Of a DNA stretch of 50,712 bases, positions 1 through 50,712 are shown in pieces. Source of the DNA: an uncultured Gammaproteobacteria bacterium (GTDB lineage Bacteria > Patescibacteriota > Patescibacteriia > UBA9934); assembly GCA_964462325.1 (NCBI GenBank), contig CAYWYQ010000004.1, positions 1 to 50,712 on the forward strand. The letters run 5' to 3'. The notes below the pieces were generated by a model. The model worked only from the letters and a program-made list of their open reading frames with translations, made no database searches and was not told the DNA's origin. Both the position numbers and the translations under genes were made by a program. How positions within the stretch are numbered: position 1 is the stretch's first letter; each line of letters starts with the position of its first letter.

Positions 1-1289
1 TTCATGATTTATCCGGATCAGGTCAACCAATGATTGTTGATACGGTCGATCGATTAAGTGCGCTCGGTGATCCAGTTATTGTTACTGGCAAGCATTTAGA
101 ATCGACAACAATGACCATACTGCATCGCATGGGGCGCATGGATGTATCGGTGCTTGTTGAACCTTCTTCAAAAGATACGGCTGCAGCGATAGCGCTTCTT
201 ACAAAATATGCACTCGAGCAAGGGGACGATACAATGGTAGGAGTCTTTCCTGCGGATCATGTTATTGAACACGATGATATTTTTGAATACACAGTAAGAA
301 AGTCGCTAGATACAGCGAATGAAAAACAAGCGGTTGTAACGATAGGTATTGTGCCACATTATGCAGCAACATCTTTTGGATACCTTCAATTGACTGACTT
401 GGATAGCGAAGTAAAGAAGGTAAAGACATTTATCGAAAAGCCGAATAAGGAAAAGGCGGAAGAATTATTACGGAAAGGAGATGTTGTTTGGAATGCGGGT
501 ATGTTTATCTTTCCTGCACGCGTGATGAAAAAGCTCTTCGAGCAGTATATGCCAGATATGTGGTCTGCAATTCTTGAGGCTGATACGGAGGAAGAATTAG
601 TACAAGTATTCGATGCGATAGAAGGGAAGAGTATCGATTATGGCATTATGGAAAAGGCAGGGAATTTACTTTGTATTCCGGCTGAATTTGGTTGGAAGGA
701 TCTGGGAAGTTGGGAGGATATTGTGGCAAGAAAAGGAAGTACGGATAAACTTGTTCAAGTACATGCGCAAAATGGGACATTTGTACATATGCACCCTATG
801 CAAAAAACGGCTGTAATTATTGGAATGGATGATGTGATTGTGGTCGACACACCAGATGCATTGCTTGTTATGAAGTCTGGAGAGGGGCAAAATATGAAGA
901 AAGCGGTGCAAGAATTAAAACAGGAATCAAGCACGCAATTAGAGGAGCATCGATTTGAAGAAAGGCCTTGGGGAAGATTTGAAGTTTTGCTCGACACGCC
1001 GTCCTTCAAAAGCAAAAGACTCATTTTATTACCGGGAAAAAAACTGTCGTATCAAAGACATGAAAAACGGAAAGAACATTGGACGATTACGAAAGGGAAA
1101 GGAGTTGTTTTGCTAAATGGTGTTGAAAAAGAGGTCATAGCAGGGGACAATGTAACTATTCCTCCCGGAATGAAACATCGTCTAGGAAATGTGTCGAGCG
1201 AACCTCTGGAATGGATCGAGGTTCAAACGGGGAGTTACTTTGGCGAAGACGATATTGAACGATTCGAAGATGATTTTGGAAGGGTGTAA
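1..1289 (+). CDS. manC: Mannose-1-phosphate guanylyltransferase / mannose-6-phosphate isomerase, 5' end outside the window
   Basis: Motifs EPxxKDTA, PADH, FxEKP, WNAGMF and SIDYGIMEK; C-terminal cupin RPWG...SYQRH...EHW...EVQTGSYFGEDDIERFEDDFGR. Frame is open upstream of the ATG at 30. Confidence 0.93.
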   Translation, partial: HDLSGSGQPMIVDTVDRLSALGDPVIVTGKHLESTTMTILHRMGRMDVSVLVEPSSKDTAAAIALLTKYALEQGDDTMVGVFPADHVIEHDDIFEYTVRKSLDTANEKQAVVTIGIVPHYAATSFGYLQLTDLDSEVKKVKTFIEKPNKEKAEELLRKGDVVWNAGMFIFPARVMKKLFEQYMPDMWSAILEADTEEELVQVFDAIEGKSIDYGIMEKAGNLLCIPAEFGWKDLGSWEDIVARKGSTDKLVQVHAQNGTFVHMHPMQKTAVIIGMDDVIVVDTPDALLVMKSGEGQNMKKAVQELKQESSTQLEEHRFEERPWGRFEVLLDTPSFKSKRLILLPGKKLSYQRHEKRKEHWTITKGKGVVLLNGVEKEVIAGDNVTIPPGMKHRLGNVSSEPLEWIEVQTGSYFGEDDIERFEDDFGRV

Positions 1290-1305
1290 GGCGCATGGAC
1301 CCAGG

Positions 1306-1324
1306 CAAAACGTTTTTCAGAAAG
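1306..1324. repeat. 19-bp inverted repeat, left copy (CAAAACGTTTTTCAGAAAG)
   Basis: Exact reverse complement of 1726-1744. Confidence 0.85.
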
Positions 1325-1353
1325 AGGGCGCAACAGATGCTGCGCACGAGAGG

Positions 1354-1689
1354 TTACGAAAAATCAATGCGAAACGCGCTTCCTTGATCAGAGAACCCAA
1401 GTGATAAGTACATCCTGTGCACTTTAGGTCGTGAGTGTCTACTGGTGGCAATCAATTTGTAACACCCATTATTTTTTGAGGCGTCAATTACCTTTCTAAC
1501 AAGAGAAGTTCCGTAACCACGACCACGGGCAGATTCCTCTATGAACACATCTTCCATTAATCCAAATGGTTGATCATGTAAATCATTGTACATGATGTAG
1601 AGGAATGCATGGCCTACTTCATTATTACTGTTGTCGAATATACCGAATCTAATGCCAGTACACTCAGCATCTTTCTGAACGATTTCCAT
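1354..1689 (-). CDS. Small GNAT-family acetyltransferase
   Basis: EDVFI..ARGRGYGT acetyl-CoA motif A and YLSLGF; SD AGGAG upstream. Confidence 0.85.
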   Translation of the reverse strand: MEIVQKDAECTGIRFGIFDNSNNEVGHAFLYIMYNDLHDQPFGLMEDVFIEESARGRGYGTSLVRKVIDASKNNGCYKLIATSRHSRPKVHRMYLSLGFSDQGSAFRIDFS

Positions 1690-1725
1690 GGGTATCTCCT
1701 AGGATAAAGGTCTGGGTTTTAGTCC

Positions 1726-1744
1726 CTTTCTGAAAAACGTTTTG
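1726..1744. repeat. 19-bp inverted repeat, right copy (CTTTCTGAAAAACGTTTTG)
   Basis: Exact reverse complement of 1306-1324. Confidence 0.85.
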
Positions 1745-1820
1745 TAAAAGAGCGATATGAGCAGAGGTTTTCAAGTTGTAGAGCGAGCTGTAACCGTGCA
1801 GAGGAATAGGGTATCATGAA

Positions 1821-2324
1821 TCAGTAATCTAATTCATAGTTTGGAAAGCCTCGTGATTCTAAGCCCTTCAGCAGCCTTTGAAGCACATCAGCATTTAATG
1901 TATCAGTTTGAATGTGCTTCTTCAGCTTCTCGGGATTGTTATTGAGGTAGGAAGCTGTTCCTTCTAAATAGTTTGTCCATTCCGTATCCCATCCTTTCTT
2001 TGAAAGGCTTAATGCTTCATCTAGTAATTCTAAAACTTCAGAAACATCACCACTCTTCAAAAGCTTACTTTGCAGCACATGAAAGAGTTCAAAACTTAAA
2101 GCATGATAGTAATCTGCTTCATACTCACTTCCAATGAATGAAGATTCTTTCGCTTTAAGTTTATCATAACATTCCTGTGCATGAATACGATCTGCAGTAC
2201 TTTGGTCAAGTGCATCAATTTCATCAAGAAATGTTTTAAGTTCCTCGGATTTTAGCTCAGATTCTTGTTTAGGTATATCTGACTTTTTTTCTCTCATAGT
2301 GTTGTATAATTTCTTTACGCTCAA
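1821..2324 (-). CDS. Hypothetical alpha-helical protein (alternative start ATG 2297)
   Basis: 167-aa ORF with no recognised motif. Confidence 0.65.
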   Translation of the reverse strand: MSVKKLYNTMREKKSDIPKQESELKSEELKTFLDEIDALDQSTADRIHAQECYDKLKAKESSFIGSEYEADYYHALSFELFHVLQSKLLKSGDVSEVLELLDEALSLSKKGWDTEWTNYLEGTASYLNNNPEKLKKHIQTDTLNADVLQRLLKGLESRGFPNYELDY

Positions 2325-2379
2325 TTTTTCAGTATATAAGATGTTGTGCGTATATCTTAATACGCACTTTAGTATCTAA

Positions 2380-2976
2380 CTACAAAGATGAAGCACCTTC
2401 TTGCAATGCATCCATGAAATTATTGAATTTGTCTTGAAAACTCTCACCGGAAATTTCAACCAAGTTTGGATGAACGCTCCAAATATCGCGCGTTTTCAAA
2501 CTTCTAGCTAATGCCGTTTTATAATCCTCATAACGCACAGGATTATTCAGGACTTTTGCTTCATATATTTCTTGCGGCGGTAAATCGAACCAAAAAACCT
2601 TATCATAACGCAGAACCTCGTTTTTTACATCGATTCCAGTAAGTTCTTCATATTCACTCTGACCGCCGGGCAAATAGGCGATTCCGTCCAAAATTCCTCG
2701 ATCTGCGACAACAAAATCTTTCCCGAGTTCCTTGGCGCGTATGAGTGAAAGGTCCTCGGCGAGCATTTGCTGCCTTGCGAGTAAATGCTGAAAGCGTCTT
2801 TGAATTTCAGGGTTTTCAAATTCTTTCCCGAAAATTTCATGTTCACGTAAAATCATGGTCGCCGCTTCCGGAACAACAAAAATATGATCATGCATTTCAC
2901 GAAGCCATCTCGATGTCTTCGTTTTTCCAGAACAAGGTCCTCCGGTGATTGTATAGAGTTTCAAGGAATCTGACAT
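2380..2976 (-). CDS. AAA_28/NadR-like P-loop nucleotide kinase/ATPase
   Basis: ITGGPCSGKT Walker A, VPEAAT and DRGxxD motifs. Confidence 0.8.
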   Translation of the reverse strand: MSDSLKLYTITGGPCSGKTKTSRWLREMHDHIFVVPEAATMILREHEIFGKEFENPEIQRRFQHLLARQQMLAEDLSLIRAKELGKDFVVADRGILDGIAYLPGGQSEYEELTGIDVKNEVLRYDKVFWFDLPPQEIYEAKVLNNPVRYEDYKTALARSLKTRDIWSVHPNLVEISGESFQDKFNNFMDALQEGASSL

Positions 2977-3051
2977 ATGTGCATTTTAGCACTTCAGGGT
3001 CATTGCACGTATCCACAGAACGATTTTCGAAAGAGATTGAGAGTAAAACGG

Positions 3052-3080
3052 TTGACATGAAGGGAAAAATCAGGCACAAT
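3052..3080 (+). promoter_or_regulatory. Putative sigma70 promoter of the atp operon
   Basis: TTGACA-N17-CACAAT, 10 nt before the ATG at 3091. Confidence 0.55.
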
Positions 3081-3090
3081 TCCGGCGTCT

Positions 3091-3324
3091 ATGAAGATGT
3101 TTACCTTAAAACAACGTTTCACGATTTGGTCGACCGCATTAGGGTCACTTCTCGTATTTGGTTTTATAGGTTGGGGGCTGGATCGGTTATTCAATTCCTG
3201 GCCAATCATATTCGTTATTGCAATTTTATTGTCATTTCCTGTAGCAATTGCGGTGGTAATCAAGCGTCTTCAGCCTGTCATAAAGGCAGATCTTGAACGA
3301 TTAGAAAAAGAGATGAAGAATTAG
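3091..3324 (+). CDS. AtpZ/AtpI-family ATP synthase accessory protein
   Basis: Two TM helices with GWGLDR..P motif; first gene of the atp operon. Confidence 0.75.
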   Translation: MKMFTLKQRFTIWSTALGSLLVFGFIGWGLDRLFNSWPIIFVIAILLSFPVAIAVVIKRLQPVIKADLERLEKEMKN

Positions 3325-3325
3325 T

Positions 3326-4108
3326 ATGGATATTTCATTAGCAGCAAGAGTACTCTTTAACATCGGACCACTTCCGATAACAGATGCCTTTCTTGGTGCT
3401 GTTTTAGTTTCAGCAACACTGCTATTCTTCTCTATTGCAGCAACGCGTAAGTTCTCATTGATTCCAACGCGAATTCAAATGGTGCTCGAACTGATTTCAG
3501 AGTATCTTCTTGAACAGCTTGAACAGGCATTTGGATCAAAAACAGAGGCGCGAAAATTCTTCCCGCTCATCATGACGCTATTACTTTTTATCGTGGTAGC
3601 AAATCAATTTACGCTCATCCCGCTCATATTCGAAATTACCTACAATGGATTCGATGTACTGCGCCAACCGACTTCTGACTTAACGGGGACATTGGCACTT
3701 TCCATTATGGTCGTTGTTTTGTCTCATATTTTAGCAATCAGAATTTCGCCACTTCGGCATTTGGGGAACTTCCTCCCATTTCACAAATTCCTTAAGATAA
3801 GAAGTTTCGGAGAGTTCTTTAATGCCTGCGTAGACTTGTTTATAGGTGTACTGAATATTATCGGAGAATTCGCAAAAGTTGTTTCACTGGCTGCGCGTCT
3901 ATTCGGAAATGTCTTTGCGGGGAATGTCATGGTTGCGGTTATTGCCGGACTTGCCGCATTTACGCAGTTTATTGTACCAATTCCATTTATAGCCCTTAGC
4001 GTCTTTTCTGGATTCATTCAGGCATTCGTCTTCATGCTTCTTAGTATGCAATTCATTGCTATGACGATTGAAGGCGCAAAGCCAGAAATGGAAGAAGCAA
4101 TCGCATAG
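3326..4108 (+). CDS. atpB: ATP synthase F0 subunit a
   Basis: PTSD, SLAARLFGN (essential Arg) and IQAFVF motifs. Confidence 0.96.
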   Translation: MDISLAARVLFNIGPLPITDAFLGAVLVSATLLFFSIAATRKFSLIPTRIQMVLELISEYLLEQLEQAFGSKTEARKFFPLIMTLLLFIVVANQFTLIPLIFEITYNGFDVLRQPTSDLTGTLALSIMVVVLSHILAIRISPLRHLGNFLPFHKFLKIRSFGEFFNACVDLFIGVLNIIGEFAKVVSLAARLFGNVFAGNVMVAVIAGLAAFTQFIVPIPFIALSVFSGFIQAFVFMLLSMQFIAMTIEGAKPEMEEAIA

Positions 4109-4220
4109 GTTGACGCCTAGCAGGGCTTGCGAGCCTTGTATGATGTCAATCTGTTCAGACTGACAGTGCAAGTGATTTTCGGTCACTTACACGAATGTAT
4201 AACTTATTATTAATTAATGA

Positions 4221-4580
<360 letters not shown>

Positions 4581-4586
4581 TTTTCT

Positions 4587-5084
4587 ATGGATGCTCTCGC
4601 AAATCTCGGAATTGATGGTTGGAGCATAGTGCTTTACTTGGTGAACTTTGGTGTCATCCTTTTTGTGCTACATAAATGGGTGTATACACCTCTTTTGAAG
4701 GTCATTGATGAACGGCGTGAACAGATTCGGAAAAATGTAAATGAGGCAGAAATGCTGCGAAAAAATTTCGAAGATGTTGCCGCAAAGCAGAAAGAAGAAA
4801 ATGAAGCATATATTGCGGAAAATAAAGCAAAGATTGCCGAGGCTCAAAAATTTGCCAAGCAAGGAGCGCGAGAAATCATTGCCGACGCTGACGCAAGACG
4901 TGAAGCAATGCTTGCAGAAACAATGGCGCAGGTAGAAGTGCTTAAATCTGGAGTCATTGAAGGTGCTGAATCAGAAATGAAAGATCGAATTAAAAAAATT
5001 GTTCTTCATGTTTTGCAGAATACCGTGCCTGAAAAAGCGGTAAAGCAGAGCGTAGAAGATGCAGTAAAGGTTGTTGCAAAATAG
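4587..5084 (+). CDS. atpF: ATP synthase F0 subunit b
   Basis: N-terminal TM VNFxxI...YxPL..ERR followed by a coiled coil; operon position. Confidence 0.92.
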   Translation: MDALANLGIDGWSIVLYLVNFGVILFVLHKWVYTPLLKVIDERREQIRKNVNEAEMLRKNFEDVAAKQKEENEAYIAENKAKIAEAQKFAKQGAREIIADADARREAMLAETMAQVEVLKSGVIEGAESEMKDRIKKIVLHVLQNTVPEKAVKQSVEDAVKVVAK

Positions 5085-5086
5085 AT

Positions 5087-5722
5087 ATGATCACCGACAT
5101 ACTTGGAGCAATTCTTTTTGATAGCGCAACAGTCGCAAATGTGGACGATTTCTTTTCAAAGAAAGCGCGCATGCGTAGTTCGCTCATCAAAGAACAGCTT
5201 GGGACATATCCACGTCCACTTCTTGCGTATCTTGAAACCGTTTCAAAAGAACAGTTTACACAAGATGCAAGCATCCTTTTGCCTATCGTGAGTGCAAAAG
5301 TTTCGATTATGTCGGATGGTGCGGCGGTTATGGGGAATAAACTCGTGAAAGCATTCATAGCATTTTTAAAGAATGATCTTGTGAAGATGGATACGAATGG
5401 AAATACGATGCTTCATAAAACGCTGAAAGGATTTGAAGGAGAAGGTATGTCAGGGAAGATGCTGAAACGAATACTAATTCGTGAAGCTCAGTCAGTACTT
5501 CTGCATGTAGAAGGAGAAGAATCTGCAACCGTTCAACTTGCAACAGATTTGAGCGAAACAAAATTAGCAGCATTAACCGAAACACTTTCTGAGCAAGGAG
5601 GAATTCCGCAGTTTATTATCAATGAAGAACTCATTGGGGGAATGCGACTCTTTAAATCAGGTACATTGCGGGACGCAAGTTGGCGTGCACGCGTCAATAC
5701 ATTATTTAGTGCGATTGGGTAA
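5087..5722 (+). CDS. atpH: ATP synthase F1 delta subunit (divergent)
   Basis: Lies between atpF and atpA; C-terminal NEELIGGMRL...DAS motif. Confidence 0.75.
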   Translation: MITDILGAILFDSATVANVDDFFSKKARMRSSLIKEQLGTYPRPLLAYLETVSKEQFTQDASILLPIVSAKVSIMSDGAAVMGNKLVKAFIAFLKNDLVKMDTNGNTMLHKTLKGFEGEGMSGKMLKRILIREAQSVLLHVEGEESATVQLATDLSETKLAALTETLSEQGGIPQFIINEELIGGMRLFKSGTLRDASWRARVNTLFSAIG

Positions 5723-5730
5723 GTCGGAAA

Positions 5731-5760
5731 GTACTTACTACGAACTACTTACTACTTACT
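5731..5760 (+). repeat. CTA-phased heptamer tandem tract
   Basis: gtactta ctacgaa ctactta ctactta ct. Confidence 0.6.
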
Positions 5761-5775
5761 TTTGCAAATAGAAAT

Positions 5776-7296
5776 ATGGAAACGAAGGATTTACGAAATT
5801 TTTTCACGGCTCTAGACTCTGCGATTGGTTCTGCGGAGCAGGCAGACAGTGAAAAGAAAAATGCAGGAATTATTCGAAGTGTGAAGGACGGCGTTCTTCA
5901 TATTTACGGACTTTCTGGTCTTAAAATGGGAGAAGTAATTACCGTGGAAGGGAGCGATACACGCGCACTGGTGATGGAACTTGATGGCAGGAATACCTAT
6001 GCGGTATTACTTGTGAATGATACAACCGTTAAAGAAGGACAGGCCGTGTCTACAACAGGGGAATTCCTTGGCGTTTCTGTGTCAGAAGATATGCTCGGTC
6101 GTGTGATTGATCCACTTGGAATGGCAATTGACGGGGATGCGAAAATCAAAAAAGGAGAATTGATGCCTATGGAACGCATCGCTCCAGGTGTAATGACACG
6201 AGAACCTGTTTCAGAACCTGTACAAACGGGAATTGTGAGTATTGATTCAATGATTCCGGTTGGGCGCGGACAGAGGGAACTTATTATTGGTGATCGTCAA
6301 ACAGGAAAAACAACCGTTGCAATTGATACCATTCTGAACCAAAAAGGTCAGAATATGGTTTGTGTCTATGTAGCGATTGGTCAAAGAGAATCTAGTACCG
6401 CATCTGTCGTAGAGACATTGCGTGCTGGCGGAGCTCTTGATTACACGATTGTAGTGAATGCAGGAGCGTCGAAATCAGCGGTATCTCAATTCCTTGCACC
6501 CTATGCAGGAACGGCAATTGCTGAATACTTTTTAGGAAAAGGTCAGGATGTACTTGTGGTGTACGATGATCTTTCAAAGCATGCAGTTGCGTACCGTGAA
6601 CTTTCACTCTTGCTTCGTCGTCCACCAGGCCGCGAGGCATATCCTGGAGATGTATTTTACTTGCATTCACGTCTTCTTGAACGCGCCGTGCGACTTAATA
6701 AGGAGAATGGAGGAGGAAGTATTACGGCACTCCCTATTATTGAAACGCAAGCGGGAGATGTTTCTGCTTATATTCCAACGAATGTTATTTCGATCACGGA
6801 TGGACAGATTTTCCTGGAATCTCGTTTATTTGCAAGCGGGATTCGTCCAGCGATCAATATTGGTATTTCTGTATCTCGTGTCGGTGGATCTGCACAAACA
6901 AAGGTGATGAAGAAGGTTGCCGGAACAGCAAAGCTTGATTTGGCGCAATACTATGAATTGGCAGCTTTCTCTCAATTCGCGTCAGAATTAGATGAAGCAA
7001 CAAAGAAGCAGCTTACTCGAGGTGAGCGTGTGCAGGAAGCGATGAAGCAAAAAGAAAATGCACCATATGAATTGTGGCAGGAAATTATTGTCTTGCGCGC
7101 CGCAACATCTGGATTCCTTGATGCATCAGATGCGAATGACGTGCAAGGACTTATTGCTCAGTTATTGCAACATATTGCCGCAAATGAAGGTGGGCTTGTA
7201 AAGAAAATTACAGAAGAAAAAGCTCTAACAGATGAAATAAAAGAAATGCTTGATAAGGCCATTGAAAGTGGCGTAAAGGCATTAACGAACAAATAA
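5776..7296 (+). CDS. atpA: ATP synthase F1 alpha subunit
   Basis: GDRQTGKT, PPGREAYPGDVFYLHSRLLER. Confidence 0.98.
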   Translation: METKDLRNFFTALDSAIGSAEQADSEKKNAGIIRSVKDGVLHIYGLSGLKMGEVITVEGSDTRALVMELDGRNTYAVLLVNDTTVKEGQAVSTTGEFLGVSVSEDMLGRVIDPLGMAIDGDAKIKKGELMPMERIAPGVMTREPVSEPVQTGIVSIDSMIPVGRGQRELIIGDRQTGKTTVAIDTILNQKGQNMVCVYVAIGQRESSTASVVETLRAGGALDYTIVVNAGASKSAVSQFLAPYAGTAIAEYFLGKGQDVLVVYDDLSKHAVAYRELSLLLRRPPGREAYPGDVFYLHSRLLERAVRLNKENGGGSITALPIIETQAGDVSAYIPTNVISITDGQIFLESRLFASGIRPAINIGISVSRVGGSAQTKVMKKVAGTAKLDLAQYYELAAFSQFASELDEATKKQLTRGERVQEAMKQKENAPYELWQEIIVLRAATSGFLDASDANDVQGLIAQLLQHIAANEGGLVKKITEEKALTDEIKEMLDKAIESGVKALTNK

Positions 7297-7304
7297 ACTA
7301 AATT

Positions 7305-7455
7305 CGTCATTCTTGTGAAAGTAGGAATCTAACGCCACCTGTCATCTCGAGTGAGTTCCACGAACCGAGAGATCTACTAAGTAGATTTCTTCACTCGCTG
7401 AGCTCGGTCGAAATGACAATCAACGCTGGATCCCGGATCGGAGTCCGGGATGACA
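7305..7455. repeat. Nested REP-like doublets (GTCAT.../...ATGAC family)
   Basis: Outer pair 7305-7330 / 7427-7455; inner pair 7340-7375 / 7383-7418. Confidence 0.8.
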
Positions 7456-7462
7456 AAAGTCT

Positions 7463-9885
<2,423 letters not shown>

Positions 9886-9886
9886 C

Positions 9887-10028
9887 GAGGTCTGAACTGA
9901 CGCTCTCGCACGTTCCAAATTAAGGTACTGACTGAATCAATGCGACTTAAGGTCCGATCTCTCGCTTGATGTGCCGACCTTTCGATACATCCTAAGGTGC
10001 GGACCTCTTTCAGAGGTAACGACCTTAG
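9887..10028 (+). repeat. Degenerate AGGTCnGACCT palindrome array
   Basis: Several AGGT..GACCT-like units; blocks shared with the reverse complement of 49810-49894. Confidence 0.6.
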
Positions 10029-10067
10029 GGCAGGTAACGCGTGTTAAGTTGCTAAAAGCTAGCTTGT

Positions 10068-10176
10068 CGTCATTTCGACCGAATGAAACACATCTCCGTC
10101 ATTTCGATCGAATGAAGTGAGTGGAGAAATCTACTTAACGAGATGCGCTAGATTCCGGGTCAGGCCCGGAATGACA
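10068..10176. repeat. REP-like cluster (GTCATTTCGA.../...GGAATGAC)
   Basis: cgtcatttcgaccgaatgaa near-duplicated at 10097; ctagattccgggtcaggcccggaatgaca. Confidence 0.75.
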
Positions 10177-10183
10177 GTTTGTA

Positions 10184-10306
10184 CTGAAAGCTAAAGAGCT
10201 AATTCGCTAATTGCTAGACTACTCTTCGACTACTCTCTACTCCCTACAACCTACCCCCTAATCGGCTAATCGCTACCCCCTACAACCTACTCCCTACAAC
10301 CTATTT
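10184..10306 (+). repeat. CTA-phased heptamer tandem tract abutting the atpC start
   Basis: ctactct ctactcc ctacaac ctacccc ... ctacaac ctattt ATG. Confidence 0.75.
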
Positions 10307-10729
10307 ATGTCACAAACAAAAACATTTAACTTCACATTACTCGCTCCTACAAAGGAGTGGTTTTCGGGACCGGCGGATTCAGTACATTTCTCTACCAAGT
10401 CCGGGGAGATGGAAATTCTTCCAGAGCATGTCTCACTAGTAGGTATTATTGATTTTACGATTGTAAAAGTACGAAAGAATGGTCATGTGGATGAGTTTTT
10501 GGTGCGCAGCGGTGCGGTATCGATTGACCCAGAAGGAAAAGAGGTTCGCATGCTTGCACAAGATGTTCAGGACCGGAAGAGTATGGATAAGAAGAGTCTG
10601 AAGGAATATCTCACATTCGTAGTAGATAAACTAAAAAAACCGGAAGAACTTTCAAAGTATCAAATCAATTTCTTGGAAGATACAAAAGTCGGATTAGAAA
10701 AATCATTCGAAATTTTGAAACAAAATTAA
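10307..10729 (+). CDS. atpC: ATP synthase F1 epsilon subunit
   Basis: GEMEILPEH motif; last atp gene. Confidence 0.9.
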   Translation: MSQTKTFNFTLLAPTKEWFSGPADSVHFSTKSGEMEILPEHVSLVGIIDFTIVKVRKNGHVDEFLVRSGAVSIDPEGKEVRMLAQDVQDRKSMDKKSLKEYLTFVVDKLKKPEELSKYQINFLEDTKVGLEKSFEILKQN

Positions 10730-10741
10730 ACAGCTGAAAGT

Positions 10742-12562
10742 ATGTTATACTGCATATATGTGAGGTTGAAACCATGGATATTTTTTGCGTACCTTGTGCT
10801 GCTCATTATTATGGCATTTTCTTTTGGCGCCTTACTTCGTTCTGCGGACTCATTAGAAACACTTGCAAGTATTGGGCAACGTTTTGATTATACGGTTTAC
10901 CCGACCTATTCTCATGGGCCGTATCCACAATCCTTTTTTGATAAAGCATATAATGAAGCAGGAGAGCAAGATGCAACAAATGCAAAAACAGGTATTGTAG
11001 CGCATCACCTTGTTGTCCCTGAATATATAGCCGAGGTCATGGGCTTGATGAGTGATACGAAGGCAAAAACGGTAGTATTAATAGGTCCAAATCACTTTCG
11101 TCAAGGAATTTCAAGGGCACAAACGACGATTGGAACATGGACGACACCTTATGGTGATATACAAACGGAGGGGAGTGAAATACAGGAGTTAACAGATCGA
11201 CTCACATTTCTTTCAGAAGAACCAGTTTCATTTGAAGTCGAACATTCAATCGCTGCACTCACGCCATTTGTTAAACGATCCTATCCGAATGCTCGATTAG
11301 TACCAATAATCGTTGATGAAAGCATGAGCGAAGAAGAGTCGATTGAGCTCGCGAATGCAATACAGGATATATTTGGAGATGCGGTCGTATTCGGTAGTAT
11401 TGACATGTCTCATAATTTACCTCAAAACGTTCAGGAATTTCACGATGAAATCACTTCTCGTTCCATCGCAAAAGGTTCATTAGATTTTGATTTGGAAATC
11501 GATTCGAATGCAACAATGCGGACATTGTTTGCGTTAAATGAACTGCGAGGTACACAAAAATGGAATGAAATTTATCATGGCAGTTCAATTGGTTTGGGGT
11601 ATGCGAATACTTGGCGAGACAATGTAAGTTACTTTATGGGGAATTTTACGGAAGGTGACCCCGTTCAGGATGATTTTATATCCCTACATATCGTAGGGGA
11701 TATTATGCTTGATCGAGGGGTACGTAAGCAGATTTTGGAACATGGCATAGAGTATCCATGGGCGGAGATGACGCGTTTTCTTGCAGGGACACATCTTACG
11801 GTTGGGAATTTAGAGGGTACTGTAAATGAACAGCAAAGTACCTATACCTATAATCCACCATTTAGATTTGTCTTCGATCCTACCTACGTGGAAGAAATGG
11901 CAAAACATATCGATGTTGTAAGTTTGGCAAATAATCACTCGGCAGATGTCGGGGCGAGCGCTGGCCAGGAAGAGACTCGAAAATGGTTAGACGATATCGG
12001 CATACCATATTTTGGTGCATGGGAAACGCCAGATCCGGTTTATGAAACAATGATAGAAGGGGAGCAAATAGCAATAATTGGCTATCACCAGTTCAGGCCA
12101 AATATAGAGAGAATGAAAGAAGTGATACAAGAACAAAGCGAGGCGGGGAAATTTGTCATGGTACTGCCGCATTGGGGGAATGAATATATCCATGCTCCTC
12201 AATACAATCAACAGATTCTTGCGCAAGAAATGCTTGATGCGGGCGCCGACATCATTCTAGGAGGGCATCCACATGTTGTGCAGGGTATTGAAGAGGTGGA
12301 TGAAAGACTCGTGCTCTATTCGCTGGGTAATTTCATCTTCGATCAACAGATTCCGGAAACATGGCCGGCGGTAACAGTAGGAATGATCATAGATACAGAA
12401 GGGATTGAGTTACATTTACTACCTGTAAATACGCGCTATAGCCAACCGGTGCCGCTAAGTGGTGAGGAAGCGGATCAAGTCTTGGAACGGATTGCGGATA
12501 GTTCAGACGAACACCTAAAAGAACAAATATTAAATGGAATAATACACGTTACATATGATTGA
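10742..12562 (+). CDS. Membrane-anchored MEMO1 (AmmeMemoRadiSam protein B)-like / CapA metallophosphoesterase fusion (start may be GTG 10760)
   Basis: MEMO motifs IVAHH, GPNH, EHS and SIDMSH; CapA motifs GDIM, GNLE, SLANNH, PHWGNE, GGHPHV and YSLGNF. Confidence 0.85.
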   Translation: MLYCIYVRLKPWIFFAYLVLLIIMAFSFGALLRSADSLETLASIGQRFDYTVYPTYSHGPYPQSFFDKAYNEAGEQDATNAKTGIVAHHLVVPEYIAEVMGLMSDTKAKTVVLIGPNHFRQGISRAQTTIGTWTTPYGDIQTEGSEIQELTDRLTFLSEEPVSFEVEHSIAALTPFVKRSYPNARLVPIIVDESMSEEESIELANAIQDIFGDAVVFGSIDMSHNLPQNVQEFHDEITSRSIAKGSLDFDLEIDSNATMRTLFALNELRGTQKWNEIYHGSSIGLGYANTWRDNVSYFMGNFTEGDPVQDDFISLHIVGDIMLDRGVRKQILEHGIEYPWAEMTRFLAGTHLTVGNLEGTVNEQQSTYTYNPPFRFVFDPTYVEEMAKHIDVVSLANNHSADVGASAGQEETRKWLDDIGIPYFGAWETPDPVYETMIEGEQIAIIGYHQFRPNIERMKEVIQEQSEAGKFVMVLPHWGNEYIHAPQYNQQILAQEMLDAGADIILGGHPHVVQGIEEVDERLVLYSLGNFIFDQQIPETWPAVTVGMIIDTEGIELHLLPVNTRYSQPVPLSGEEADQVLERIADSSDEHLKEQILNGIIHVTYD

Positions 12563-14315
12563 TAAAAATAGTGTCGTGCAAGCATCGCGGAATGATAAAA
12601 TCGTTATTTTCATAATCTCCATAAGTATCCTGCTTGTCGTGGGAGCATTTATTGCGGGACTATTGCTAGATACATCTGAAAATGGTGTAAATGTGGATAC
12701 AGATGCAACCGAGGAAACACTTTCTGAAGAAGTAACAGCTGATGAAGAGGGTGAGGAGCCGGCAGAAAATATTGTTAATGTGGAATACGGAATAAAGGAA
12801 TTAACTATTAACTGGTATGCGGCAGAAGACCGAATCCATGTACCTCCGCATGCTGGATTATTGCAATTGTATACATCGCAAATTGATGCGAATACAGCTG
12901 AAATTACGGCAATAGAGCTTGGGTCTATTTCCGGTGGAAAATATGACGGCGGAACGTTGCAATTAAATACCATGCATACAGGAGGAGTTGGTAGCTGGAA
13001 TGTGCGCGAATATTCAGTTCATTACGATGAAAAAGAAGTGATTTTGGATAAATATGGGACCGTCATCGGAAGCTTCAAAGGTTATGCCGTGCATGATTCT
13101 TCTATGGATATTTTGGTACATAAACTTGGCACAAATGCTGGTGCGGAATTAACATTTGATGTAGGTGCATTCATTCCTGAGTTTGATTATGAAATGAATA
13201 TAGCTTCAAACAACGGAGTTGATCTTGCATTTAGAGGAATAGGTAGTGTATCTACCGACGCAGCTGGCGATGCTGGAAATGTAGTTTTTGCTGGAGGGCA
13301 TACGTATATTATGGCAGAAAATGGTCAATATTTTTACCGTATTCGTGAAGATGACATGATGGTGACCTACTCTCTTGATATTCCATTTTTAGAGAATGAC
13401 GGGGAAGCATTGCATACTCCGGCATTCTACTGGATAGATTCAGGAGAATCGGTATGGAATGCGAAACAGTACAGTTCTGCCCGTCCTACGGGGTGCGGAT
13501 ATGAGGGCCAAATAAGTGTAATTGATATAGATACAGTTGGTCCGCTTGCTATTGCAGGGGAGGTGAGAGGAGAGGGTGTTATTTATGTGCCTACCGGATA
13601 TGATACTGAATATGCGCGGGAATTTGAAGAAGCATATACCTATGCATTTAAGAATGGAGCATCTTGGGATTCAATTCAACGTCCAGTCTTCTTTTATGAA
13701 GATGAATTTGGTCGATGGTTAGAATTTATTTCTGCAGACTTTATCTCGGCGGGAGAATGTGGGAAGCCAGTGATTTACCTCTATCCAGAGGAAGAGGTTG
13801 ATTTGCTTGTAGAGGTGGATCCAAAAGGAGGATTTACAAAAGTCATTCCTGATTATAATGACGGATGGCGTGTAACAGCGACTCCGAATAGTGTTATTAC
13901 CAATCATGATGATGGACTTGAATATCCATATCTTTTCTGGGAAGGACGAGGTGATGTATATGAAGAACCAGATCGGTATTGGGTTGTGGAACAGGTGGAT
14001 GTGAAGAAATTCCTCACGAAGACATTGTTAAGAGTGGGGTTGAATCGAGTAGAAATATATGACTTTATGGAGTTCTGGTACCCACGCATGCAAGATGCCC
14101 CATATTACAAAATTGGATTCCACGGAACGAGGGTAATGGATCTATTGGCACCTCTCAATATTTCCGGAGAGGACACACCGGACAGTATTTTACGGATTTT
14201 GATGGATTATACGGAGTTGGAAGAACCAATTGAGGGGAATCCTCCACGATATATTCCAAGATTTGTTCGGGATGGGTTCACAGTCATAGAATGGGGAGGC
14301 GTTCTTAGGGATTAA
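12555..14315 (+). CDS. Membrane-anchored acidic protein with a C-terminal KPVIYLYP...YLFWEG...EWGG domain
   Basis: N-terminal TM helix; conserved-looking C-terminal motifs. Confidence 0.8.
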   Translation: MIDKNSVVQASRNDKIVIFIISISILLVVGAFIAGLLLDTSENGVNVDTDATEETLSEEVTADEEGEEPAENIVNVEYGIKELTINWYAAEDRIHVPPHAGLLQLYTSQIDANTAEITAIELGSISGGKYDGGTLQLNTMHTGGVGSWNVREYSVHYDEKEVILDKYGTVIGSFKGYAVHDSSMDILVHKLGTNAGAELTFDVGAFIPEFDYEMNIASNNGVDLAFRGIGSVSTDAAGDAGNVVFAGGHTYIMAENGQYFYRIREDDMMVTYSLDIPFLENDGEALHTPAFYWIDSGESVWNAKQYSSARPTGCGYEGQISVIDIDTVGPLAIAGEVRGEGVIYVPTGYDTEYAREFEEAYTYAFKNGASWDSIQRPVFFYEDEFGRWLEFISADFISAGECGKPVIYLYPEEEVDLLVEVDPKGGFTKVIPDYNDGWRVTATPNSVITNHDDGLEYPYLFWEGRGDVYEEPDRYWVVEQVDVKKFLTKTLLRVGLNRVEIYDFMEFWYPRMQDAPYYKIGFHGTRVMDLLAPLNISGEDTPDSILRILMDYTELEEPIEGNPPRYIPRFVRDGFTVIEWGGVLRD

Positions 14316-14363
14316 TCCGCTTGTCTATTGGCGCTCTTTAGGATCAAGATTTCGAGCCTGTCT

Positions 14364-14383
14364 CCTGCCTGTCGGCAGGTAGG
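14364..14383. repeat. CCTGCCTGCCGGCAGGCAGG-type palindrome (variant)
   Basis: cctgcctgtcggcaggtagg; perfect copy at 32321-32340. Confidence 0.7.
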
Positions 14384-14450
14384 AGCCGGAATCTCTTGAG
14401 TTAGCAGGTTGGCATTTTGCTCATTAGCTCTTAGCGCACTCTGTCATTCC

Positions 14451-14517
14451 CGAGGTTCAACCTCGAGGTTCAACCTCGGATGTGGATAAGTGGATCGGAC
14501 CTTGAGGTCGGATCTCG
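14451..14517 (+). repeat. Palindrome-DnaA-box module, copy 1
   Basis: 2x GAGGTTCAACCTC, TGTGGATAA (14481-14489), gt, GGATCGGACCT, tg, AGGTCGGATCT. Confidence 0.85.
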
Positions 14518-14562
14518 GAAACCCACACGAATACTGACCATAAAAAAACTGACCATTTTTGG

Positions 14563-15111
14563 TCAGTTTTGTCGTTTGTGCCATGCTTCTTTCGTAAGAA
14601 GCCAGACTTCTTCTTCCGTATGATTTGGATCATGGAAAGATCTACTAGGTTCAATGCGTAGCAACTTTGCCCCATGCTTTTCTTTCACGCGATGCGATCC
14701 AATATTGCCGCGCGCATTCATGAAGATGAGTTCGCTGAATCCGGCGACATCGAAAGCGAAGTCATTGACCGCTGCTGTTGCCTCGGTCATGAATCCCTGA
14801 CCCCAGTACGTAGTACCGAGCCAAAACCCGCGATTGCCGCTTGTGCTTGATCGCGTCAATTCCACGCAGCCTATCATGGTGTTTGGACTGTGCTTTTCAT
14901 TGATCGTCCACATCCATCGTGTCTTTCCAAGTTCTGGAAAAACGATGTCGTCAAGGTAGCGTTGTGCACCATCTTCGGGGTATGGCCATGGGCATGTCTT
15001 GGTCATATTCCGTATAATCTCCCAGCTGGAGAATAAATGCTGATACCTTTCGATATCTGCACGGGTGATGCAACGGAGCACGAGCCTCTCTGTCTCTAGT
15101 TTTGGAACCAT
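14563..15111 (-). CDS. RimJ/RimL-family GNAT N-acetyltransferase
   Basis: LETERLVLR, GFWL...WGQGFMTEA, N..S.RV.EK.G; strong SD AAGGAGG. Confidence 0.9.
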   Translation of the reverse strand: MVPKLETERLVLRCITRADIERYQHLFSSWEIIRNMTKTCPWPYPEDGAQRYLDDIVFPELGKTRWMWTINEKHSPNTMIGCVELTRSSTSGNRGFWLGTTYWGQGFMTEATAAVNDFAFDVAGFSELIFMNARGNIGSHRVKEKHGAKLLRIEPSRSFHDPNHTEEEVWLLTKEAWHKRQN

Positions 15112-15213
15112 TATTCCTCCTTACTATGTCACTATCAGGAAAAGAGATGTCTGTCAATGGATAGATAGGAAGAAAAAAGAGAGCAATCACTCTCTTTTAC
15201 GGGGCAAAGTAAT

Positions 15214-15516
15214 CTAATGATGCATGCGTACTTCATGCTTATGAATTTCATCTTTCATCATGATATGCATATCACTTTTCAAGCTCCATAGCTTTCGGTC
15301 AAGATAGTCCTTGGTGACCATCTGAGACTCAAGGGAATCGACTCTCGAGTCAAGGGAATCGACTCTCGAGTCAAGGGAATCGACTTTCGATTCGAGGGAA
15401 TCGACTTTCGATTCGAGGGAACCGACTTTCGATTCAAGAGAATTAAAGCGCTGGTCCATAGAGTTTGAAAATACTTGAATTGCATTGAGTATTTCATTCT
15501 TACTTATATCATTCAT
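15214..15516 (-). CDS. Small coiled-coil protein with heptad repeats
   Basis: (SLESKVD)n followed by MVTKDYLDRKL. Confidence 0.75.
   Translation of the reverse strand: MNDISKNEILNAIQVFSNSMDQRFNSLESKVGSLESKVDSLESKVDSLDSRVDSLDSRVDSLESQMVTKDYLDRKLWSLKSDMHIMMKDEIHKHEVRMHH
15326..15442. repeat. In-frame 21-bp tandem repeat, about 5.5 copies
   Basis: gagtcaagggaatcgactctc and variants. Confidence 0.9.
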
Positions 15517-15576
15517 AAAATAGAGGGGGAGTATAAACGGGAAGATACTTTTATAATATCAAAATTACGAGAAATA

Positions 15577-15601
15577 TAAAATCGAGCTTTTGCTCGATTT
15601 T
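15577..15601. terminator. Intrinsic terminator of rpmA
   Basis: aaaatcgagc tttt gctcgatttt hairpin at the rpmA stop. Confidence 0.6.
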
Positions 15602-15878
15602 ACTTTGTATCAACTCGGACGAATGTCTTCATTTTAAGTGCTCCGTGGAAATTTGGAACCTTTTTCTTGAAGTACTTTACCGTTCCTTCTACTTTTGCAA
15701 ATAATGTGTCGTCTGAACCTCGACCAACATTTGCTCCAGGACGGTATTTTGTTCCTCGTTGTCTTGCGATGATCATGCCAGCCTTTACGACTTCACCATC
15801 AGTCTTTTTTAGGCCAAGTCGCTTTGATGCGGAATCTCGACCGTTGGAGGTGCTACCCTGTGCTTTTTTATGAGCCAT
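15600..15878 (-). CDS. rpmA: 50S ribosomal protein L27
   Basis: [31 protein letters not shown]. Confidence 0.97.
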
Positions 15879-15887
15879 ATCTCTACT

Positions 15888-16004
15888 CACGTATCTTTTT
15901 CTCCATCTACTGTGTCGATCATTTCCGCCCTCCTCAACGTACCTTTTAGTACGCCTCGTCGTTGCTCAATGACTCTCCTTGTATCTGAAGAAAAATCTTA
16001 CGTG
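15888..16004 (+). repeat. GTAC-hairpin foldback element
   Basis: cacgtatctttttctcca...CGTACcttttaGTACGcctcg...ccttgtatctgaagaaaaatcttacgtg. Confidence 0.8.
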
Positions 16005-16026
16005 CGTTATGTGATGTTTGCTGGTT

Positions 16027-16128
16027 AAATTTGTGAACTATCGTCATAAAACGACACTTTTTACTCTCCGTACTTATCCAGTACGCATCGTTTTGGCGTT
16101 TGTTTTTCAACAATATTTCATCAAATTT
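16027..16128 (+). repeat. GTAC-hairpin foldback element
   Basis: aaatttgtgaa...CGTACttatccaGTACGcatcg...ttcatcaaattt. Confidence 0.65.
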
Positions 16129-16251
16129 TCCTCAACTCACCTTGCTTTTTTGTTGATGTGATCGCATCTTCCTTAGGAATGACCGAAATCTTCAACAAGC
16201 ATTATTTATTATCAATACCGTCCAATAGGATTATTCCTAGACGCTGGCGAT

Positions 16252-16280
16252 ACTCTACTAAAAACAGAGAAATTTGTCAA
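16252..16280 (-). promoter_or_regulatory. Putative sigma70 promoter of rpmA
   Basis: TTGACA-N17-TAGAGT on the minus strand. Confidence 0.5.
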
Positions 16281-16328
16281 TATGAATACATATAGAAAAA
16301 TGTTTATAAAATGGTATTATGTCTGCGT

Positions 16329-16556
16329 ATGAATGACCGTATTGAAGAATTGCTTGTACTCATAAGGCCGCGACTCGCGATGCATGGCGGAAATGTACGT
16401 TTTGTTGATTTTGATGAAGAATCTGGTTTGGTACGTGTGAAGCTTGAAGGGGCCTGTAGCGGCTGCCCACTTTCAGAGTTAACATTGAAGGCAGGTATTG
16501 AAGCATTATTGATGTCAGAATTGGAAGAGGTAAATGAAGTGATAGCAATTGATTAA
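16329..16556 (+). CDS. NifU C-terminal/Nfu-type Fe-S carrier
   Basis: IRPRL.MHGG.V and L.GACSGCP.S..TLK.GIE motifs. Confidence 0.92.
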   Translation: MNDRIEELLVLIRPRLAMHGGNVRFVDFDEESGLVRVKLEGACSGCPLSELTLKAGIEALLMSELEEVNEVIAID

Positions 16557-16950
16557 CATGGATATTTTTAAGCAGATGAATCAATGGTCTAAACTTGGGC
16601 CAGAAAAAAATATTGGGAGGATCTCTTTGATCACATCTCTTTTATTATTAGGGGTATCTATCCTCATGATTTGGTGGTTTTTATTTCCGGAGATTCTCGA
16701 TCAAAATGTCGTTCCACTGCATTATAATATTTATTCAGGTGTTGATTATGTTGGAGTTTGGTGGAAAATATTTACCATTCCAGCATTTTTATTGGCTGCT
16801 ATTATTGTAAACGGCATCCTCGCAAAGATTTCAGTAAAAAAAGATCCTATTCTTCCGGTGCTATTTCATATTGTTTCAATGCTTATAGCGTTCTTTTTAT
16901 TCATTGCCAATATCTTTGTCGTTCTTTTAAATATTTCATACTATGGTTGA
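16549..16950 (+). CDS. Three-TM membrane protein (DUF1648-like)
   Basis: VPLHYN...GVD motif; directly upstream of mraY. Confidence 0.7.
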   Translation: MINMDIFKQMNQWSKLGPEKNIGRISLITSLLLLGVSILMIWWFLFPEILDQNVVPLHYNIYSGVDYVGVWWKIFTIPAFLLAAIIVNGILAKISVKKDPILPVLFHIVSMLIAFFLFIANIFVVLLNISYYG

Positions 16951-17998
16951 TACATTTGTCATTGCCAAAATACTCGCATTAACCACCATTGCTTTTGTTT
17001 TGACGCTTGTCTGGACTCCTGCTTGGACAAGGTTTCTGTATAAGTACAGAATGGGAAAGTCACTTCGTAGTGCAAAACAAGCACCGATTTTCACCAAGAT
17101 GCACAAAAAAAAGAAAGGCACTCCTACAATGGGAGGTGTGCTCATTTGGGGAACGGTGCTCTTTATGGCGGCTTTTTTTCTGATAGCGGCACATGTTGCC
17201 CCTGATTCTTTTCTTGGAAAATTACAATTTTTAACGAGGGGACAGACATTATTGCCGCTTGCTTCCCTCGTTGCGGCTGGCATTGTCGGTCTATTAGATG
17301 ATTTTTTCAATGTTCGTGGAATCGGAAAAAATGGAGGTGGTGTTGAAATTCAGCATCGTTTATTTCTCTACACCGTTATTGCTGCTATTGGTGCATGGTG
17401 GTTTTACGATAAATTAGATTGGGATTTACTCCATATCCCGTTCTTAGGAGATTTTAATATTGGTGTTTGGTATATCCCATTATTCTTAGCGGTAATTGTT
17501 GGAACATCATTTTCTGTGAACCAAACAGATGGTTTAGATGGGCTTGCAGGAGGAACACTTATTTCTGCTTACTCTGCATATGCAGTCATTGCTTTACTGC
17601 AAGGCAGGTTTGAATTGGCAGCATTTTGCGGTGTTGTTTCAGGAGCATTACTCGCTTTTCTCTGGTTTAACATTTACCCAGCGCGATTCTTTATGGGGGA
17701 TACGGGTGCGATGTCCTTAGGGGTTACATTAGGAATTGTTGCCATGCTTACAAATACAGCATTTGTACTTCCAGTAATTGGTATTATATTTGTTATTGAG
17801 GCAATTACTACAATTATGCAGCTTGGGTCGAAAAAGATTCGGAAGAAAAAAATATTCCGCGTTGCTCCCATTCATCATCATTTTGAAGCACTTGGATGGC
17901 CAGAACCCAAAGTTGTGATGCGTTTCTGGGTTGTTTCTTGGATTGCAGCGGCGGTCGGTATTATTATTGTGATTCTCGATACATCGTATTTCTCTTGA
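16943..17998 (+). CDS. mraY: Phospho-N-acetylmuramoyl-pentapeptide transferase
   Basis: KKGTPTMGG, DD, NQTDGLDGL, FMGDTG, APIHHHFE. Confidence 0.97.
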   Translation: MVDTFVIAKILALTTIAFVLTLVWTPAWTRFLYKYRMGKSLRSAKQAPIFTKMHKKKKGTPTMGGVLIWGTVLFMAAFFLIAAHVAPDSFLGKLQFLTRGQTLLPLASLVAAGIVGLLDDFFNVRGIGKNGGGVEIQHRLFLYTVIAAIGAWWFYDKLDWDLLHIPFLGDFNIGVWYIPLFLAVIVGTSFSVNQTDGLDGLAGGTLISAYSAYAVIALLQGRFELAAFCGVVSGALLAFLWFNIYPARFFMGDTGAMSLGVTLGIVAMLTNTAFVLPVIGIIFVIEAITTIMQLGSKKIRKKKIFRVAPIHHHFEALGWPEPKVVMRFWVVSWIAAAVGIIIVILDTSYFS

Positions 17999-17999
17999 T

Positions 18000-19097
18000 A
18001 TGCAAGGAGTTTTGCGCAAGCCTGATCTCGTTTTCGCATTACTATTCGTATGTCTTCTTGTTTTTGGTATTGTCATGCTTCTTTCAGCATCTGGTCCTGT
18101 CGGGTTCGAAAAATTTGGAGATAGTTTTTACTTTTTTAAACATCAATTATTTCAGGGAGTCATTCCTGGTTTGCTTGCATTTGGTGCGGGATACCTTATT
18201 CCGTATAAGGTTTGGAAACGCTATGCATTTCCAATGCTGCTTTTATCAATTCTATTACTTGTTTTGGTGTATATACCTGGCATTGGAACAGATTTTGGAA
18301 CATTCGCAAAAAGTTGGGTGCAATTTGGTCCATTATCATTTCAACCTTCCGAACTTGTGAAGCTGACTTTTCTCTTTTATCTTGCTGCTTGGATGGAAAA
18401 ACAAGGGCAAGGTATACGTTCTTTTCAGGAGGGGTTATTACCATTTTTGATCATTTTAGGAGTAATTGGCGGTCTCATCTTTTTTCAGCCAGATCTTGGA
18501 ACCTTATCGATTATCATCGCCATGTCTATTGTCATCTATTTTATCGCAGGTGGATCCATTGTTCATTTATTGGGAATGAGTACGGCGGGACTTCTTGTTT
18601 TTGGGCTTGCCGTAAGGTTGTCTCCGTACCGGGCAGCTAGGTTGATGACATTTTTACATCCAGAGCTTGATCCGCAAGGAATCGGTTATCAAATCAATCA
18701 GGCCTTGCTTGCAGTAGGATCAGGTGGAATTTTTGGGAGGGGATATGGACATTCCTTGCAGAAATTTCAATATTTGCCCGAGGTGATTGGCGATTCTATA
18801 TTCGCCGTTGTTGCGGAGGAATTAGGGTTTATTTTAACAACAGGATTTATTGTGCTCTTTTTATTATTTATTTCTCGTGGTTTAAATATTGCACATTCTG
18901 CTCAAGATGCATTTGGAAAATATGTCGTAACGGGCGTGATGACTTGGTTCTGTATTCAGGCATTTGTCAATATTGGTGCTATGCTGGGATTGTTGCCTTT
19001 GACCGGAGTTCCTTTGCCATTTTTAAGCTATGGAGGAACATCTCTCATCGTTTCGATGGCAGCAGTAGGGGTTGTCCTTAATATTTCACGTAGATAG
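18000..19097 (+). CDS. ftsW: SEDS peptidoglycan polymerase FtsW
   Basis: FQPSELVK, QPDLGT, GYQ..Q, AEELG, PFLSYGG; lies between mraY and murG. Confidence 0.93.
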   Translation: MQGVLRKPDLVFALLFVCLLVFGIVMLLSASGPVGFEKFGDSFYFFKHQLFQGVIPGLLAFGAGYLIPYKVWKRYAFPMLLLSILLLVLVYIPGIGTDFGTFAKSWVQFGPLSFQPSELVKLTFLFYLAAWMEKQGQGIRSFQEGLLPFLIILGVIGGLIFFQPDLGTLSIIIAMSIVIYFIAGGSIVHLLGMSTAGLLVFGLAVRLSPYRAARLMTFLHPELDPQGIGYQINQALLAVGSGGIFGRGYGHSLQKFQYLPEVIGDSIFAVVAEELGFILTTGFIVLFLLFISRGLNIAHSAQDAFGKYVVTGVMTWFCIQAFVNIGAMLGLLPLTGVPLPFLSYGGTSLIVSMAAVGVVLNISRR

Positions 19098-19101
19098 TAT
19101 T

Positions 19102-20181
19102 ATGCGAAAATCATCAAAAACTCATGTACTGATGACAGGAGGGGGGACACTTGGTCCGGTAACTCCCTTGCTTGGGATTGTAGAATCTTGGCGCTACATT
19201 GAGCCGACGGTCGACATTTCATGGATCGGTACTATTTCTGGACCTGAAGAAGAATTAGTGAAGGAATACGGGATACCATTTCATACATTATTTGCGCCAA
19301 AACTATCTCGAAGCAATAAATTGAGTTGGATTTTTGTCCTGCCAGCATTGTTTGTAAGCTGCGTACTTGCTTGGCAATTACTGAAAAGAATAAAACCATC
19401 CATTATTTTTAGTGCTGGAGGGTACGTGAGTGTTCCTATTGCATGGATGGCAAAATTGCAGGGAATTCCCGTCTGGATTCATCAGCTGGATTATCAACCG
19501 GGGATTGCCAATAAAGCTATGGCGCCAATCGCAATGAGAATTAGTGCAACATTTGAAAAAGCAATTGAAGATTTTGGGGCAAAAAAGACCATTGTTGTTG
19601 GCGGAGTGATGCGGTTTACGAATGACATTGAACCAACGAATGAGATGAAAAGGAAATTCAACCTTGATTCTTCGAAACCAACAGTTCTGATTACTGGCGG
19701 TGGAACCGGGGCATTGCAAATTAATGAAGCCATGCAAATCATTGGAAAAGAATTGTCGAAAAAAGCAAATATCATTCATCTAACAGGGAAAGGGAAGATG
19801 TTGCCTGGCCTTGAAGAAGTTGCTCCTAATTATTATGCAATTGAGATGCTCACAGAAGATATGTATGAGGCATATGCGGTTGCAGATTTAGTTGTAGCGC
19901 GTGGGGGGCTGGGAACAATGATGGAATTAGTTCGTTTCAAAAAACCGAGTATCATTATTCCTATTTCTCATTCACATCAAGAGTTAAATGCAGCTGTTCT
20001 GGCCGAGGCAAGGGCAGCGGTCGTGCTATGGGCGATGAATCCACAAATGCTCAAGCAAACAATAGAAAAGTTATTGAAAAGTACAGATGAAAGGGATAGA
20101 TTGTCGAAAAATATAAGTGAAGTCATGAGAGTGGATGGTGCGGATGTCATTGTTCAGAAAGTACAAAAACTTATTGTGTAA
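19102..20181 (+). CDS. murG: Lipid I N-acetylglucosaminyltransferase
   Basis: TGGGTLG, GGYVSVP, GGGTGA, ARGG, HQELNA. Confidence 0.93.
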   Translation: MRKSSKTHVLMTGGGTLGPVTPLLGIVESWRYIEPTVDISWIGTISGPEEELVKEYGIPFHTLFAPKLSRSNKLSWIFVLPALFVSCVLAWQLLKRIKPSIIFSAGGYVSVPIAWMAKLQGIPVWIHQLDYQPGIANKAMAPIAMRISATFEKAIEDFGAKKTIVVGGVMRFTNDIEPTNEMKRKFNLDSSKPTVLITGGGTGALQINEAMQIIGKELSKKANIIHLTGKGKMLPGLEEVAPNYYAIEMLTEDMYEAYAVADLVVARGGLGTMMELVRFKKPSIIIPISHSHQELNAAVLAEARAAVVLWAMNPQMLKQTIEKLLKSTDERDRLSKNISEVMRVDGADVIVQKVQKLIV

Positions 20182-20182
20182 C

Positions 20183-20209
20183 AAAAAAGAAGCCTTAGGG
20201 CTTCTTTTT
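20183..20209. terminator. Bidirectional intrinsic terminator
   Basis: aaaaaagaagcc tta gggcttcttttt between convergent genes. Confidence 0.75.
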
Positions 20210-20215
20210 AATCAC

Positions 20216-20503
20216 TTACATCATTGGAGCTTCCTCAGCACTTTCTTCCGTAGGTGCTTCTTCTGCTGGAGCATCCTCCATAGGTGCCTCTTCTGCAGGA
20301 GTTTCCTCTGCTGGCGCGTCTTCCATAGGTACTTCCTCTTCTGACATGTCTTCCTCTACAGCAGGAGTTTCTGCCTCATCTGCAGACTCCTCTACTACGG
20401 GGGCATCTGTTGCTGCCTCTTCTGCTGGCATTGAATTATGGCTGGTCATGTGCATTTCCATTTGGTCATCAGCTACTTCGGTATTACATGTTGTACAAAT
20501 CAT
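20216..20503 (-). CDS. Small acidic protein with an N-terminal C2H2-like motif and E/A/P repeats
   Basis: C-x2-C-x11-H-x3-H followed by (EEAP[AMT])-like repeats. Confidence 0.7.
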   Translation of the reverse strand: MICTTCNTEVADDQMEMHMTSHNSMPAEEAATDAPVVEESADEAETPAVEEDMSEEEVPMEDAPAEETPAEEAPMEDAPAEEAPTEESAEEAPMM

Positions 20504-20649
20504 ACTTATAGTTTAATAATTACTTATAAACAGATTAGCAGAAAAAAGAGGTATGTTCAAAAGGTATTGTGGAGGGGAGGCGCTTGATTTTTTTGCGGGT
20601 CTATGGTATAAATGCGACACAAAATTCAGCACCGTGTACTTTACTTGTA

Positions 20650-20773
20650 ACGATTGTGGTTAAGTTCAACTAGTTTTCAAGAAATGAGCGAGTACATTCG
20701 ATATGTACCCAGATGTACCTTGAGGACGAACGGAGTGAATGACGTAGGAATAATAGAACTTGGACGTAATCGT
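20650..20773 (-). repeat. GTAC-hairpin foldback element abutting tRNA-Lys
   Basis: Paired ends acgatt..aagttc / gaactt..aatcgt; apical GTACattcgatatGTAC. Confidence 0.6.
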
Positions 20774-20849
20774 ACGCCGGTAGCTCAGTTGGTAGAGCGA
20801 GGGCCTTTTAAGCCCGAGGTCGTGGGTTCGAGCCCCACTCGGCGTACCA
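20774..20849 (+). tRNA. tRNA-Lys (anticodon UUU)
   Basis: Cloverleaf with ACGCCGG/TCGGCGT acceptor, loop CTTTTAA, TTCGAGC T-loop and encoded CCA. Confidence 0.96.
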
Positions 20850-21030
20850 AAAAATAATCAGGAAACTGGTTATTTTTTTTTGTCCGAGTCAGCAAGCCAC
20901 CTGCGTGGCTTGCGAGGGGCGAGAACGGCCGGAGCCTTATGCGAGCAGCGGCGAGCATGGCGAGGCCCGGACCTGAATCCCGAGCTTCTGCAGAAGCAAG
21001 AGGTGAAGGCGAGCCCCACTCGGCGTACCA
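20850..21030 (+). mobile_element. tRNA-integrated microelement bounded by a 21-bp duplication of the tRNA 3' end
   Basis: CGAGCCCCACTCGGCGTACCA at 20829-20849 and again at 21010-21030. Confidence 0.75.
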
Positions 21031-21110
21031 TGAAAAAGACGCAGCTGAATGCTGGGTCTTTTTCATTTTGCAACTTAACAACCTGGCTATTGGGCATATT
21101 GCTTAATGAG

Positions 21111-21182
21111 GAGGTCCGACATCAAGGTCCGACCTACTTATCCACAGGAGGTTAAACCTCCGTCCTGCGAGGTTCAACCTCG
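21111..21182 (-). repeat. Palindrome-DnaA-box module, copy 2
   Basis: gaggtccgacatc a AGGTCCGACCT ac TTATCCACA (21138-21146) GGAGGTTAAACCTCC ... CGAGGTTCAACCTCG. Confidence 0.85.
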
Positions 21183-21417
21183 GCTCCGTCCTAATCGTTA
21201 ATCGACTACTCCCTACAACTAATCCTCTACATCCTCTCATGTATACTTGTGGATTATTCTTGACAACATTTTGTATTCAATGCAAACTGAAATTAGTATG
21301 TTGGCTATCGCTCACAATTCCACGCTGGTCATAAAGGAGACTCTTTACTCTCCCTTTATTATTATTCTGGGAATCAAGGGGTATTATGCATCGGTGTAGA
21401 TAAAGCTGATTTATAGC

Positions 21418-21447
21418 AAAGCCCCTTCGTTACGGAGGGGCTTTTTT
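21418..21447 (+). terminator. Intrinsic terminator
   Basis: aaagccccttcg tta cggaggggctttttt. Confidence 0.7.
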
Positions 21448-21517
21448 GATGGATTGAGGAAGAGTTTGTCTTTTTCCTAAGGTCGTCAGGCTTGAAAACA
21501 GTTCATACGGAGTGAAT

Positions 21518-21709
21518 ATGTCAGATGTCATTTTAGGAGTAGAGGTATTTGATGCGGACGTGATTATTCCGTACAAAGAAACTGATTCGGCGTCGAAACG
21601 CCAACCACGTCAAGAGTCCTTTGTCGATACAAAGCTGCAGGAGGTGACGCCGTCCTCGGTACATGAGGATAATACGCATGTAATCCGTAGCATGATTCTC
21701 GATGATTGA
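21518..21709 (+). CDS. Small hypothetical protein
   Basis: ORF with GGAG upstream, followed by a GC-rich hairpin. Confidence 0.45.
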   Translation: MSDVILGVEVFDADVIIPYKETDSASKRQPRQESFVDTKLQEVTPSSVHEDNTHVIRSMILDD

Positions 21710-21820
21710 TCCTTGCTCCGCCACTTCAAACGGAGGTGGCGGGGAAATATTTTATGACTTGCAGAAAGGGACTGCCTTTTCTCCAGGTCATAAAATCTGG
21801 ACAGTAGGGCGGGGTTTGAT

Positions 21821-22447
21821 ATGCACGAAGGAACGGGTCATGGGTTTGATATATTGACAGGTGATTGTCGGAGTGACAGGGTTCCGATTGAGGATGACAT
21901 TACTGGTACAATACCTACCCATTCAAAGTTAGATGCCTCCGCGGAAGAGATCGGCATTCAAGAGGCGAGTCCGGGCATTCGGCTTGTTTGTTGCATGGGT
22001 TCGGATGCGCGCTCCGTGAGCGTACTCAATCGCATGCGGGCAATGGCACAGAGAGGCAGACTGAAGCACTCAATCGACACTGATGTTGTCTTCGTGATAT
22101 GTGGGAATCATGCCTCTCTGATGGAGAAGGTAGAGAGGATTGGTGCAGAATATGTGATTTTCCTCTTCGATACTTCAGGACGAGGTCACTTCACTTGTCT
22201 CACGACGGCAGCGTCGACGAGGCGGAAGGTTCGGTTGCCTGAGTGGGTTTCCGAGGAGGTGTGGGGGATCGCGATTCATCCTAGTGTGAATGCAAGTAAT
22301 TGTGCCGCACAGATTCTCAACCATTCGCTAAATCCGAAGGGGTTCGCGAAGATGCGGGTGGCTCGAGAGCGCATTCGTGCGGGGGATATGTACGTGCGCG
22401 AGCCTATGTATCAAGTTGATCACTATGGGAGGCGTATCTTTTCGTAG
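21821..22447 (+). CDS. Hypothetical protein with degenerate PurE (AIR carboxylase)-like similarity
   Basis: LVCCMGSD, G.GH....AAST and NA...AAQIL...RE in PurE order; SAHR motif absent. Confidence 0.55.
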   Translation: MHEGTGHGFDILTGDCRSDRVPIEDDITGTIPTHSKLDASAEEIGIQEASPGIRLVCCMGSDARSVSVLNRMRAMAQRGRLKHSIDTDVVFVICGNHASLMEKVERIGAEYVIFLFDTSGRGHFTCLTTAASTRRKVRLPEWVSEEVWGIAIHPSVNASNCAAQILNHSLNPKGFAKMRVARERIRAGDMYVREPMYQVDHYGRRIFS

Positions 22448-22494
22448 GATGTAGACACTAATACTTACCCGTGACATATTACGGGTGAAGTCTC

Positions 22495-22529
22495 CTGATC
22501 TTGTATATAACAAGATCGGGTTCTTTTTT
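22495..22529 (+). terminator. Intrinsic terminator
   Basis: ctgatcttgt atata acaagatcgg followed by a T-rich run. Confidence 0.6.
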
Positions 22530-22561
22530 ATTCAGCCTTTAGGATTAAGTCAAGGTTTAAG

Positions 22562-22660
22562 CCGAGGTTGAACCTCGAGGTTCAACCTCGGAAGGGGAGG
22601 TTCAACCTCCGGTAGGTATATGTGGATAAGTAGGTCCGACATCAAGGTCGGACCTTGAGG
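22562..22660 (+). repeat. Palindrome-DnaA-box module, copy 3
   Basis: 3x GAGGTT(C/G)AACCTC, TGTGGATAA (22621-22629), gt, AGGTCCGACAT, CAAGGTCGGACCTTG. Confidence 0.85.
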
Positions 22661-22707
22661 TGCAGAGGTGGCGTCTTCTTATAAGTAAACCTGATATAAT
22701 GTGAACG

Positions 22708-25284
22708 ATGAAAGAAATACTACATTGGCATCTTCTCTCGGGAAAGGATACGCTTGAAATAGTAGGTTCTCGTCGTACTGGACTGTCTTCTGATGAAATA
22801 GAGGGACAGAAAGAGAGGTATGGAATAAATACGCGAAGGAAGAAAAAACTTGTTCCTTGGTTTACGATTTTGTTCTATCAATTATCGGGCCCATTTATTC
22901 TCATTTTATTATTTGCAGCAGGAGTGAGTCTGTTCCTAGGCGAATTTTTAGATGTATTTGTGATCGGTGTAGCGATTCTTGTAAATACGGCACTTGGTTT
23001 TATCGAAGAATATAAGGCAGATAGATCTGTAGCGAAATTACAGGATTTCCTACCTAGGGAAGCAAGGGTAATACGAAATGGCGTTGTGACCGTGATTCCT
23101 TCTGAGGAAATCGTAGTTGGTGATGTTCTCTTATTGCGATCCGGGGATAATGTTACGGCTGATGCACGCATTTTAGAAGCACATGATTTTACTGTGGACG
23201 AATCGTCGCTGACAGGGGAATCTCGTCCGGTAGAAAAGCAGGAGTATCAATTAGAGAACGAGGTAAGTACATCGGATCAAATTAACATGGTATTTGCCGG
23301 TACGGTTATTGTAGGTGGTGAGGCACGTTCGGTTGTTGTTGCGGTTGGGATGGAAACACAAATTGGAAGGGTGACAACACTTGTTGAAGATGTGAAAGAG
23401 GAGAAAACTCCTTTGCAGAATCAATTAAAGGTACTCGCAAGATTTATAGGTGTTTCGGTCATATTGCTTGGAGTAGTAGTATTTACTACGGGGGTATTAA
23501 GAGGACGAGATGCACTCGAAATGCTGTACGTTTCTGTTGCGCTTGCCGTAGCTGCAGTGCCCGAAGGACTCATTGTTGCTTTAACCGTCATACTTGCGAT
23601 AAGCATGCAACGTATATTGAAACGAAAAGCATTGATGAGAAAGCTCGTTGCAACGGAAACACTTGGAAGTGTTTCGGTTATTTGTCTAGATAAAACAGGA
23701 ACCATTACGACCGGAAAGATGTCGGTTGCACAAATACGTTTGTTTGAAGGTATTGGAACGCAGGAAGAAATTGATCTTACGATTCGCAGCATTGTCCATG
23801 TAGATACGCGTACAAAAAATGGCGAGGTTGTGTACAGCGGATCTCCAACCGATACGGCATTATTTAAATCGATTGAATCCCGCATCACTTCAATTGATGC
23901 ACAGATTAGCCGCATAAGGGATCGACTCATTTTTGATTCAAATAATAAATTTGCGGCGAGCTTGGTTGAGAGCAATTCTGGGAATTATATGTATGTTATT
24001 GGAGCTCCAGACATACTCCTTGAAAAAGCAGATATGTCGGAGGAGGAAGAACAATGGGCAAGAAATACACTGCAAGAAATGACGCAAGACGGAATGAGAG
24101 TAGTGCTCGCATGTAAAAAAGAGGTACACAATGAAAAGAAATTATCAGTGACTGATGTTGGTGATTTAAGAATCATTGGTTTTATTGGTTTAGAAGATCC
24201 GATTCGTGAAGATGCTGCGAAGTCTATAATGAAGGCAAGATCTGCGGGCCTTTTACCGATCATGATTACAGGAGATCATCCGGAAACAGCGCGATTAATT
24301 GCAGAGGAAGTAGGATTGCTTGAAAAAGACAGTGCCATTGCAACAGGAAAAGAATTAGATACATGGGAAGATCATGAATTAGAGAGTCGGGTAGAGGATA
24401 TTTGTGTCTATGCACGTGTGATGCCACAGCATAAATTAGCAATTATTAAGGCGCTACATGCAAGGGGAAAGACGGTTGCAATGACGGGAGACGGAGTAAA
24501 TGATGCCCCAGCGATTAAAGCAGCGGATATTGGTATTGCATTTGGTTCGGGAACGGATGTCGCGAAAGAGACGGCTGATATGATTTTGCTGAAGAATGAT
24601 TTTAAGACCATTATTCACGCCATTCGCGAAGGAAGAATCGTCTTTGAAAATATAAGAAAAGTAGTTACCTATCTTCTTATTGATAGTTTTAGTGAAATTA
24701 TTATCGTGATGGGCGCACTCGCATTTAATACGCCTCTTCCAATTTTACCGGCACAAATTTTGTGGATTAATCTTGTGACAGATGGACTTCCAAGCCTAGC
24801 GTTAACATTCGAACCAGCAGAAGAAGGAGTGATGAAGGAAAAACCTCGTAAACGGAATGAGCCAATTATGAATGCCGAAATGAAAACACTCATTTTCTTT
24901 ATTGGTTTATTAACGGCGACGGTTATTTTAATCCTCTTTTTATGGATGCAGGGCCGTACGACAGATATTGATCATGTGCGAACATTTGTCTTCTTTATTC
25001 TTGGAATCGATTCATTGATCTATGTATTTGCAACAAGAAAATTTAGAAAAAGTATATTCAGATCTAATCCATTTGAAAATATCTGGCTTGTTTTTGCTGT
25101 CTTCATTGGACTTGGTATTCAGTTCTTGCCCTATCTTATTCCGGTACTACGAGAAGCATTCCGATTAACACCATTGAATCCTATAGAATGGCTTGTGATT
25201 TTTGTCATTGCGATTTCGCAACTTATACTCATTGAAATAGTGAAAGAGATCTATCATACGCGTTCAAACAAAAAATCACTCTAA
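22708..25284 (+). CDS. P-type cation-transporting ATPase (type IIA, Ca2+-like)
   Basis: TGES, PEGL, DKTGT, TGD, TGDGVND, QILWINLVTD. Confidence 0.95.
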   Translation: MKEILHWHLLSGKDTLEIVGSRRTGLSSDEIEGQKERYGINTRRKKKLVPWFTILFYQLSGPFILILLFAAGVSLFLGEFLDVFVIGVAILVNTALGFIEEYKADRSVAKLQDFLPREARVIRNGVVTVIPSEEIVVGDVLLLRSGDNVTADARILEAHDFTVDESSLTGESRPVEKQEYQLENEVSTSDQINMVFAGTVIVGGEARSVVVAVGMETQIGRVTTLVEDVKEEKTPLQNQLKVLARFIGVSVILLGVVVFTTGVLRGRDALEMLYVSVALAVAAVPEGLIVALTVILAISMQRILKRKALMRKLVATETLGSVSVICLDKTGTITTGKMSVAQIRLFEGIGTQEEIDLTIRSIVHVDTRTKNGEVVYSGSPTDTALFKSIESRITSIDAQISRIRDRLIFDSNNKFAASLVESNSGNYMYVIGAPDILLEKADMSEEEEQWARNTLQEMTQDGMRVVLACKKEVHNEKKLSVTDVGDLRIIGFIGLEDPIREDAAKSIMKARSAGLLPIMITGDHPETARLIAEEVGLLEKDSAIATGKELDTWEDHELESRVEDICVYARVMPQHKLAIIKALHARGKTVAMTGDGVNDAPAIKAADIGIAFGSGTDVAKETADMILLKNDFKTIIHAIREGRIVFENIRKVVTYLLIDSFSEIIIVMGALAFNTPLPILPAQILWINLVTDGLPSLALTFEPAEEGVMKEKPRKRNEPIMNAEMKTLIFFIGLLTATVILILFLWMQGRTTDIDHVRTFVFFILGIDSLIYVFATRKFRKSIFRSNPFENIWLVFAVFIGLGIQFLPYLIPVLREAFRLTPLNPIEWLVIFVIAISQLILIEIVKEIYHTRSNKKSL

Positions 25285-25302
25285 TGGTATAATGTCTTTA
25301 CT

Positions 25303-26760
25303 ATGGATTTTTCGAAAATAGAAAATTTTCAAGACGCGGTTGTAACGGTAATGGGTCTTGGACGATATAAACAGGGAAGTGGTCTTGGGGCGGCAAAATG
25401 GCTCATTCGTCACGGTTCACAAACAATTATCACCGATTTGAAAGATGAGGTAGAGCTAGAGGAGTCTATGAACCTTGTCATGGAATGGTATGAAAAATAT
25501 CGTGAACTACACCCAGATAGGAATATTTATCAGCCGATCTTTGTACTTGGTCAGCATAGGAAAGAGGATTTTGTTGATGTGGATTGTGTTGTTCAAAACC
25601 CTGGTGTGCCAAGCGAAAGCGAATTTATTCTCGAAGCAAAAAAACATAATGTCCCTATTGAATCTGACGTAAGTCTATTCTTCAGATTCTGTCCTTATCC
25701 TGTCATTGCGGTTACGGGCACAAAAGGGAAGACGACGACAACAAAATTAACAGGGGAGATTTTAAAACAGGTAGATGAACATGCAGTGATTGCAGGAAAT
25801 ATTAATGTGTCACCACTTGAAGCTCTTGATGATATCTTGGTACGTGGCGAGCCTACACAAATTGTACTCGAACTATCTTCTTGGATGCTGGAAAGTTTAC
25901 CAAATGCATTTCAAGAAATTGGTCATGGGCCAGAGGTGTCTATTCTCACGAATGTTTATCCTGATCATTTGAATCGATATCATTCATATGGTGATTATAT
26001 TCATTCGAAGGAGATTATTTTTGAATGGCAAAATGCAGATCAATACACCATTTTGAATTGGGATCATCCGACGGTACGAGATATGGAGGTTGAGGTGAAA
26101 GGAAGGCTTTTCTGGTGTTCGAGAACCTATCAAGAGCATGATGGGTGTTATGTGAAGGGGGATATAATTGTATTCCGGAATGGCGATAGAGAAGAAGAGA
26201 TTATTCAGCTTGATGAGGTTGCTTTGAAAGGGGAGCATAATGTTGAAAATATTCTTACAACTGTTTGTGCGGCAAGGTTAAGGAATATCCCCTTACCAGC
26301 TATTAAAAAGGTATTACAGGTATTTGAAGGAGTTGCAGATAGGCAAGAACTTGTGAGGGAAGTAGATGAAATTACCTATATTAATGATACAACGGCAACG
26401 AATCCAGATGCAGTTATCGCAGCATTAAAGCGCTTTGGTCCGGATGGAGATATTATTTTGATCGCAGGTGGTCAAGATAAGCAAATGGAATATGACCAAT
26501 TAGCCGAAGGGATAGTGAATACATGTAAGCATGTCATATTATTTGATGGAACAGCTTCAGATATTCTTGAAGAGAAGATTGCTGGCCGTGTTCCAATTGA
26601 GCTACATGTTTCTAGCATGCTTGATGCAGTAAAGAAGGCAAAAGAGGCAAGTGTAAGTGGAGACATCGTTCTCCTTTCTCCTGCCGCAGCGAGTTTTAAC
26701 ATGTTTCTCAATGAATTTGACCGCGGTGAACAGTTCCGTGAGTCGGTGAGGAATTTGTAA
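25303..26760 (+). CDS. murD: UDP-MurNAc-L-Ala--D-Glu ligase
   Basis: VTGTKGKTTT, ELSSW, DHLNRY, ND..ATN, LSPAAASF.MF....RG..F. Confidence 0.95.
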   Translation: MDFSKIENFQDAVVTVMGLGRYKQGSGLGAAKWLIRHGSQTIITDLKDEVELEESMNLVMEWYEKYRELHPDRNIYQPIFVLGQHRKEDFVDVDCVVQNPGVPSESEFILEAKKHNVPIESDVSLFFRFCPYPVIAVTGTKGKTTTTKLTGEILKQVDEHAVIAGNINVSPLEALDDILVRGEPTQIVLELSSWMLESLPNAFQEIGHGPEVSILTNVYPDHLNRYHSYGDYIHSKEIIFEWQNADQYTILNWDHPTVRDMEVEVKGRLFWCSRTYQEHDGCYVKGDIIVFRNGDREEEIIQLDEVALKGEHNVENILTTVCAARLRNIPLPAIKKVLQVFEGVADRQELVREVDEITYINDTTATNPDAVIAALKRFGPDGDIILIAGGQDKQMEYDQLAEGIVNTCKHVILFDGTASDILEEKIAGRVPIELHVSSMLDAVKKAKEASVSGDIVLLSPAAASFNMFLNEFDRGEQFRESVRNL

Positions 26761-26761
26761 T

Positions 26762-27307
26762 ATGGCACGAAATGATCAAGTACAGCTCGATATAAATGAA
26801 GAGATTCTGGGCTTAATTAGACAGAGTCCAATTGCTTTGTTCCCGCGGCTATTGGTTGGGGGCATTTGGATGTTATTCCCGTTCTTTTTCCTCTTTCAAT
26901 TCATTGCTTCTGGCTTGATAGGGATGGTGCTCTTTGTTCTCGCACTTATTTCAGGTATTTGGTGCAGCTATTCTGCTTGGAAAAAGTGGTACGGATCCAC
27001 ATTGACTCTAACAGAGAAACGTATTATAGACGTGGATCAACAAACAATAAAATATCAGCAGATTTCTGAACTTACGTATGCAGAAATAGATGATGTTATA
27101 CTAGACAAAACAATGTTTATTGAAAAAATAACATCGTTAAAAACACTCACAATTACTTCCTTTAATCCAGAACAATTTGATATAGAGTTTCCAAGAGTAA
27201 CGAAGGCAGAACAAGTAAAATCGCTTATTCTAGATATTAAGTACATGAATACAAATGATGAACTCATGCATGGGAGGCATGCATCTCAAAAAGAGAACGA
27301 ATCATGA
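26762..27307 (+). CDS. Membrane protein with a bacterial PH-like domain
   Basis: Two TM helices, then LTEKRIIDVDQ...ISEL.Y..I.DV. Confidence 0.7.
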   Translation: MARNDQVQLDINEEILGLIRQSPIALFPRLLVGGIWMLFPFFFLFQFIASGLIGMVLFVLALISGIWCSYSAWKKWYGSTLTLTEKRIIDVDQQTIKYQQISELTYAEIDDVILDKTMFIEKITSLKTLTITSFNPEQFDIEFPRVTKAEQVKSLILDIKYMNTNDELMHGRHASQKENES

Positions 27308-27732
27308 ACAGAAAACGCTTGATCAATAGTCCAAAAAAACTTCGCATTATCATTCTTGTGAATGTTGTTTTATTATGTGTGCTCGCATTAGCATTTGGTA
27401 GGGAGTATATTGGCAATATACAAATTCAAAGAGAGATTGCAGCACTTGAACAAGAGAAGCTTGATTTAGAGTCTCTCCATCTTGAAACGGCGGCATTAAT
27501 TGGTGAATTATCAAGTGAATATTATTTGGAGAAGCAGGCAAGAGAGAAGCATGGCTTAGCAAAGGATGGCGAAACACTTATTTTAGTAAAGGATGATTTA
27601 GCACAACCGAGGACGGTGCATGAAGTTAATGGCGATCAAGATACGAATGTATCAAATCCTCTTAGATGGTTTTACTACTTTTTTTCCAGAGAACAATTTG
27701 ATGTATTGAATCAATATGCCGAGAATCAATAA
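27304..27732 (+). CDS. FtsB/DivIC-family septum formation initiator
   Basis: TM helix + coiled coil + EKQAREKHGLAKDGE. Confidence 0.85.
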   Translation: MNRKRLINSPKKLRIIILVNVVLLCVLALAFGREYIGNIQIQREIAALEQEKLDLESLHLETAALIGELSSEYYLEKQAREKHGLAKDGETLILVKDDLAQPRTVHEVNGDQDTNVSNPLRWFYYFFSREQFDVLNQYAENQ

Positions 27733-28549
27733 ACTCTCGGTTACGTGTTTTTGGGACAGGTTTATGCAGGTGTGTATTGCAGGCCTCGCACTCCTTTTTT
27801 TATTTATTGGATTGCGCTCTTTGATCTTATCCTATGAGATCTATAAGGGTCCTATTGCAAGTATTGGTATACTTCTTCCTATTTCAACAGCAAGGATTGA
27901 AGGGATTCAACGCGTTTCCTACAGAAAGACAGTGCAAGTGGCAAAAATCTATGAACAAATTGGAGGTATAGATCCGTACAATCAAGCAAGATATTGGCTT
28001 GCATTCATGGCCTTATCAGGGCAATTGTCTAAAGAATTGGATATAAATATTACCGATGAGGAAATTGATGCATGGATAGAGAATGATGGCGGTGATCTTG
28101 CAGGGATTTCTGAAGGAGATACTAAAAAGTATATTGTGAAAACGTATCTTGAAATGGTTGCGATTACGCAAATATCAAAAGAGAAAGGACTGTATCAGGA
28201 TGAATCATGGTCAAGAATTATCGGCGTTGAGACCTTTGTAGAAATGGGGATTCACTTTGCAGATTTGGCGAGTCTATACTCTGAAATTCCATCTGCAAAT
28301 CAAGGTGGTTCTATTGGGATGGTGACTATTGATGATGCGCCTGATCTGTATATAACCCTATTCTCTTCAGAGGAGCCGTTTGTGATTTTGGAAGACAATA
28401 AGGCCTATTATCTTATTAAAATTCACGAAAGAGGATTTGATATTGATGATATTCAGTATATTAAGGTGAGCGAAATTGGTATATATAAAACAGGAATAGA
28501 GGGGATTATGCAGTCATATGCAAAACAATATCCCGTTTTATTCTATTAA
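27716..28549 (+). CDS. SurA/PrsA-like chaperone with a degenerate parvulin PPIase domain
   Basis: N-terminal TM, ITDEEID and FADLASLYSE..SANQGGSIG motifs. Confidence 0.65.
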   Translation: MPRINKLSVTCFWDRFMQVCIAGLALLFLFIGLRSLILSYEIYKGPIASIGILLPISTARIEGIQRVSYRKTVQVAKIYEQIGGIDPYNQARYWLAFMALSGQLSKELDINITDEEIDAWIENDGGDLAGISEGDTKKYIVKTYLEMVAITQISKEKGLYQDESWSRIIGVETFVEMGIHFADLASLYSEIPSANQGGSIGMVTIDDAPDLYITLFSSEEPFVILEDNKAYYLIKIHERGFDIDDIQYIKVSEIGIYKTGIEGIMQSYAKQYPVLFY

Positions 28550-28671
28550 GTTTTTTGTACATCACACGGCATGTATGGGGAAGTTTTTCCCTTACTATAC
28601 CCTTGGTTCAAACTCGCCATAGAAGGCTATGAAAAAATCCCAGTCTTTCGACTGAGATTATTTCATGGGTC

Positions 28672-28766
28672 ACGTTAGAGTTCTAGGTAATAGTTGCATT
28701 ATCACTGAAGTACGAAATAGAAACCTAATTCATTGATGCACGTGTTTAAACCTGAAACACTAACGT
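28672..28766. mobile_element. Putative 95-bp MITE-like foldback with a flanking direct repeat
   Basis: Imperfect 17-bp IR acgttagagttctaggt / acctgaaacactaacgt; ATGGGTC on both flanks. Confidence 0.45.
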
Positions 28767-28800
28767 AATGGGTCACTATTTCTGTATTACAAACGTAGGA

Positions 28801-28899
28801 TTTTTCTTTTCAGGCTAGGAAAGACGAGGAGCAAGAGTAAGCCGTACTGAAAGGTACGGTGTCGAGCACCACAGTCATGACAACGCCTGAGAAGAAAAA
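28801..28899 (-). repeat. GTAC-hairpin foldback element just 3' of tRNA-Thr
   Basis: Minus strand tttttcttctcaggcgttg...CCGTACctttcaGTACGG...cctagcctgaaaagaaaaa. Confidence 0.75.
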
Positions 28900-28912
28900 G
28901 ACAAGTTTTAAA

Positions 28913-28988
28913 TGGAGCCACCTGGCGGATTTGAACCGCCGGCCTCTACTTTACGAAAGTATTGCTCTACCAACTGAGCTAAGGTGGC
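28913..28988 (-). tRNA. tRNA-Thr (anticodon CGU)
   Basis: GCCACCT/AGGTGGC acceptor, loop TTCGTAA, TTCAAAT T-loop and CCA. Confidence 0.96.
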
Positions 28989-29066
28989 ATATCTGGGACA
29001 TATTTAATCATTTTTACAAAAGATTTTCAAGTTCTTTGACGTATATTCCTGTGGTATAATTTTGTT

Positions 29067-29750
29067 ATGATAAAGCTGAAGGGAGTTTCAAAAACATATA
29101 AGCCAAATATACATGCCCTTAAGCAAGTAACGATTAATATTGAACCGGGTGAGTTTGTTTCCGTCGTTGGGCAAAGTGGTTCAGGAAAAACGACATTTCT
29201 TAAAATGCTTTTTGCAGAAGAGTCACCTTCAAAGGGGAAGGTTGTAATAGGTGATTGGGATATTAGCCATATTAAATCAAGTGAAATCCCTGCTCTTAGG
29301 CGTCAGATTGGAATGGTCTTTCAAGATTTTAAACTTCTGCCTAGAAAAACAGTGTATGAAAATGTCGCATTTGCTTTAGAGGTTGCTGGGGAGTCTAATA
29401 GGCGCATACGCGAAATTGTGCCACAGGTGCTTAAAATAGTTGGATTAGCAGATAAAAAAGATCGATATCCACGGCAAATTTCAGGCGGGGAACAGCAGCG
29501 GGTTTCCATTGCTCGTTCCTTGGTTCATCGTCCAAAAATATTGATTGCAGATGAGCCAACGGGAAATCTGGATGCAATTCACTCTCACGATATTTTAGAG
29601 TTATTAAAACGTATCAATAAAATTGGAACAACGATCGTGCTTGTCACACATGACAGAGATGTGGTCAATGCTTTAAAAAGGAGGGTTATCACCCTTGAAG
29701 ATGGAAAAGTAGTTTCCGATGTTAAACATGGAAAATATTCACTCTCATGA
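29067..29750 (+). CDS. ftsE: Cell division ATP-binding protein FtsE
   Basis: GQSGSGKT, LRRQIGMVFQDFKLL, ISGGEQQR, ADEPTGNLD; adjacent to ftsX. Confidence 0.95.
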   Translation: MIKLKGVSKTYKPNIHALKQVTINIEPGEFVSVVGQSGSGKTTFLKMLFAEESPSKGKVVIGDWDISHIKSSEIPALRRQIGMVFQDFKLLPRKTVYENVAFALEVAGESNRRIREIVPQVLKIVGLADKKDRYPRQISGGEQQRVSIARSLVHRPKILIADEPTGNLDAIHSHDILELLKRINKIGTTIVLVTHDRDVVNALKRRVITLEDGKVVSDVKHGKYSLS

Positions 29751-30658
29751 GACTTTTTACTTCAATTACTCGTGCTTTTAAATTCGCATTACAGAATTTT
29801 TTTAGAAATTTCTGGCTTTCTTTGGCTACGATAACCATCTTTTTGCTTACACTGGTTACAATCAATATGATCATTCTGGTAACCGTGATTGCAAATTCAT
29901 TGGTAAAGTCGGTAGAAGAACGTGTTGAGGTTACCTTTCATTTTACTCCCGAAACATCTCTCGATTTGGCACAATCGGCTCAAGAATACCTTCTTGGATT
30001 TGATCAAGTAAAAACAGTATATTTACGAACAGCAGACGAAAACTTGGATAAATTTAAAACTTCATTTGGTGATGATGATGTTATCCTGAGTTCTCTTGAT
30101 GAGGTTGGCGATAATCCATTTGGTCATTCTGTGATTATTTCTGCAGAATCCTCAAAAGATTTTCCCTTTATTATCGAAGCAATAGAAACGCCAGAATTTA
30201 CCGATTCTATTAAAGATAAGGATTATATTGACTCTGCGGAAACGATTGCGAAGATTGAACGTATTAGTGAGCAGGTAAAATGGGGAGGAATCGGATTGTC
30301 TGCCTTTTTTGTTATCGTAGCTGGGCTTATTATCTTCAATACCATTCGTGTTGCAATCTACGTACATAGAGACGAGATCGGTATTATGAAACTTGTGGGT
30401 GCAAATGATTGGTTTGTACGCTCACCGTTTATTATTGAGGCATTACTTTACAGTTTATTGGCGGTTGCGGTCGTGACAATTGTTATTTTACTTCTTTCAA
30501 ATGCAGTTCAAGCAGCGCCAGAGTGGTATTTTGATAGGAATACCATTCATTTTTTCACAGAAAATGCCATATTGGTCTTTGGGCTGCAGGCACTTGGACT
30601 TTCTTTCTTAAGTATTCTAACGACATCCATTGCCATGCATCGTTATTTAAAGGTGTAA
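29747..30658 (+). CDS. ftsX: Cell division permease FtsX
   Basis: RNxxLS, IFNTIRVAI..RDEI.IMKLVGA..WFVRSPF. Confidence 0.95.
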   Translation: MRLFTSITRAFKFALQNFFRNFWLSLATITIFLLTLVTINMIILVTVIANSLVKSVEERVEVTFHFTPETSLDLAQSAQEYLLGFDQVKTVYLRTADENLDKFKTSFGDDDVILSSLDEVGDNPFGHSVIISAESSKDFPFIIEAIETPEFTDSIKDKDYIDSAETIAKIERISEQVKWGGIGLSAFFVIVAGLIIFNTIRVAIYVHRDEIGIMKLVGANDWFVRSPFIIEALLYSLLAVAVVTIVILLLSNAVQAAPEWYFDRNTIHFFTENAILVFGLQALGLSFLSILTTSIAMHRYLKV

Positions 30659-30662
30659 ATAT

Positions 30663-32144
30663 ATGAAGGAAAAATTTGGGCAATATGGTGTCTATCGTTT
30701 TTGGGAGATCTTTCCCGGTGTATTGGTTTGGATGACTATTCTATTAGCAGTAGCATCTTCGTTCTTCTTTCCTCTTGCGGCCATTATTTTTATCATCATT
30801 TTTGACTTATATTGGACATTGCGAGTACTCTATTTTTTAGTGCATGTCAGTGCATCTTATCGTCAATATAGAAAAACGATTCGAGTAAACTGGTACGAAA
30901 AGATACGTAAATTATCTGGTTGGAGAAGTGTGTATCACATTGTATTGTTACCAACATTCAAAGAAGATATTTCTATTTTACGGGAAGCGCTGGATGCGAT
31001 TGTGCGCGGAGCGTATGAGAATGACAGATTCATCGTCGTTCTTGGCGGTGAGGAAAAAGATAAGAAGAATTTTTTACGCTATGTTAAGCAGTTGAAAGAT
31101 GAGTATAAAGATGTCTTCTTACACTTAATGTTTACGGTACATCCGGCGGGGCTTGATGGTGAAATTCCGGGTAAGGGTTCAAATTTGAAGTGGATGGCGG
31201 GCAAGGTACGTCCTGTGGTCGATAAAATGAAAATTCCTTACAAAAATATCATCGTGTCAGCGTTTGATGTAGATACTATTGGTCATGACCAGTATTTTGC
31301 ACGCCTAACATATCTATTTAAAACGGTGAAAAATCCGTTAAGAACGAGCTATCAGCCACTAACACTTTTTTCGAATAATATTTGGTATGCATCTGCACCA
31401 GTTAGAGTTGCATCATTTGGAACAACATTTTGGCTTTTATCGGAATTAATTCGTAGTGAGCGCATGTGGACATTCTCATCACACTCAATGCCATGGCAAA
31501 TGTTGGTAGATGTTGGGTATCATGAACCGGATCTTGTATCAGAGGACTCACGAATTTTCATGCAAGGCTTCTTACATTATAAGGGGGATTATCGCGTGAC
31601 GCCTATGTTTATTCCAGTGCACATGGATGCGGTTACGGGCAGTGGTTTCATGGATAGCTTAAAGGCGCTTTATAAACAGCAACGTCGTTGGGCTTGGGGA
31701 GTAGAACATTTGCCATATATGTGGGGAAAGTTTAAAGAAAATACAGAGATACCATTTCGTCGTCGTTTTGCGTTTATGTTCAATCATGTGGAGGGAATGT
31801 ACACATGGGCGACGGCACCAATTTTGATTTTTGTTTTAGGATATTTACCATTCATGACGACAGGAGGCTCAACAAATATTCTTATTTCAAATTCACCATT
31901 TACACTTGAACGCATGATGCAAATAGCGACAATTGGTGTATTCGCAACTGGTTTTATGAGTTTCTTATTTTTACCAAAACGGCCAGAAGAAATTAGTAAG
32001 CGCAATTGGCTCATTATGTTATTGCAATGGGGATTGATGCCAGTGACATTTGTGCTTTTTGGAGCATTTCCGGCGATTGATGCTCAGACGAGATTTATGC
32101 TAGGGAAGTATTTGGGGTTTAATGTCACAAAAAAAACGCGGTAG
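30663..32144 (+). CDS. Processive GT2-family membrane glycosyltransferase
   Basis: GKGSN, DVD, SED and QQRRW (QxxRW) motifs; multiple TM helices. Confidence 0.88.
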   Translation: MKEKFGQYGVYRFWEIFPGVLVWMTILLAVASSFFFPLAAIIFIIIFDLYWTLRVLYFLVHVSASYRQYRKTIRVNWYEKIRKLSGWRSVYHIVLLPTFKEDISILREALDAIVRGAYENDRFIVVLGGEEKDKKNFLRYVKQLKDEYKDVFLHLMFTVHPAGLDGEIPGKGSNLKWMAGKVRPVVDKMKIPYKNIIVSAFDVDTIGHDQYFARLTYLFKTVKNPLRTSYQPLTLFSNNIWYASAPVRVASFGTTFWLLSELIRSERMWTFSSHSMPWQMLVDVGYHEPDLVSEDSRIFMQGFLHYKGDYRVTPMFIPVHMDAVTGSGFMDSLKALYKQQRRWAWGVEHLPYMWGKFKENTEIPFRRRFAFMFNHVEGMYTWATAPILIFVLGYLPFMTTGGSTNILISNSPFTLERMMQIATIGVFATGFMSFLFLPKRPEEISKRNWLIMLLQWGLMPVTFVLFGAFPAIDAQTRFMLGKYLGFNVTKKTR

Positions 32145-32147
32145 GGG

Positions 32148-32271
32148 GTCCGCTTATATACTGGCGTACTTTGTTTTCACATCTGTGCGCTTCGCTGCAC
32201 TGTACGTTCTAGTACACTTCCGCTCAGTGCTCGATGATTCAAACAAATTACATCCAGTCTATTGCGCGGAC
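32148..32271 (+). repeat. GTAC-hairpin foldback element
   Basis: gtccgcttatatactgg...TGTACgttctaGTACActtccg...ccagtctattgcgcggac. Confidence 0.8.
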
Positions 32272-32272
32272 T

Positions 32273-32413
32273 TCCGCTTGAAAATGAGCGATCTATCGGC
32301 TCATAATTTCGGATTCATCCCCTGCCTGCCGGCAGGCAGGTCACTGTACGTTTCAGTACAGCTGCGGTAATCCTTAATTCTTTACCGATATTTCATCTCA
32401 TTTTCTGCGCGGA
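32273..32413 (+). repeat. GTAC-hairpin foldback element containing a CCTGCCTGCCGGCAGGCAGG palindrome
   Basis: tccgcttgaaaatgag...CTGTACgtttcaGTACAGctgcg...ctcattttctgcgcgga; palindrome at 32321-32340. Confidence 0.8.
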
Positions 32414-32469
32414 CGGACTCATTGCGCAACGAAAGGCCCGTACCTCAATCTATTGAACCGGTTTTGAAC

Positions 32470-32651
32470 CGAGGTTGAACCTCGAGGTTCAACCTCGCAC
32501 GGTGAGAAATGGAGGATATATTGTATTTATTGATAATTTGTAAAAAAAACACATATACGAGGTTCAACCTCTACTTTGCTCCAATTTCGAGGTTCAACCT
32601 CCTATGGATAAGTAGGTCGGACCTCGGTGTGGATAAGTAGATCAGACCTTG
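32470..32651 (+). repeat. Palindrome-DnaA-box module, copy 4 (expanded)
   Basis: 4x GAGGTTnAACCTC; TATGGATAA gt AGGTCGGACCT; TGTGGATAA (32628-32636) gt AGATCAGACCT. Confidence 0.85.
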
Positions 32652-32724
32652 TATTATTTTGATGTCACATATGTCATTCATGGTACGGTGGATATAAGAG
32701 GTGAGGAAACGCAAGGAGGTGAAC

Positions 32725-33315
32725 ATGAAATGGCAGTGGTTTTTGATGGTCGTGTGCATGTCTGTGTTGTTCGGATGCCTACCTAGCGAGGAGTATGCCA
32801 AAAAGTACATGGAGAATAATGTAGGGGTGACATATTTCGGTATATTACAGAGTGCTGATTTGAAAGAGTCGATTACTTTGTTTGAGTATCGGGATGACTA
32901 TCTGGCATTTAGCCTATTCGAAGAAGGTTTCGATGTGCTAGATCGCCGCCGTGTGACCGTTGCTACTTGCCTTGATTTCTCGATCTCTGTCGAAACACTC
33001 GCCGGGTCAAAGTCAGTTTTTGCTGATGAATGCATTCTCTTTGAATGGAGGGTGGTGAGCGAAACCGGTGAATTATCAATTGTCCAGATCATTAGCGTTG
33101 TGCACCTAACGTATAACGGTGATCTGAATCCAGACGAGACAGAATTTGAAGTAGAGGTACTCGTCTTTGGTGATTGGCATGGTACGATTCTCTTGCATCG
33201 TTGTAAGGAATATAAGTGTCCAATGATCATGGATGTACTTCACGATCGAAAAACAGTTCGTAGAGAACTGGAAGACGATGAGGAGATGCCGGCATTCGAT
33301 ACGGACTCACTCTAA
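32725..33315 (+). CDS. Hypothetical lipoprotein
   Basis: SD AAGGAGGTG; signal peptide ending in LFGC lipobox; terminator follows. Confidence 0.7.
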   Translation: MKWQWFLMVVCMSVLFGCLPSEEYAKKYMENNVGVTYFGILQSADLKESITLFEYRDDYLAFSLFEEGFDVLDRRRVTVATCLDFSISVETLAGSKSVFADECILFEWRVVSETGELSIVQIISVVHLTYNGDLNPDETEFEVEVLVFGDWHGTILLHRCKEYKCPMIMDVLHDRKTVRRELEDDEEMPAFDTDSL

Positions 33316-33368
33316 GGACGGCTCGTCCTTTTTTTCTTTGAGAAAACAATCTGTGCTAAAATCATCAC

Positions 33369-34643
33369 ATGAAAAATCATAGCTTAACCGTTGCGCAGTA
33401 CCTTAAATTGGTAAATGAAACACTTGGAATGATTCCAAGTCAAGAAATTCGCATTATTGGAGAGGTCTCTGATTTTAAAATAAGTCAGGGAAAATGGGTG
33501 AACTTTGCCTTAAAGGACGAGGAGCAAGAAGCAAAAATCCCTTGTTTTACCGTTGCTATGAAGCTCAAAACTCCTATCGAAGACGGCATGAAAATCGAGA
33601 TAACCGGATATCCAAAAATCTATGAACGATTTGGAAGATTTTCGCTGAATATTCAAACGATTAAACTTGTTGGAGAAGGTGCGCTTGCTCGTGCGTATCA
33701 ATTACTGAAACAAAGGCTAGAAAAAGAGGGGTATTTTGACCTTTCAAGAAAAAGGAATATCCCAAGATTTTCAAATAGAATTGGCCTTATCACTTCCACC
33801 GAAGCGGCAGCGTATGGTGATTTTATTCGTATTTTAAATAATCGTTGGAGTGGTACTGAAATCATACATATTCCTGTACATGTACAGGGACAGTATGCGG
33901 TAAATGAAATAGAAAATGCTTTTCACGTTTTTGATCAAATGTCCGCACATGAAAAGCCTGATGTGCTTGTACTAACACGCGGGGGAGGAAGTTTAGAAGA
34001 TCTACATGCCTTTAATGACGAACGTATTGCACGTGCGATTTTCCAGAGCTCTATTCCAGTTGTGGTTGCCGTGGGGCATGAACGTGATGAATCTCTTGCA
34101 GATTTTGTTGCAGATATTCGAGCATCGACTCCGAGTAATGCGGCGGAGCTTGTAGTACCGGATCGACGAGATATTTCAAAGGAAATTAGGAATTCATTGG
34201 ATTATCACCATCAGAAAATCATGATTGAATTACAGAAAAAACAGCGTATAACAGATCGGTCAATGTCGGTGTTCAAAACATATATAGAAACACATATGCA
34301 AGAGATGCGTTTTGTGGTGGAGCGATTTAGACATTCGTTTGACCGCTTTAGAATGAGTTTGGTGGCGACGATACAGTATATTGAAAACAATAATAAGACA
34401 ATTTCGTATAATTTTAATACTTCGCTTATATCAAATAGGAATAAAATAGATTCACTCGTAAGACTTTTTAGTCAATTCGATGTACAACATATATTAAAAC
34501 GTGGGTTTAGTATCGTTAGAAAAGGTGGAAAGATAGTTAAAAGTAAATCATGTTTGTTTAGCGGTGATCATGTAGAAATACAGATTGCTGATGGATTTGT
34601 AGATTGGGAAATTAATATAGAAAATCAGAAGAGCTTGTTGTGA
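33369..34643 (+). CDS. xseA: Exodeoxyribonuclease VII large subunit
   Basis: GEVS, F.LKD, RGGGSLEDL..FN, AVGHE.D, ASTPS.AAE. Confidence 0.96.
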   Translation: MKNHSLTVAQYLKLVNETLGMIPSQEIRIIGEVSDFKISQGKWVNFALKDEEQEAKIPCFTVAMKLKTPIEDGMKIEITGYPKIYERFGRFSLNIQTIKLVGEGALARAYQLLKQRLEKEGYFDLSRKRNIPRFSNRIGLITSTEAAAYGDFIRILNNRWSGTEIIHIPVHVQGQYAVNEIENAFHVFDQMSAHEKPDVLVLTRGGGSLEDLHAFNDERIARAIFQSSIPVVVAVGHERDESLADFVADIRASTPSNAAELVVPDRRDISKEIRNSLDYHHQKIMIELQKKQRITDRSMSVFKTYIETHMQEMRFVVERFRHSFDRFRMSLVATIQYIENNNKTISYNFNTSLISNRNKIDSLVRLFSQFDVQHILKRGFSIVRKGGKIVKSKSCLFSGDHVEIQIADGFVDWEINIENQKSLL

Positions 34644-34727
34644 TGTGACTACGCGGTCATATAATGGATTTAAATTGTTTATAAATCGGCATGTAAAGTG
34701 CGCATTCATGATAAAATTAAGTAAATT

Positions 34728-37700
34728 ATGAATAAAATAAAAAAAGTTCTGAATTTTCGTATATTTATTGTATTTGCGGCGCTAGGATTTTTCGTATTCT
34801 TAACCGTAATTAGTGGTGACTTGATACGAGCCTATACCACTGGCAGTTACACGAAAGACACATATGTCCGTTATGCTACACCGGGTGAAACAAATATTTT
34901 AATAGGTTATATTACTCTACAGGATCCTGTAGCTGATACAGTTGTCACAAATGGGTCAACTGCTGTTGTGACCGCAGGAGATTCCTTGACAGCTTTTCCT
35001 TCGACACATAAATTTTTTGATCCTGCGGGTGATGGTGCATACGCTGATAATGATGGAATAATAAGCTCATCCGATACCGTTCTAGACTCAGGAGATACTA
35101 TTATTACAACTGCTGTTGGGTTATTGGAGACCTTCAATACGTCTTTTACTGAAACAGGCGCAAATACTGCTATTGGCTGGATAGATAATACTACGGATGA
35201 CAATATACTTACTTCGGATGAGGATTTGGTTCACATACTTGTAAATACTGCGCAGGTTGCTGATGGATTATTAGTTAGGGAGTTTGAGACGGATATAGTG
35301 TATGCCGCAGATGCGTATGGGGACACTTACAATATTACAAATGACAATGCTATTGTGGAGGACAGTGATGCTGACGGGTTTTTCTCAGCAGGGGACGCAG
35401 TACTGATTGCTGGTCCGGGTAATGTTCGTACTTTTGGTGCGGGTGATAATGTCTGCTTTGATGCATCGGTATCTGCAGATGCGGAATATGACAGTGGAGA
35501 AATCATTTGGCTTGATGTGGCGGGCGACTGCTCTTCATTCACCACGAGTACAGACTCGATCTTGATTGGGTCTTCAGCTCCATCTGGAACAAGTACAGAA
35601 TTTGGAACTGAAAATGAAGTCGGATATTTGGACGGGTCGGATGACGATGCATATACATGTACAAGGACGGGCGATTGCGAGACAATTGTCTATTCTGGTG
35701 TCAATGGTACGGATTTGACCATAGGTGGTAATTTAACCACAAACACTGCATTCTTTGACTCATCGAGCGAAGCTACAGATGGAATATCTACAACGGGGGA
35801 TGCTTGGGATGGAGGTATTAATATCACTACGACTAATAGATTCTTCTACTCTGAGACAACTGGAGGAGAGAAAAAGTTTGTTTATATTGATGCAGATACG
35901 AATACAGATTTCACCAGTACGGATCCGATATTGCAAATTATAGATAAAGGTGCTGACAATATTGTCAGCGGTCAAGATTTTAGATCTTTTAAAGACAATG
36001 ATTATCGTCTTATAGATAGGGATGATGACGATATTTATAGTAGTGGTAGTGATGGGATCATTGCTTCTGATGACAATGATCTAGAATCATCCGACACGGT
36101 TATATATGATGAAGTAAGTGGAGCGGGTACAGATTCACTTGTAGCATTTTCATCAACACATAGATTTCATGACCATGATTCAAGTGGTTCATATGCTGAT
36201 GAAGATGATATTATAAATGACAGTGATTCTTCGACTTACTATAATGCTGATGACCTGCTATCTATTGGTTTCAAGGATAATGGAGGGGGTCCGGCACCTC
36301 AGGATGCCGATATAGACGCATTCTATGTTTATGAAATGACTGGTACTGCTTGTGCTGGTAGCGGAACGGACACATTACTTGGTAGTGTAACGGGGACAGT
36401 TTTAGATCAAAATATTGCAATTACTCGCGCGCCTTGGACGGCCAGTGACTCAGTTAATTTATGTATTTATATGGATGCAGCTAGTGGTCTGACCGCTGGT
36501 AGAAAACTGAGTCTATCTACAGGGACTACAAACCCAATGACATTTTCAAGTGGTGTGGATTCATCTATGAATGTTCGTGCAGGTGATGACAATCAAACAA
36601 TATTTATGGATGGAATTACACCAAATATTTCTCCGAGTGATTTAAACCCTAGCGAAACAGCGACTTATACTATTTCATATACCACAAGCGTAACGCATGC
36701 ATCTGGATTGAATATTTTGAATACATTCCCCTCAGGTTATGATGTTTCAGGAGGTACTGCATCTTGTACAGATGATGGGGCAACTATATCTGGGACTTCT
36801 ACAATAATTGGTCAATTATTAGGTGTTGCCGGAACTGGCGCTGAAATCACTTCTGGTTCTGCAATCGTATGCACATTAAGTGGAGTTGTAAACCCGTCTG
36901 CAGAAGAAGAAACAGGAGCATTTTTAATAGGTATTGGATCAAACTTAACACCAGATGAAGGTGATGATAGTCAAACTGTAACTATAGCAACATCTTCTTC
37001 GTCACAAACTCCATCAAATCCACCACCAACTTGGCATGTATCAGTAGAGTCTCCAAACGGCGGGGAAATATATCAGCAATCAGATACTATAGAAATTAAA
37101 TGGGTATATAGTGGTACAGGGTCATCTGATTATATAAATATTTATTATTCAGAAGACAGCGGTGAGTCATGGAATATTATTGCTAAAAATACTGAAAATG
37201 ATGGTCTGTATAATTGGGAATCTCTAAATATCAATTCGTCCGATATTACTGTAAAAGTTGCAACAACAGATCTAGTAGAGGATTTGGCATTTGATATATC
37301 TGACAATAAATTTACAATAGGTGATTTTTCTGATGAAGTAAATAATTTGTTAGATGATTCAGAAGATCTAGATGAAGGTGAATTAGAGGTCTGTGGTGGT
37401 TCATCACTCCCTTCGGATATAAATATAGGAGATAATATTGTAGGAATTAATGCTGATGGCGTACAATACCCATCCGTATTCTATATTGGAAATGACTGCA
37501 AGAGGCATCCATATCTTACTGAGAAACACTACTTTAGCTATGGATATGATGATTTTTCTAATATAGAAGTTTATACCACTACCATCTTAGAGCAAATTTC
37601 GGAAGGGAAAACTATGCCTGTAAAATCAGGATCTATACTTATCAAGACACCTGATGATCCAATTGTGTATTATGTGAAGGATACTGGTGATTTACTTAAT

Positions 37701-37889
37701 CCCGAACTTTACTCTATTCCGACTGAGTCAGATGCTATAGAATATTTTGGTAATGATTGGGCACAACGCATTATAGATGTACAAACACCATTTTTGACAT
37801 TGTTTGAAATGAATGGGAAGGATATTTCTCAACTCGTTTCTTCCGAAGTGTCGGTTATGTACACATCAAGTGAATTGAGGGCTAAATAA
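34728..37889 (+). CDS. Large secreted/surface D/T/S-rich protein
   Basis: Signal peptide, many DxDxD-type motifs, internal repeat, SPNGGE Ig-like module, C-terminal VFYIGND.KRH domain. Confidence 0.8.
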   Translation: MNKIKKVLNFRIFIVFAALGFFVFLTVISGDLIRAYTTGSYTKDTYVRYATPGETNILIGYITLQDPVADTVVTNGSTAVVTAGDSLTAFPSTHKFFDPAGDGAYADNDGIISSSDTVLDSGDTIITTAVGLLETFNTSFTETGANTAIGWIDNTTDDNILTSDEDLVHILVNTAQVADGLLVREFETDIVYAADAYGDTYNITNDNAIVEDSDADGFFSAGDAVLIAGPGNVRTFGAGDNVCFDASVSADAEYDSGEIIWLDVAGDCSSFTTSTDSILIGSSAPSGTSTEFGTENEVGYLDGSDDDAYTCTRTGDCETIVYSGVNGTDLTIGGNLTTNTAFFDSSSEATDGISTTGDAWDGGINITTTNRFFYSETTGGEKKFVYIDADTNTDFTSTDPILQIIDKGADNIVSGQDFRSFKDNDYRLIDRDDDDIYSSGSDGIIASDDNDLESSDTVIYDEVSGAGTDSLVAFSSTHRFHDHDSSGSYADEDDIINDSDSSTYYNADDLLSIGFKDNGGGPAPQDADIDAFYVYEMTGTACAGSGTDTLLGSVTGTVLDQNIAITRAPWTASDSVNLCIYMDAASGLTAGRKLSLSTGTTNPMTFSSGVDSSMNVRAGDDNQTIFMDGITPNISPSDLNPSETATYTISYTTSVTHASGLNILNTFPSGYDVSGGTASCTDDGATISGTSTIIGQLLGVAGTGAEITSGSAIVCTLSGVVNPSAEEETGAFLIGIGSNLTPDEGDDSQTVTIATSSSSQTPSNPPPTWHVSVESPNGGEIYQQSDTIEIKWVYSGTGSSDYINIYYSEDSGESWNIIAKNTENDGLYNWESLNINSSDITVKVATTDLVEDLAFDISDNKFTIGDFSDEVNNLLDDSEDLDEGELEVCGGSSLPSDINIGDNIVGINADGVQYPSVFYIGNDCKRHPYLTEKHYFSYGYDDFSNIEVYTTTILEQISEGKTMPVKSGSILIKTPDDPIVYYVKDTGDLLNPELYSIPTESDAIEYFGNDWAQRIIDVQTPFLTLFEMNGKDISQLVSSEVSVMYTSSELRAK

Positions 37890-37934
37890 GCTCTCTTTTC
37901 TCATGGAAGAACATTTGTTAAACTGCATGACGAT

Positions 37935-38147
37935 ATGACAAATAAGAAACCAACATTTTCAGAGGCATTTAAGGAGCTTGAACAGCTCACACAATGGTTC
38001 GAAAACGAAAACACTGATTTAGACGAGGGAATAGAGAAGTTCGAACGCGGTTTGGAACTTGCTCAAATATGCAAGAAAAAGCTAGCAGAAGTGGAAAATA
38101 AGGTCACAACTCTAAAAAAGAAATTTAATGATTTAAACAAAGAGTAA
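37935..38147 (+). CDS. xseB: Exodeoxyribonuclease VII small subunit
   Basis: F.EA..ELE.....E.....LDE....FERG..L...C...L...E. Confidence 0.93.
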   Translation: MTNKKPTFSEAFKELEQLTQWFENENTDLDEGIEKFERGLELAQICKKKLAEVENKVTTLKKKFNDLNKE

Positions 38148-38148
38148 T

Positions 38149-38511
38149 ATGAAAATTCTCCTACGATTACTAATTAATGCTCTTGTACTTCTGGCGATTA
38201 CGCAGATTCTTGAAGGATTTGTCGTAGAGGGATTTTACTTTGCTCTCATAGCAGCGATTATTATCGGATTAATAAATGCAGTTATTAGACCGTTTATTAT
38301 TTTTCTCACATTACCAATTAATATATTGACACTTGGATTATTTACATTCGTGGTCAATGCGCTCATTATCTGGTTTGTAAGTACATTTATTCAGGGATTC
38401 GAGATCACCGGCTTCGGGGTAGCACTGCTTGCCGCTATTATTCTCTGGGCGGTGAGTACTATTACTAATTGGACTATTCGTAAATCAGATGAAACCACAA
38501 GAGCTAAATAG
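38149..38511 (+). CDS. YvlD/Phage_holin_4_2-family membrane protein
   Basis: NAVIRP....LTLP..ILTLGLF..VVNA. Confidence 0.85.
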   Translation: MKILLRLLINALVLLAITQILEGFVVEGFYFALIAAIIIGLINAVIRPFIIFLTLPINILTLGLFTFVVNALIIWFVSTFIQGFEITGFGVALLAAIILWAVSTITNWTIRKSDETTRAK

Positions 38512-38524
38512 CTCTTGTTTCTTT

Positions 38525-39232
38525 ATGCATGAACCTATTACACCTTTTCAGAAAAAACCATTTGTTCTTTCACTCGGCGGATCACTCGTTGTTCCAAACG
38601 GAGGGCCTGATACGGCCTTTTTAAAAAAGTTAAGAAGATTTGTTCAGGTACAAGTTCGATCGGGAAGAAAGCTTGCTATTGTTGTTGGCGGGGGAAAGAC
38701 GGCGAGACATTATATTGATTCAGCGGAAAAAGTAAAATCCATTGAATCGGAAGATTTGGACTGGCTAGGTATTCATTCGACAAGGCTAAATGCACACTTG
38801 CTTCGAACGATTTTACGAGATATTGCGCATCCTGTTGTAATAAAAGACCCAACAAAAACACCGAAACGATGGAATGGAAAGGTGTTAATTGCAGCCGGCT
38901 GGAAACCGGGGTGGTCGACGGATTATGTCGCATGTCGCATTGCGCAGAACATAGGCACTGACACGGTTCTAAACCTTTCTAATATTGAAAAAGTGTATAG
39001 TGCAGATCCTAATAAAGATAAGAACGCAACACCATTTGATGATTTGAGCTGGAAGGATTATCGAAAGATGGTGGGAAATACATGGTCTCCGGGACTATCT
39101 GCCCCTTTTGATCCTATTGCTTCAAAATATTGCCACAAGAATAAAATGCAGGCGATTATCATGAGTGGAGATTTATTGAATGTATCTGCGATGATTCGAG
39201 GAAAGAAATTTACAGGAACAGTTTTAAGTTAG
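38525..39232 (+). CDS. pyrH: UMP kinase, archaeal-type
   Basis: SLGGS, GGGKTAR.Y, D.LGI..TRLNA, PGWSTD, APFDP.A. Confidence 0.92.
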   Translation: MHEPITPFQKKPFVLSLGGSLVVPNGGPDTAFLKKLRRFVQVQVRSGRKLAIVVGGGKTARHYIDSAEKVKSIESEDLDWLGIHSTRLNAHLLRTILRDIAHPVVIKDPTKTPKRWNGKVLIAAGWKPGWSTDYVACRIAQNIGTDTVLNLSNIEKVYSADPNKDKNATPFDDLSWKDYRKMVGNTWSPGLSAPFDPIASKYCHKNKMQAIIMSGDLLNVSAMIRGKKFTGTVLS

Positions 39233-39279
39233 GTCGCAGTTAATAGGATTTAGGGTGTATAATTATCAAAAACCCGTCA

Positions 39280-39329
39280 AAGGTCCGACCTTGAGGTCGG
39301 AACTACTTATCCGTGGAGGTTCAACCTCG
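39280..39329 (-). repeat. Palindrome-DnaA-box module, copy 5
   Basis: AAGGTCCGACCTT gaggtcggaact ac TTATCCGTG GAGGTTCAACCTC. Confidence 0.8.
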
Positions 39330-39414
39330 GGGTTCTTGCGGTCTTTGATGGCAAGTTAATCTGGAATGATAGGGTGCTAAAAGCTAATCAACTAAATCAC
39401 TAATAGCTAGATAT

Positions 39415-39443
39415 AAAAAAACCGCAGATGTTTTCTGCGGTTT
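39415..39443 (-). terminator. Intrinsic terminator
   Basis: aaaaccgcaga tgttt tctgcggtttt preceded by an A-run. Confidence 0.7.
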
Positions 39444-39467
39444 AGGTTGCTTTCTAGAAGCTGAGAG

Positions 39468-40568
39468 TCAAGGAAGCGTACGAACTAATCTATGCCCCAT
39501 TGGGGCATACCTTCCGTCGATTGGCGTATTGCTACGCCGAACGACAGAATTCTTGTAGTGGGAGTTGTCTGCGAAATTGACACCATCCCACTCTTTCTCG
39601 GAGACTTCCGGACCATCCCACCCTCCACCAGAGTCACGGTGGGCTACAATGTCATGGTTTTCGCCGATCAATACCGGCTCATCGGGTCCTCGAGGGTCAA
39701 CACTGTCAGTGTCTTGAGGGTAATTATACCCGTTGGTATAATCCCAGACCCACTCCCACTGGTTGCCTGTCATGTCGTAAATACCTGCCGCATTCGGCGC
39801 GAGAAGGCCGACGGGCATGGGTCCGTTTGTGAGGTGGCTAACCCAGCCTACATCTTCTACTATATCTGAGCCGGAAAATCTATGATTTTCCCCAGCTCGA
39901 GCAGCATAATGCCACTCTGCATAAGTGGGTAGGCGGTAGCCGTTTGCTCCGTCTACCCATTCCACGTGAGCATAGAGGCCTTCCTCCATGTACCCTTCGT
40001 GGTATTGGCTCTCGTTAAAGTTTGAGATCTCATATACCGGCTGAAGACCTTCTTCCTCACTCAACGCATTTGCGAGGAGCGGCCCATCAATCCATGACAT
40101 ATTTGTCATGGGACAGTCGTCACTCTCACACCCGAAGTATTCATCGGAGACCATCGCGACGTCGCCCATTAGGCGATTCCACAAACCTCTTGTTACCTCG
40201 TAACGCATGATCTCGAATGGTTGCGTGATGGTCACACAAAGTACAGGAGTCTCGTTTATAGTACAACCGGGCCCGTCACGCTCCGGGACGCACCCCATGA
40301 CGAATTTTCCGGCAGGCACATGTACCCAGTCGGACTCATTGTCATGGTTCATTCCCATCTGCGTCACATCACAGTTTTCCACCAGCGCTTCACGAATGCT
40401 GTCTGCATCCGTGAGAAGCCCGACCTCCCTTTCCAGATCTTCGTAATGTATATTACTAGCTGCCGAATTAATTTCAGCGAAGCTAGTATAGTCGACAAAC
40501 TCGCTCTCTTCCGTGCAACCTATGAAGATCACACTAAGAAAAAAGCTGAAAAATTGAAAGAACCTCAT
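39468..40568 (-). CDS. FGE-sulfatase (SUMF1/CLec-fold) domain lipoprotein
   Basis: FIGC lipobox, VPAGKFVMG, YEVT, RLPT.AEW.YAAR, PN..GIYDMTGN.WEW, G.RLVR; SD AAGGAGGTG. Confidence 0.9.
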   Translation of the reverse strand: MRFFQFFSFFLSVIFIGCTEESEFVDYTSFAEINSAASNIHYEDLEREVGLLTDADSIREALVENCDVTQMGMNHDNESDWVHVPAGKFVMGCVPERDGPGCTINETPVLCVTITQPFEIMRYEVTRGLWNRLMGDVAMVSDEYFGCESDDCPMTNMSWIDGPLLANALSEEEGLQPVYEISNFNESQYHEGYMEEGLYAHVEWVDGANGYRLPTYAEWHYAARAGENHRFSGSDIVEDVGWVSHLTNGPMPVGLLAPNAAGIYDMTGNQWEWVWDYTNGYNYPQDTDSVDPRGPDEPVLIGENHDIVAHRDSGGGWDGPEVSEKEWDGVNFADNSHYKNSVVRRSNTPIDGRYAPMGHRLVRTLP

Positions 40569-40838
40569 AATCACCTCCTTGTATTGATTTTATAGCAAAA
40601 ATTAGCCGAATTGTCAATGCTGGAATAATAACAAAACCTAAAAAACGTGTATTATGGTGATAGTGCGTACCATTCAAATTCATTTACAAAAATGAGTAAT
40701 TTATATTATATAAAACCAACTCAGGTTAACTATATGTGGCATAATCACATTCTTATGAACAATATATAAAAAATTCAAATCAAGAGTATCGGTGGAAAGA
40801 AATTCTAAGTAATAAACATCGAGTGATATAATATCTCC

Positions 40839-41264
40839 ATGAAGAAGAGAGCTAATATGAATAGAATTGTATTAAAAACGGCATTTGTCGGCGTAATTGT
40901 ATTTTTTGTCACCAGTTTGACATTTTTATCTTTGAGTGTTTCTGGGATTTTTGAAGGGCCTGCAGGTGCGGCAGAACGATTCTTTAAACTCGTCGCAGAA
41001 GAAGAGCAGCAGGCATATCAAATGACATCGGATCGTTTTCAAGAGGTAACAAGTGTGCAAGATTTCCTCTTATTTATTGAGAGCTATCCAACTCTCGATT
41101 TTGCAACGGTGTCTTTTTTTGAACAGACATATAAAGACGATAGTCATGTATTGCTATCAGGAAAAGTAACGGATGAAAAAAATATCCTTCCGGTACTCAT
41201 TGAATTAACAAAGGAGGGTGCGGCATGGAAGGTAACATATATTTCTATAAATGAATCTGAATGA
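40839..41264 (+). CDS. Membrane-anchored NTF2-like/DUF4864-like protein
   Basis: TM helix, AY..TS..FQ, L.KE...WKV. Confidence 0.6.
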   Translation: MKKRANMNRIVLKTAFVGVIVFFVTSLTFLSLSVSGIFEGPAGAAERFFKLVAEEEQQAYQMTSDRFQEVTSVQDFLLFIESYPTLDFATVSFFEQTYKDDSHVLLSGKVTDEKNILPVLIELTKEGAAWKVTYISINESE

Positions 41265-41826
41265 TATGAACAAGTTTCTCGTGGGTATTGGGGGACTATT
41301 TATTGTGATTGCTCTGTTGTTTTTTGTATTTGTCGATACTGAAGGTCGGTTGGCATATGATGTAGAACAGGGGATCTTATTCCAAATTCCAAGCGAGGGT
41401 ATAGAGGCGTATTTCATCGAACAACTTGATCAGGAAGCAACGATGACCACATTTGTCGCAGAAAATGATTCATTACTGAGTGTGACACTTTCTCGGAGTG
41501 ATGATCCAACGCAAGAGGGGGCGGATGCATTCATTGATGCAAGAACCGAAATTGGTTTGTCTGCTTTTGATGCACCTGATGAATCAATGAAGGTGGCGAA
41601 AATGATTGGCGAGAAAGAATTGACCTGTTATATCGGAACACAGAATGGTCACTATAGTACATTTTGTATAGGACAAGTTGAGGAGGATGAAATCGTGCTG
41701 ACCATTCAGGTCGGAACGAGCGATGCACTCGATTCAGTCATGGACTCTATGCTCTTTATTCCAACGCAAGACCAAATTGATGCAGCTGTGGCGATACCGG
41801 AGGGAACCATTTTGGATTTATTATAG
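41251..41826 (+). CDS. Membrane-anchored hypothetical protein
   Basis: N-terminal TM helix; coupled to the previous ORF. Confidence 0.65.
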   Translation: MNLNDMNKFLVGIGGLFIVIALLFFVFVDTEGRLAYDVEQGILFQIPSEGIEAYFIEQLDQEATMTTFVAENDSLLSVTLSRSDDPTQEGADAFIDARTEIGLSAFDAPDESMKVAKMIGEKELTCYIGTQNGHYSTFCIGQVEEDEIVLTIQVGTSDALDSVMDSMLFIPTQDQIDAAVAIPEGTILDLL

Positions 41827-41858
41827 AGATTTCTTGATTATGATAAAATACCTCCACT

Positions 41859-42806
41859 ATGTCGCAATATTATAGAATCCCGCGAGGGAATGGATGGAAT
41901 TACGGAGGAAAGAATTGGAAATTGAGTCGAAGTAAAATCGATTTATTTAAGCAATGTCCGCGCTGTTTTTGGCTCGACAATAAAAAGGGACTTAAACGTC
42001 CGCCGGGGTTTCCGTTTAATATAAACTCTGCTGTCGATAATTTGCTGAAGACGGAATTTGACTCGCATCGCGCAGCTGGATCTACGCATCCTCTGCAGGA
42101 ACAGTATGGATTGAATGCCATTCCAGCGAAACATGCCATGATTGATGTCTGGCGCGAGAATTTCGAAGGAGTGCAATGCTTGCATGAAGCAACCGGGATG
42201 ACGATTAGTGGTGCGATTGATGATTTATGGGTGAATGATGCTGGCGAATATATTGTTGTAGATTACAAAGCAACGGCGAAAAGTGAACCGATTACGGAAC
42301 TTAATGACGAATGGCATGAGAGCTATAAGCGTCAAATGGAGGTGTATCAGTGGCTGTTGCGGCAGAATGGTTTGGATGTTTCGGATACGGGGTATTTTGT
42401 CTATTGTACGGGCCGGCCTGATGAAGCGGCCTTTGACGGCAAGGTTGAGTTTGATGTGCATTTGATTCCACATACTGGAAAGGATGATTGGGTGGAAGAA
42501 GTTTTGATGGAAATTAAGGCTTGTCTTGAAACAGATGCAATGCCTCGAGCGAATGCAGATTGCGATTACTGTTTGTATCGCAGGGAATTAGGGAAGGCGG
42601 AAAGCTCGCTCGATGAGGCGGATGATAATGTGGTAGCTGACGATGTTCCAGATCAAAAATCGTTGGAGGAAATTATTCCAGATCCCGCACCAGCTCCTGA
42701 ACCTACTCCTATTCCTGCACCCGAACCAGAACCGATCGCGGAATCCAAGCCTGAACCTGAACCAAAAAAGCCAAAACCCAAACCTGAGCAAGTGAGTTTG
42801 TTGTGA
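41859..42806 (+). CDS. PD-(D/E)XK nuclease (RecB/AddB/Cas4-like) with a Pro-rich tail
   Basis: LSRS....F..CPRC, GAIDD, VDYK, Q...Y, CDYC; PE repeats; ends in QVSLL. Confidence 0.88.
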   Translation: MSQYYRIPRGNGWNYGGKNWKLSRSKIDLFKQCPRCFWLDNKKGLKRPPGFPFNINSAVDNLLKTEFDSHRAAGSTHPLQEQYGLNAIPAKHAMIDVWRENFEGVQCLHEATGMTISGAIDDLWVNDAGEYIVVDYKATAKSEPITELNDEWHESYKRQMEVYQWLLRQNGLDVSDTGYFVYCTGRPDEAAFDGKVEFDVHLIPHTGKDDWVEEVLMEIKACLETDAMPRANADCDYCLYRRELGKAESSLDEADDNVVADDVPDQKSLEEIIPDPAPAPEPTPIPAPEPEPIAESKPEPEPKKPKPKPEQVSLL

Positions 42807-42845
42807 TACGGTGCGTGAATTTCATATTTTGAAGAATAAAAAAAC

Positions 42846-42875
42846 ACGCCCAGTTCCACGAATGGGACTGGGCGT
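42846..42875. terminator. Terminator hairpin between convergent genes
   Basis: acgcccagttcc acgaat gggactgggcgt preceded by an A-run. Confidence 0.65.
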
Positions 42876-42879
42876 AAGA

Positions 42880-44748
42880 TTACGCTGTTTGAACTATATT
42901 GACACCTTCGAGCTGTGCGAGTTTTCGGAAAATGGGTGATTGTTCCCACAGTTCCTGTACCGAATCTGCAATCGTTTCGATTTGGGATTCATGCGCATTC
43001 AGCTCGTCCGTTGACCTCAGTACGACAAAGCGGTCACAATCCAAGATGGTAGAAAGGCGGTGTGCGATAACGATCGCACTTGCATCACCTGCAAGTATCT
43101 TCGAGATACCTGCCTGGACAGATGCTTGCGCTCCTGCATCAAGCGAACTGGTTGCTTCATCGATGATCATGCAGCGTGGTTTTTTTATTGCCGCCGCCGC
43201 GATCATGAGTCGTTGTTTCTCTCCTCCGGAGAGTTTGATGCCATTTTTGCCGACTTTCGTATCCAGTCCATTCACGAGCCGGTCACCAAAGTCAATTCCG
43301 AGCGTCTGCAGCATCTTCATGATGCGTTCATCAGTCCAATGCTGTTGCTGCTCTTCGGGCAGTCCGTACACGAGATTTTCTCGAATCGTTCCCGTAAACA
43401 CTTGAGGCCTCTGAGCGATGTAACCAATTGCATGTCGCCAAGAAGACAGTTCTGTCTCTCTCAGGTCAGTGCCATTGATCCGAATGACTCCCGTTGTAGG
43501 GTCGTCGTAACGCTGCAGAAGCTTGGTAAGGGTCGATTTTCCACATCCAGTTGCGCCAATGAGCGCGACCGTCTTACCTGCTGGCACTTCAAATGAAACG
43601 TCGCGTAGAACAGCAGGAGATTTTTCGTCCCCGTAGCTGTGACCAACATTTTCAAAAGAAATACTAACTGGTTTGTCGATCGGCACGCTAATTGCGTCAG
43701 GTGCTTCGGTAATCGTTGGAGGAGTCAGAAGAGCATCTCGCAAGGAACGGATCGAGGGCGCTGCCCAATTGATCATGCGTTCCGAACGAGCAAGCATGCG
43801 AATCTGTGCGGTCACCATACCCGTCCAGGTCAGGATAGGAATGGCTGCTTCAACAGTGATGATTCCTTGTAGTCCTTGCATACCAACGTAATACATGACG
43901 AGACTAATCGTCACAATATTCACGGCATTTCTTGACTGTGAGTATGCAATGTAGCGCAGCCAGATATTTCTATCTGATGCCCAAACCTTGCGATACTCCT
44001 TGTCCATTTTGTCAGTGTCTCGCTTTCCGTTGCCACTGGTTATAACACGTTCTACGTGATCCCAGTGCTCATTCCGCATGCGATTATATTTCCGAAAACC
44101 TGCATCAACAGCCCCTGTTTTTGTGACGATCATCCTGTTGAGAAACAGACTAATGGCCATATTGAACAAGAGGCATGTGAATACGATTGCACCGGAAATT
44201 GGACTCAAAAGTGTGAGGAGTACAAATCCGATGATGAGCGTATTGCACTGATCCATTGCCCCGAAAAATATTACCTCCTGCAACATGTGGAATCGACCAA
44301 GGCCTTTTTCCATATTCGAAGCAGTTAGTTTAGAGCTTTCTTGAACATGCAGTCCAAGATTCTTCGAAAAGAAAAGCTCATTCAGTCGTTTCTCGAGCGA
44401 AACCAGGTTTTTACCCAAAGACATTTCGATGTGATTGCCCATCGACCATTCGATGAACATGGTCACGGTATGTGCCAGGAATGTCCCAGCAACCGAAACC
44501 ATCATGAGTTGTGTGTCCTGACGCATCATTGCATCGATGAATACCCCCATTAAATAGGGGTACACGAGGCTGATGACGCGTGAAAGAAAATTCATCGCAT
44601 AGAAACGCTTCATGTGTTTCCGTGCGGATTCGCTCACGAATTCGCGCCAAATCCATGTCAGAAGACCCAGGGTCTCCTTCATGTTCTGAATGTATTCAGA
44701 AAGAGTGGCGGAATCAGACAGTCTATACTCGTCTTCTTCTTGACTCAT
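42880..44748 (-). CDS. ABC exporter with fused permease and ATPase
   Basis: TM domain, GATGCGKST, LSGGEKQR, IIDEATSSLD, AHRLST. Confidence 0.93.
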   Translation of the reverse strand: MSQEEDEYRLSDSATLSEYIQNMKETLGLLTWIWREFVSESARKHMKRFYAMNFLSRVISLVYPYLMGVFIDAMMRQDTQLMMVSVAGTFLAHTVTMFIEWSMGNHIEMSLGKNLVSLEKRLNELFFSKNLGLHVQESSKLTASNMEKGLGRFHMLQEVIFFGAMDQCNTLIIGFVLLTLLSPISGAIVFTCLLFNMAISLFLNRMIVTKTGAVDAGFRKYNRMRNEHWDHVERVITSGNGKRDTDKMDKEYRKVWASDRNIWLRYIAYSQSRNAVNIVTISLVMYYVGMQGLQGIITVEAAIPILTWTGMVTAQIRMLARSERMINWAAPSIRSLRDALLTPPTITEAPDAISVPIDKPVSISFENVGHSYGDEKSPAVLRDVSFEVPAGKTVALIGATGCGKSTLTKLLQRYDDPTTGVIRINGTDLRETELSSWRHAIGYIAQRPQVFTGTIRENLVYGLPEEQQQHWTDERIMKMLQTLGIDFGDRLVNGLDTKVGKNGIKLSGGEKQRLMIAAAAIKKPRCMIIDEATSSLDAGAQASVQAGISKILAGDASAIVIAHRLSTILDCDRFVVLRSTDELNAHESQIETIADSVQELWEQSPIFRKLAQLEGVNIVQTA

Positions 44749-44822
44749 GCTTCCTCCGGATTTTGTTGATGTAAATGTTCAAATAGCGCCCCATTAGCGG
44801 GGCGTTCAAAAATTAGTATTCA

Positions 44823-44915
44823 CTAATTTACAAACTCCACGCCAAAACAGGTACACGTGCGGGTTTCGAAACGTGTATACAAGTTATTAATTGCGTTTTT
44901 ATGGAAGTTTTTCAT
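44823..44915 (-). other. Putative 30-aa leader peptide upstream of the ABC exporter
   Basis: MKNFHKNAINNLYTRFETRTCTCFGVEFVN*, starting 8 nt after the -10 box. Confidence 0.45.
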
Positions 44916-44923
44916 AATGTCCA

Positions 44924-44952
44924 AGACTAGCAGAAAATCTATTTATTGTCAA
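44924..44952 (-). promoter_or_regulatory. Sigma70 promoter of the ABC exporter
   Basis: TTGACA-N17-TAGTCT with extended TG. Confidence 0.6.
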
Positions 44953-45048
44953 ATAAGTTATCCCATATAATTTTCCCTATTGAGTAGTGTTTTGTTTTTT
45001 ACGATCTGGTTGTGATTCAAGGCCGCAAGGCGTACAATAAAATTGCAT

Positions 45049-45399
45049 ATGAATGACTCGGAACAGTATAGAAAAGTTGTTGAGAGGATTCGAGCTTTTT
45101 GTGATGTAAGGGACTGGTCTCAATTTCACGATCCAAAAAATCTAGCTATTTCATTAAATCTAGAATCAGCAGAGGTGCTTGAGCTTTTTCAGTGGACGAA
45201 AGATAATGAATTAGCACCTAAACGGGCTCATAAAATATCGGAAGAATTAGCCGATGTTTTTTATTGGTTGATCATGCTTGCAAATCACTACGACATTGAT
45301 CTTATTAAGGCTCTCGAAAAAAAGATGGAGGAAAATGAACAGAAGTATCCAGAGGAAAAATCGAAAGGTAAATCCGACAAGTATTCTGAACTAGATTAG
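45049..45399 (+). CDS. MazG-like all-alpha nucleotide pyrophosphohydrolase
   Basis: RDWSQFH.PKNLA.S...E.AE.LE.FQW, EELADV, KM..N..KYP. Confidence 0.92.
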   Translation: MNDSEQYRKVVERIRAFCDVRDWSQFHDPKNLAISLNLESAEVLELFQWTKDNELAPKRAHKISEELADVFYWLIMLANHYDIDLIKALEKKMEENEQKYPEEKSKGKSDKYSELD

Positions 45400-45402
45400 T
45401 TT

Positions 45403-46974
45403 ATGCATAAAATAAAAACGTTACCTTTTGAGAGGGAGGAGTTTGGACGCATAAAGACGTATAAATATGGTACGGATTGGCCTGTTGTATATCTGATTGA
45501 AGATGGCAATGAAATTTACATTGGTGAAACGGTGAATCTTTATAATAGAAGTCGTCAGCATTTAGATAATCCTGAAAGAAAAAAGCTAAAAAAGATGCAT
45601 ATTATTTCAGACGATGATTTTAATAAATCATCGGCATTGGATATTGAATCTTGGCTCATTCAATTCATGACCGCTGATGGAAAGTTTACTATTCAAAATG
45701 CAAACGCAGGATTGTCTAATCACAATTACTATCAAAGAAGACATTACGAAGATAAATTTGAAAAGATTTGGCCATTGATTCGGAAGAAGGGCTTAGCACG
45801 CCGGACTCTGAGAGATTTGAAAAACTCAGATCTATTCAAGTACTCCCCATACAAGACCCTTAATGACGAGCAGTATCTTATTGCAGAATCGATTGTTCAT
45901 ACGATAGGATCTTCAGATCAACACACGTTTTTGGTACATGGGCGTCCTGGAACCGGCAAAACGATTCTTGCTGTATATCTTGTTAAGTATTTACTTGATA
46001 CGGATTGGTCCAAGGATATAAAGGTGGGTATTGTTGTACCTATGACGAGTCTTCGTAAGACAATCAAAAAGGTGTTTAAGAGTATAAAAGGACTTAAGGC
46101 CTCGATGGTTCTAGGACCGAATGACGTTGTAAAGGATGAATATGATTTACTCATTATTGACGAGGCTCATCGATTAATGCAGCGAAAGAATCTTATGAGT
46201 TATGGTGCATTTGATAATGTTAATCAAAAACTAAAGCTGGGTAGGTCCGGAAATCAGCTTGACTGGATTATGAAATCATCTCGCTATCAAATTCTTTTCT
46301 ATGATGAGGGGCAATCGGTAAAGCCTTCGGATATACAGCCCGAGCATTTTAAAAATATAAATGCTACTGAACATGAGTTAACAACCCAGATGCGTATTGA
46401 GGGTGGTCATGATTTCTTGCACTTTGTTGAGGATGTTTTTGACGGTAGAAAATCAAATATGAATTTGTTTGAGGATTATGATTTTCGTATTTTTGATGAT
46501 TTCGCTGAAATGAAAAATGAGATCGAAGCCAGAGAAAAGGAAGTCAGACTGTCGCGCCTGGTCGCTGGATATGCATGGGACTGGATAACGAAGGATCCAA
46601 GAAATGGCGCAACTCATGATTTTGAAATCGATGGCGTAAAATTGAAATGGAATTCGGAAAGTAGCGATTGGGTGAATTCACCGAATGCGATCAATGAGGT
46701 TGGTTGCATTCATACAGTTCAGGGATATGACTTAAATTATGTGGGTGTCATAGTGGGGCCTGAGCTTTCAGTTAATACAGAAACAGGTAAGTTAGAGATA
46801 ATCAAGGAACACTATCGTGATAAGAAGGGGAGCGCTGGAATTGAAAGTGATGATGTGCTAAAAAAATACATAATAAACATATATAAAACACTCCTAACTC
46901 GGGGAATTAAGGGATGTTATGTGTACTTTGTAGACAAAGAGGTTGAGAAGTATTTTAGAAGGTTGATCAAATAA
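45403..46974 (+). CDS. GIY-YIG nuclease fused to a DUF2075 (Schlafen group 3-like SF1) helicase
   Basis: PVVYLI...IYIGET...R..QH, DIES; GRPGTGKT, IIDEAH, IHTVQGYDL, LLTRG. Confidence 0.88.
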   Translation: MHKIKTLPFEREEFGRIKTYKYGTDWPVVYLIEDGNEIYIGETVNLYNRSRQHLDNPERKKLKKMHIISDDDFNKSSALDIESWLIQFMTADGKFTIQNANAGLSNHNYYQRRHYEDKFEKIWPLIRKKGLARRTLRDLKNSDLFKYSPYKTLNDEQYLIAESIVHTIGSSDQHTFLVHGRPGTGKTILAVYLVKYLLDTDWSKDIKVGIVVPMTSLRKTIKKVFKSIKGLKASMVLGPNDVVKDEYDLLIIDEAHRLMQRKNLMSYGAFDNVNQKLKLGRSGNQLDWIMKSSRYQILFYDEGQSVKPSDIQPEHFKNINATEHELTTQMRIEGGHDFLHFVEDVFDGRKSNMNLFEDYDFRIFDDFAEMKNEIEAREKEVRLSRLVAGYAWDWITKDPRNGATHDFEIDGVKLKWNSESSDWVNSPNAINEVGCIHTVQGYDLNYVGVIVGPELSVNTETGKLEIIKEHYRDKKGSAGIESDDVLKKYIINIYKTLLTRGIKGCYVYFVDKEVEKYFRRLIK

Positions 46975-46992
46975 TTCGCAAAATGCAACACG

Positions 46993-47001
46993 TTATCCAC
47001 A
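46993..47001 (+). promoter_or_regulatory. Perfect DnaA box
   Basis: TTATCCACA. Confidence 0.5.
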
Positions 47002-47010
47002 GATAGTGAT

Positions 47011-47037
47011 TTAGCACTCTTGACGGTAGAGTGCTAG
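47011..47037. promoter_or_regulatory. CIRCE element (HrcA operator)
   Basis: TTAGCACTC-N9-GAGTGCTAG, 17/18 match to consensus. Confidence 0.85.
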
Positions 47038-47074
47038 TTTTTTAAATTGGACGCGTAAATTAATAGAAAAACAT

Positions 47075-47314
47075 ATGCCAAACATGCATGTTACAAAACA
47101 TCCTGACGGAGGATGGCAGGCGAAAAAAGCTGGAGCGATACGAGCAAGTGGAAAAACAAGGACTCAAGCACAGGCCGAGGCTCTTGCAAAGTCTGTTTTA
47201 AGCAATCAAGGCGGTGGTGAAGTCCGTATTCATGGACGAGATGGAAAAATTCGTGATAGTGATACTGTCGCTCCAGGTAATGATCCCAATCCGCCCAAGG
47301 ATCGTAAATTTTAA
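47075..47314 (+). CDS. DUF2188-family small protein
   Basis: HV.....GW......A.RAS....TQ..A...A......GGE..IHGRDGKIR.......DP.PP. Confidence 0.88.
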   Translation: MPNMHVTKHPDGGWQAKKAGAIRASGKTRTQAQAEALAKSVLSNQGGGEVRIHGRDGKIRDSDTVAPGNDPNPPKDRKF

Positions 47315-47315
47315 T

Positions 47316-47948
47316 GTGGAAAATATCGACGTGCAAAATGCCTTTCGGATTATTTCCGGACAGCTAAACCAGATCCCGGACGAGTATTGCTATTGGTCTA
47401 AAAGAAATTCTAGAGGAACTCTGGAGCGGCAGACGCTCAATGACTATAGAGATAGATTTTCATTTATTAGAAATCCGAGCTTAAGAGAGAATCTTGGTGA
47501 GCTACGGATGGTGCTTGATTACCATAGGAATATATACTACTTAATTGATCCTGCCATGACTTTTAGAAGGCATCATAAGTTGGTGATTTATCAGACTTTA
47601 GGGGCAATTACGGAGGGTCTTCTCTCGGACTATGCTGAAAGTATCGTTAATCAGTCGACGGAGCGCATAGTTAAATTTCTCTGTGGTCAGAGAGCTCGCT
47701 CTAAGGGTTTTGGGTTGGGCTCACTGATTGAGATGTGCAAACAGACAGATGTATTCGGGAAAGATTCCTTAGAACTTCTAGAGAACTTAAAGCGCCTTCG
47801 GGACTCTATTCATCCTAAGAGTCTAAATAAAAACACTACATATCTGACTAACCCAATTATGAACACAGATGTAAACGAAGTGATAGATATTTTTGATAAA
47901 CTCATCGTCTCTATGGAGGCCAGGTATAGAATAAAGAAATTGGTATGA
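47316..47948 (+). CDS. Hypothetical protein with a HEPN-like motif (probable GTG start at 47316)
   Basis: GAITEGLL followed by L..L..LRDSIHP in an alpha-helical context. Confidence 0.65.
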   Translation: MENIDVQNAFRIISGQLNQIPDEYCYWSKRNSRGTLERQTLNDYRDRFSFIRNPSLRENLGELRMVLDYHRNIYYLIDPAMTFRRHHKLVIYQTLGAITEGLLSDYAESIVNQSTERIVKFLCGQRARSKGFGLGSLIEMCKQTDVFGKDSLELLENLKRLRDSIHPKSLNKNTTYLTNPIMNTDVNEVIDIFDKLIVSMEARYRIKKLV

Positions 47949-47954
47949 TATTCC

Positions 47955-47983
47955 TTGACACTCCTCCCAAAAAATAGTACTAT
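47955..47983 (+). promoter_or_regulatory. Sigma70 promoter of rplJL
   Basis: TTGACA-N17-TACTAT. Confidence 0.75.
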
Positions 47984-47997
47984 CTCGTCAGTTGAAT

Positions 47998-48130
47998 AAC
48001 CGTAGAAAGCGAGTTGCCTAAAAGCATAAGTCTCGTCGAGGTGTACAATCTACGCTGGATTCCTGCTTTCGCAGGAATGACAGGTGCGATTAAATGCAAT
48101 TCTCGGTTTCAACACCGGGATATTTTTTTA
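47998..48130 (+). promoter_or_regulatory. L10 leader RNA with a downstream attenuator-like hairpin
   Basis: aCCGTAGAaagCGAG ttgc..gca TAA gtCTCGtCGAGGt matches the L10-leader core; tctcggt..accggga + T-run at 48101-48129. Confidence 0.75.
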
Positions 48131-48239
48131 TCCCATCATTAATTCAAATGTTCTCATGTGTCATTTCGACTGAGTGCAGCGAATGGAGAAATCTACTAAG
48201 TAGATCCTTCGACTTGCCTGCGGCTCGCTCAGGATGACG
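48055..48239. repeat. REP-like elements inside the rplJ leader
   Basis: ctggattcctgctttcgcaggaatgaca (48055-48082) and a doublet at 48159-48239 sharing the atctactaagtagat core with 7372-7386. Confidence 0.8.
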
Positions 48240-48259
48240 ATGGGACAAAATGACTCTTT

Positions 48260-48781
48260 ATGGCAAAAACTCGAGAGCAAAAACAGCAAATCGTGGCTGG
48301 TCTTACGGACAAGTTCCAAAATATGACATCGGCAACATTCGCTGAAGTATCGGGGCTTACCATGTCTCAGTCGGATGAACTCCGTCAAAAAGCAAGAGAA
48401 TCAGGGGCAGAGGTCTTCATTGCGAAGAAAACACTCCTTAAGCTCGCTATTGAAGGTGCGAAGATTGAAAATATCGATCCAAAGCAGCTCAATGGTTCCG
48501 TTATTACGGCAATTGCAGATGACGAAGTTGCAGCAGCGAAGTTGATCAAAGACTTTTCAAAGTCAAATGACTCACTTACGATTTTAGCTGGAATCCTTGA
48601 AGGCAAGGGAATTAGTGCCGAAGAGGTGAATCAGCTTGCGGCTCTTCCTGGAAAGGAACAGTTATTTGGACAATTGGTTGGTACATTGAATGCTCCTATT
48701 TCAGGATTTGCAAATGTGCTTGCTGGTAATATCCGAGGATTGGTAACGGTCCTAGGAGCAATCCAAGAACAAAAAGCTTAG
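48260..48781 (+). CDS. rplJ: 50S ribosomal protein L10
   Basis: MAKTREQK, GLT.....LR, KKTL, LA.LP.KEQL..QL. Confidence 0.96.
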   Translation: MAKTREQKQQIVAGLTDKFQNMTSATFAEVSGLTMSQSDELRQKARESGAEVFIAKKTLLKLAIEGAKIENIDPKQLNGSVITAIADDEVAAAKLIKDFSKSNDSLTILAGILEGKGISAEEVNQLAALPGKEQLFGQLVGTLNAPISGFANVLAGNIRGLVTVLGAIQEQKA

Positions 48782-48900
48782 ACGTTCTATTTGGTCCATT
48801 TTCGGCTCACGGGTCCCTTATTTCTTCTCACCGTACGTTTCAGTACGCCTGCGAATAAACATTCCCGTTCATCAAAACTGCATCCAAATATATCCGTCTA
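48779..48900 (+). repeat. GTAC-hairpin foldback element starting at the rplJ stop codon
   Basis: TAGacgttctatttgg...CGTACgtttcaGTACGcctgcg...ccaaatatatccgtcta. Confidence 0.8.
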
Positions 48901-48984
48901 TAAGATGAGTATTCACTATCTAAACTATAACGAACAGCTTATTTCTAATAGCTAAACGCTAAAAGCTAGTTAAAACATAAATAT

Positions 48985-49425
48985 ATGTCAGAAGAAACAA
49001 AGACAGCAGAAGTTGCTGAAACAAAAGAGGAAACTTCAGCAGAAGTTCCTGCTAAGTTCGAAAAAATCGTTGCAGAAATTGAAACAATGTCTGTAATCGA
49101 TCTATCAGAATTGGTAAAGGTTCTAGAAGATAAGTTCGGAGTAAGCGCTGCTGCTCCTGCAATGATGATGGCTGCACCAGCCGGTGGAGCTGCAGAGGGT
49201 GGAGCAGAAGAGCAAACATCATTTGATGTAGAACTTACAGAAGTTGGAGGTTCTAAAATCAATGTAATTAAAGCTGTTCGAACTATAACTGGTGAAGGTT
49301 TGAAGGAAGCGAAGGGAATGGTTGACGGAGCGCCAACAGTTGTAAAGGCTGGAGCTTCTAAGGAAGAAGCTGAGGAGCTGAAGAAACAGTTGGAAGAAGC
49401 TGGAGCAACAGTAACTCTAAAATAG
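48985..49425 (+). CDS. rplL: 50S ribosomal protein L7/L12
   Basis: [35 protein letters not shown]. Confidence 0.97.
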
Positions 49426-49559
49426 TCCTTCACTTGAAAATGAGCGCATTGCGCACTCAGGTCTATGGTCCTCGCTCCATGTACCAATCAGTACACTCCG
49501 CTACGGTCCTCGATCTTCGCGCACACTGCATCTCATTTTCTGCATGAATCAACTATTTT
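49419..49559 (+). repeat. GTAC-hairpin foldback element overlapping the rplL stop codon
   Basis: aaaaTAGt..ttcacttgaaaatgag...TGTACcaatcaGTACActccg...ctcattttctgcatgaa..actatttt. Confidence 0.8.
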
Positions 49560-49640
49560 ATAGTGAGGTGTTTTGTTAAATATCCTCATTGCATGATTCA
49601 GTTCTGAAACTTTATTCACGAATAGCCCAATCGGGCTATT

Positions 49641-49723
49641 TTGTGTATCCTGCTATTTTCATTCATCGTACTTTTCCAGTACGTCTGCGGTACAGGCTAG
49701 AATTTCACTGATATCTAACGCAA
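49641..49723 (+). repeat. Degenerate GTAC-hairpin element
   Basis: CGTACttttccaGTACGtctgcgg with weak arms. Confidence 0.5.
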
Positions 49724-49809
49724 TTATTGAACATTACTTTTCATACGTATGTATGATTTCAAAAAAGTCCCTTACGGGACTTTTTTGTTTGTGCACTTCA
49801 GGATTCGTT

Positions 49810-49894
49810 GCTGAAAGAGAGGTCCGACTTCAATCAGTGGGACTGATTCAGTCGGCACCTCAGACCGAAAGCGAGAAGTCGGACCTTAAGTCGT
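49810..49894 (-). repeat. Degenerate AGGTCnGACCT array related to 9887-10028
   Basis: Reverse complement cgacttaaggtccgacttctcgctt vs cgacttaaggtccgatctctcgctt at 9943. Confidence 0.65.
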
Positions 49895-50014
49895 ATTCTA
49901 GGTTGACAAAAGTGCTATTTTATGCTAGCGTGACATTTGGGTTATATGTTGGATCTACGCTGAATGTACAGTATTTTACTGTATATTCGGGGTACATTCA
50001 ATTTGGAGGCATTC

Positions 50015-50506
50015 GTGAAACTTTTTTTTGTCAATCTCTCAGTCATTCTGCTGACGATAGTGGAAAAACTCGATGATTATTTGAGGAAGATCAAAAAAGA
50101 AGATGCATCAGTGTCACAGATATCGCAACAAGATCCTTCCGATTTCATCGCCGCTATTGTTCTGTCCGTAAGGGGCAAAATACATGACGTGAAACGGATG
50201 TCAGATCGTGCAAGAATTGAATTTGTGTACGCAATTTTGTATGTGATGCTTGTACGTAAGAGTACCGCACATGGCACCCCTCAGCTATTGAGCAACGAAG
50301 ATGTGGATGTGGCAACTACTATGGTAGATGAGTACTACCTTGCTGCCTACCCGGATGTGTTCATGGATCCGAAACTGAAGCATTTCGAGGCCTTTTTGCA
50401 GAGTATCTCTTACCAGGGACACCTTGAATCCAACTCTTCGTGGTGTTGGCAATCTCCTATCCAGCTTCTTGACGTTTGGCAAGAGATGGACCATTCGTTA
50501 CATTGA
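50015..50506 (+). CDS. Hypothetical protein (probable GTG start after GGAGG)
   Basis: ORF 49964-50506; promoter TTGACA-N17-TAGCGT at 49903-49931; terminator at about 50532-50557. Confidence 0.55.
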   Translation: MKLFFVNLSVILLTIVEKLDDYLRKIKKEDASVSQISQQDPSDFIAAIVLSVRGKIHDVKRMSDRARIEFVYAILYVMLVRKSTAHGTPQLLSNEDVDVATTMVDEYYLAAYPDVFMDPKLKHFEAFLQSISYQGHLESNSSWCWQSPIQLLDVWQEMDHSLH

Positions 50507-50712
50507 GAAGCCGCATATAAATGCGGATCGTAAGTCGTCACTCAGACGACTTTTTTTATTTGTCAAAAATTAAGTCCGACTTAAACCGTATTCCTATATC
50601 GGATATAAAACGCCTCTTTTATATCCGATATGGAAGAGAAAAGACGGAGGAAACAGGTTGACATTGCCCGCGGCAAGCCCCAGTGCTTGTCACTGGGGAA
50701 GGATAGCGGACA

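Follow-up and report, generated by a model that had tools for sequence, protein, structure and literature searches.

The window analysed here, meaning the whole 50,712-nucleotide stretch of contig C4 of genome G000 (781,727 b, 39 contigs), contains an ordered module of palindromes and DnaA-box sequences at five sites within a mur/fts region. All five were present at the positions and on the strands reported in the initial annotation, and the fixed order it had proposed was borne out at each: GAGGTTNAACCTC units (A) are followed by TGTGGATAA, the dinucleotide GT and AGGTCNGACCT units (B). The spacer was exactly GT, as claimed, at 6 of 6 box-B junctions in the window. A and B are two related 13-nt palindromes that differ by the compensatory swap described earlier, A having the form GAGGT-T-N-A-ACCTC and B the form (G)AGGT-C-N-G-ACCT(Y).

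Module 1 opens with two abutting A units (A-A doublet, 14452..14477), which fold as a single-strand hairpin with one internal mismatch, followed by a perfect box TGTGGATAA with GT (14481..14491, plus strand) and a degenerate B doublet composed of GGATCGGACCT, TG and AGGTCGGATCT (14492..14515, plus strand). Module 2 comprises a B doublet with one perfect unit and one carrying 1 mismatch (21112..21135, minus strand), a perfect box with GT (21136..21146, minus strand; ACTTATCCACA on the plus strand) and two A units with 8 nt between them (21148..21181). In module 3, an A-A doublet forming a perfect 26-nt palindrome and a third A unit (22564..22609, 13-bp stem) precede a perfect box with GT (22621..22631, plus strand), unpaired in the single-strand fold, and a B doublet (22632..22655, plus strand; 9-bp stem in the fold) that lies 52 nt upstream of the start of a P-type ATPase gene. 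Module 4 is the longest, with an A-A doublet that is again a perfect 26-nt palindrome (32471..32496), an AT-rich linker of ~62 nt (32497..32558, plus strand), two more A units (32559..32601), the variant box TATGGATAA followed by GT and a perfect B unit (32603..32624, plus strand), and a perfect box followed by GT and a B unit with 1 mismatch (32628..32649, plus strand), this last tagged B unit being the second in tandem. The linker was found again between A units elsewhere in the genome (C1:27398, C1:41122, C10:19830, C26 and C22). Module 5 consists of a B doublet, one unit perfect and one with 1 mismatch (39281..39304, minus strand), a degenerate box reading CACGGATAA (39307-39315) and then GT on the minus strand (39305..39315), and a lone A unit (39316..39328).

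Perfect GAGGTTNAACCTC occurred 12 times in the window against 0.08 expected, a count reached in 0 of 100 shuffles, and AGGTCNGACCT with up to 1 mismatch occurred at 13 sites against 0.68 expected, 4 of them perfect. Perfect TGTGGATAA was present five times, four times in modules (14481+, 21146-, 22621+, 32628+) and once outside (46993-). The box by itself was not enriched in the window (22 sites with up to 1 mismatch against 14.9 expected); the non-random part is the combination of units, not the box alone.

The count was extended to the whole genome, as had been proposed, and gave 95 perfect copies of A, 64 of B and 36 of the box, with GT directly after the box in 20 cases. There were 26 box-B junctions when up to 2 mismatches were allowed per part, 23 sites within 1 mismatch of TGTGGATAAGTAGGTCNGACCT, and 14 loci obeying a strict grammar (A unit, up to 12 nt, box, B). 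Modules held 21 of the 36 perfect DnaA-box 9-mers. The suggested enrichment of boxes beside palindromes was also found, a perfect hairpin lying within 4 nt of 21 of the 36 boxes as against 48 of 763 random 9-mers. The proposed adjacency to accessory genes was not upheld: 24 of the 26 junctions were simply intergenic, and the neighbours in the window were a GNAT acetyltransferase, tRNA-Lys, the P-type ATPase, unnamed ORFs and an FGE-sulfatase-like gene. No mobility was observed: contigs from 2 studies spanned modules 1 and 3 unchanged, and there was no joint from which a module had been lost. The exact module was absent from all 40 relatives searched, and on this comparison its sequences appear to be species-specific among the genomes searched.

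Folded as single-strand DNA, A-A doublets gave 13-bp hairpins and B-B doublets 10-bp hairpins. The three intact modules folded had energies of -26.6 to -29.8 kcal/mol (z = -7.6 to -9.0; module 3 as a whole, z = -7.9), and in all three the box was unpaired between the hairpins. The tag, the 11-mer TGTGGATAAGT, is an integral part of the module with a set position at the base of the B hairpin, the last A hairpin usually being 0-3 nt away. The canonical GT[AG]G guide was missing from 190 of 190 A flank sides in the genome, and GTAG at B units overlaps the stem.

The proposed search for a Y1 or RAYT gene (RAYT, REP-associated Y1/HUH tyrosine transposase) beside the units located a Y1/HUH gene on contig C8 with the same 59-nt A-A block on either flank, the right flank running on into TGTGTATAA. 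This gene, RAYT-1, is one of two PF01797 genes in the genome and encodes 197 aa; its score of 39.3 bits clears the Pfam cut-off of 23. Both the HUH histidines and the tyrosine of RYIHLN were invariant in 10 homologues. The best PDB fold match of its structure model (pLDDT 89) was 4ER8 (E = 3e-6), the E. coli REP-associated transposase with a bound REP hairpin; the IS608 and ISDra2 TnpA structures ranked behind. RAYT-1 scored under the NCBIfam REP_Tyr_transpos cut-off (41 against 80 bits), and a profile of RAYT-1 with 9 homologues matched no PDB chain at E ≤ 0.01. A separate palindrome, present in 5 copies, belongs to the second RAYT (39% identical), giving one transposase per repeat family. 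B units flank no transposase gene in this genome, and its sole long-type Y1 is a remnant of ~25 codons on C31. The single-copy RAYT-like gene on C8 between two identical A-A blocks is a REPtron; together with the folding of the doublets as REPIN-like hairpins, this supports the earlier description of the modules as REP-like elements.

The only Bac_DnaA_C protein of the genome is DnaA (97 bits), whose domain IV is canonical and alignable with 1J1V and 8BTG. The same 9-mer as in the modules is used in the region upstream of dnaA and in a cluster at C13:8621-8692; most modules carry one box, unlike datA or oriC. Mapping of copies against GC skew, another of the checks suggested, placed the box strand on the G-rich strand at 16 of 19 independent loci (binomial p = 0.004), a bias that is confounded with gene orientation and in which neighbouring sites are not independent. 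The canonical domain IV, the 9-mer upstream of dnaA and this strand bias lend indirect support to the ideas of the initial annotation that DnaA may bind the box, that mobility may be coupled to replication and that the copies may act as datA/DARS-like sites.

Other CPR genomes also combine a hairpin with TGTGGATAA or TTATCCACA, on stems that vary in sequence yet stay self-complementary. Within the same genus, G003 has 15 copies of TTATCCACA-N-AGGCNNAGCCTC, 4 of which flank its RAYT homologue, and G002 has the units CAAGGTTNAACCTTG-a-TGTGGATAA(gt) and TTATCCACA-n3-AAGTCGGACATT-gaa-TGTGGATAA; despite these tagged palindromes, no RAYT-1-like gene was found in G002, only an IS200-type Y1 on a 1.8-kb contig. 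G034, from another family of the order, has a 33-nt box-hairpin-box palindrome, TGTGGATAA-AGGGGTCNGACCCCT-TTATCCACA, with 36 strand-wise matches and copies on either side of a 164-aa Y1 gene. Perfect boxes lay within 4 nt of a perfect hairpin in 10 of 30 cases in G002 (33 of 576 random 9-mers) and in 14 of 28 in G034 (51 of 540). At metagenomic loci encoding RAYT homologues, perfect boxes were concentrated in the proximal flank, with 12 in 44.8 kb, the gene and distal flank together having 3 in 156.7 kb (p = 3e-6); for intergenic DNA alone the counts were 11 (17.8 kb) and 1 (12.5 kb; p = 0.02). Hairpin and box occurred together at 10 of 80 such loci; 70 of the 80 had no perfect box within 300 bp, and no box-derived 6-mer beside hairpins was enriched over the full set. 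Conservation of the box in the wider family was upheld in part, for G002, G003, G034 and the 10 metagenomic loci, on different stems, but the box is not a general feature of this transposase clade.

These data are probably best explained by the modules being non-autonomous REP/BIME-type (REPIN-like) mosaics of a RAYT system with a tag that DnaA reads. Membership of the REP/RAYT class can be held with considerable confidence, and that the tag is a functional part of the element is still more secure, while the chances that it is read by DnaA rather than by the transposase alone are about even. New copies would be made at replication forks, where the Y1 transposase would cut and join single-stranded DNA at the hairpins; this would explain the strand bias, and clusters would grow because new units land next to existing ones. 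The initiator DnaA, as a host factor, would recognise the tag in double-stranded form, which would account for the tag being a consensus DnaA box. Such reading has precedents in the IHF of E. coli BIME-1 and in the DnaA of Tn5 ends; REPs are described as bound by IHF, Pol I and gyrase in PMC6006769, which also sets out the rules for REPs, REPtrons and guide sequences, and PMC3347997 describes how Tn5 ends carry a DnaA site and use DnaA as a host factor. As a side effect, the repeat family accounts for 21 of the 36 perfect DnaA boxes in the genome.

A possible but weaker alternative retains the REP/RAYT class and takes the 9-11-nt tag as the transposase's own single-strand recognition or guide sequence, a counterpart of GTAG whose identity with the DnaA box is without consequence for DnaA. 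The tag is indeed unpaired in single-strand folds, contains GTGG and forms GTAG with the first two bases of B, and its distance from the hairpin foot is nearly fixed at 0-3 nt (2 nt at 26 of 26 B junctions, 0-1 nt in G003 and G034, 1-3 nt in G002), matching the REP guide rule as described in PMC6006769. Known guides are 4 nt long, however, and the chance that an arbitrary tag would match the DnaA consensus at 9 of 9 positions is, by a rough estimate, ~1e-4 to 1e-5. The gap from A to the tag varies from 1 to 11 nt in G000, and the tag 5' of the hairpin is TGTGGATAA in G000-B and G034 but TTATCCACA in G000-A, G002 and G003, so that a single-strand reader would meet two sequences, or one sequence on opposite sides of the hairpin.

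That the host instead keeps the units as dispersed DnaA-titrating (datA-like) or DnaA-reactivating (DARS-like) sites, the transposase being merely their historical spreader, is unlikely. It would fit the share of perfect boxes held by modules, the retention of the box on stems that differ between species, and the ~20 tagged palindromes among 30 boxes (counted by eye) that G002 retains without a RAYT-1-like gene. Of 41 genomes sampled in the order, 40 also had more copies of perfect TTATCCACA than of its reversed control (3-72 against 0-9 copies; the exception, G011, had 3 against 5). Yet the distribution is patchy, high copy numbers of the B-type design being confined to 2 of the 162 genomes of the order and the exact module being absent from the 40 relatives, and copy number varies greatly among close relatives, a pattern more like a mobile element spreading in bursts than a conserved regulatory device. 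One box is moreover the usual number per module, while datA and DARS depend on several together with IHF. Least probable is that the modules are transcription signals (operators or promoters, or terminator or mRNA-stabiliser hairpins) unconnected with transposition. The A side is turned towards a gene 3' end at 14 of the 20 sites that could be scored, a gene start follows 27-378 nt downstream of the B side at 14 of 25, and reports from other bacteria credit REPs with transcription termination and mRNA stabilisation (PMC6006769, PMC3733652), but the relation to genes is not fixed, with convergent, tandem and post-tRNA sites all found, no U-tract follows the hairpins of the five window modules, the sequences are species-specific and the units flank a transposase gene.

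As probable mosaics of a RAYT system, the modules resemble REP/REPIN-RAYT systems (REPtrons, including E. coli TnpA_REP with REP/BIME) in their high-copy short extragenic palindromes and hairpin-forming doublets, in repeats flanking a single-copy Y1/HUH gene, in having one transposase per repeat family, in species-specific sequences and, for the E. coli system, in the fold match of RAYT-1 to 4ER8. They differ in units of only 13 nt with arms of 5-6 bp, in an unpaired tag that is a 9-11-nt DnaA-box sequence rather than 4-nt GTAG or CGTC, in a transposase under the NCBIfam RAYT cut-off, and in their 0.78-Mb CPR host. The literature searched gave no account of REP/RAYT systems in CPR or Patescibacteria, nor, in agreement with the initial annotation, of box-tagged REPs. 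E. coli BIME-1 consists of two types of palindromic unit joined by an IHF-binding linker. The modules are like BIME-1 and RIB/RIP elements in their two palindrome types, fixed order and specific linker matching a host-protein site, although here the linker matches a predicted DnaA site and not one for IHF, whose binding of REPs is described in PMC6006769.

The Tn5/IS50 outside end is likewise a mobile-element end with a DnaA box (PMC3347997), but Tn5 uses DDE cut-and-paste at double-stranded ends without hairpins, whereas the present elements form hairpins and are tied to a Y1 single-strand transposase. TIRYT elements encode Y1 transposases with a C-terminal HTH and have terminal inverted repeats GGGG[AT][CG]A[CG]. 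Similarly, GGGGTCAGGTC ends flank long-type Y1 genes (~285 aa) of relatives at 8 of 8 loci parsed, the core of these ends is shared by AGGTCNGACCT, the B unit of G000, and by AGGGGTCNGACCCCT, the unit of G034, and G000 keeps the remnant of such a gene. The TIR consensus given by Quentin et al. 2018 bears no resemblance to a DnaA box; here, at 3 of 8 loci, the GGGGTCAG end has a perfect or consensus-compatible box (TTATNCACA) immediately outside it, and in G034 there is one on both sides. The C-terminal HTH of these CPR long-type proteins had no similarity to DnaA domain IV in the comparisons made. The 33-nt palindrome of G034 and the symmetric units of G002 recall the ABC-primosome A-site, a DnaA box in a single-strand hairpin (PMC6127211), in that they would put the box in the duplex stem of such a hairpin. 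The G000 box, unlike the A-site, is unpaired between two hairpins. With datA and DARS the modules share chromosomal non-origin sites with consensus DnaA boxes. Those, however, are single conserved loci with several boxes and IHF, whereas here there are ~20 dispersed copies of a species-specific repeat, mostly with one box each.

Re-reading of the window sequence confirmed exactly the order that the initial annotation had described at five sites (modules 1-5, positions 14451-39329): palindromic A units, a DnaA-box 9-mer, GT and palindromic B units. The A unit GAGGTTNAACCTC occurred perfectly 12 times in the window against 0.08 expected, and the B unit AGGTCNGACCT 13 times at ≤1 mismatch against 0.68 expected. 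Both are versions of one 13-mer, in which the innermost pair is T-A in A and C-G in B. Five perfect boxes (TGTGGATAA) were present in the window, four of them within modules. The 9-mer fits the DnaA consensus TTATNCACA, and the variants TGTGCATAA and TGTGTATAA differ from it at the N position only. Taken alone at ≤1 mismatch, the box was not over-represented (22 window sites, 14.9 expected); the non-random signal is the combination and order of the units, not the box by itself.

The same units were found throughout the source genome G000 (781,727 b in 39 contigs, 41% GC; the window is its contig C4), with 95 perfect matches to A, 64 to B and 36 to the box; GT follows the box in 20 cases. Junctions of box and B numbered 26, of which 24 were intergenic, and 14 loci had the strict order of A unit, up to 12 nt, box and B. 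Modules accounted for 21 of the 36 perfect copies of TGTGGATAA. Two palindrome types in fixed order with a specific linker motif, the arrangement of a BIME (a mosaic of REP units), were thus present. Most modules carried a single box, with two at window 32603/32628 and on C5, C10 and C35, and three on C36; the modules lacked the clustering of several boxes per locus seen in sites of the datA, DARS or oriC type. An AT-rich linker of about 60 nt lay between A units at window 32497-32558, C1:27398-27458, C1:41122-41182 and C10:19830-19890 and on C26 and C22, with related versions on C35 and C36; it may resemble a promoter or melt easily. The GAGGT/ACCTC arms shared by all A and B units are similar to Shine-Dalgarno and anti-Shine-Dalgarno sequences, and the units, if transcribed, might interact with ribosomes.

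Folded as single-stranded DNA, the A-A doublet formed a hairpin with 13 bp in the stem, the B-TG-B doublet one with 10 bp and a 4-nt loop, and the 11-12-nt box segment was left unpaired between the A-A and B-B hairpins. The three intact modules that were folded gave z = -7.6 to -9.0. Inverted doublets forming one long hairpin, as in a REPIN, were present at 24 A-A sites and 17 B-TG-B sites in G000, and, judged by their centre bases, 13 of 23 A-A and 8 of 15 B-B doublets could form a perfect long stem. The REP rule given in PMC6006769 places GTAG or GTGG 0-2 nt 5′ of a hairpin whose stem has 7-20 bp and whose loop has 2-5 nt. At the B-B doublet, GTAG overlapped the hairpin foot by 2 nt, and at the A copies flanking the RAYT-1 gene, GTGG overlapped the unit by 1 nt. 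Beside A units, GT[AG]G was found on none of 190 flank sides.

Two Y1_Tnp genes were identified in G000, RAYT-1 on C8 and RAYT-2 on C10. RAYT-1 encodes 197 aa and scored 39.3 bits with Pfam Y1_Tnp (cut-off 23). Its sole NCBIfam family match was the REP-associated tyrosine transposase model, REP_Tyr_transpos, whose cut-off of 80 was missed by both RAYT-1 (41.1 bits) and RAYT-2 (57 bits). Across 10 homologues, the HUH and RYIHLN motifs were invariant, and the predicted RAYT-1 model (pLDDT 89) had as its best fold match 4ER8, the REP transposase of E. coli in complex with a REP hairpin, ranked above the IS608 and ISDra2 TnpA structures. A sequence-profile search of the PDB with the RAYT alignment returned nothing at E ≤ 0.01, whereas the fold search did match. 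By its HUH motif, catalytic Tyr and RAYT fold, RAYT-1 is a RAYT protein.

A Y1/RAYT gene between module units had been proposed as a check in the initial annotation, and was found for one unit type. The RAYT-1 gene is flanked on both sides by an identical 59-nt block, consisting of an A unit, a 17-nt linker and an A-A doublet, with the right-hand block followed by TGTGTATAA; no Y1 gene in G000, however, was flanked by B. The second gene, RAYT-2 (locus L015, G000:C10:2462-5788, gene at 1252-1869, minus strand), is 39% identical to RAYT-1 and has at its flanks a palindrome of about 40 nt, distinct from that of RAYT-1 and present in 5 copies in the genome. Locus L015 also has a promoter-like site (TTGACG...TAATAT) upstream of rpsB, and the 17-nt spacer of this site contains a perfect TGTGGATAA. 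The layout on C8 and C10 is the REPtron arrangement, a RAYT gene with flanking repeats and one transposase per repeat family, as set out in PMC6006769. A remnant of a long-type Y1 transposase, about 25 codons, lies on the minus strand at about 1500-1600 of L042 (G000:C31:6886-8665), with a GGGTCAGGTC end ahead of it. The ends of such a long-type element may be ancestral to the B units.

The possibility that the module is a known IS end, raised in the initial annotation as a potential refutation, was not borne out: the transposase gene occurs once in the genome, with identical blocks at its two flanks. Nor did the modules show the differing left and right ends of a multicopy unit that carries a transposase, whether of IS200/IS605 or another kind. 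No match to the module was found in plasmid and phage collections, and an Rfam search of the window at gathering thresholds returned two tRNAs only and nothing at the modules. Judged by eye, integron attC sites (no cassette array, spacing of 1.5-10 kb), CRISPR (no regular spacing) and a sigma-70 promoter within the box (poor -10 match) were each rejected. No joint produced by removal or excision of a module was found in the DNA contigs of four runs from two studies; these contigs bridged modules 1 and 3 unchanged, and the joints that they did contain link different repeat copies. One same-genus genome was alignable for an empty-site comparison and, with coding DNA about 65% identical, was too diverged; its ATPase upstream region is short and without repeats, but synteny differs, so that it provides no true empty site.

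Self-BLAST of G000 revealed unusually many dispersed mosaic repeats, in regions of 100-800 bp with up to about 30 copies, and the modules are one layer of these. Further mosaic repeats with up to about 20 copies were located at window 32143-32460, 9767-10307, 20779-21071 and 49788-49887, and include a third palindrome type, GAAAGGTCCGTACCTC. Within window 14000-33000, public-run contigs began or ended at the module edges 14450 and 22561, and the repeats are therefore a likely cause of the fragmented assembly. The practical effect is that such repeats break assemblies and create spurious ORFs, probably including the 82-aa ORF at window 32122-32370, which lies entirely in repeated DNA and would not be a gene.

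The exact module was absent from all 40 relatives, from genome_contigs and from metagenome_contigs. The A-A doublet had two isolated matches in other CPR assemblies (L013 and L014), neither of which was accepted as a repeat family: L013 falls within a glycosyltransferase-like ORF, and L014 has one copy only. Homologues of RAYT-1 were present in 22 of the 40 relatives, each with its own flanking palindromes. In the same-genus relative G003, TTATCCACA-N-AGGCNNAGCCTC is present 15 times, and four of these copies flank the RAYT gene of that genome. In G002, of the same genus, CAAGGTTNAACCTTG-a-TGTGGATAA(gt) was found together with AAGTCGGACATT-type units between inverted boxes; these are A- and B-like cores in which the stem has changed and the box has not. 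No RAYT-1-like gene was found in the 99%-complete G002 assembly. In G034, from another family of the order, a 33-nt perfect palindrome, TGTGGATAA-AGGGGTCNGACCCCT-TTATCCACA, had 36 strand-wise matches, with copies on both sides of a 164-aa Y1 gene. Among 162 genomes of the order, the B-type design reached high copy only in G000 and G034 and occurred in one or two copies in six others. In G000, G002 and G034, perfect boxes were found next to perfect hairpins far more often than random 9-mers were.

At 80 metagenomic loci with RAYT-1 homologues, DNA up to 300 bp from the gene was enriched in perfect boxes (p = 3e-6), and enrichment was 7.7-fold in an intergenic-only control (p = 0.02). Only 10 of the 80 loci had a perfect box within this distance, and no box-derived 6-mer was enriched beside hairpins across the 80 loci; a general box tag in the RAYT-1 clade was rejected. 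Conservation of the box in the wider family, on which the initial annotation had staked its reading, therefore holds in part: the grammar recurs with changed stems in G002, G003, G034 and some metagenomic loci, but is not general. In 40 of the 41 genomes sampled from the order, perfect TTATCCACA was commoner than the reversed sequence used as a control (3-72 versus 0-9 copies); G011 was the exception (3 versus 5). The relatives G020 (57 copies) and G022 (42 copies) may hold further tagged families. Long-type Y1 genes of about 285 aa with a C-terminal HTH and GGGGTCAGGTC ends were found at L130 (G035), L135 (G033) and L038 (G039), and 3 of 8 parsed long-type loci have a perfect or consensus-compatible DnaA box TTATNCACA just outside the GGGGTCAGGTC end. 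Quentin et al. 2018 describe the ends of TIRYTs, Y1 transposases flanked by terminal inverted repeats, as explicitly unlike DnaA boxes.

The same 9-mer is used upstream of dnaA and in a cluster of three boxes at C13:8621-8692 (72 bp; 1020-1095 of L018, G000:C13:7600-9800), about 7 kb upstream of dnaA. The cluster is followed by about 500 nt of non-coding DNA and had no Rfam match; L018 is a candidate oriC or DnaA-regulated site. The Bac_DnaA_C domain was found in one G000 protein only, DnaA, whose domain IV is canonical and aligned well to solved DnaA-box-binding domains. On this indirect evidence, DnaA may bind the modules. GC skew in G000 is strong (about ±0.14), and at 16 of 19 independent loci the box lies on the G-rich strand (p = 0.004), a bias that fits a strand-specific single-strand process and is confounded with gene orientation.

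These data identify the modules as REP/BIME-like mosaics of a RAYT system, with the box as an integral tag, retained where the stems have diverged. The tag could be read by DnaA as a host factor or by the transposase alone. A transposase HTH akin to DnaA domain IV would be one means for the latter, and Bac_DnaA_C-like tails are reported for subclass 2.1 by Quentin et al. 2018. No HTH was found in RAYT-1 or RAYT-2, the long-type C-termini gave only sub-threshold matches (HTH_23, HTH_38 and HTH_28), and profile comparison with domain IV of G000 DnaA gave a probability of 0.8%; the HTH idea found no support here. Reading by DnaA is favoured because a chance match of the tag to the 9-mer consensus is very unlikely, and we place it near an even chance against reading by the transposase alone. 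More tentatively, and with considerable doubt, several CPR lineages may harbour REP/RAYT and TIRYT-type hairpin elements with the DnaA box as their conserved tag, which would recruit the initiator for duplex opening or machinery loading in Y1 transposition and would reshape the DnaA-box landscape, a selfish family doubling as datA-like titration. To our knowledge, these hosts lack the known initiation regulators.

Most descriptions of REP/RAYT systems come from Proteobacteria, where the tags are 4 nt long (GTAG or CGTC). The present REP/BIME-like system is a rich one in a 0.78-Mb CPR genome, and its tag is the consensus initiator-binding site. The pairing of hairpin and box recurs in other CPR genomes with different hairpins, beside two kinds of Y1 transposase. 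A full-text literature search returned no account of REPs tagged with the box, nor of REP/RAYT systems in CPR, in agreement with the initial annotation, to which no description of the module was known. Reading of the tag by DnaA would make this the first single-strand (hairpin) transposition system with the initiator as host factor, and would exemplify the natural multiplication of DnaA boxes by mobile DNA within a reduced genome. Even if the transposase alone reads it, the box constitutes a third class of REP tag and REPtrons are extended to CPR. We know of no other exploration of replication control in CPR, for which the modules offer a testable handle. Precedents for the favoured reading, in which DnaA acts as host factor, come from three sources: the ends of Tn5 carry a DnaA site (PMC3347997), the A-site of the ABC primosome is a DnaA site in a hairpin (PMC6127211), and REPs are bound by IHF (PMC6006769).
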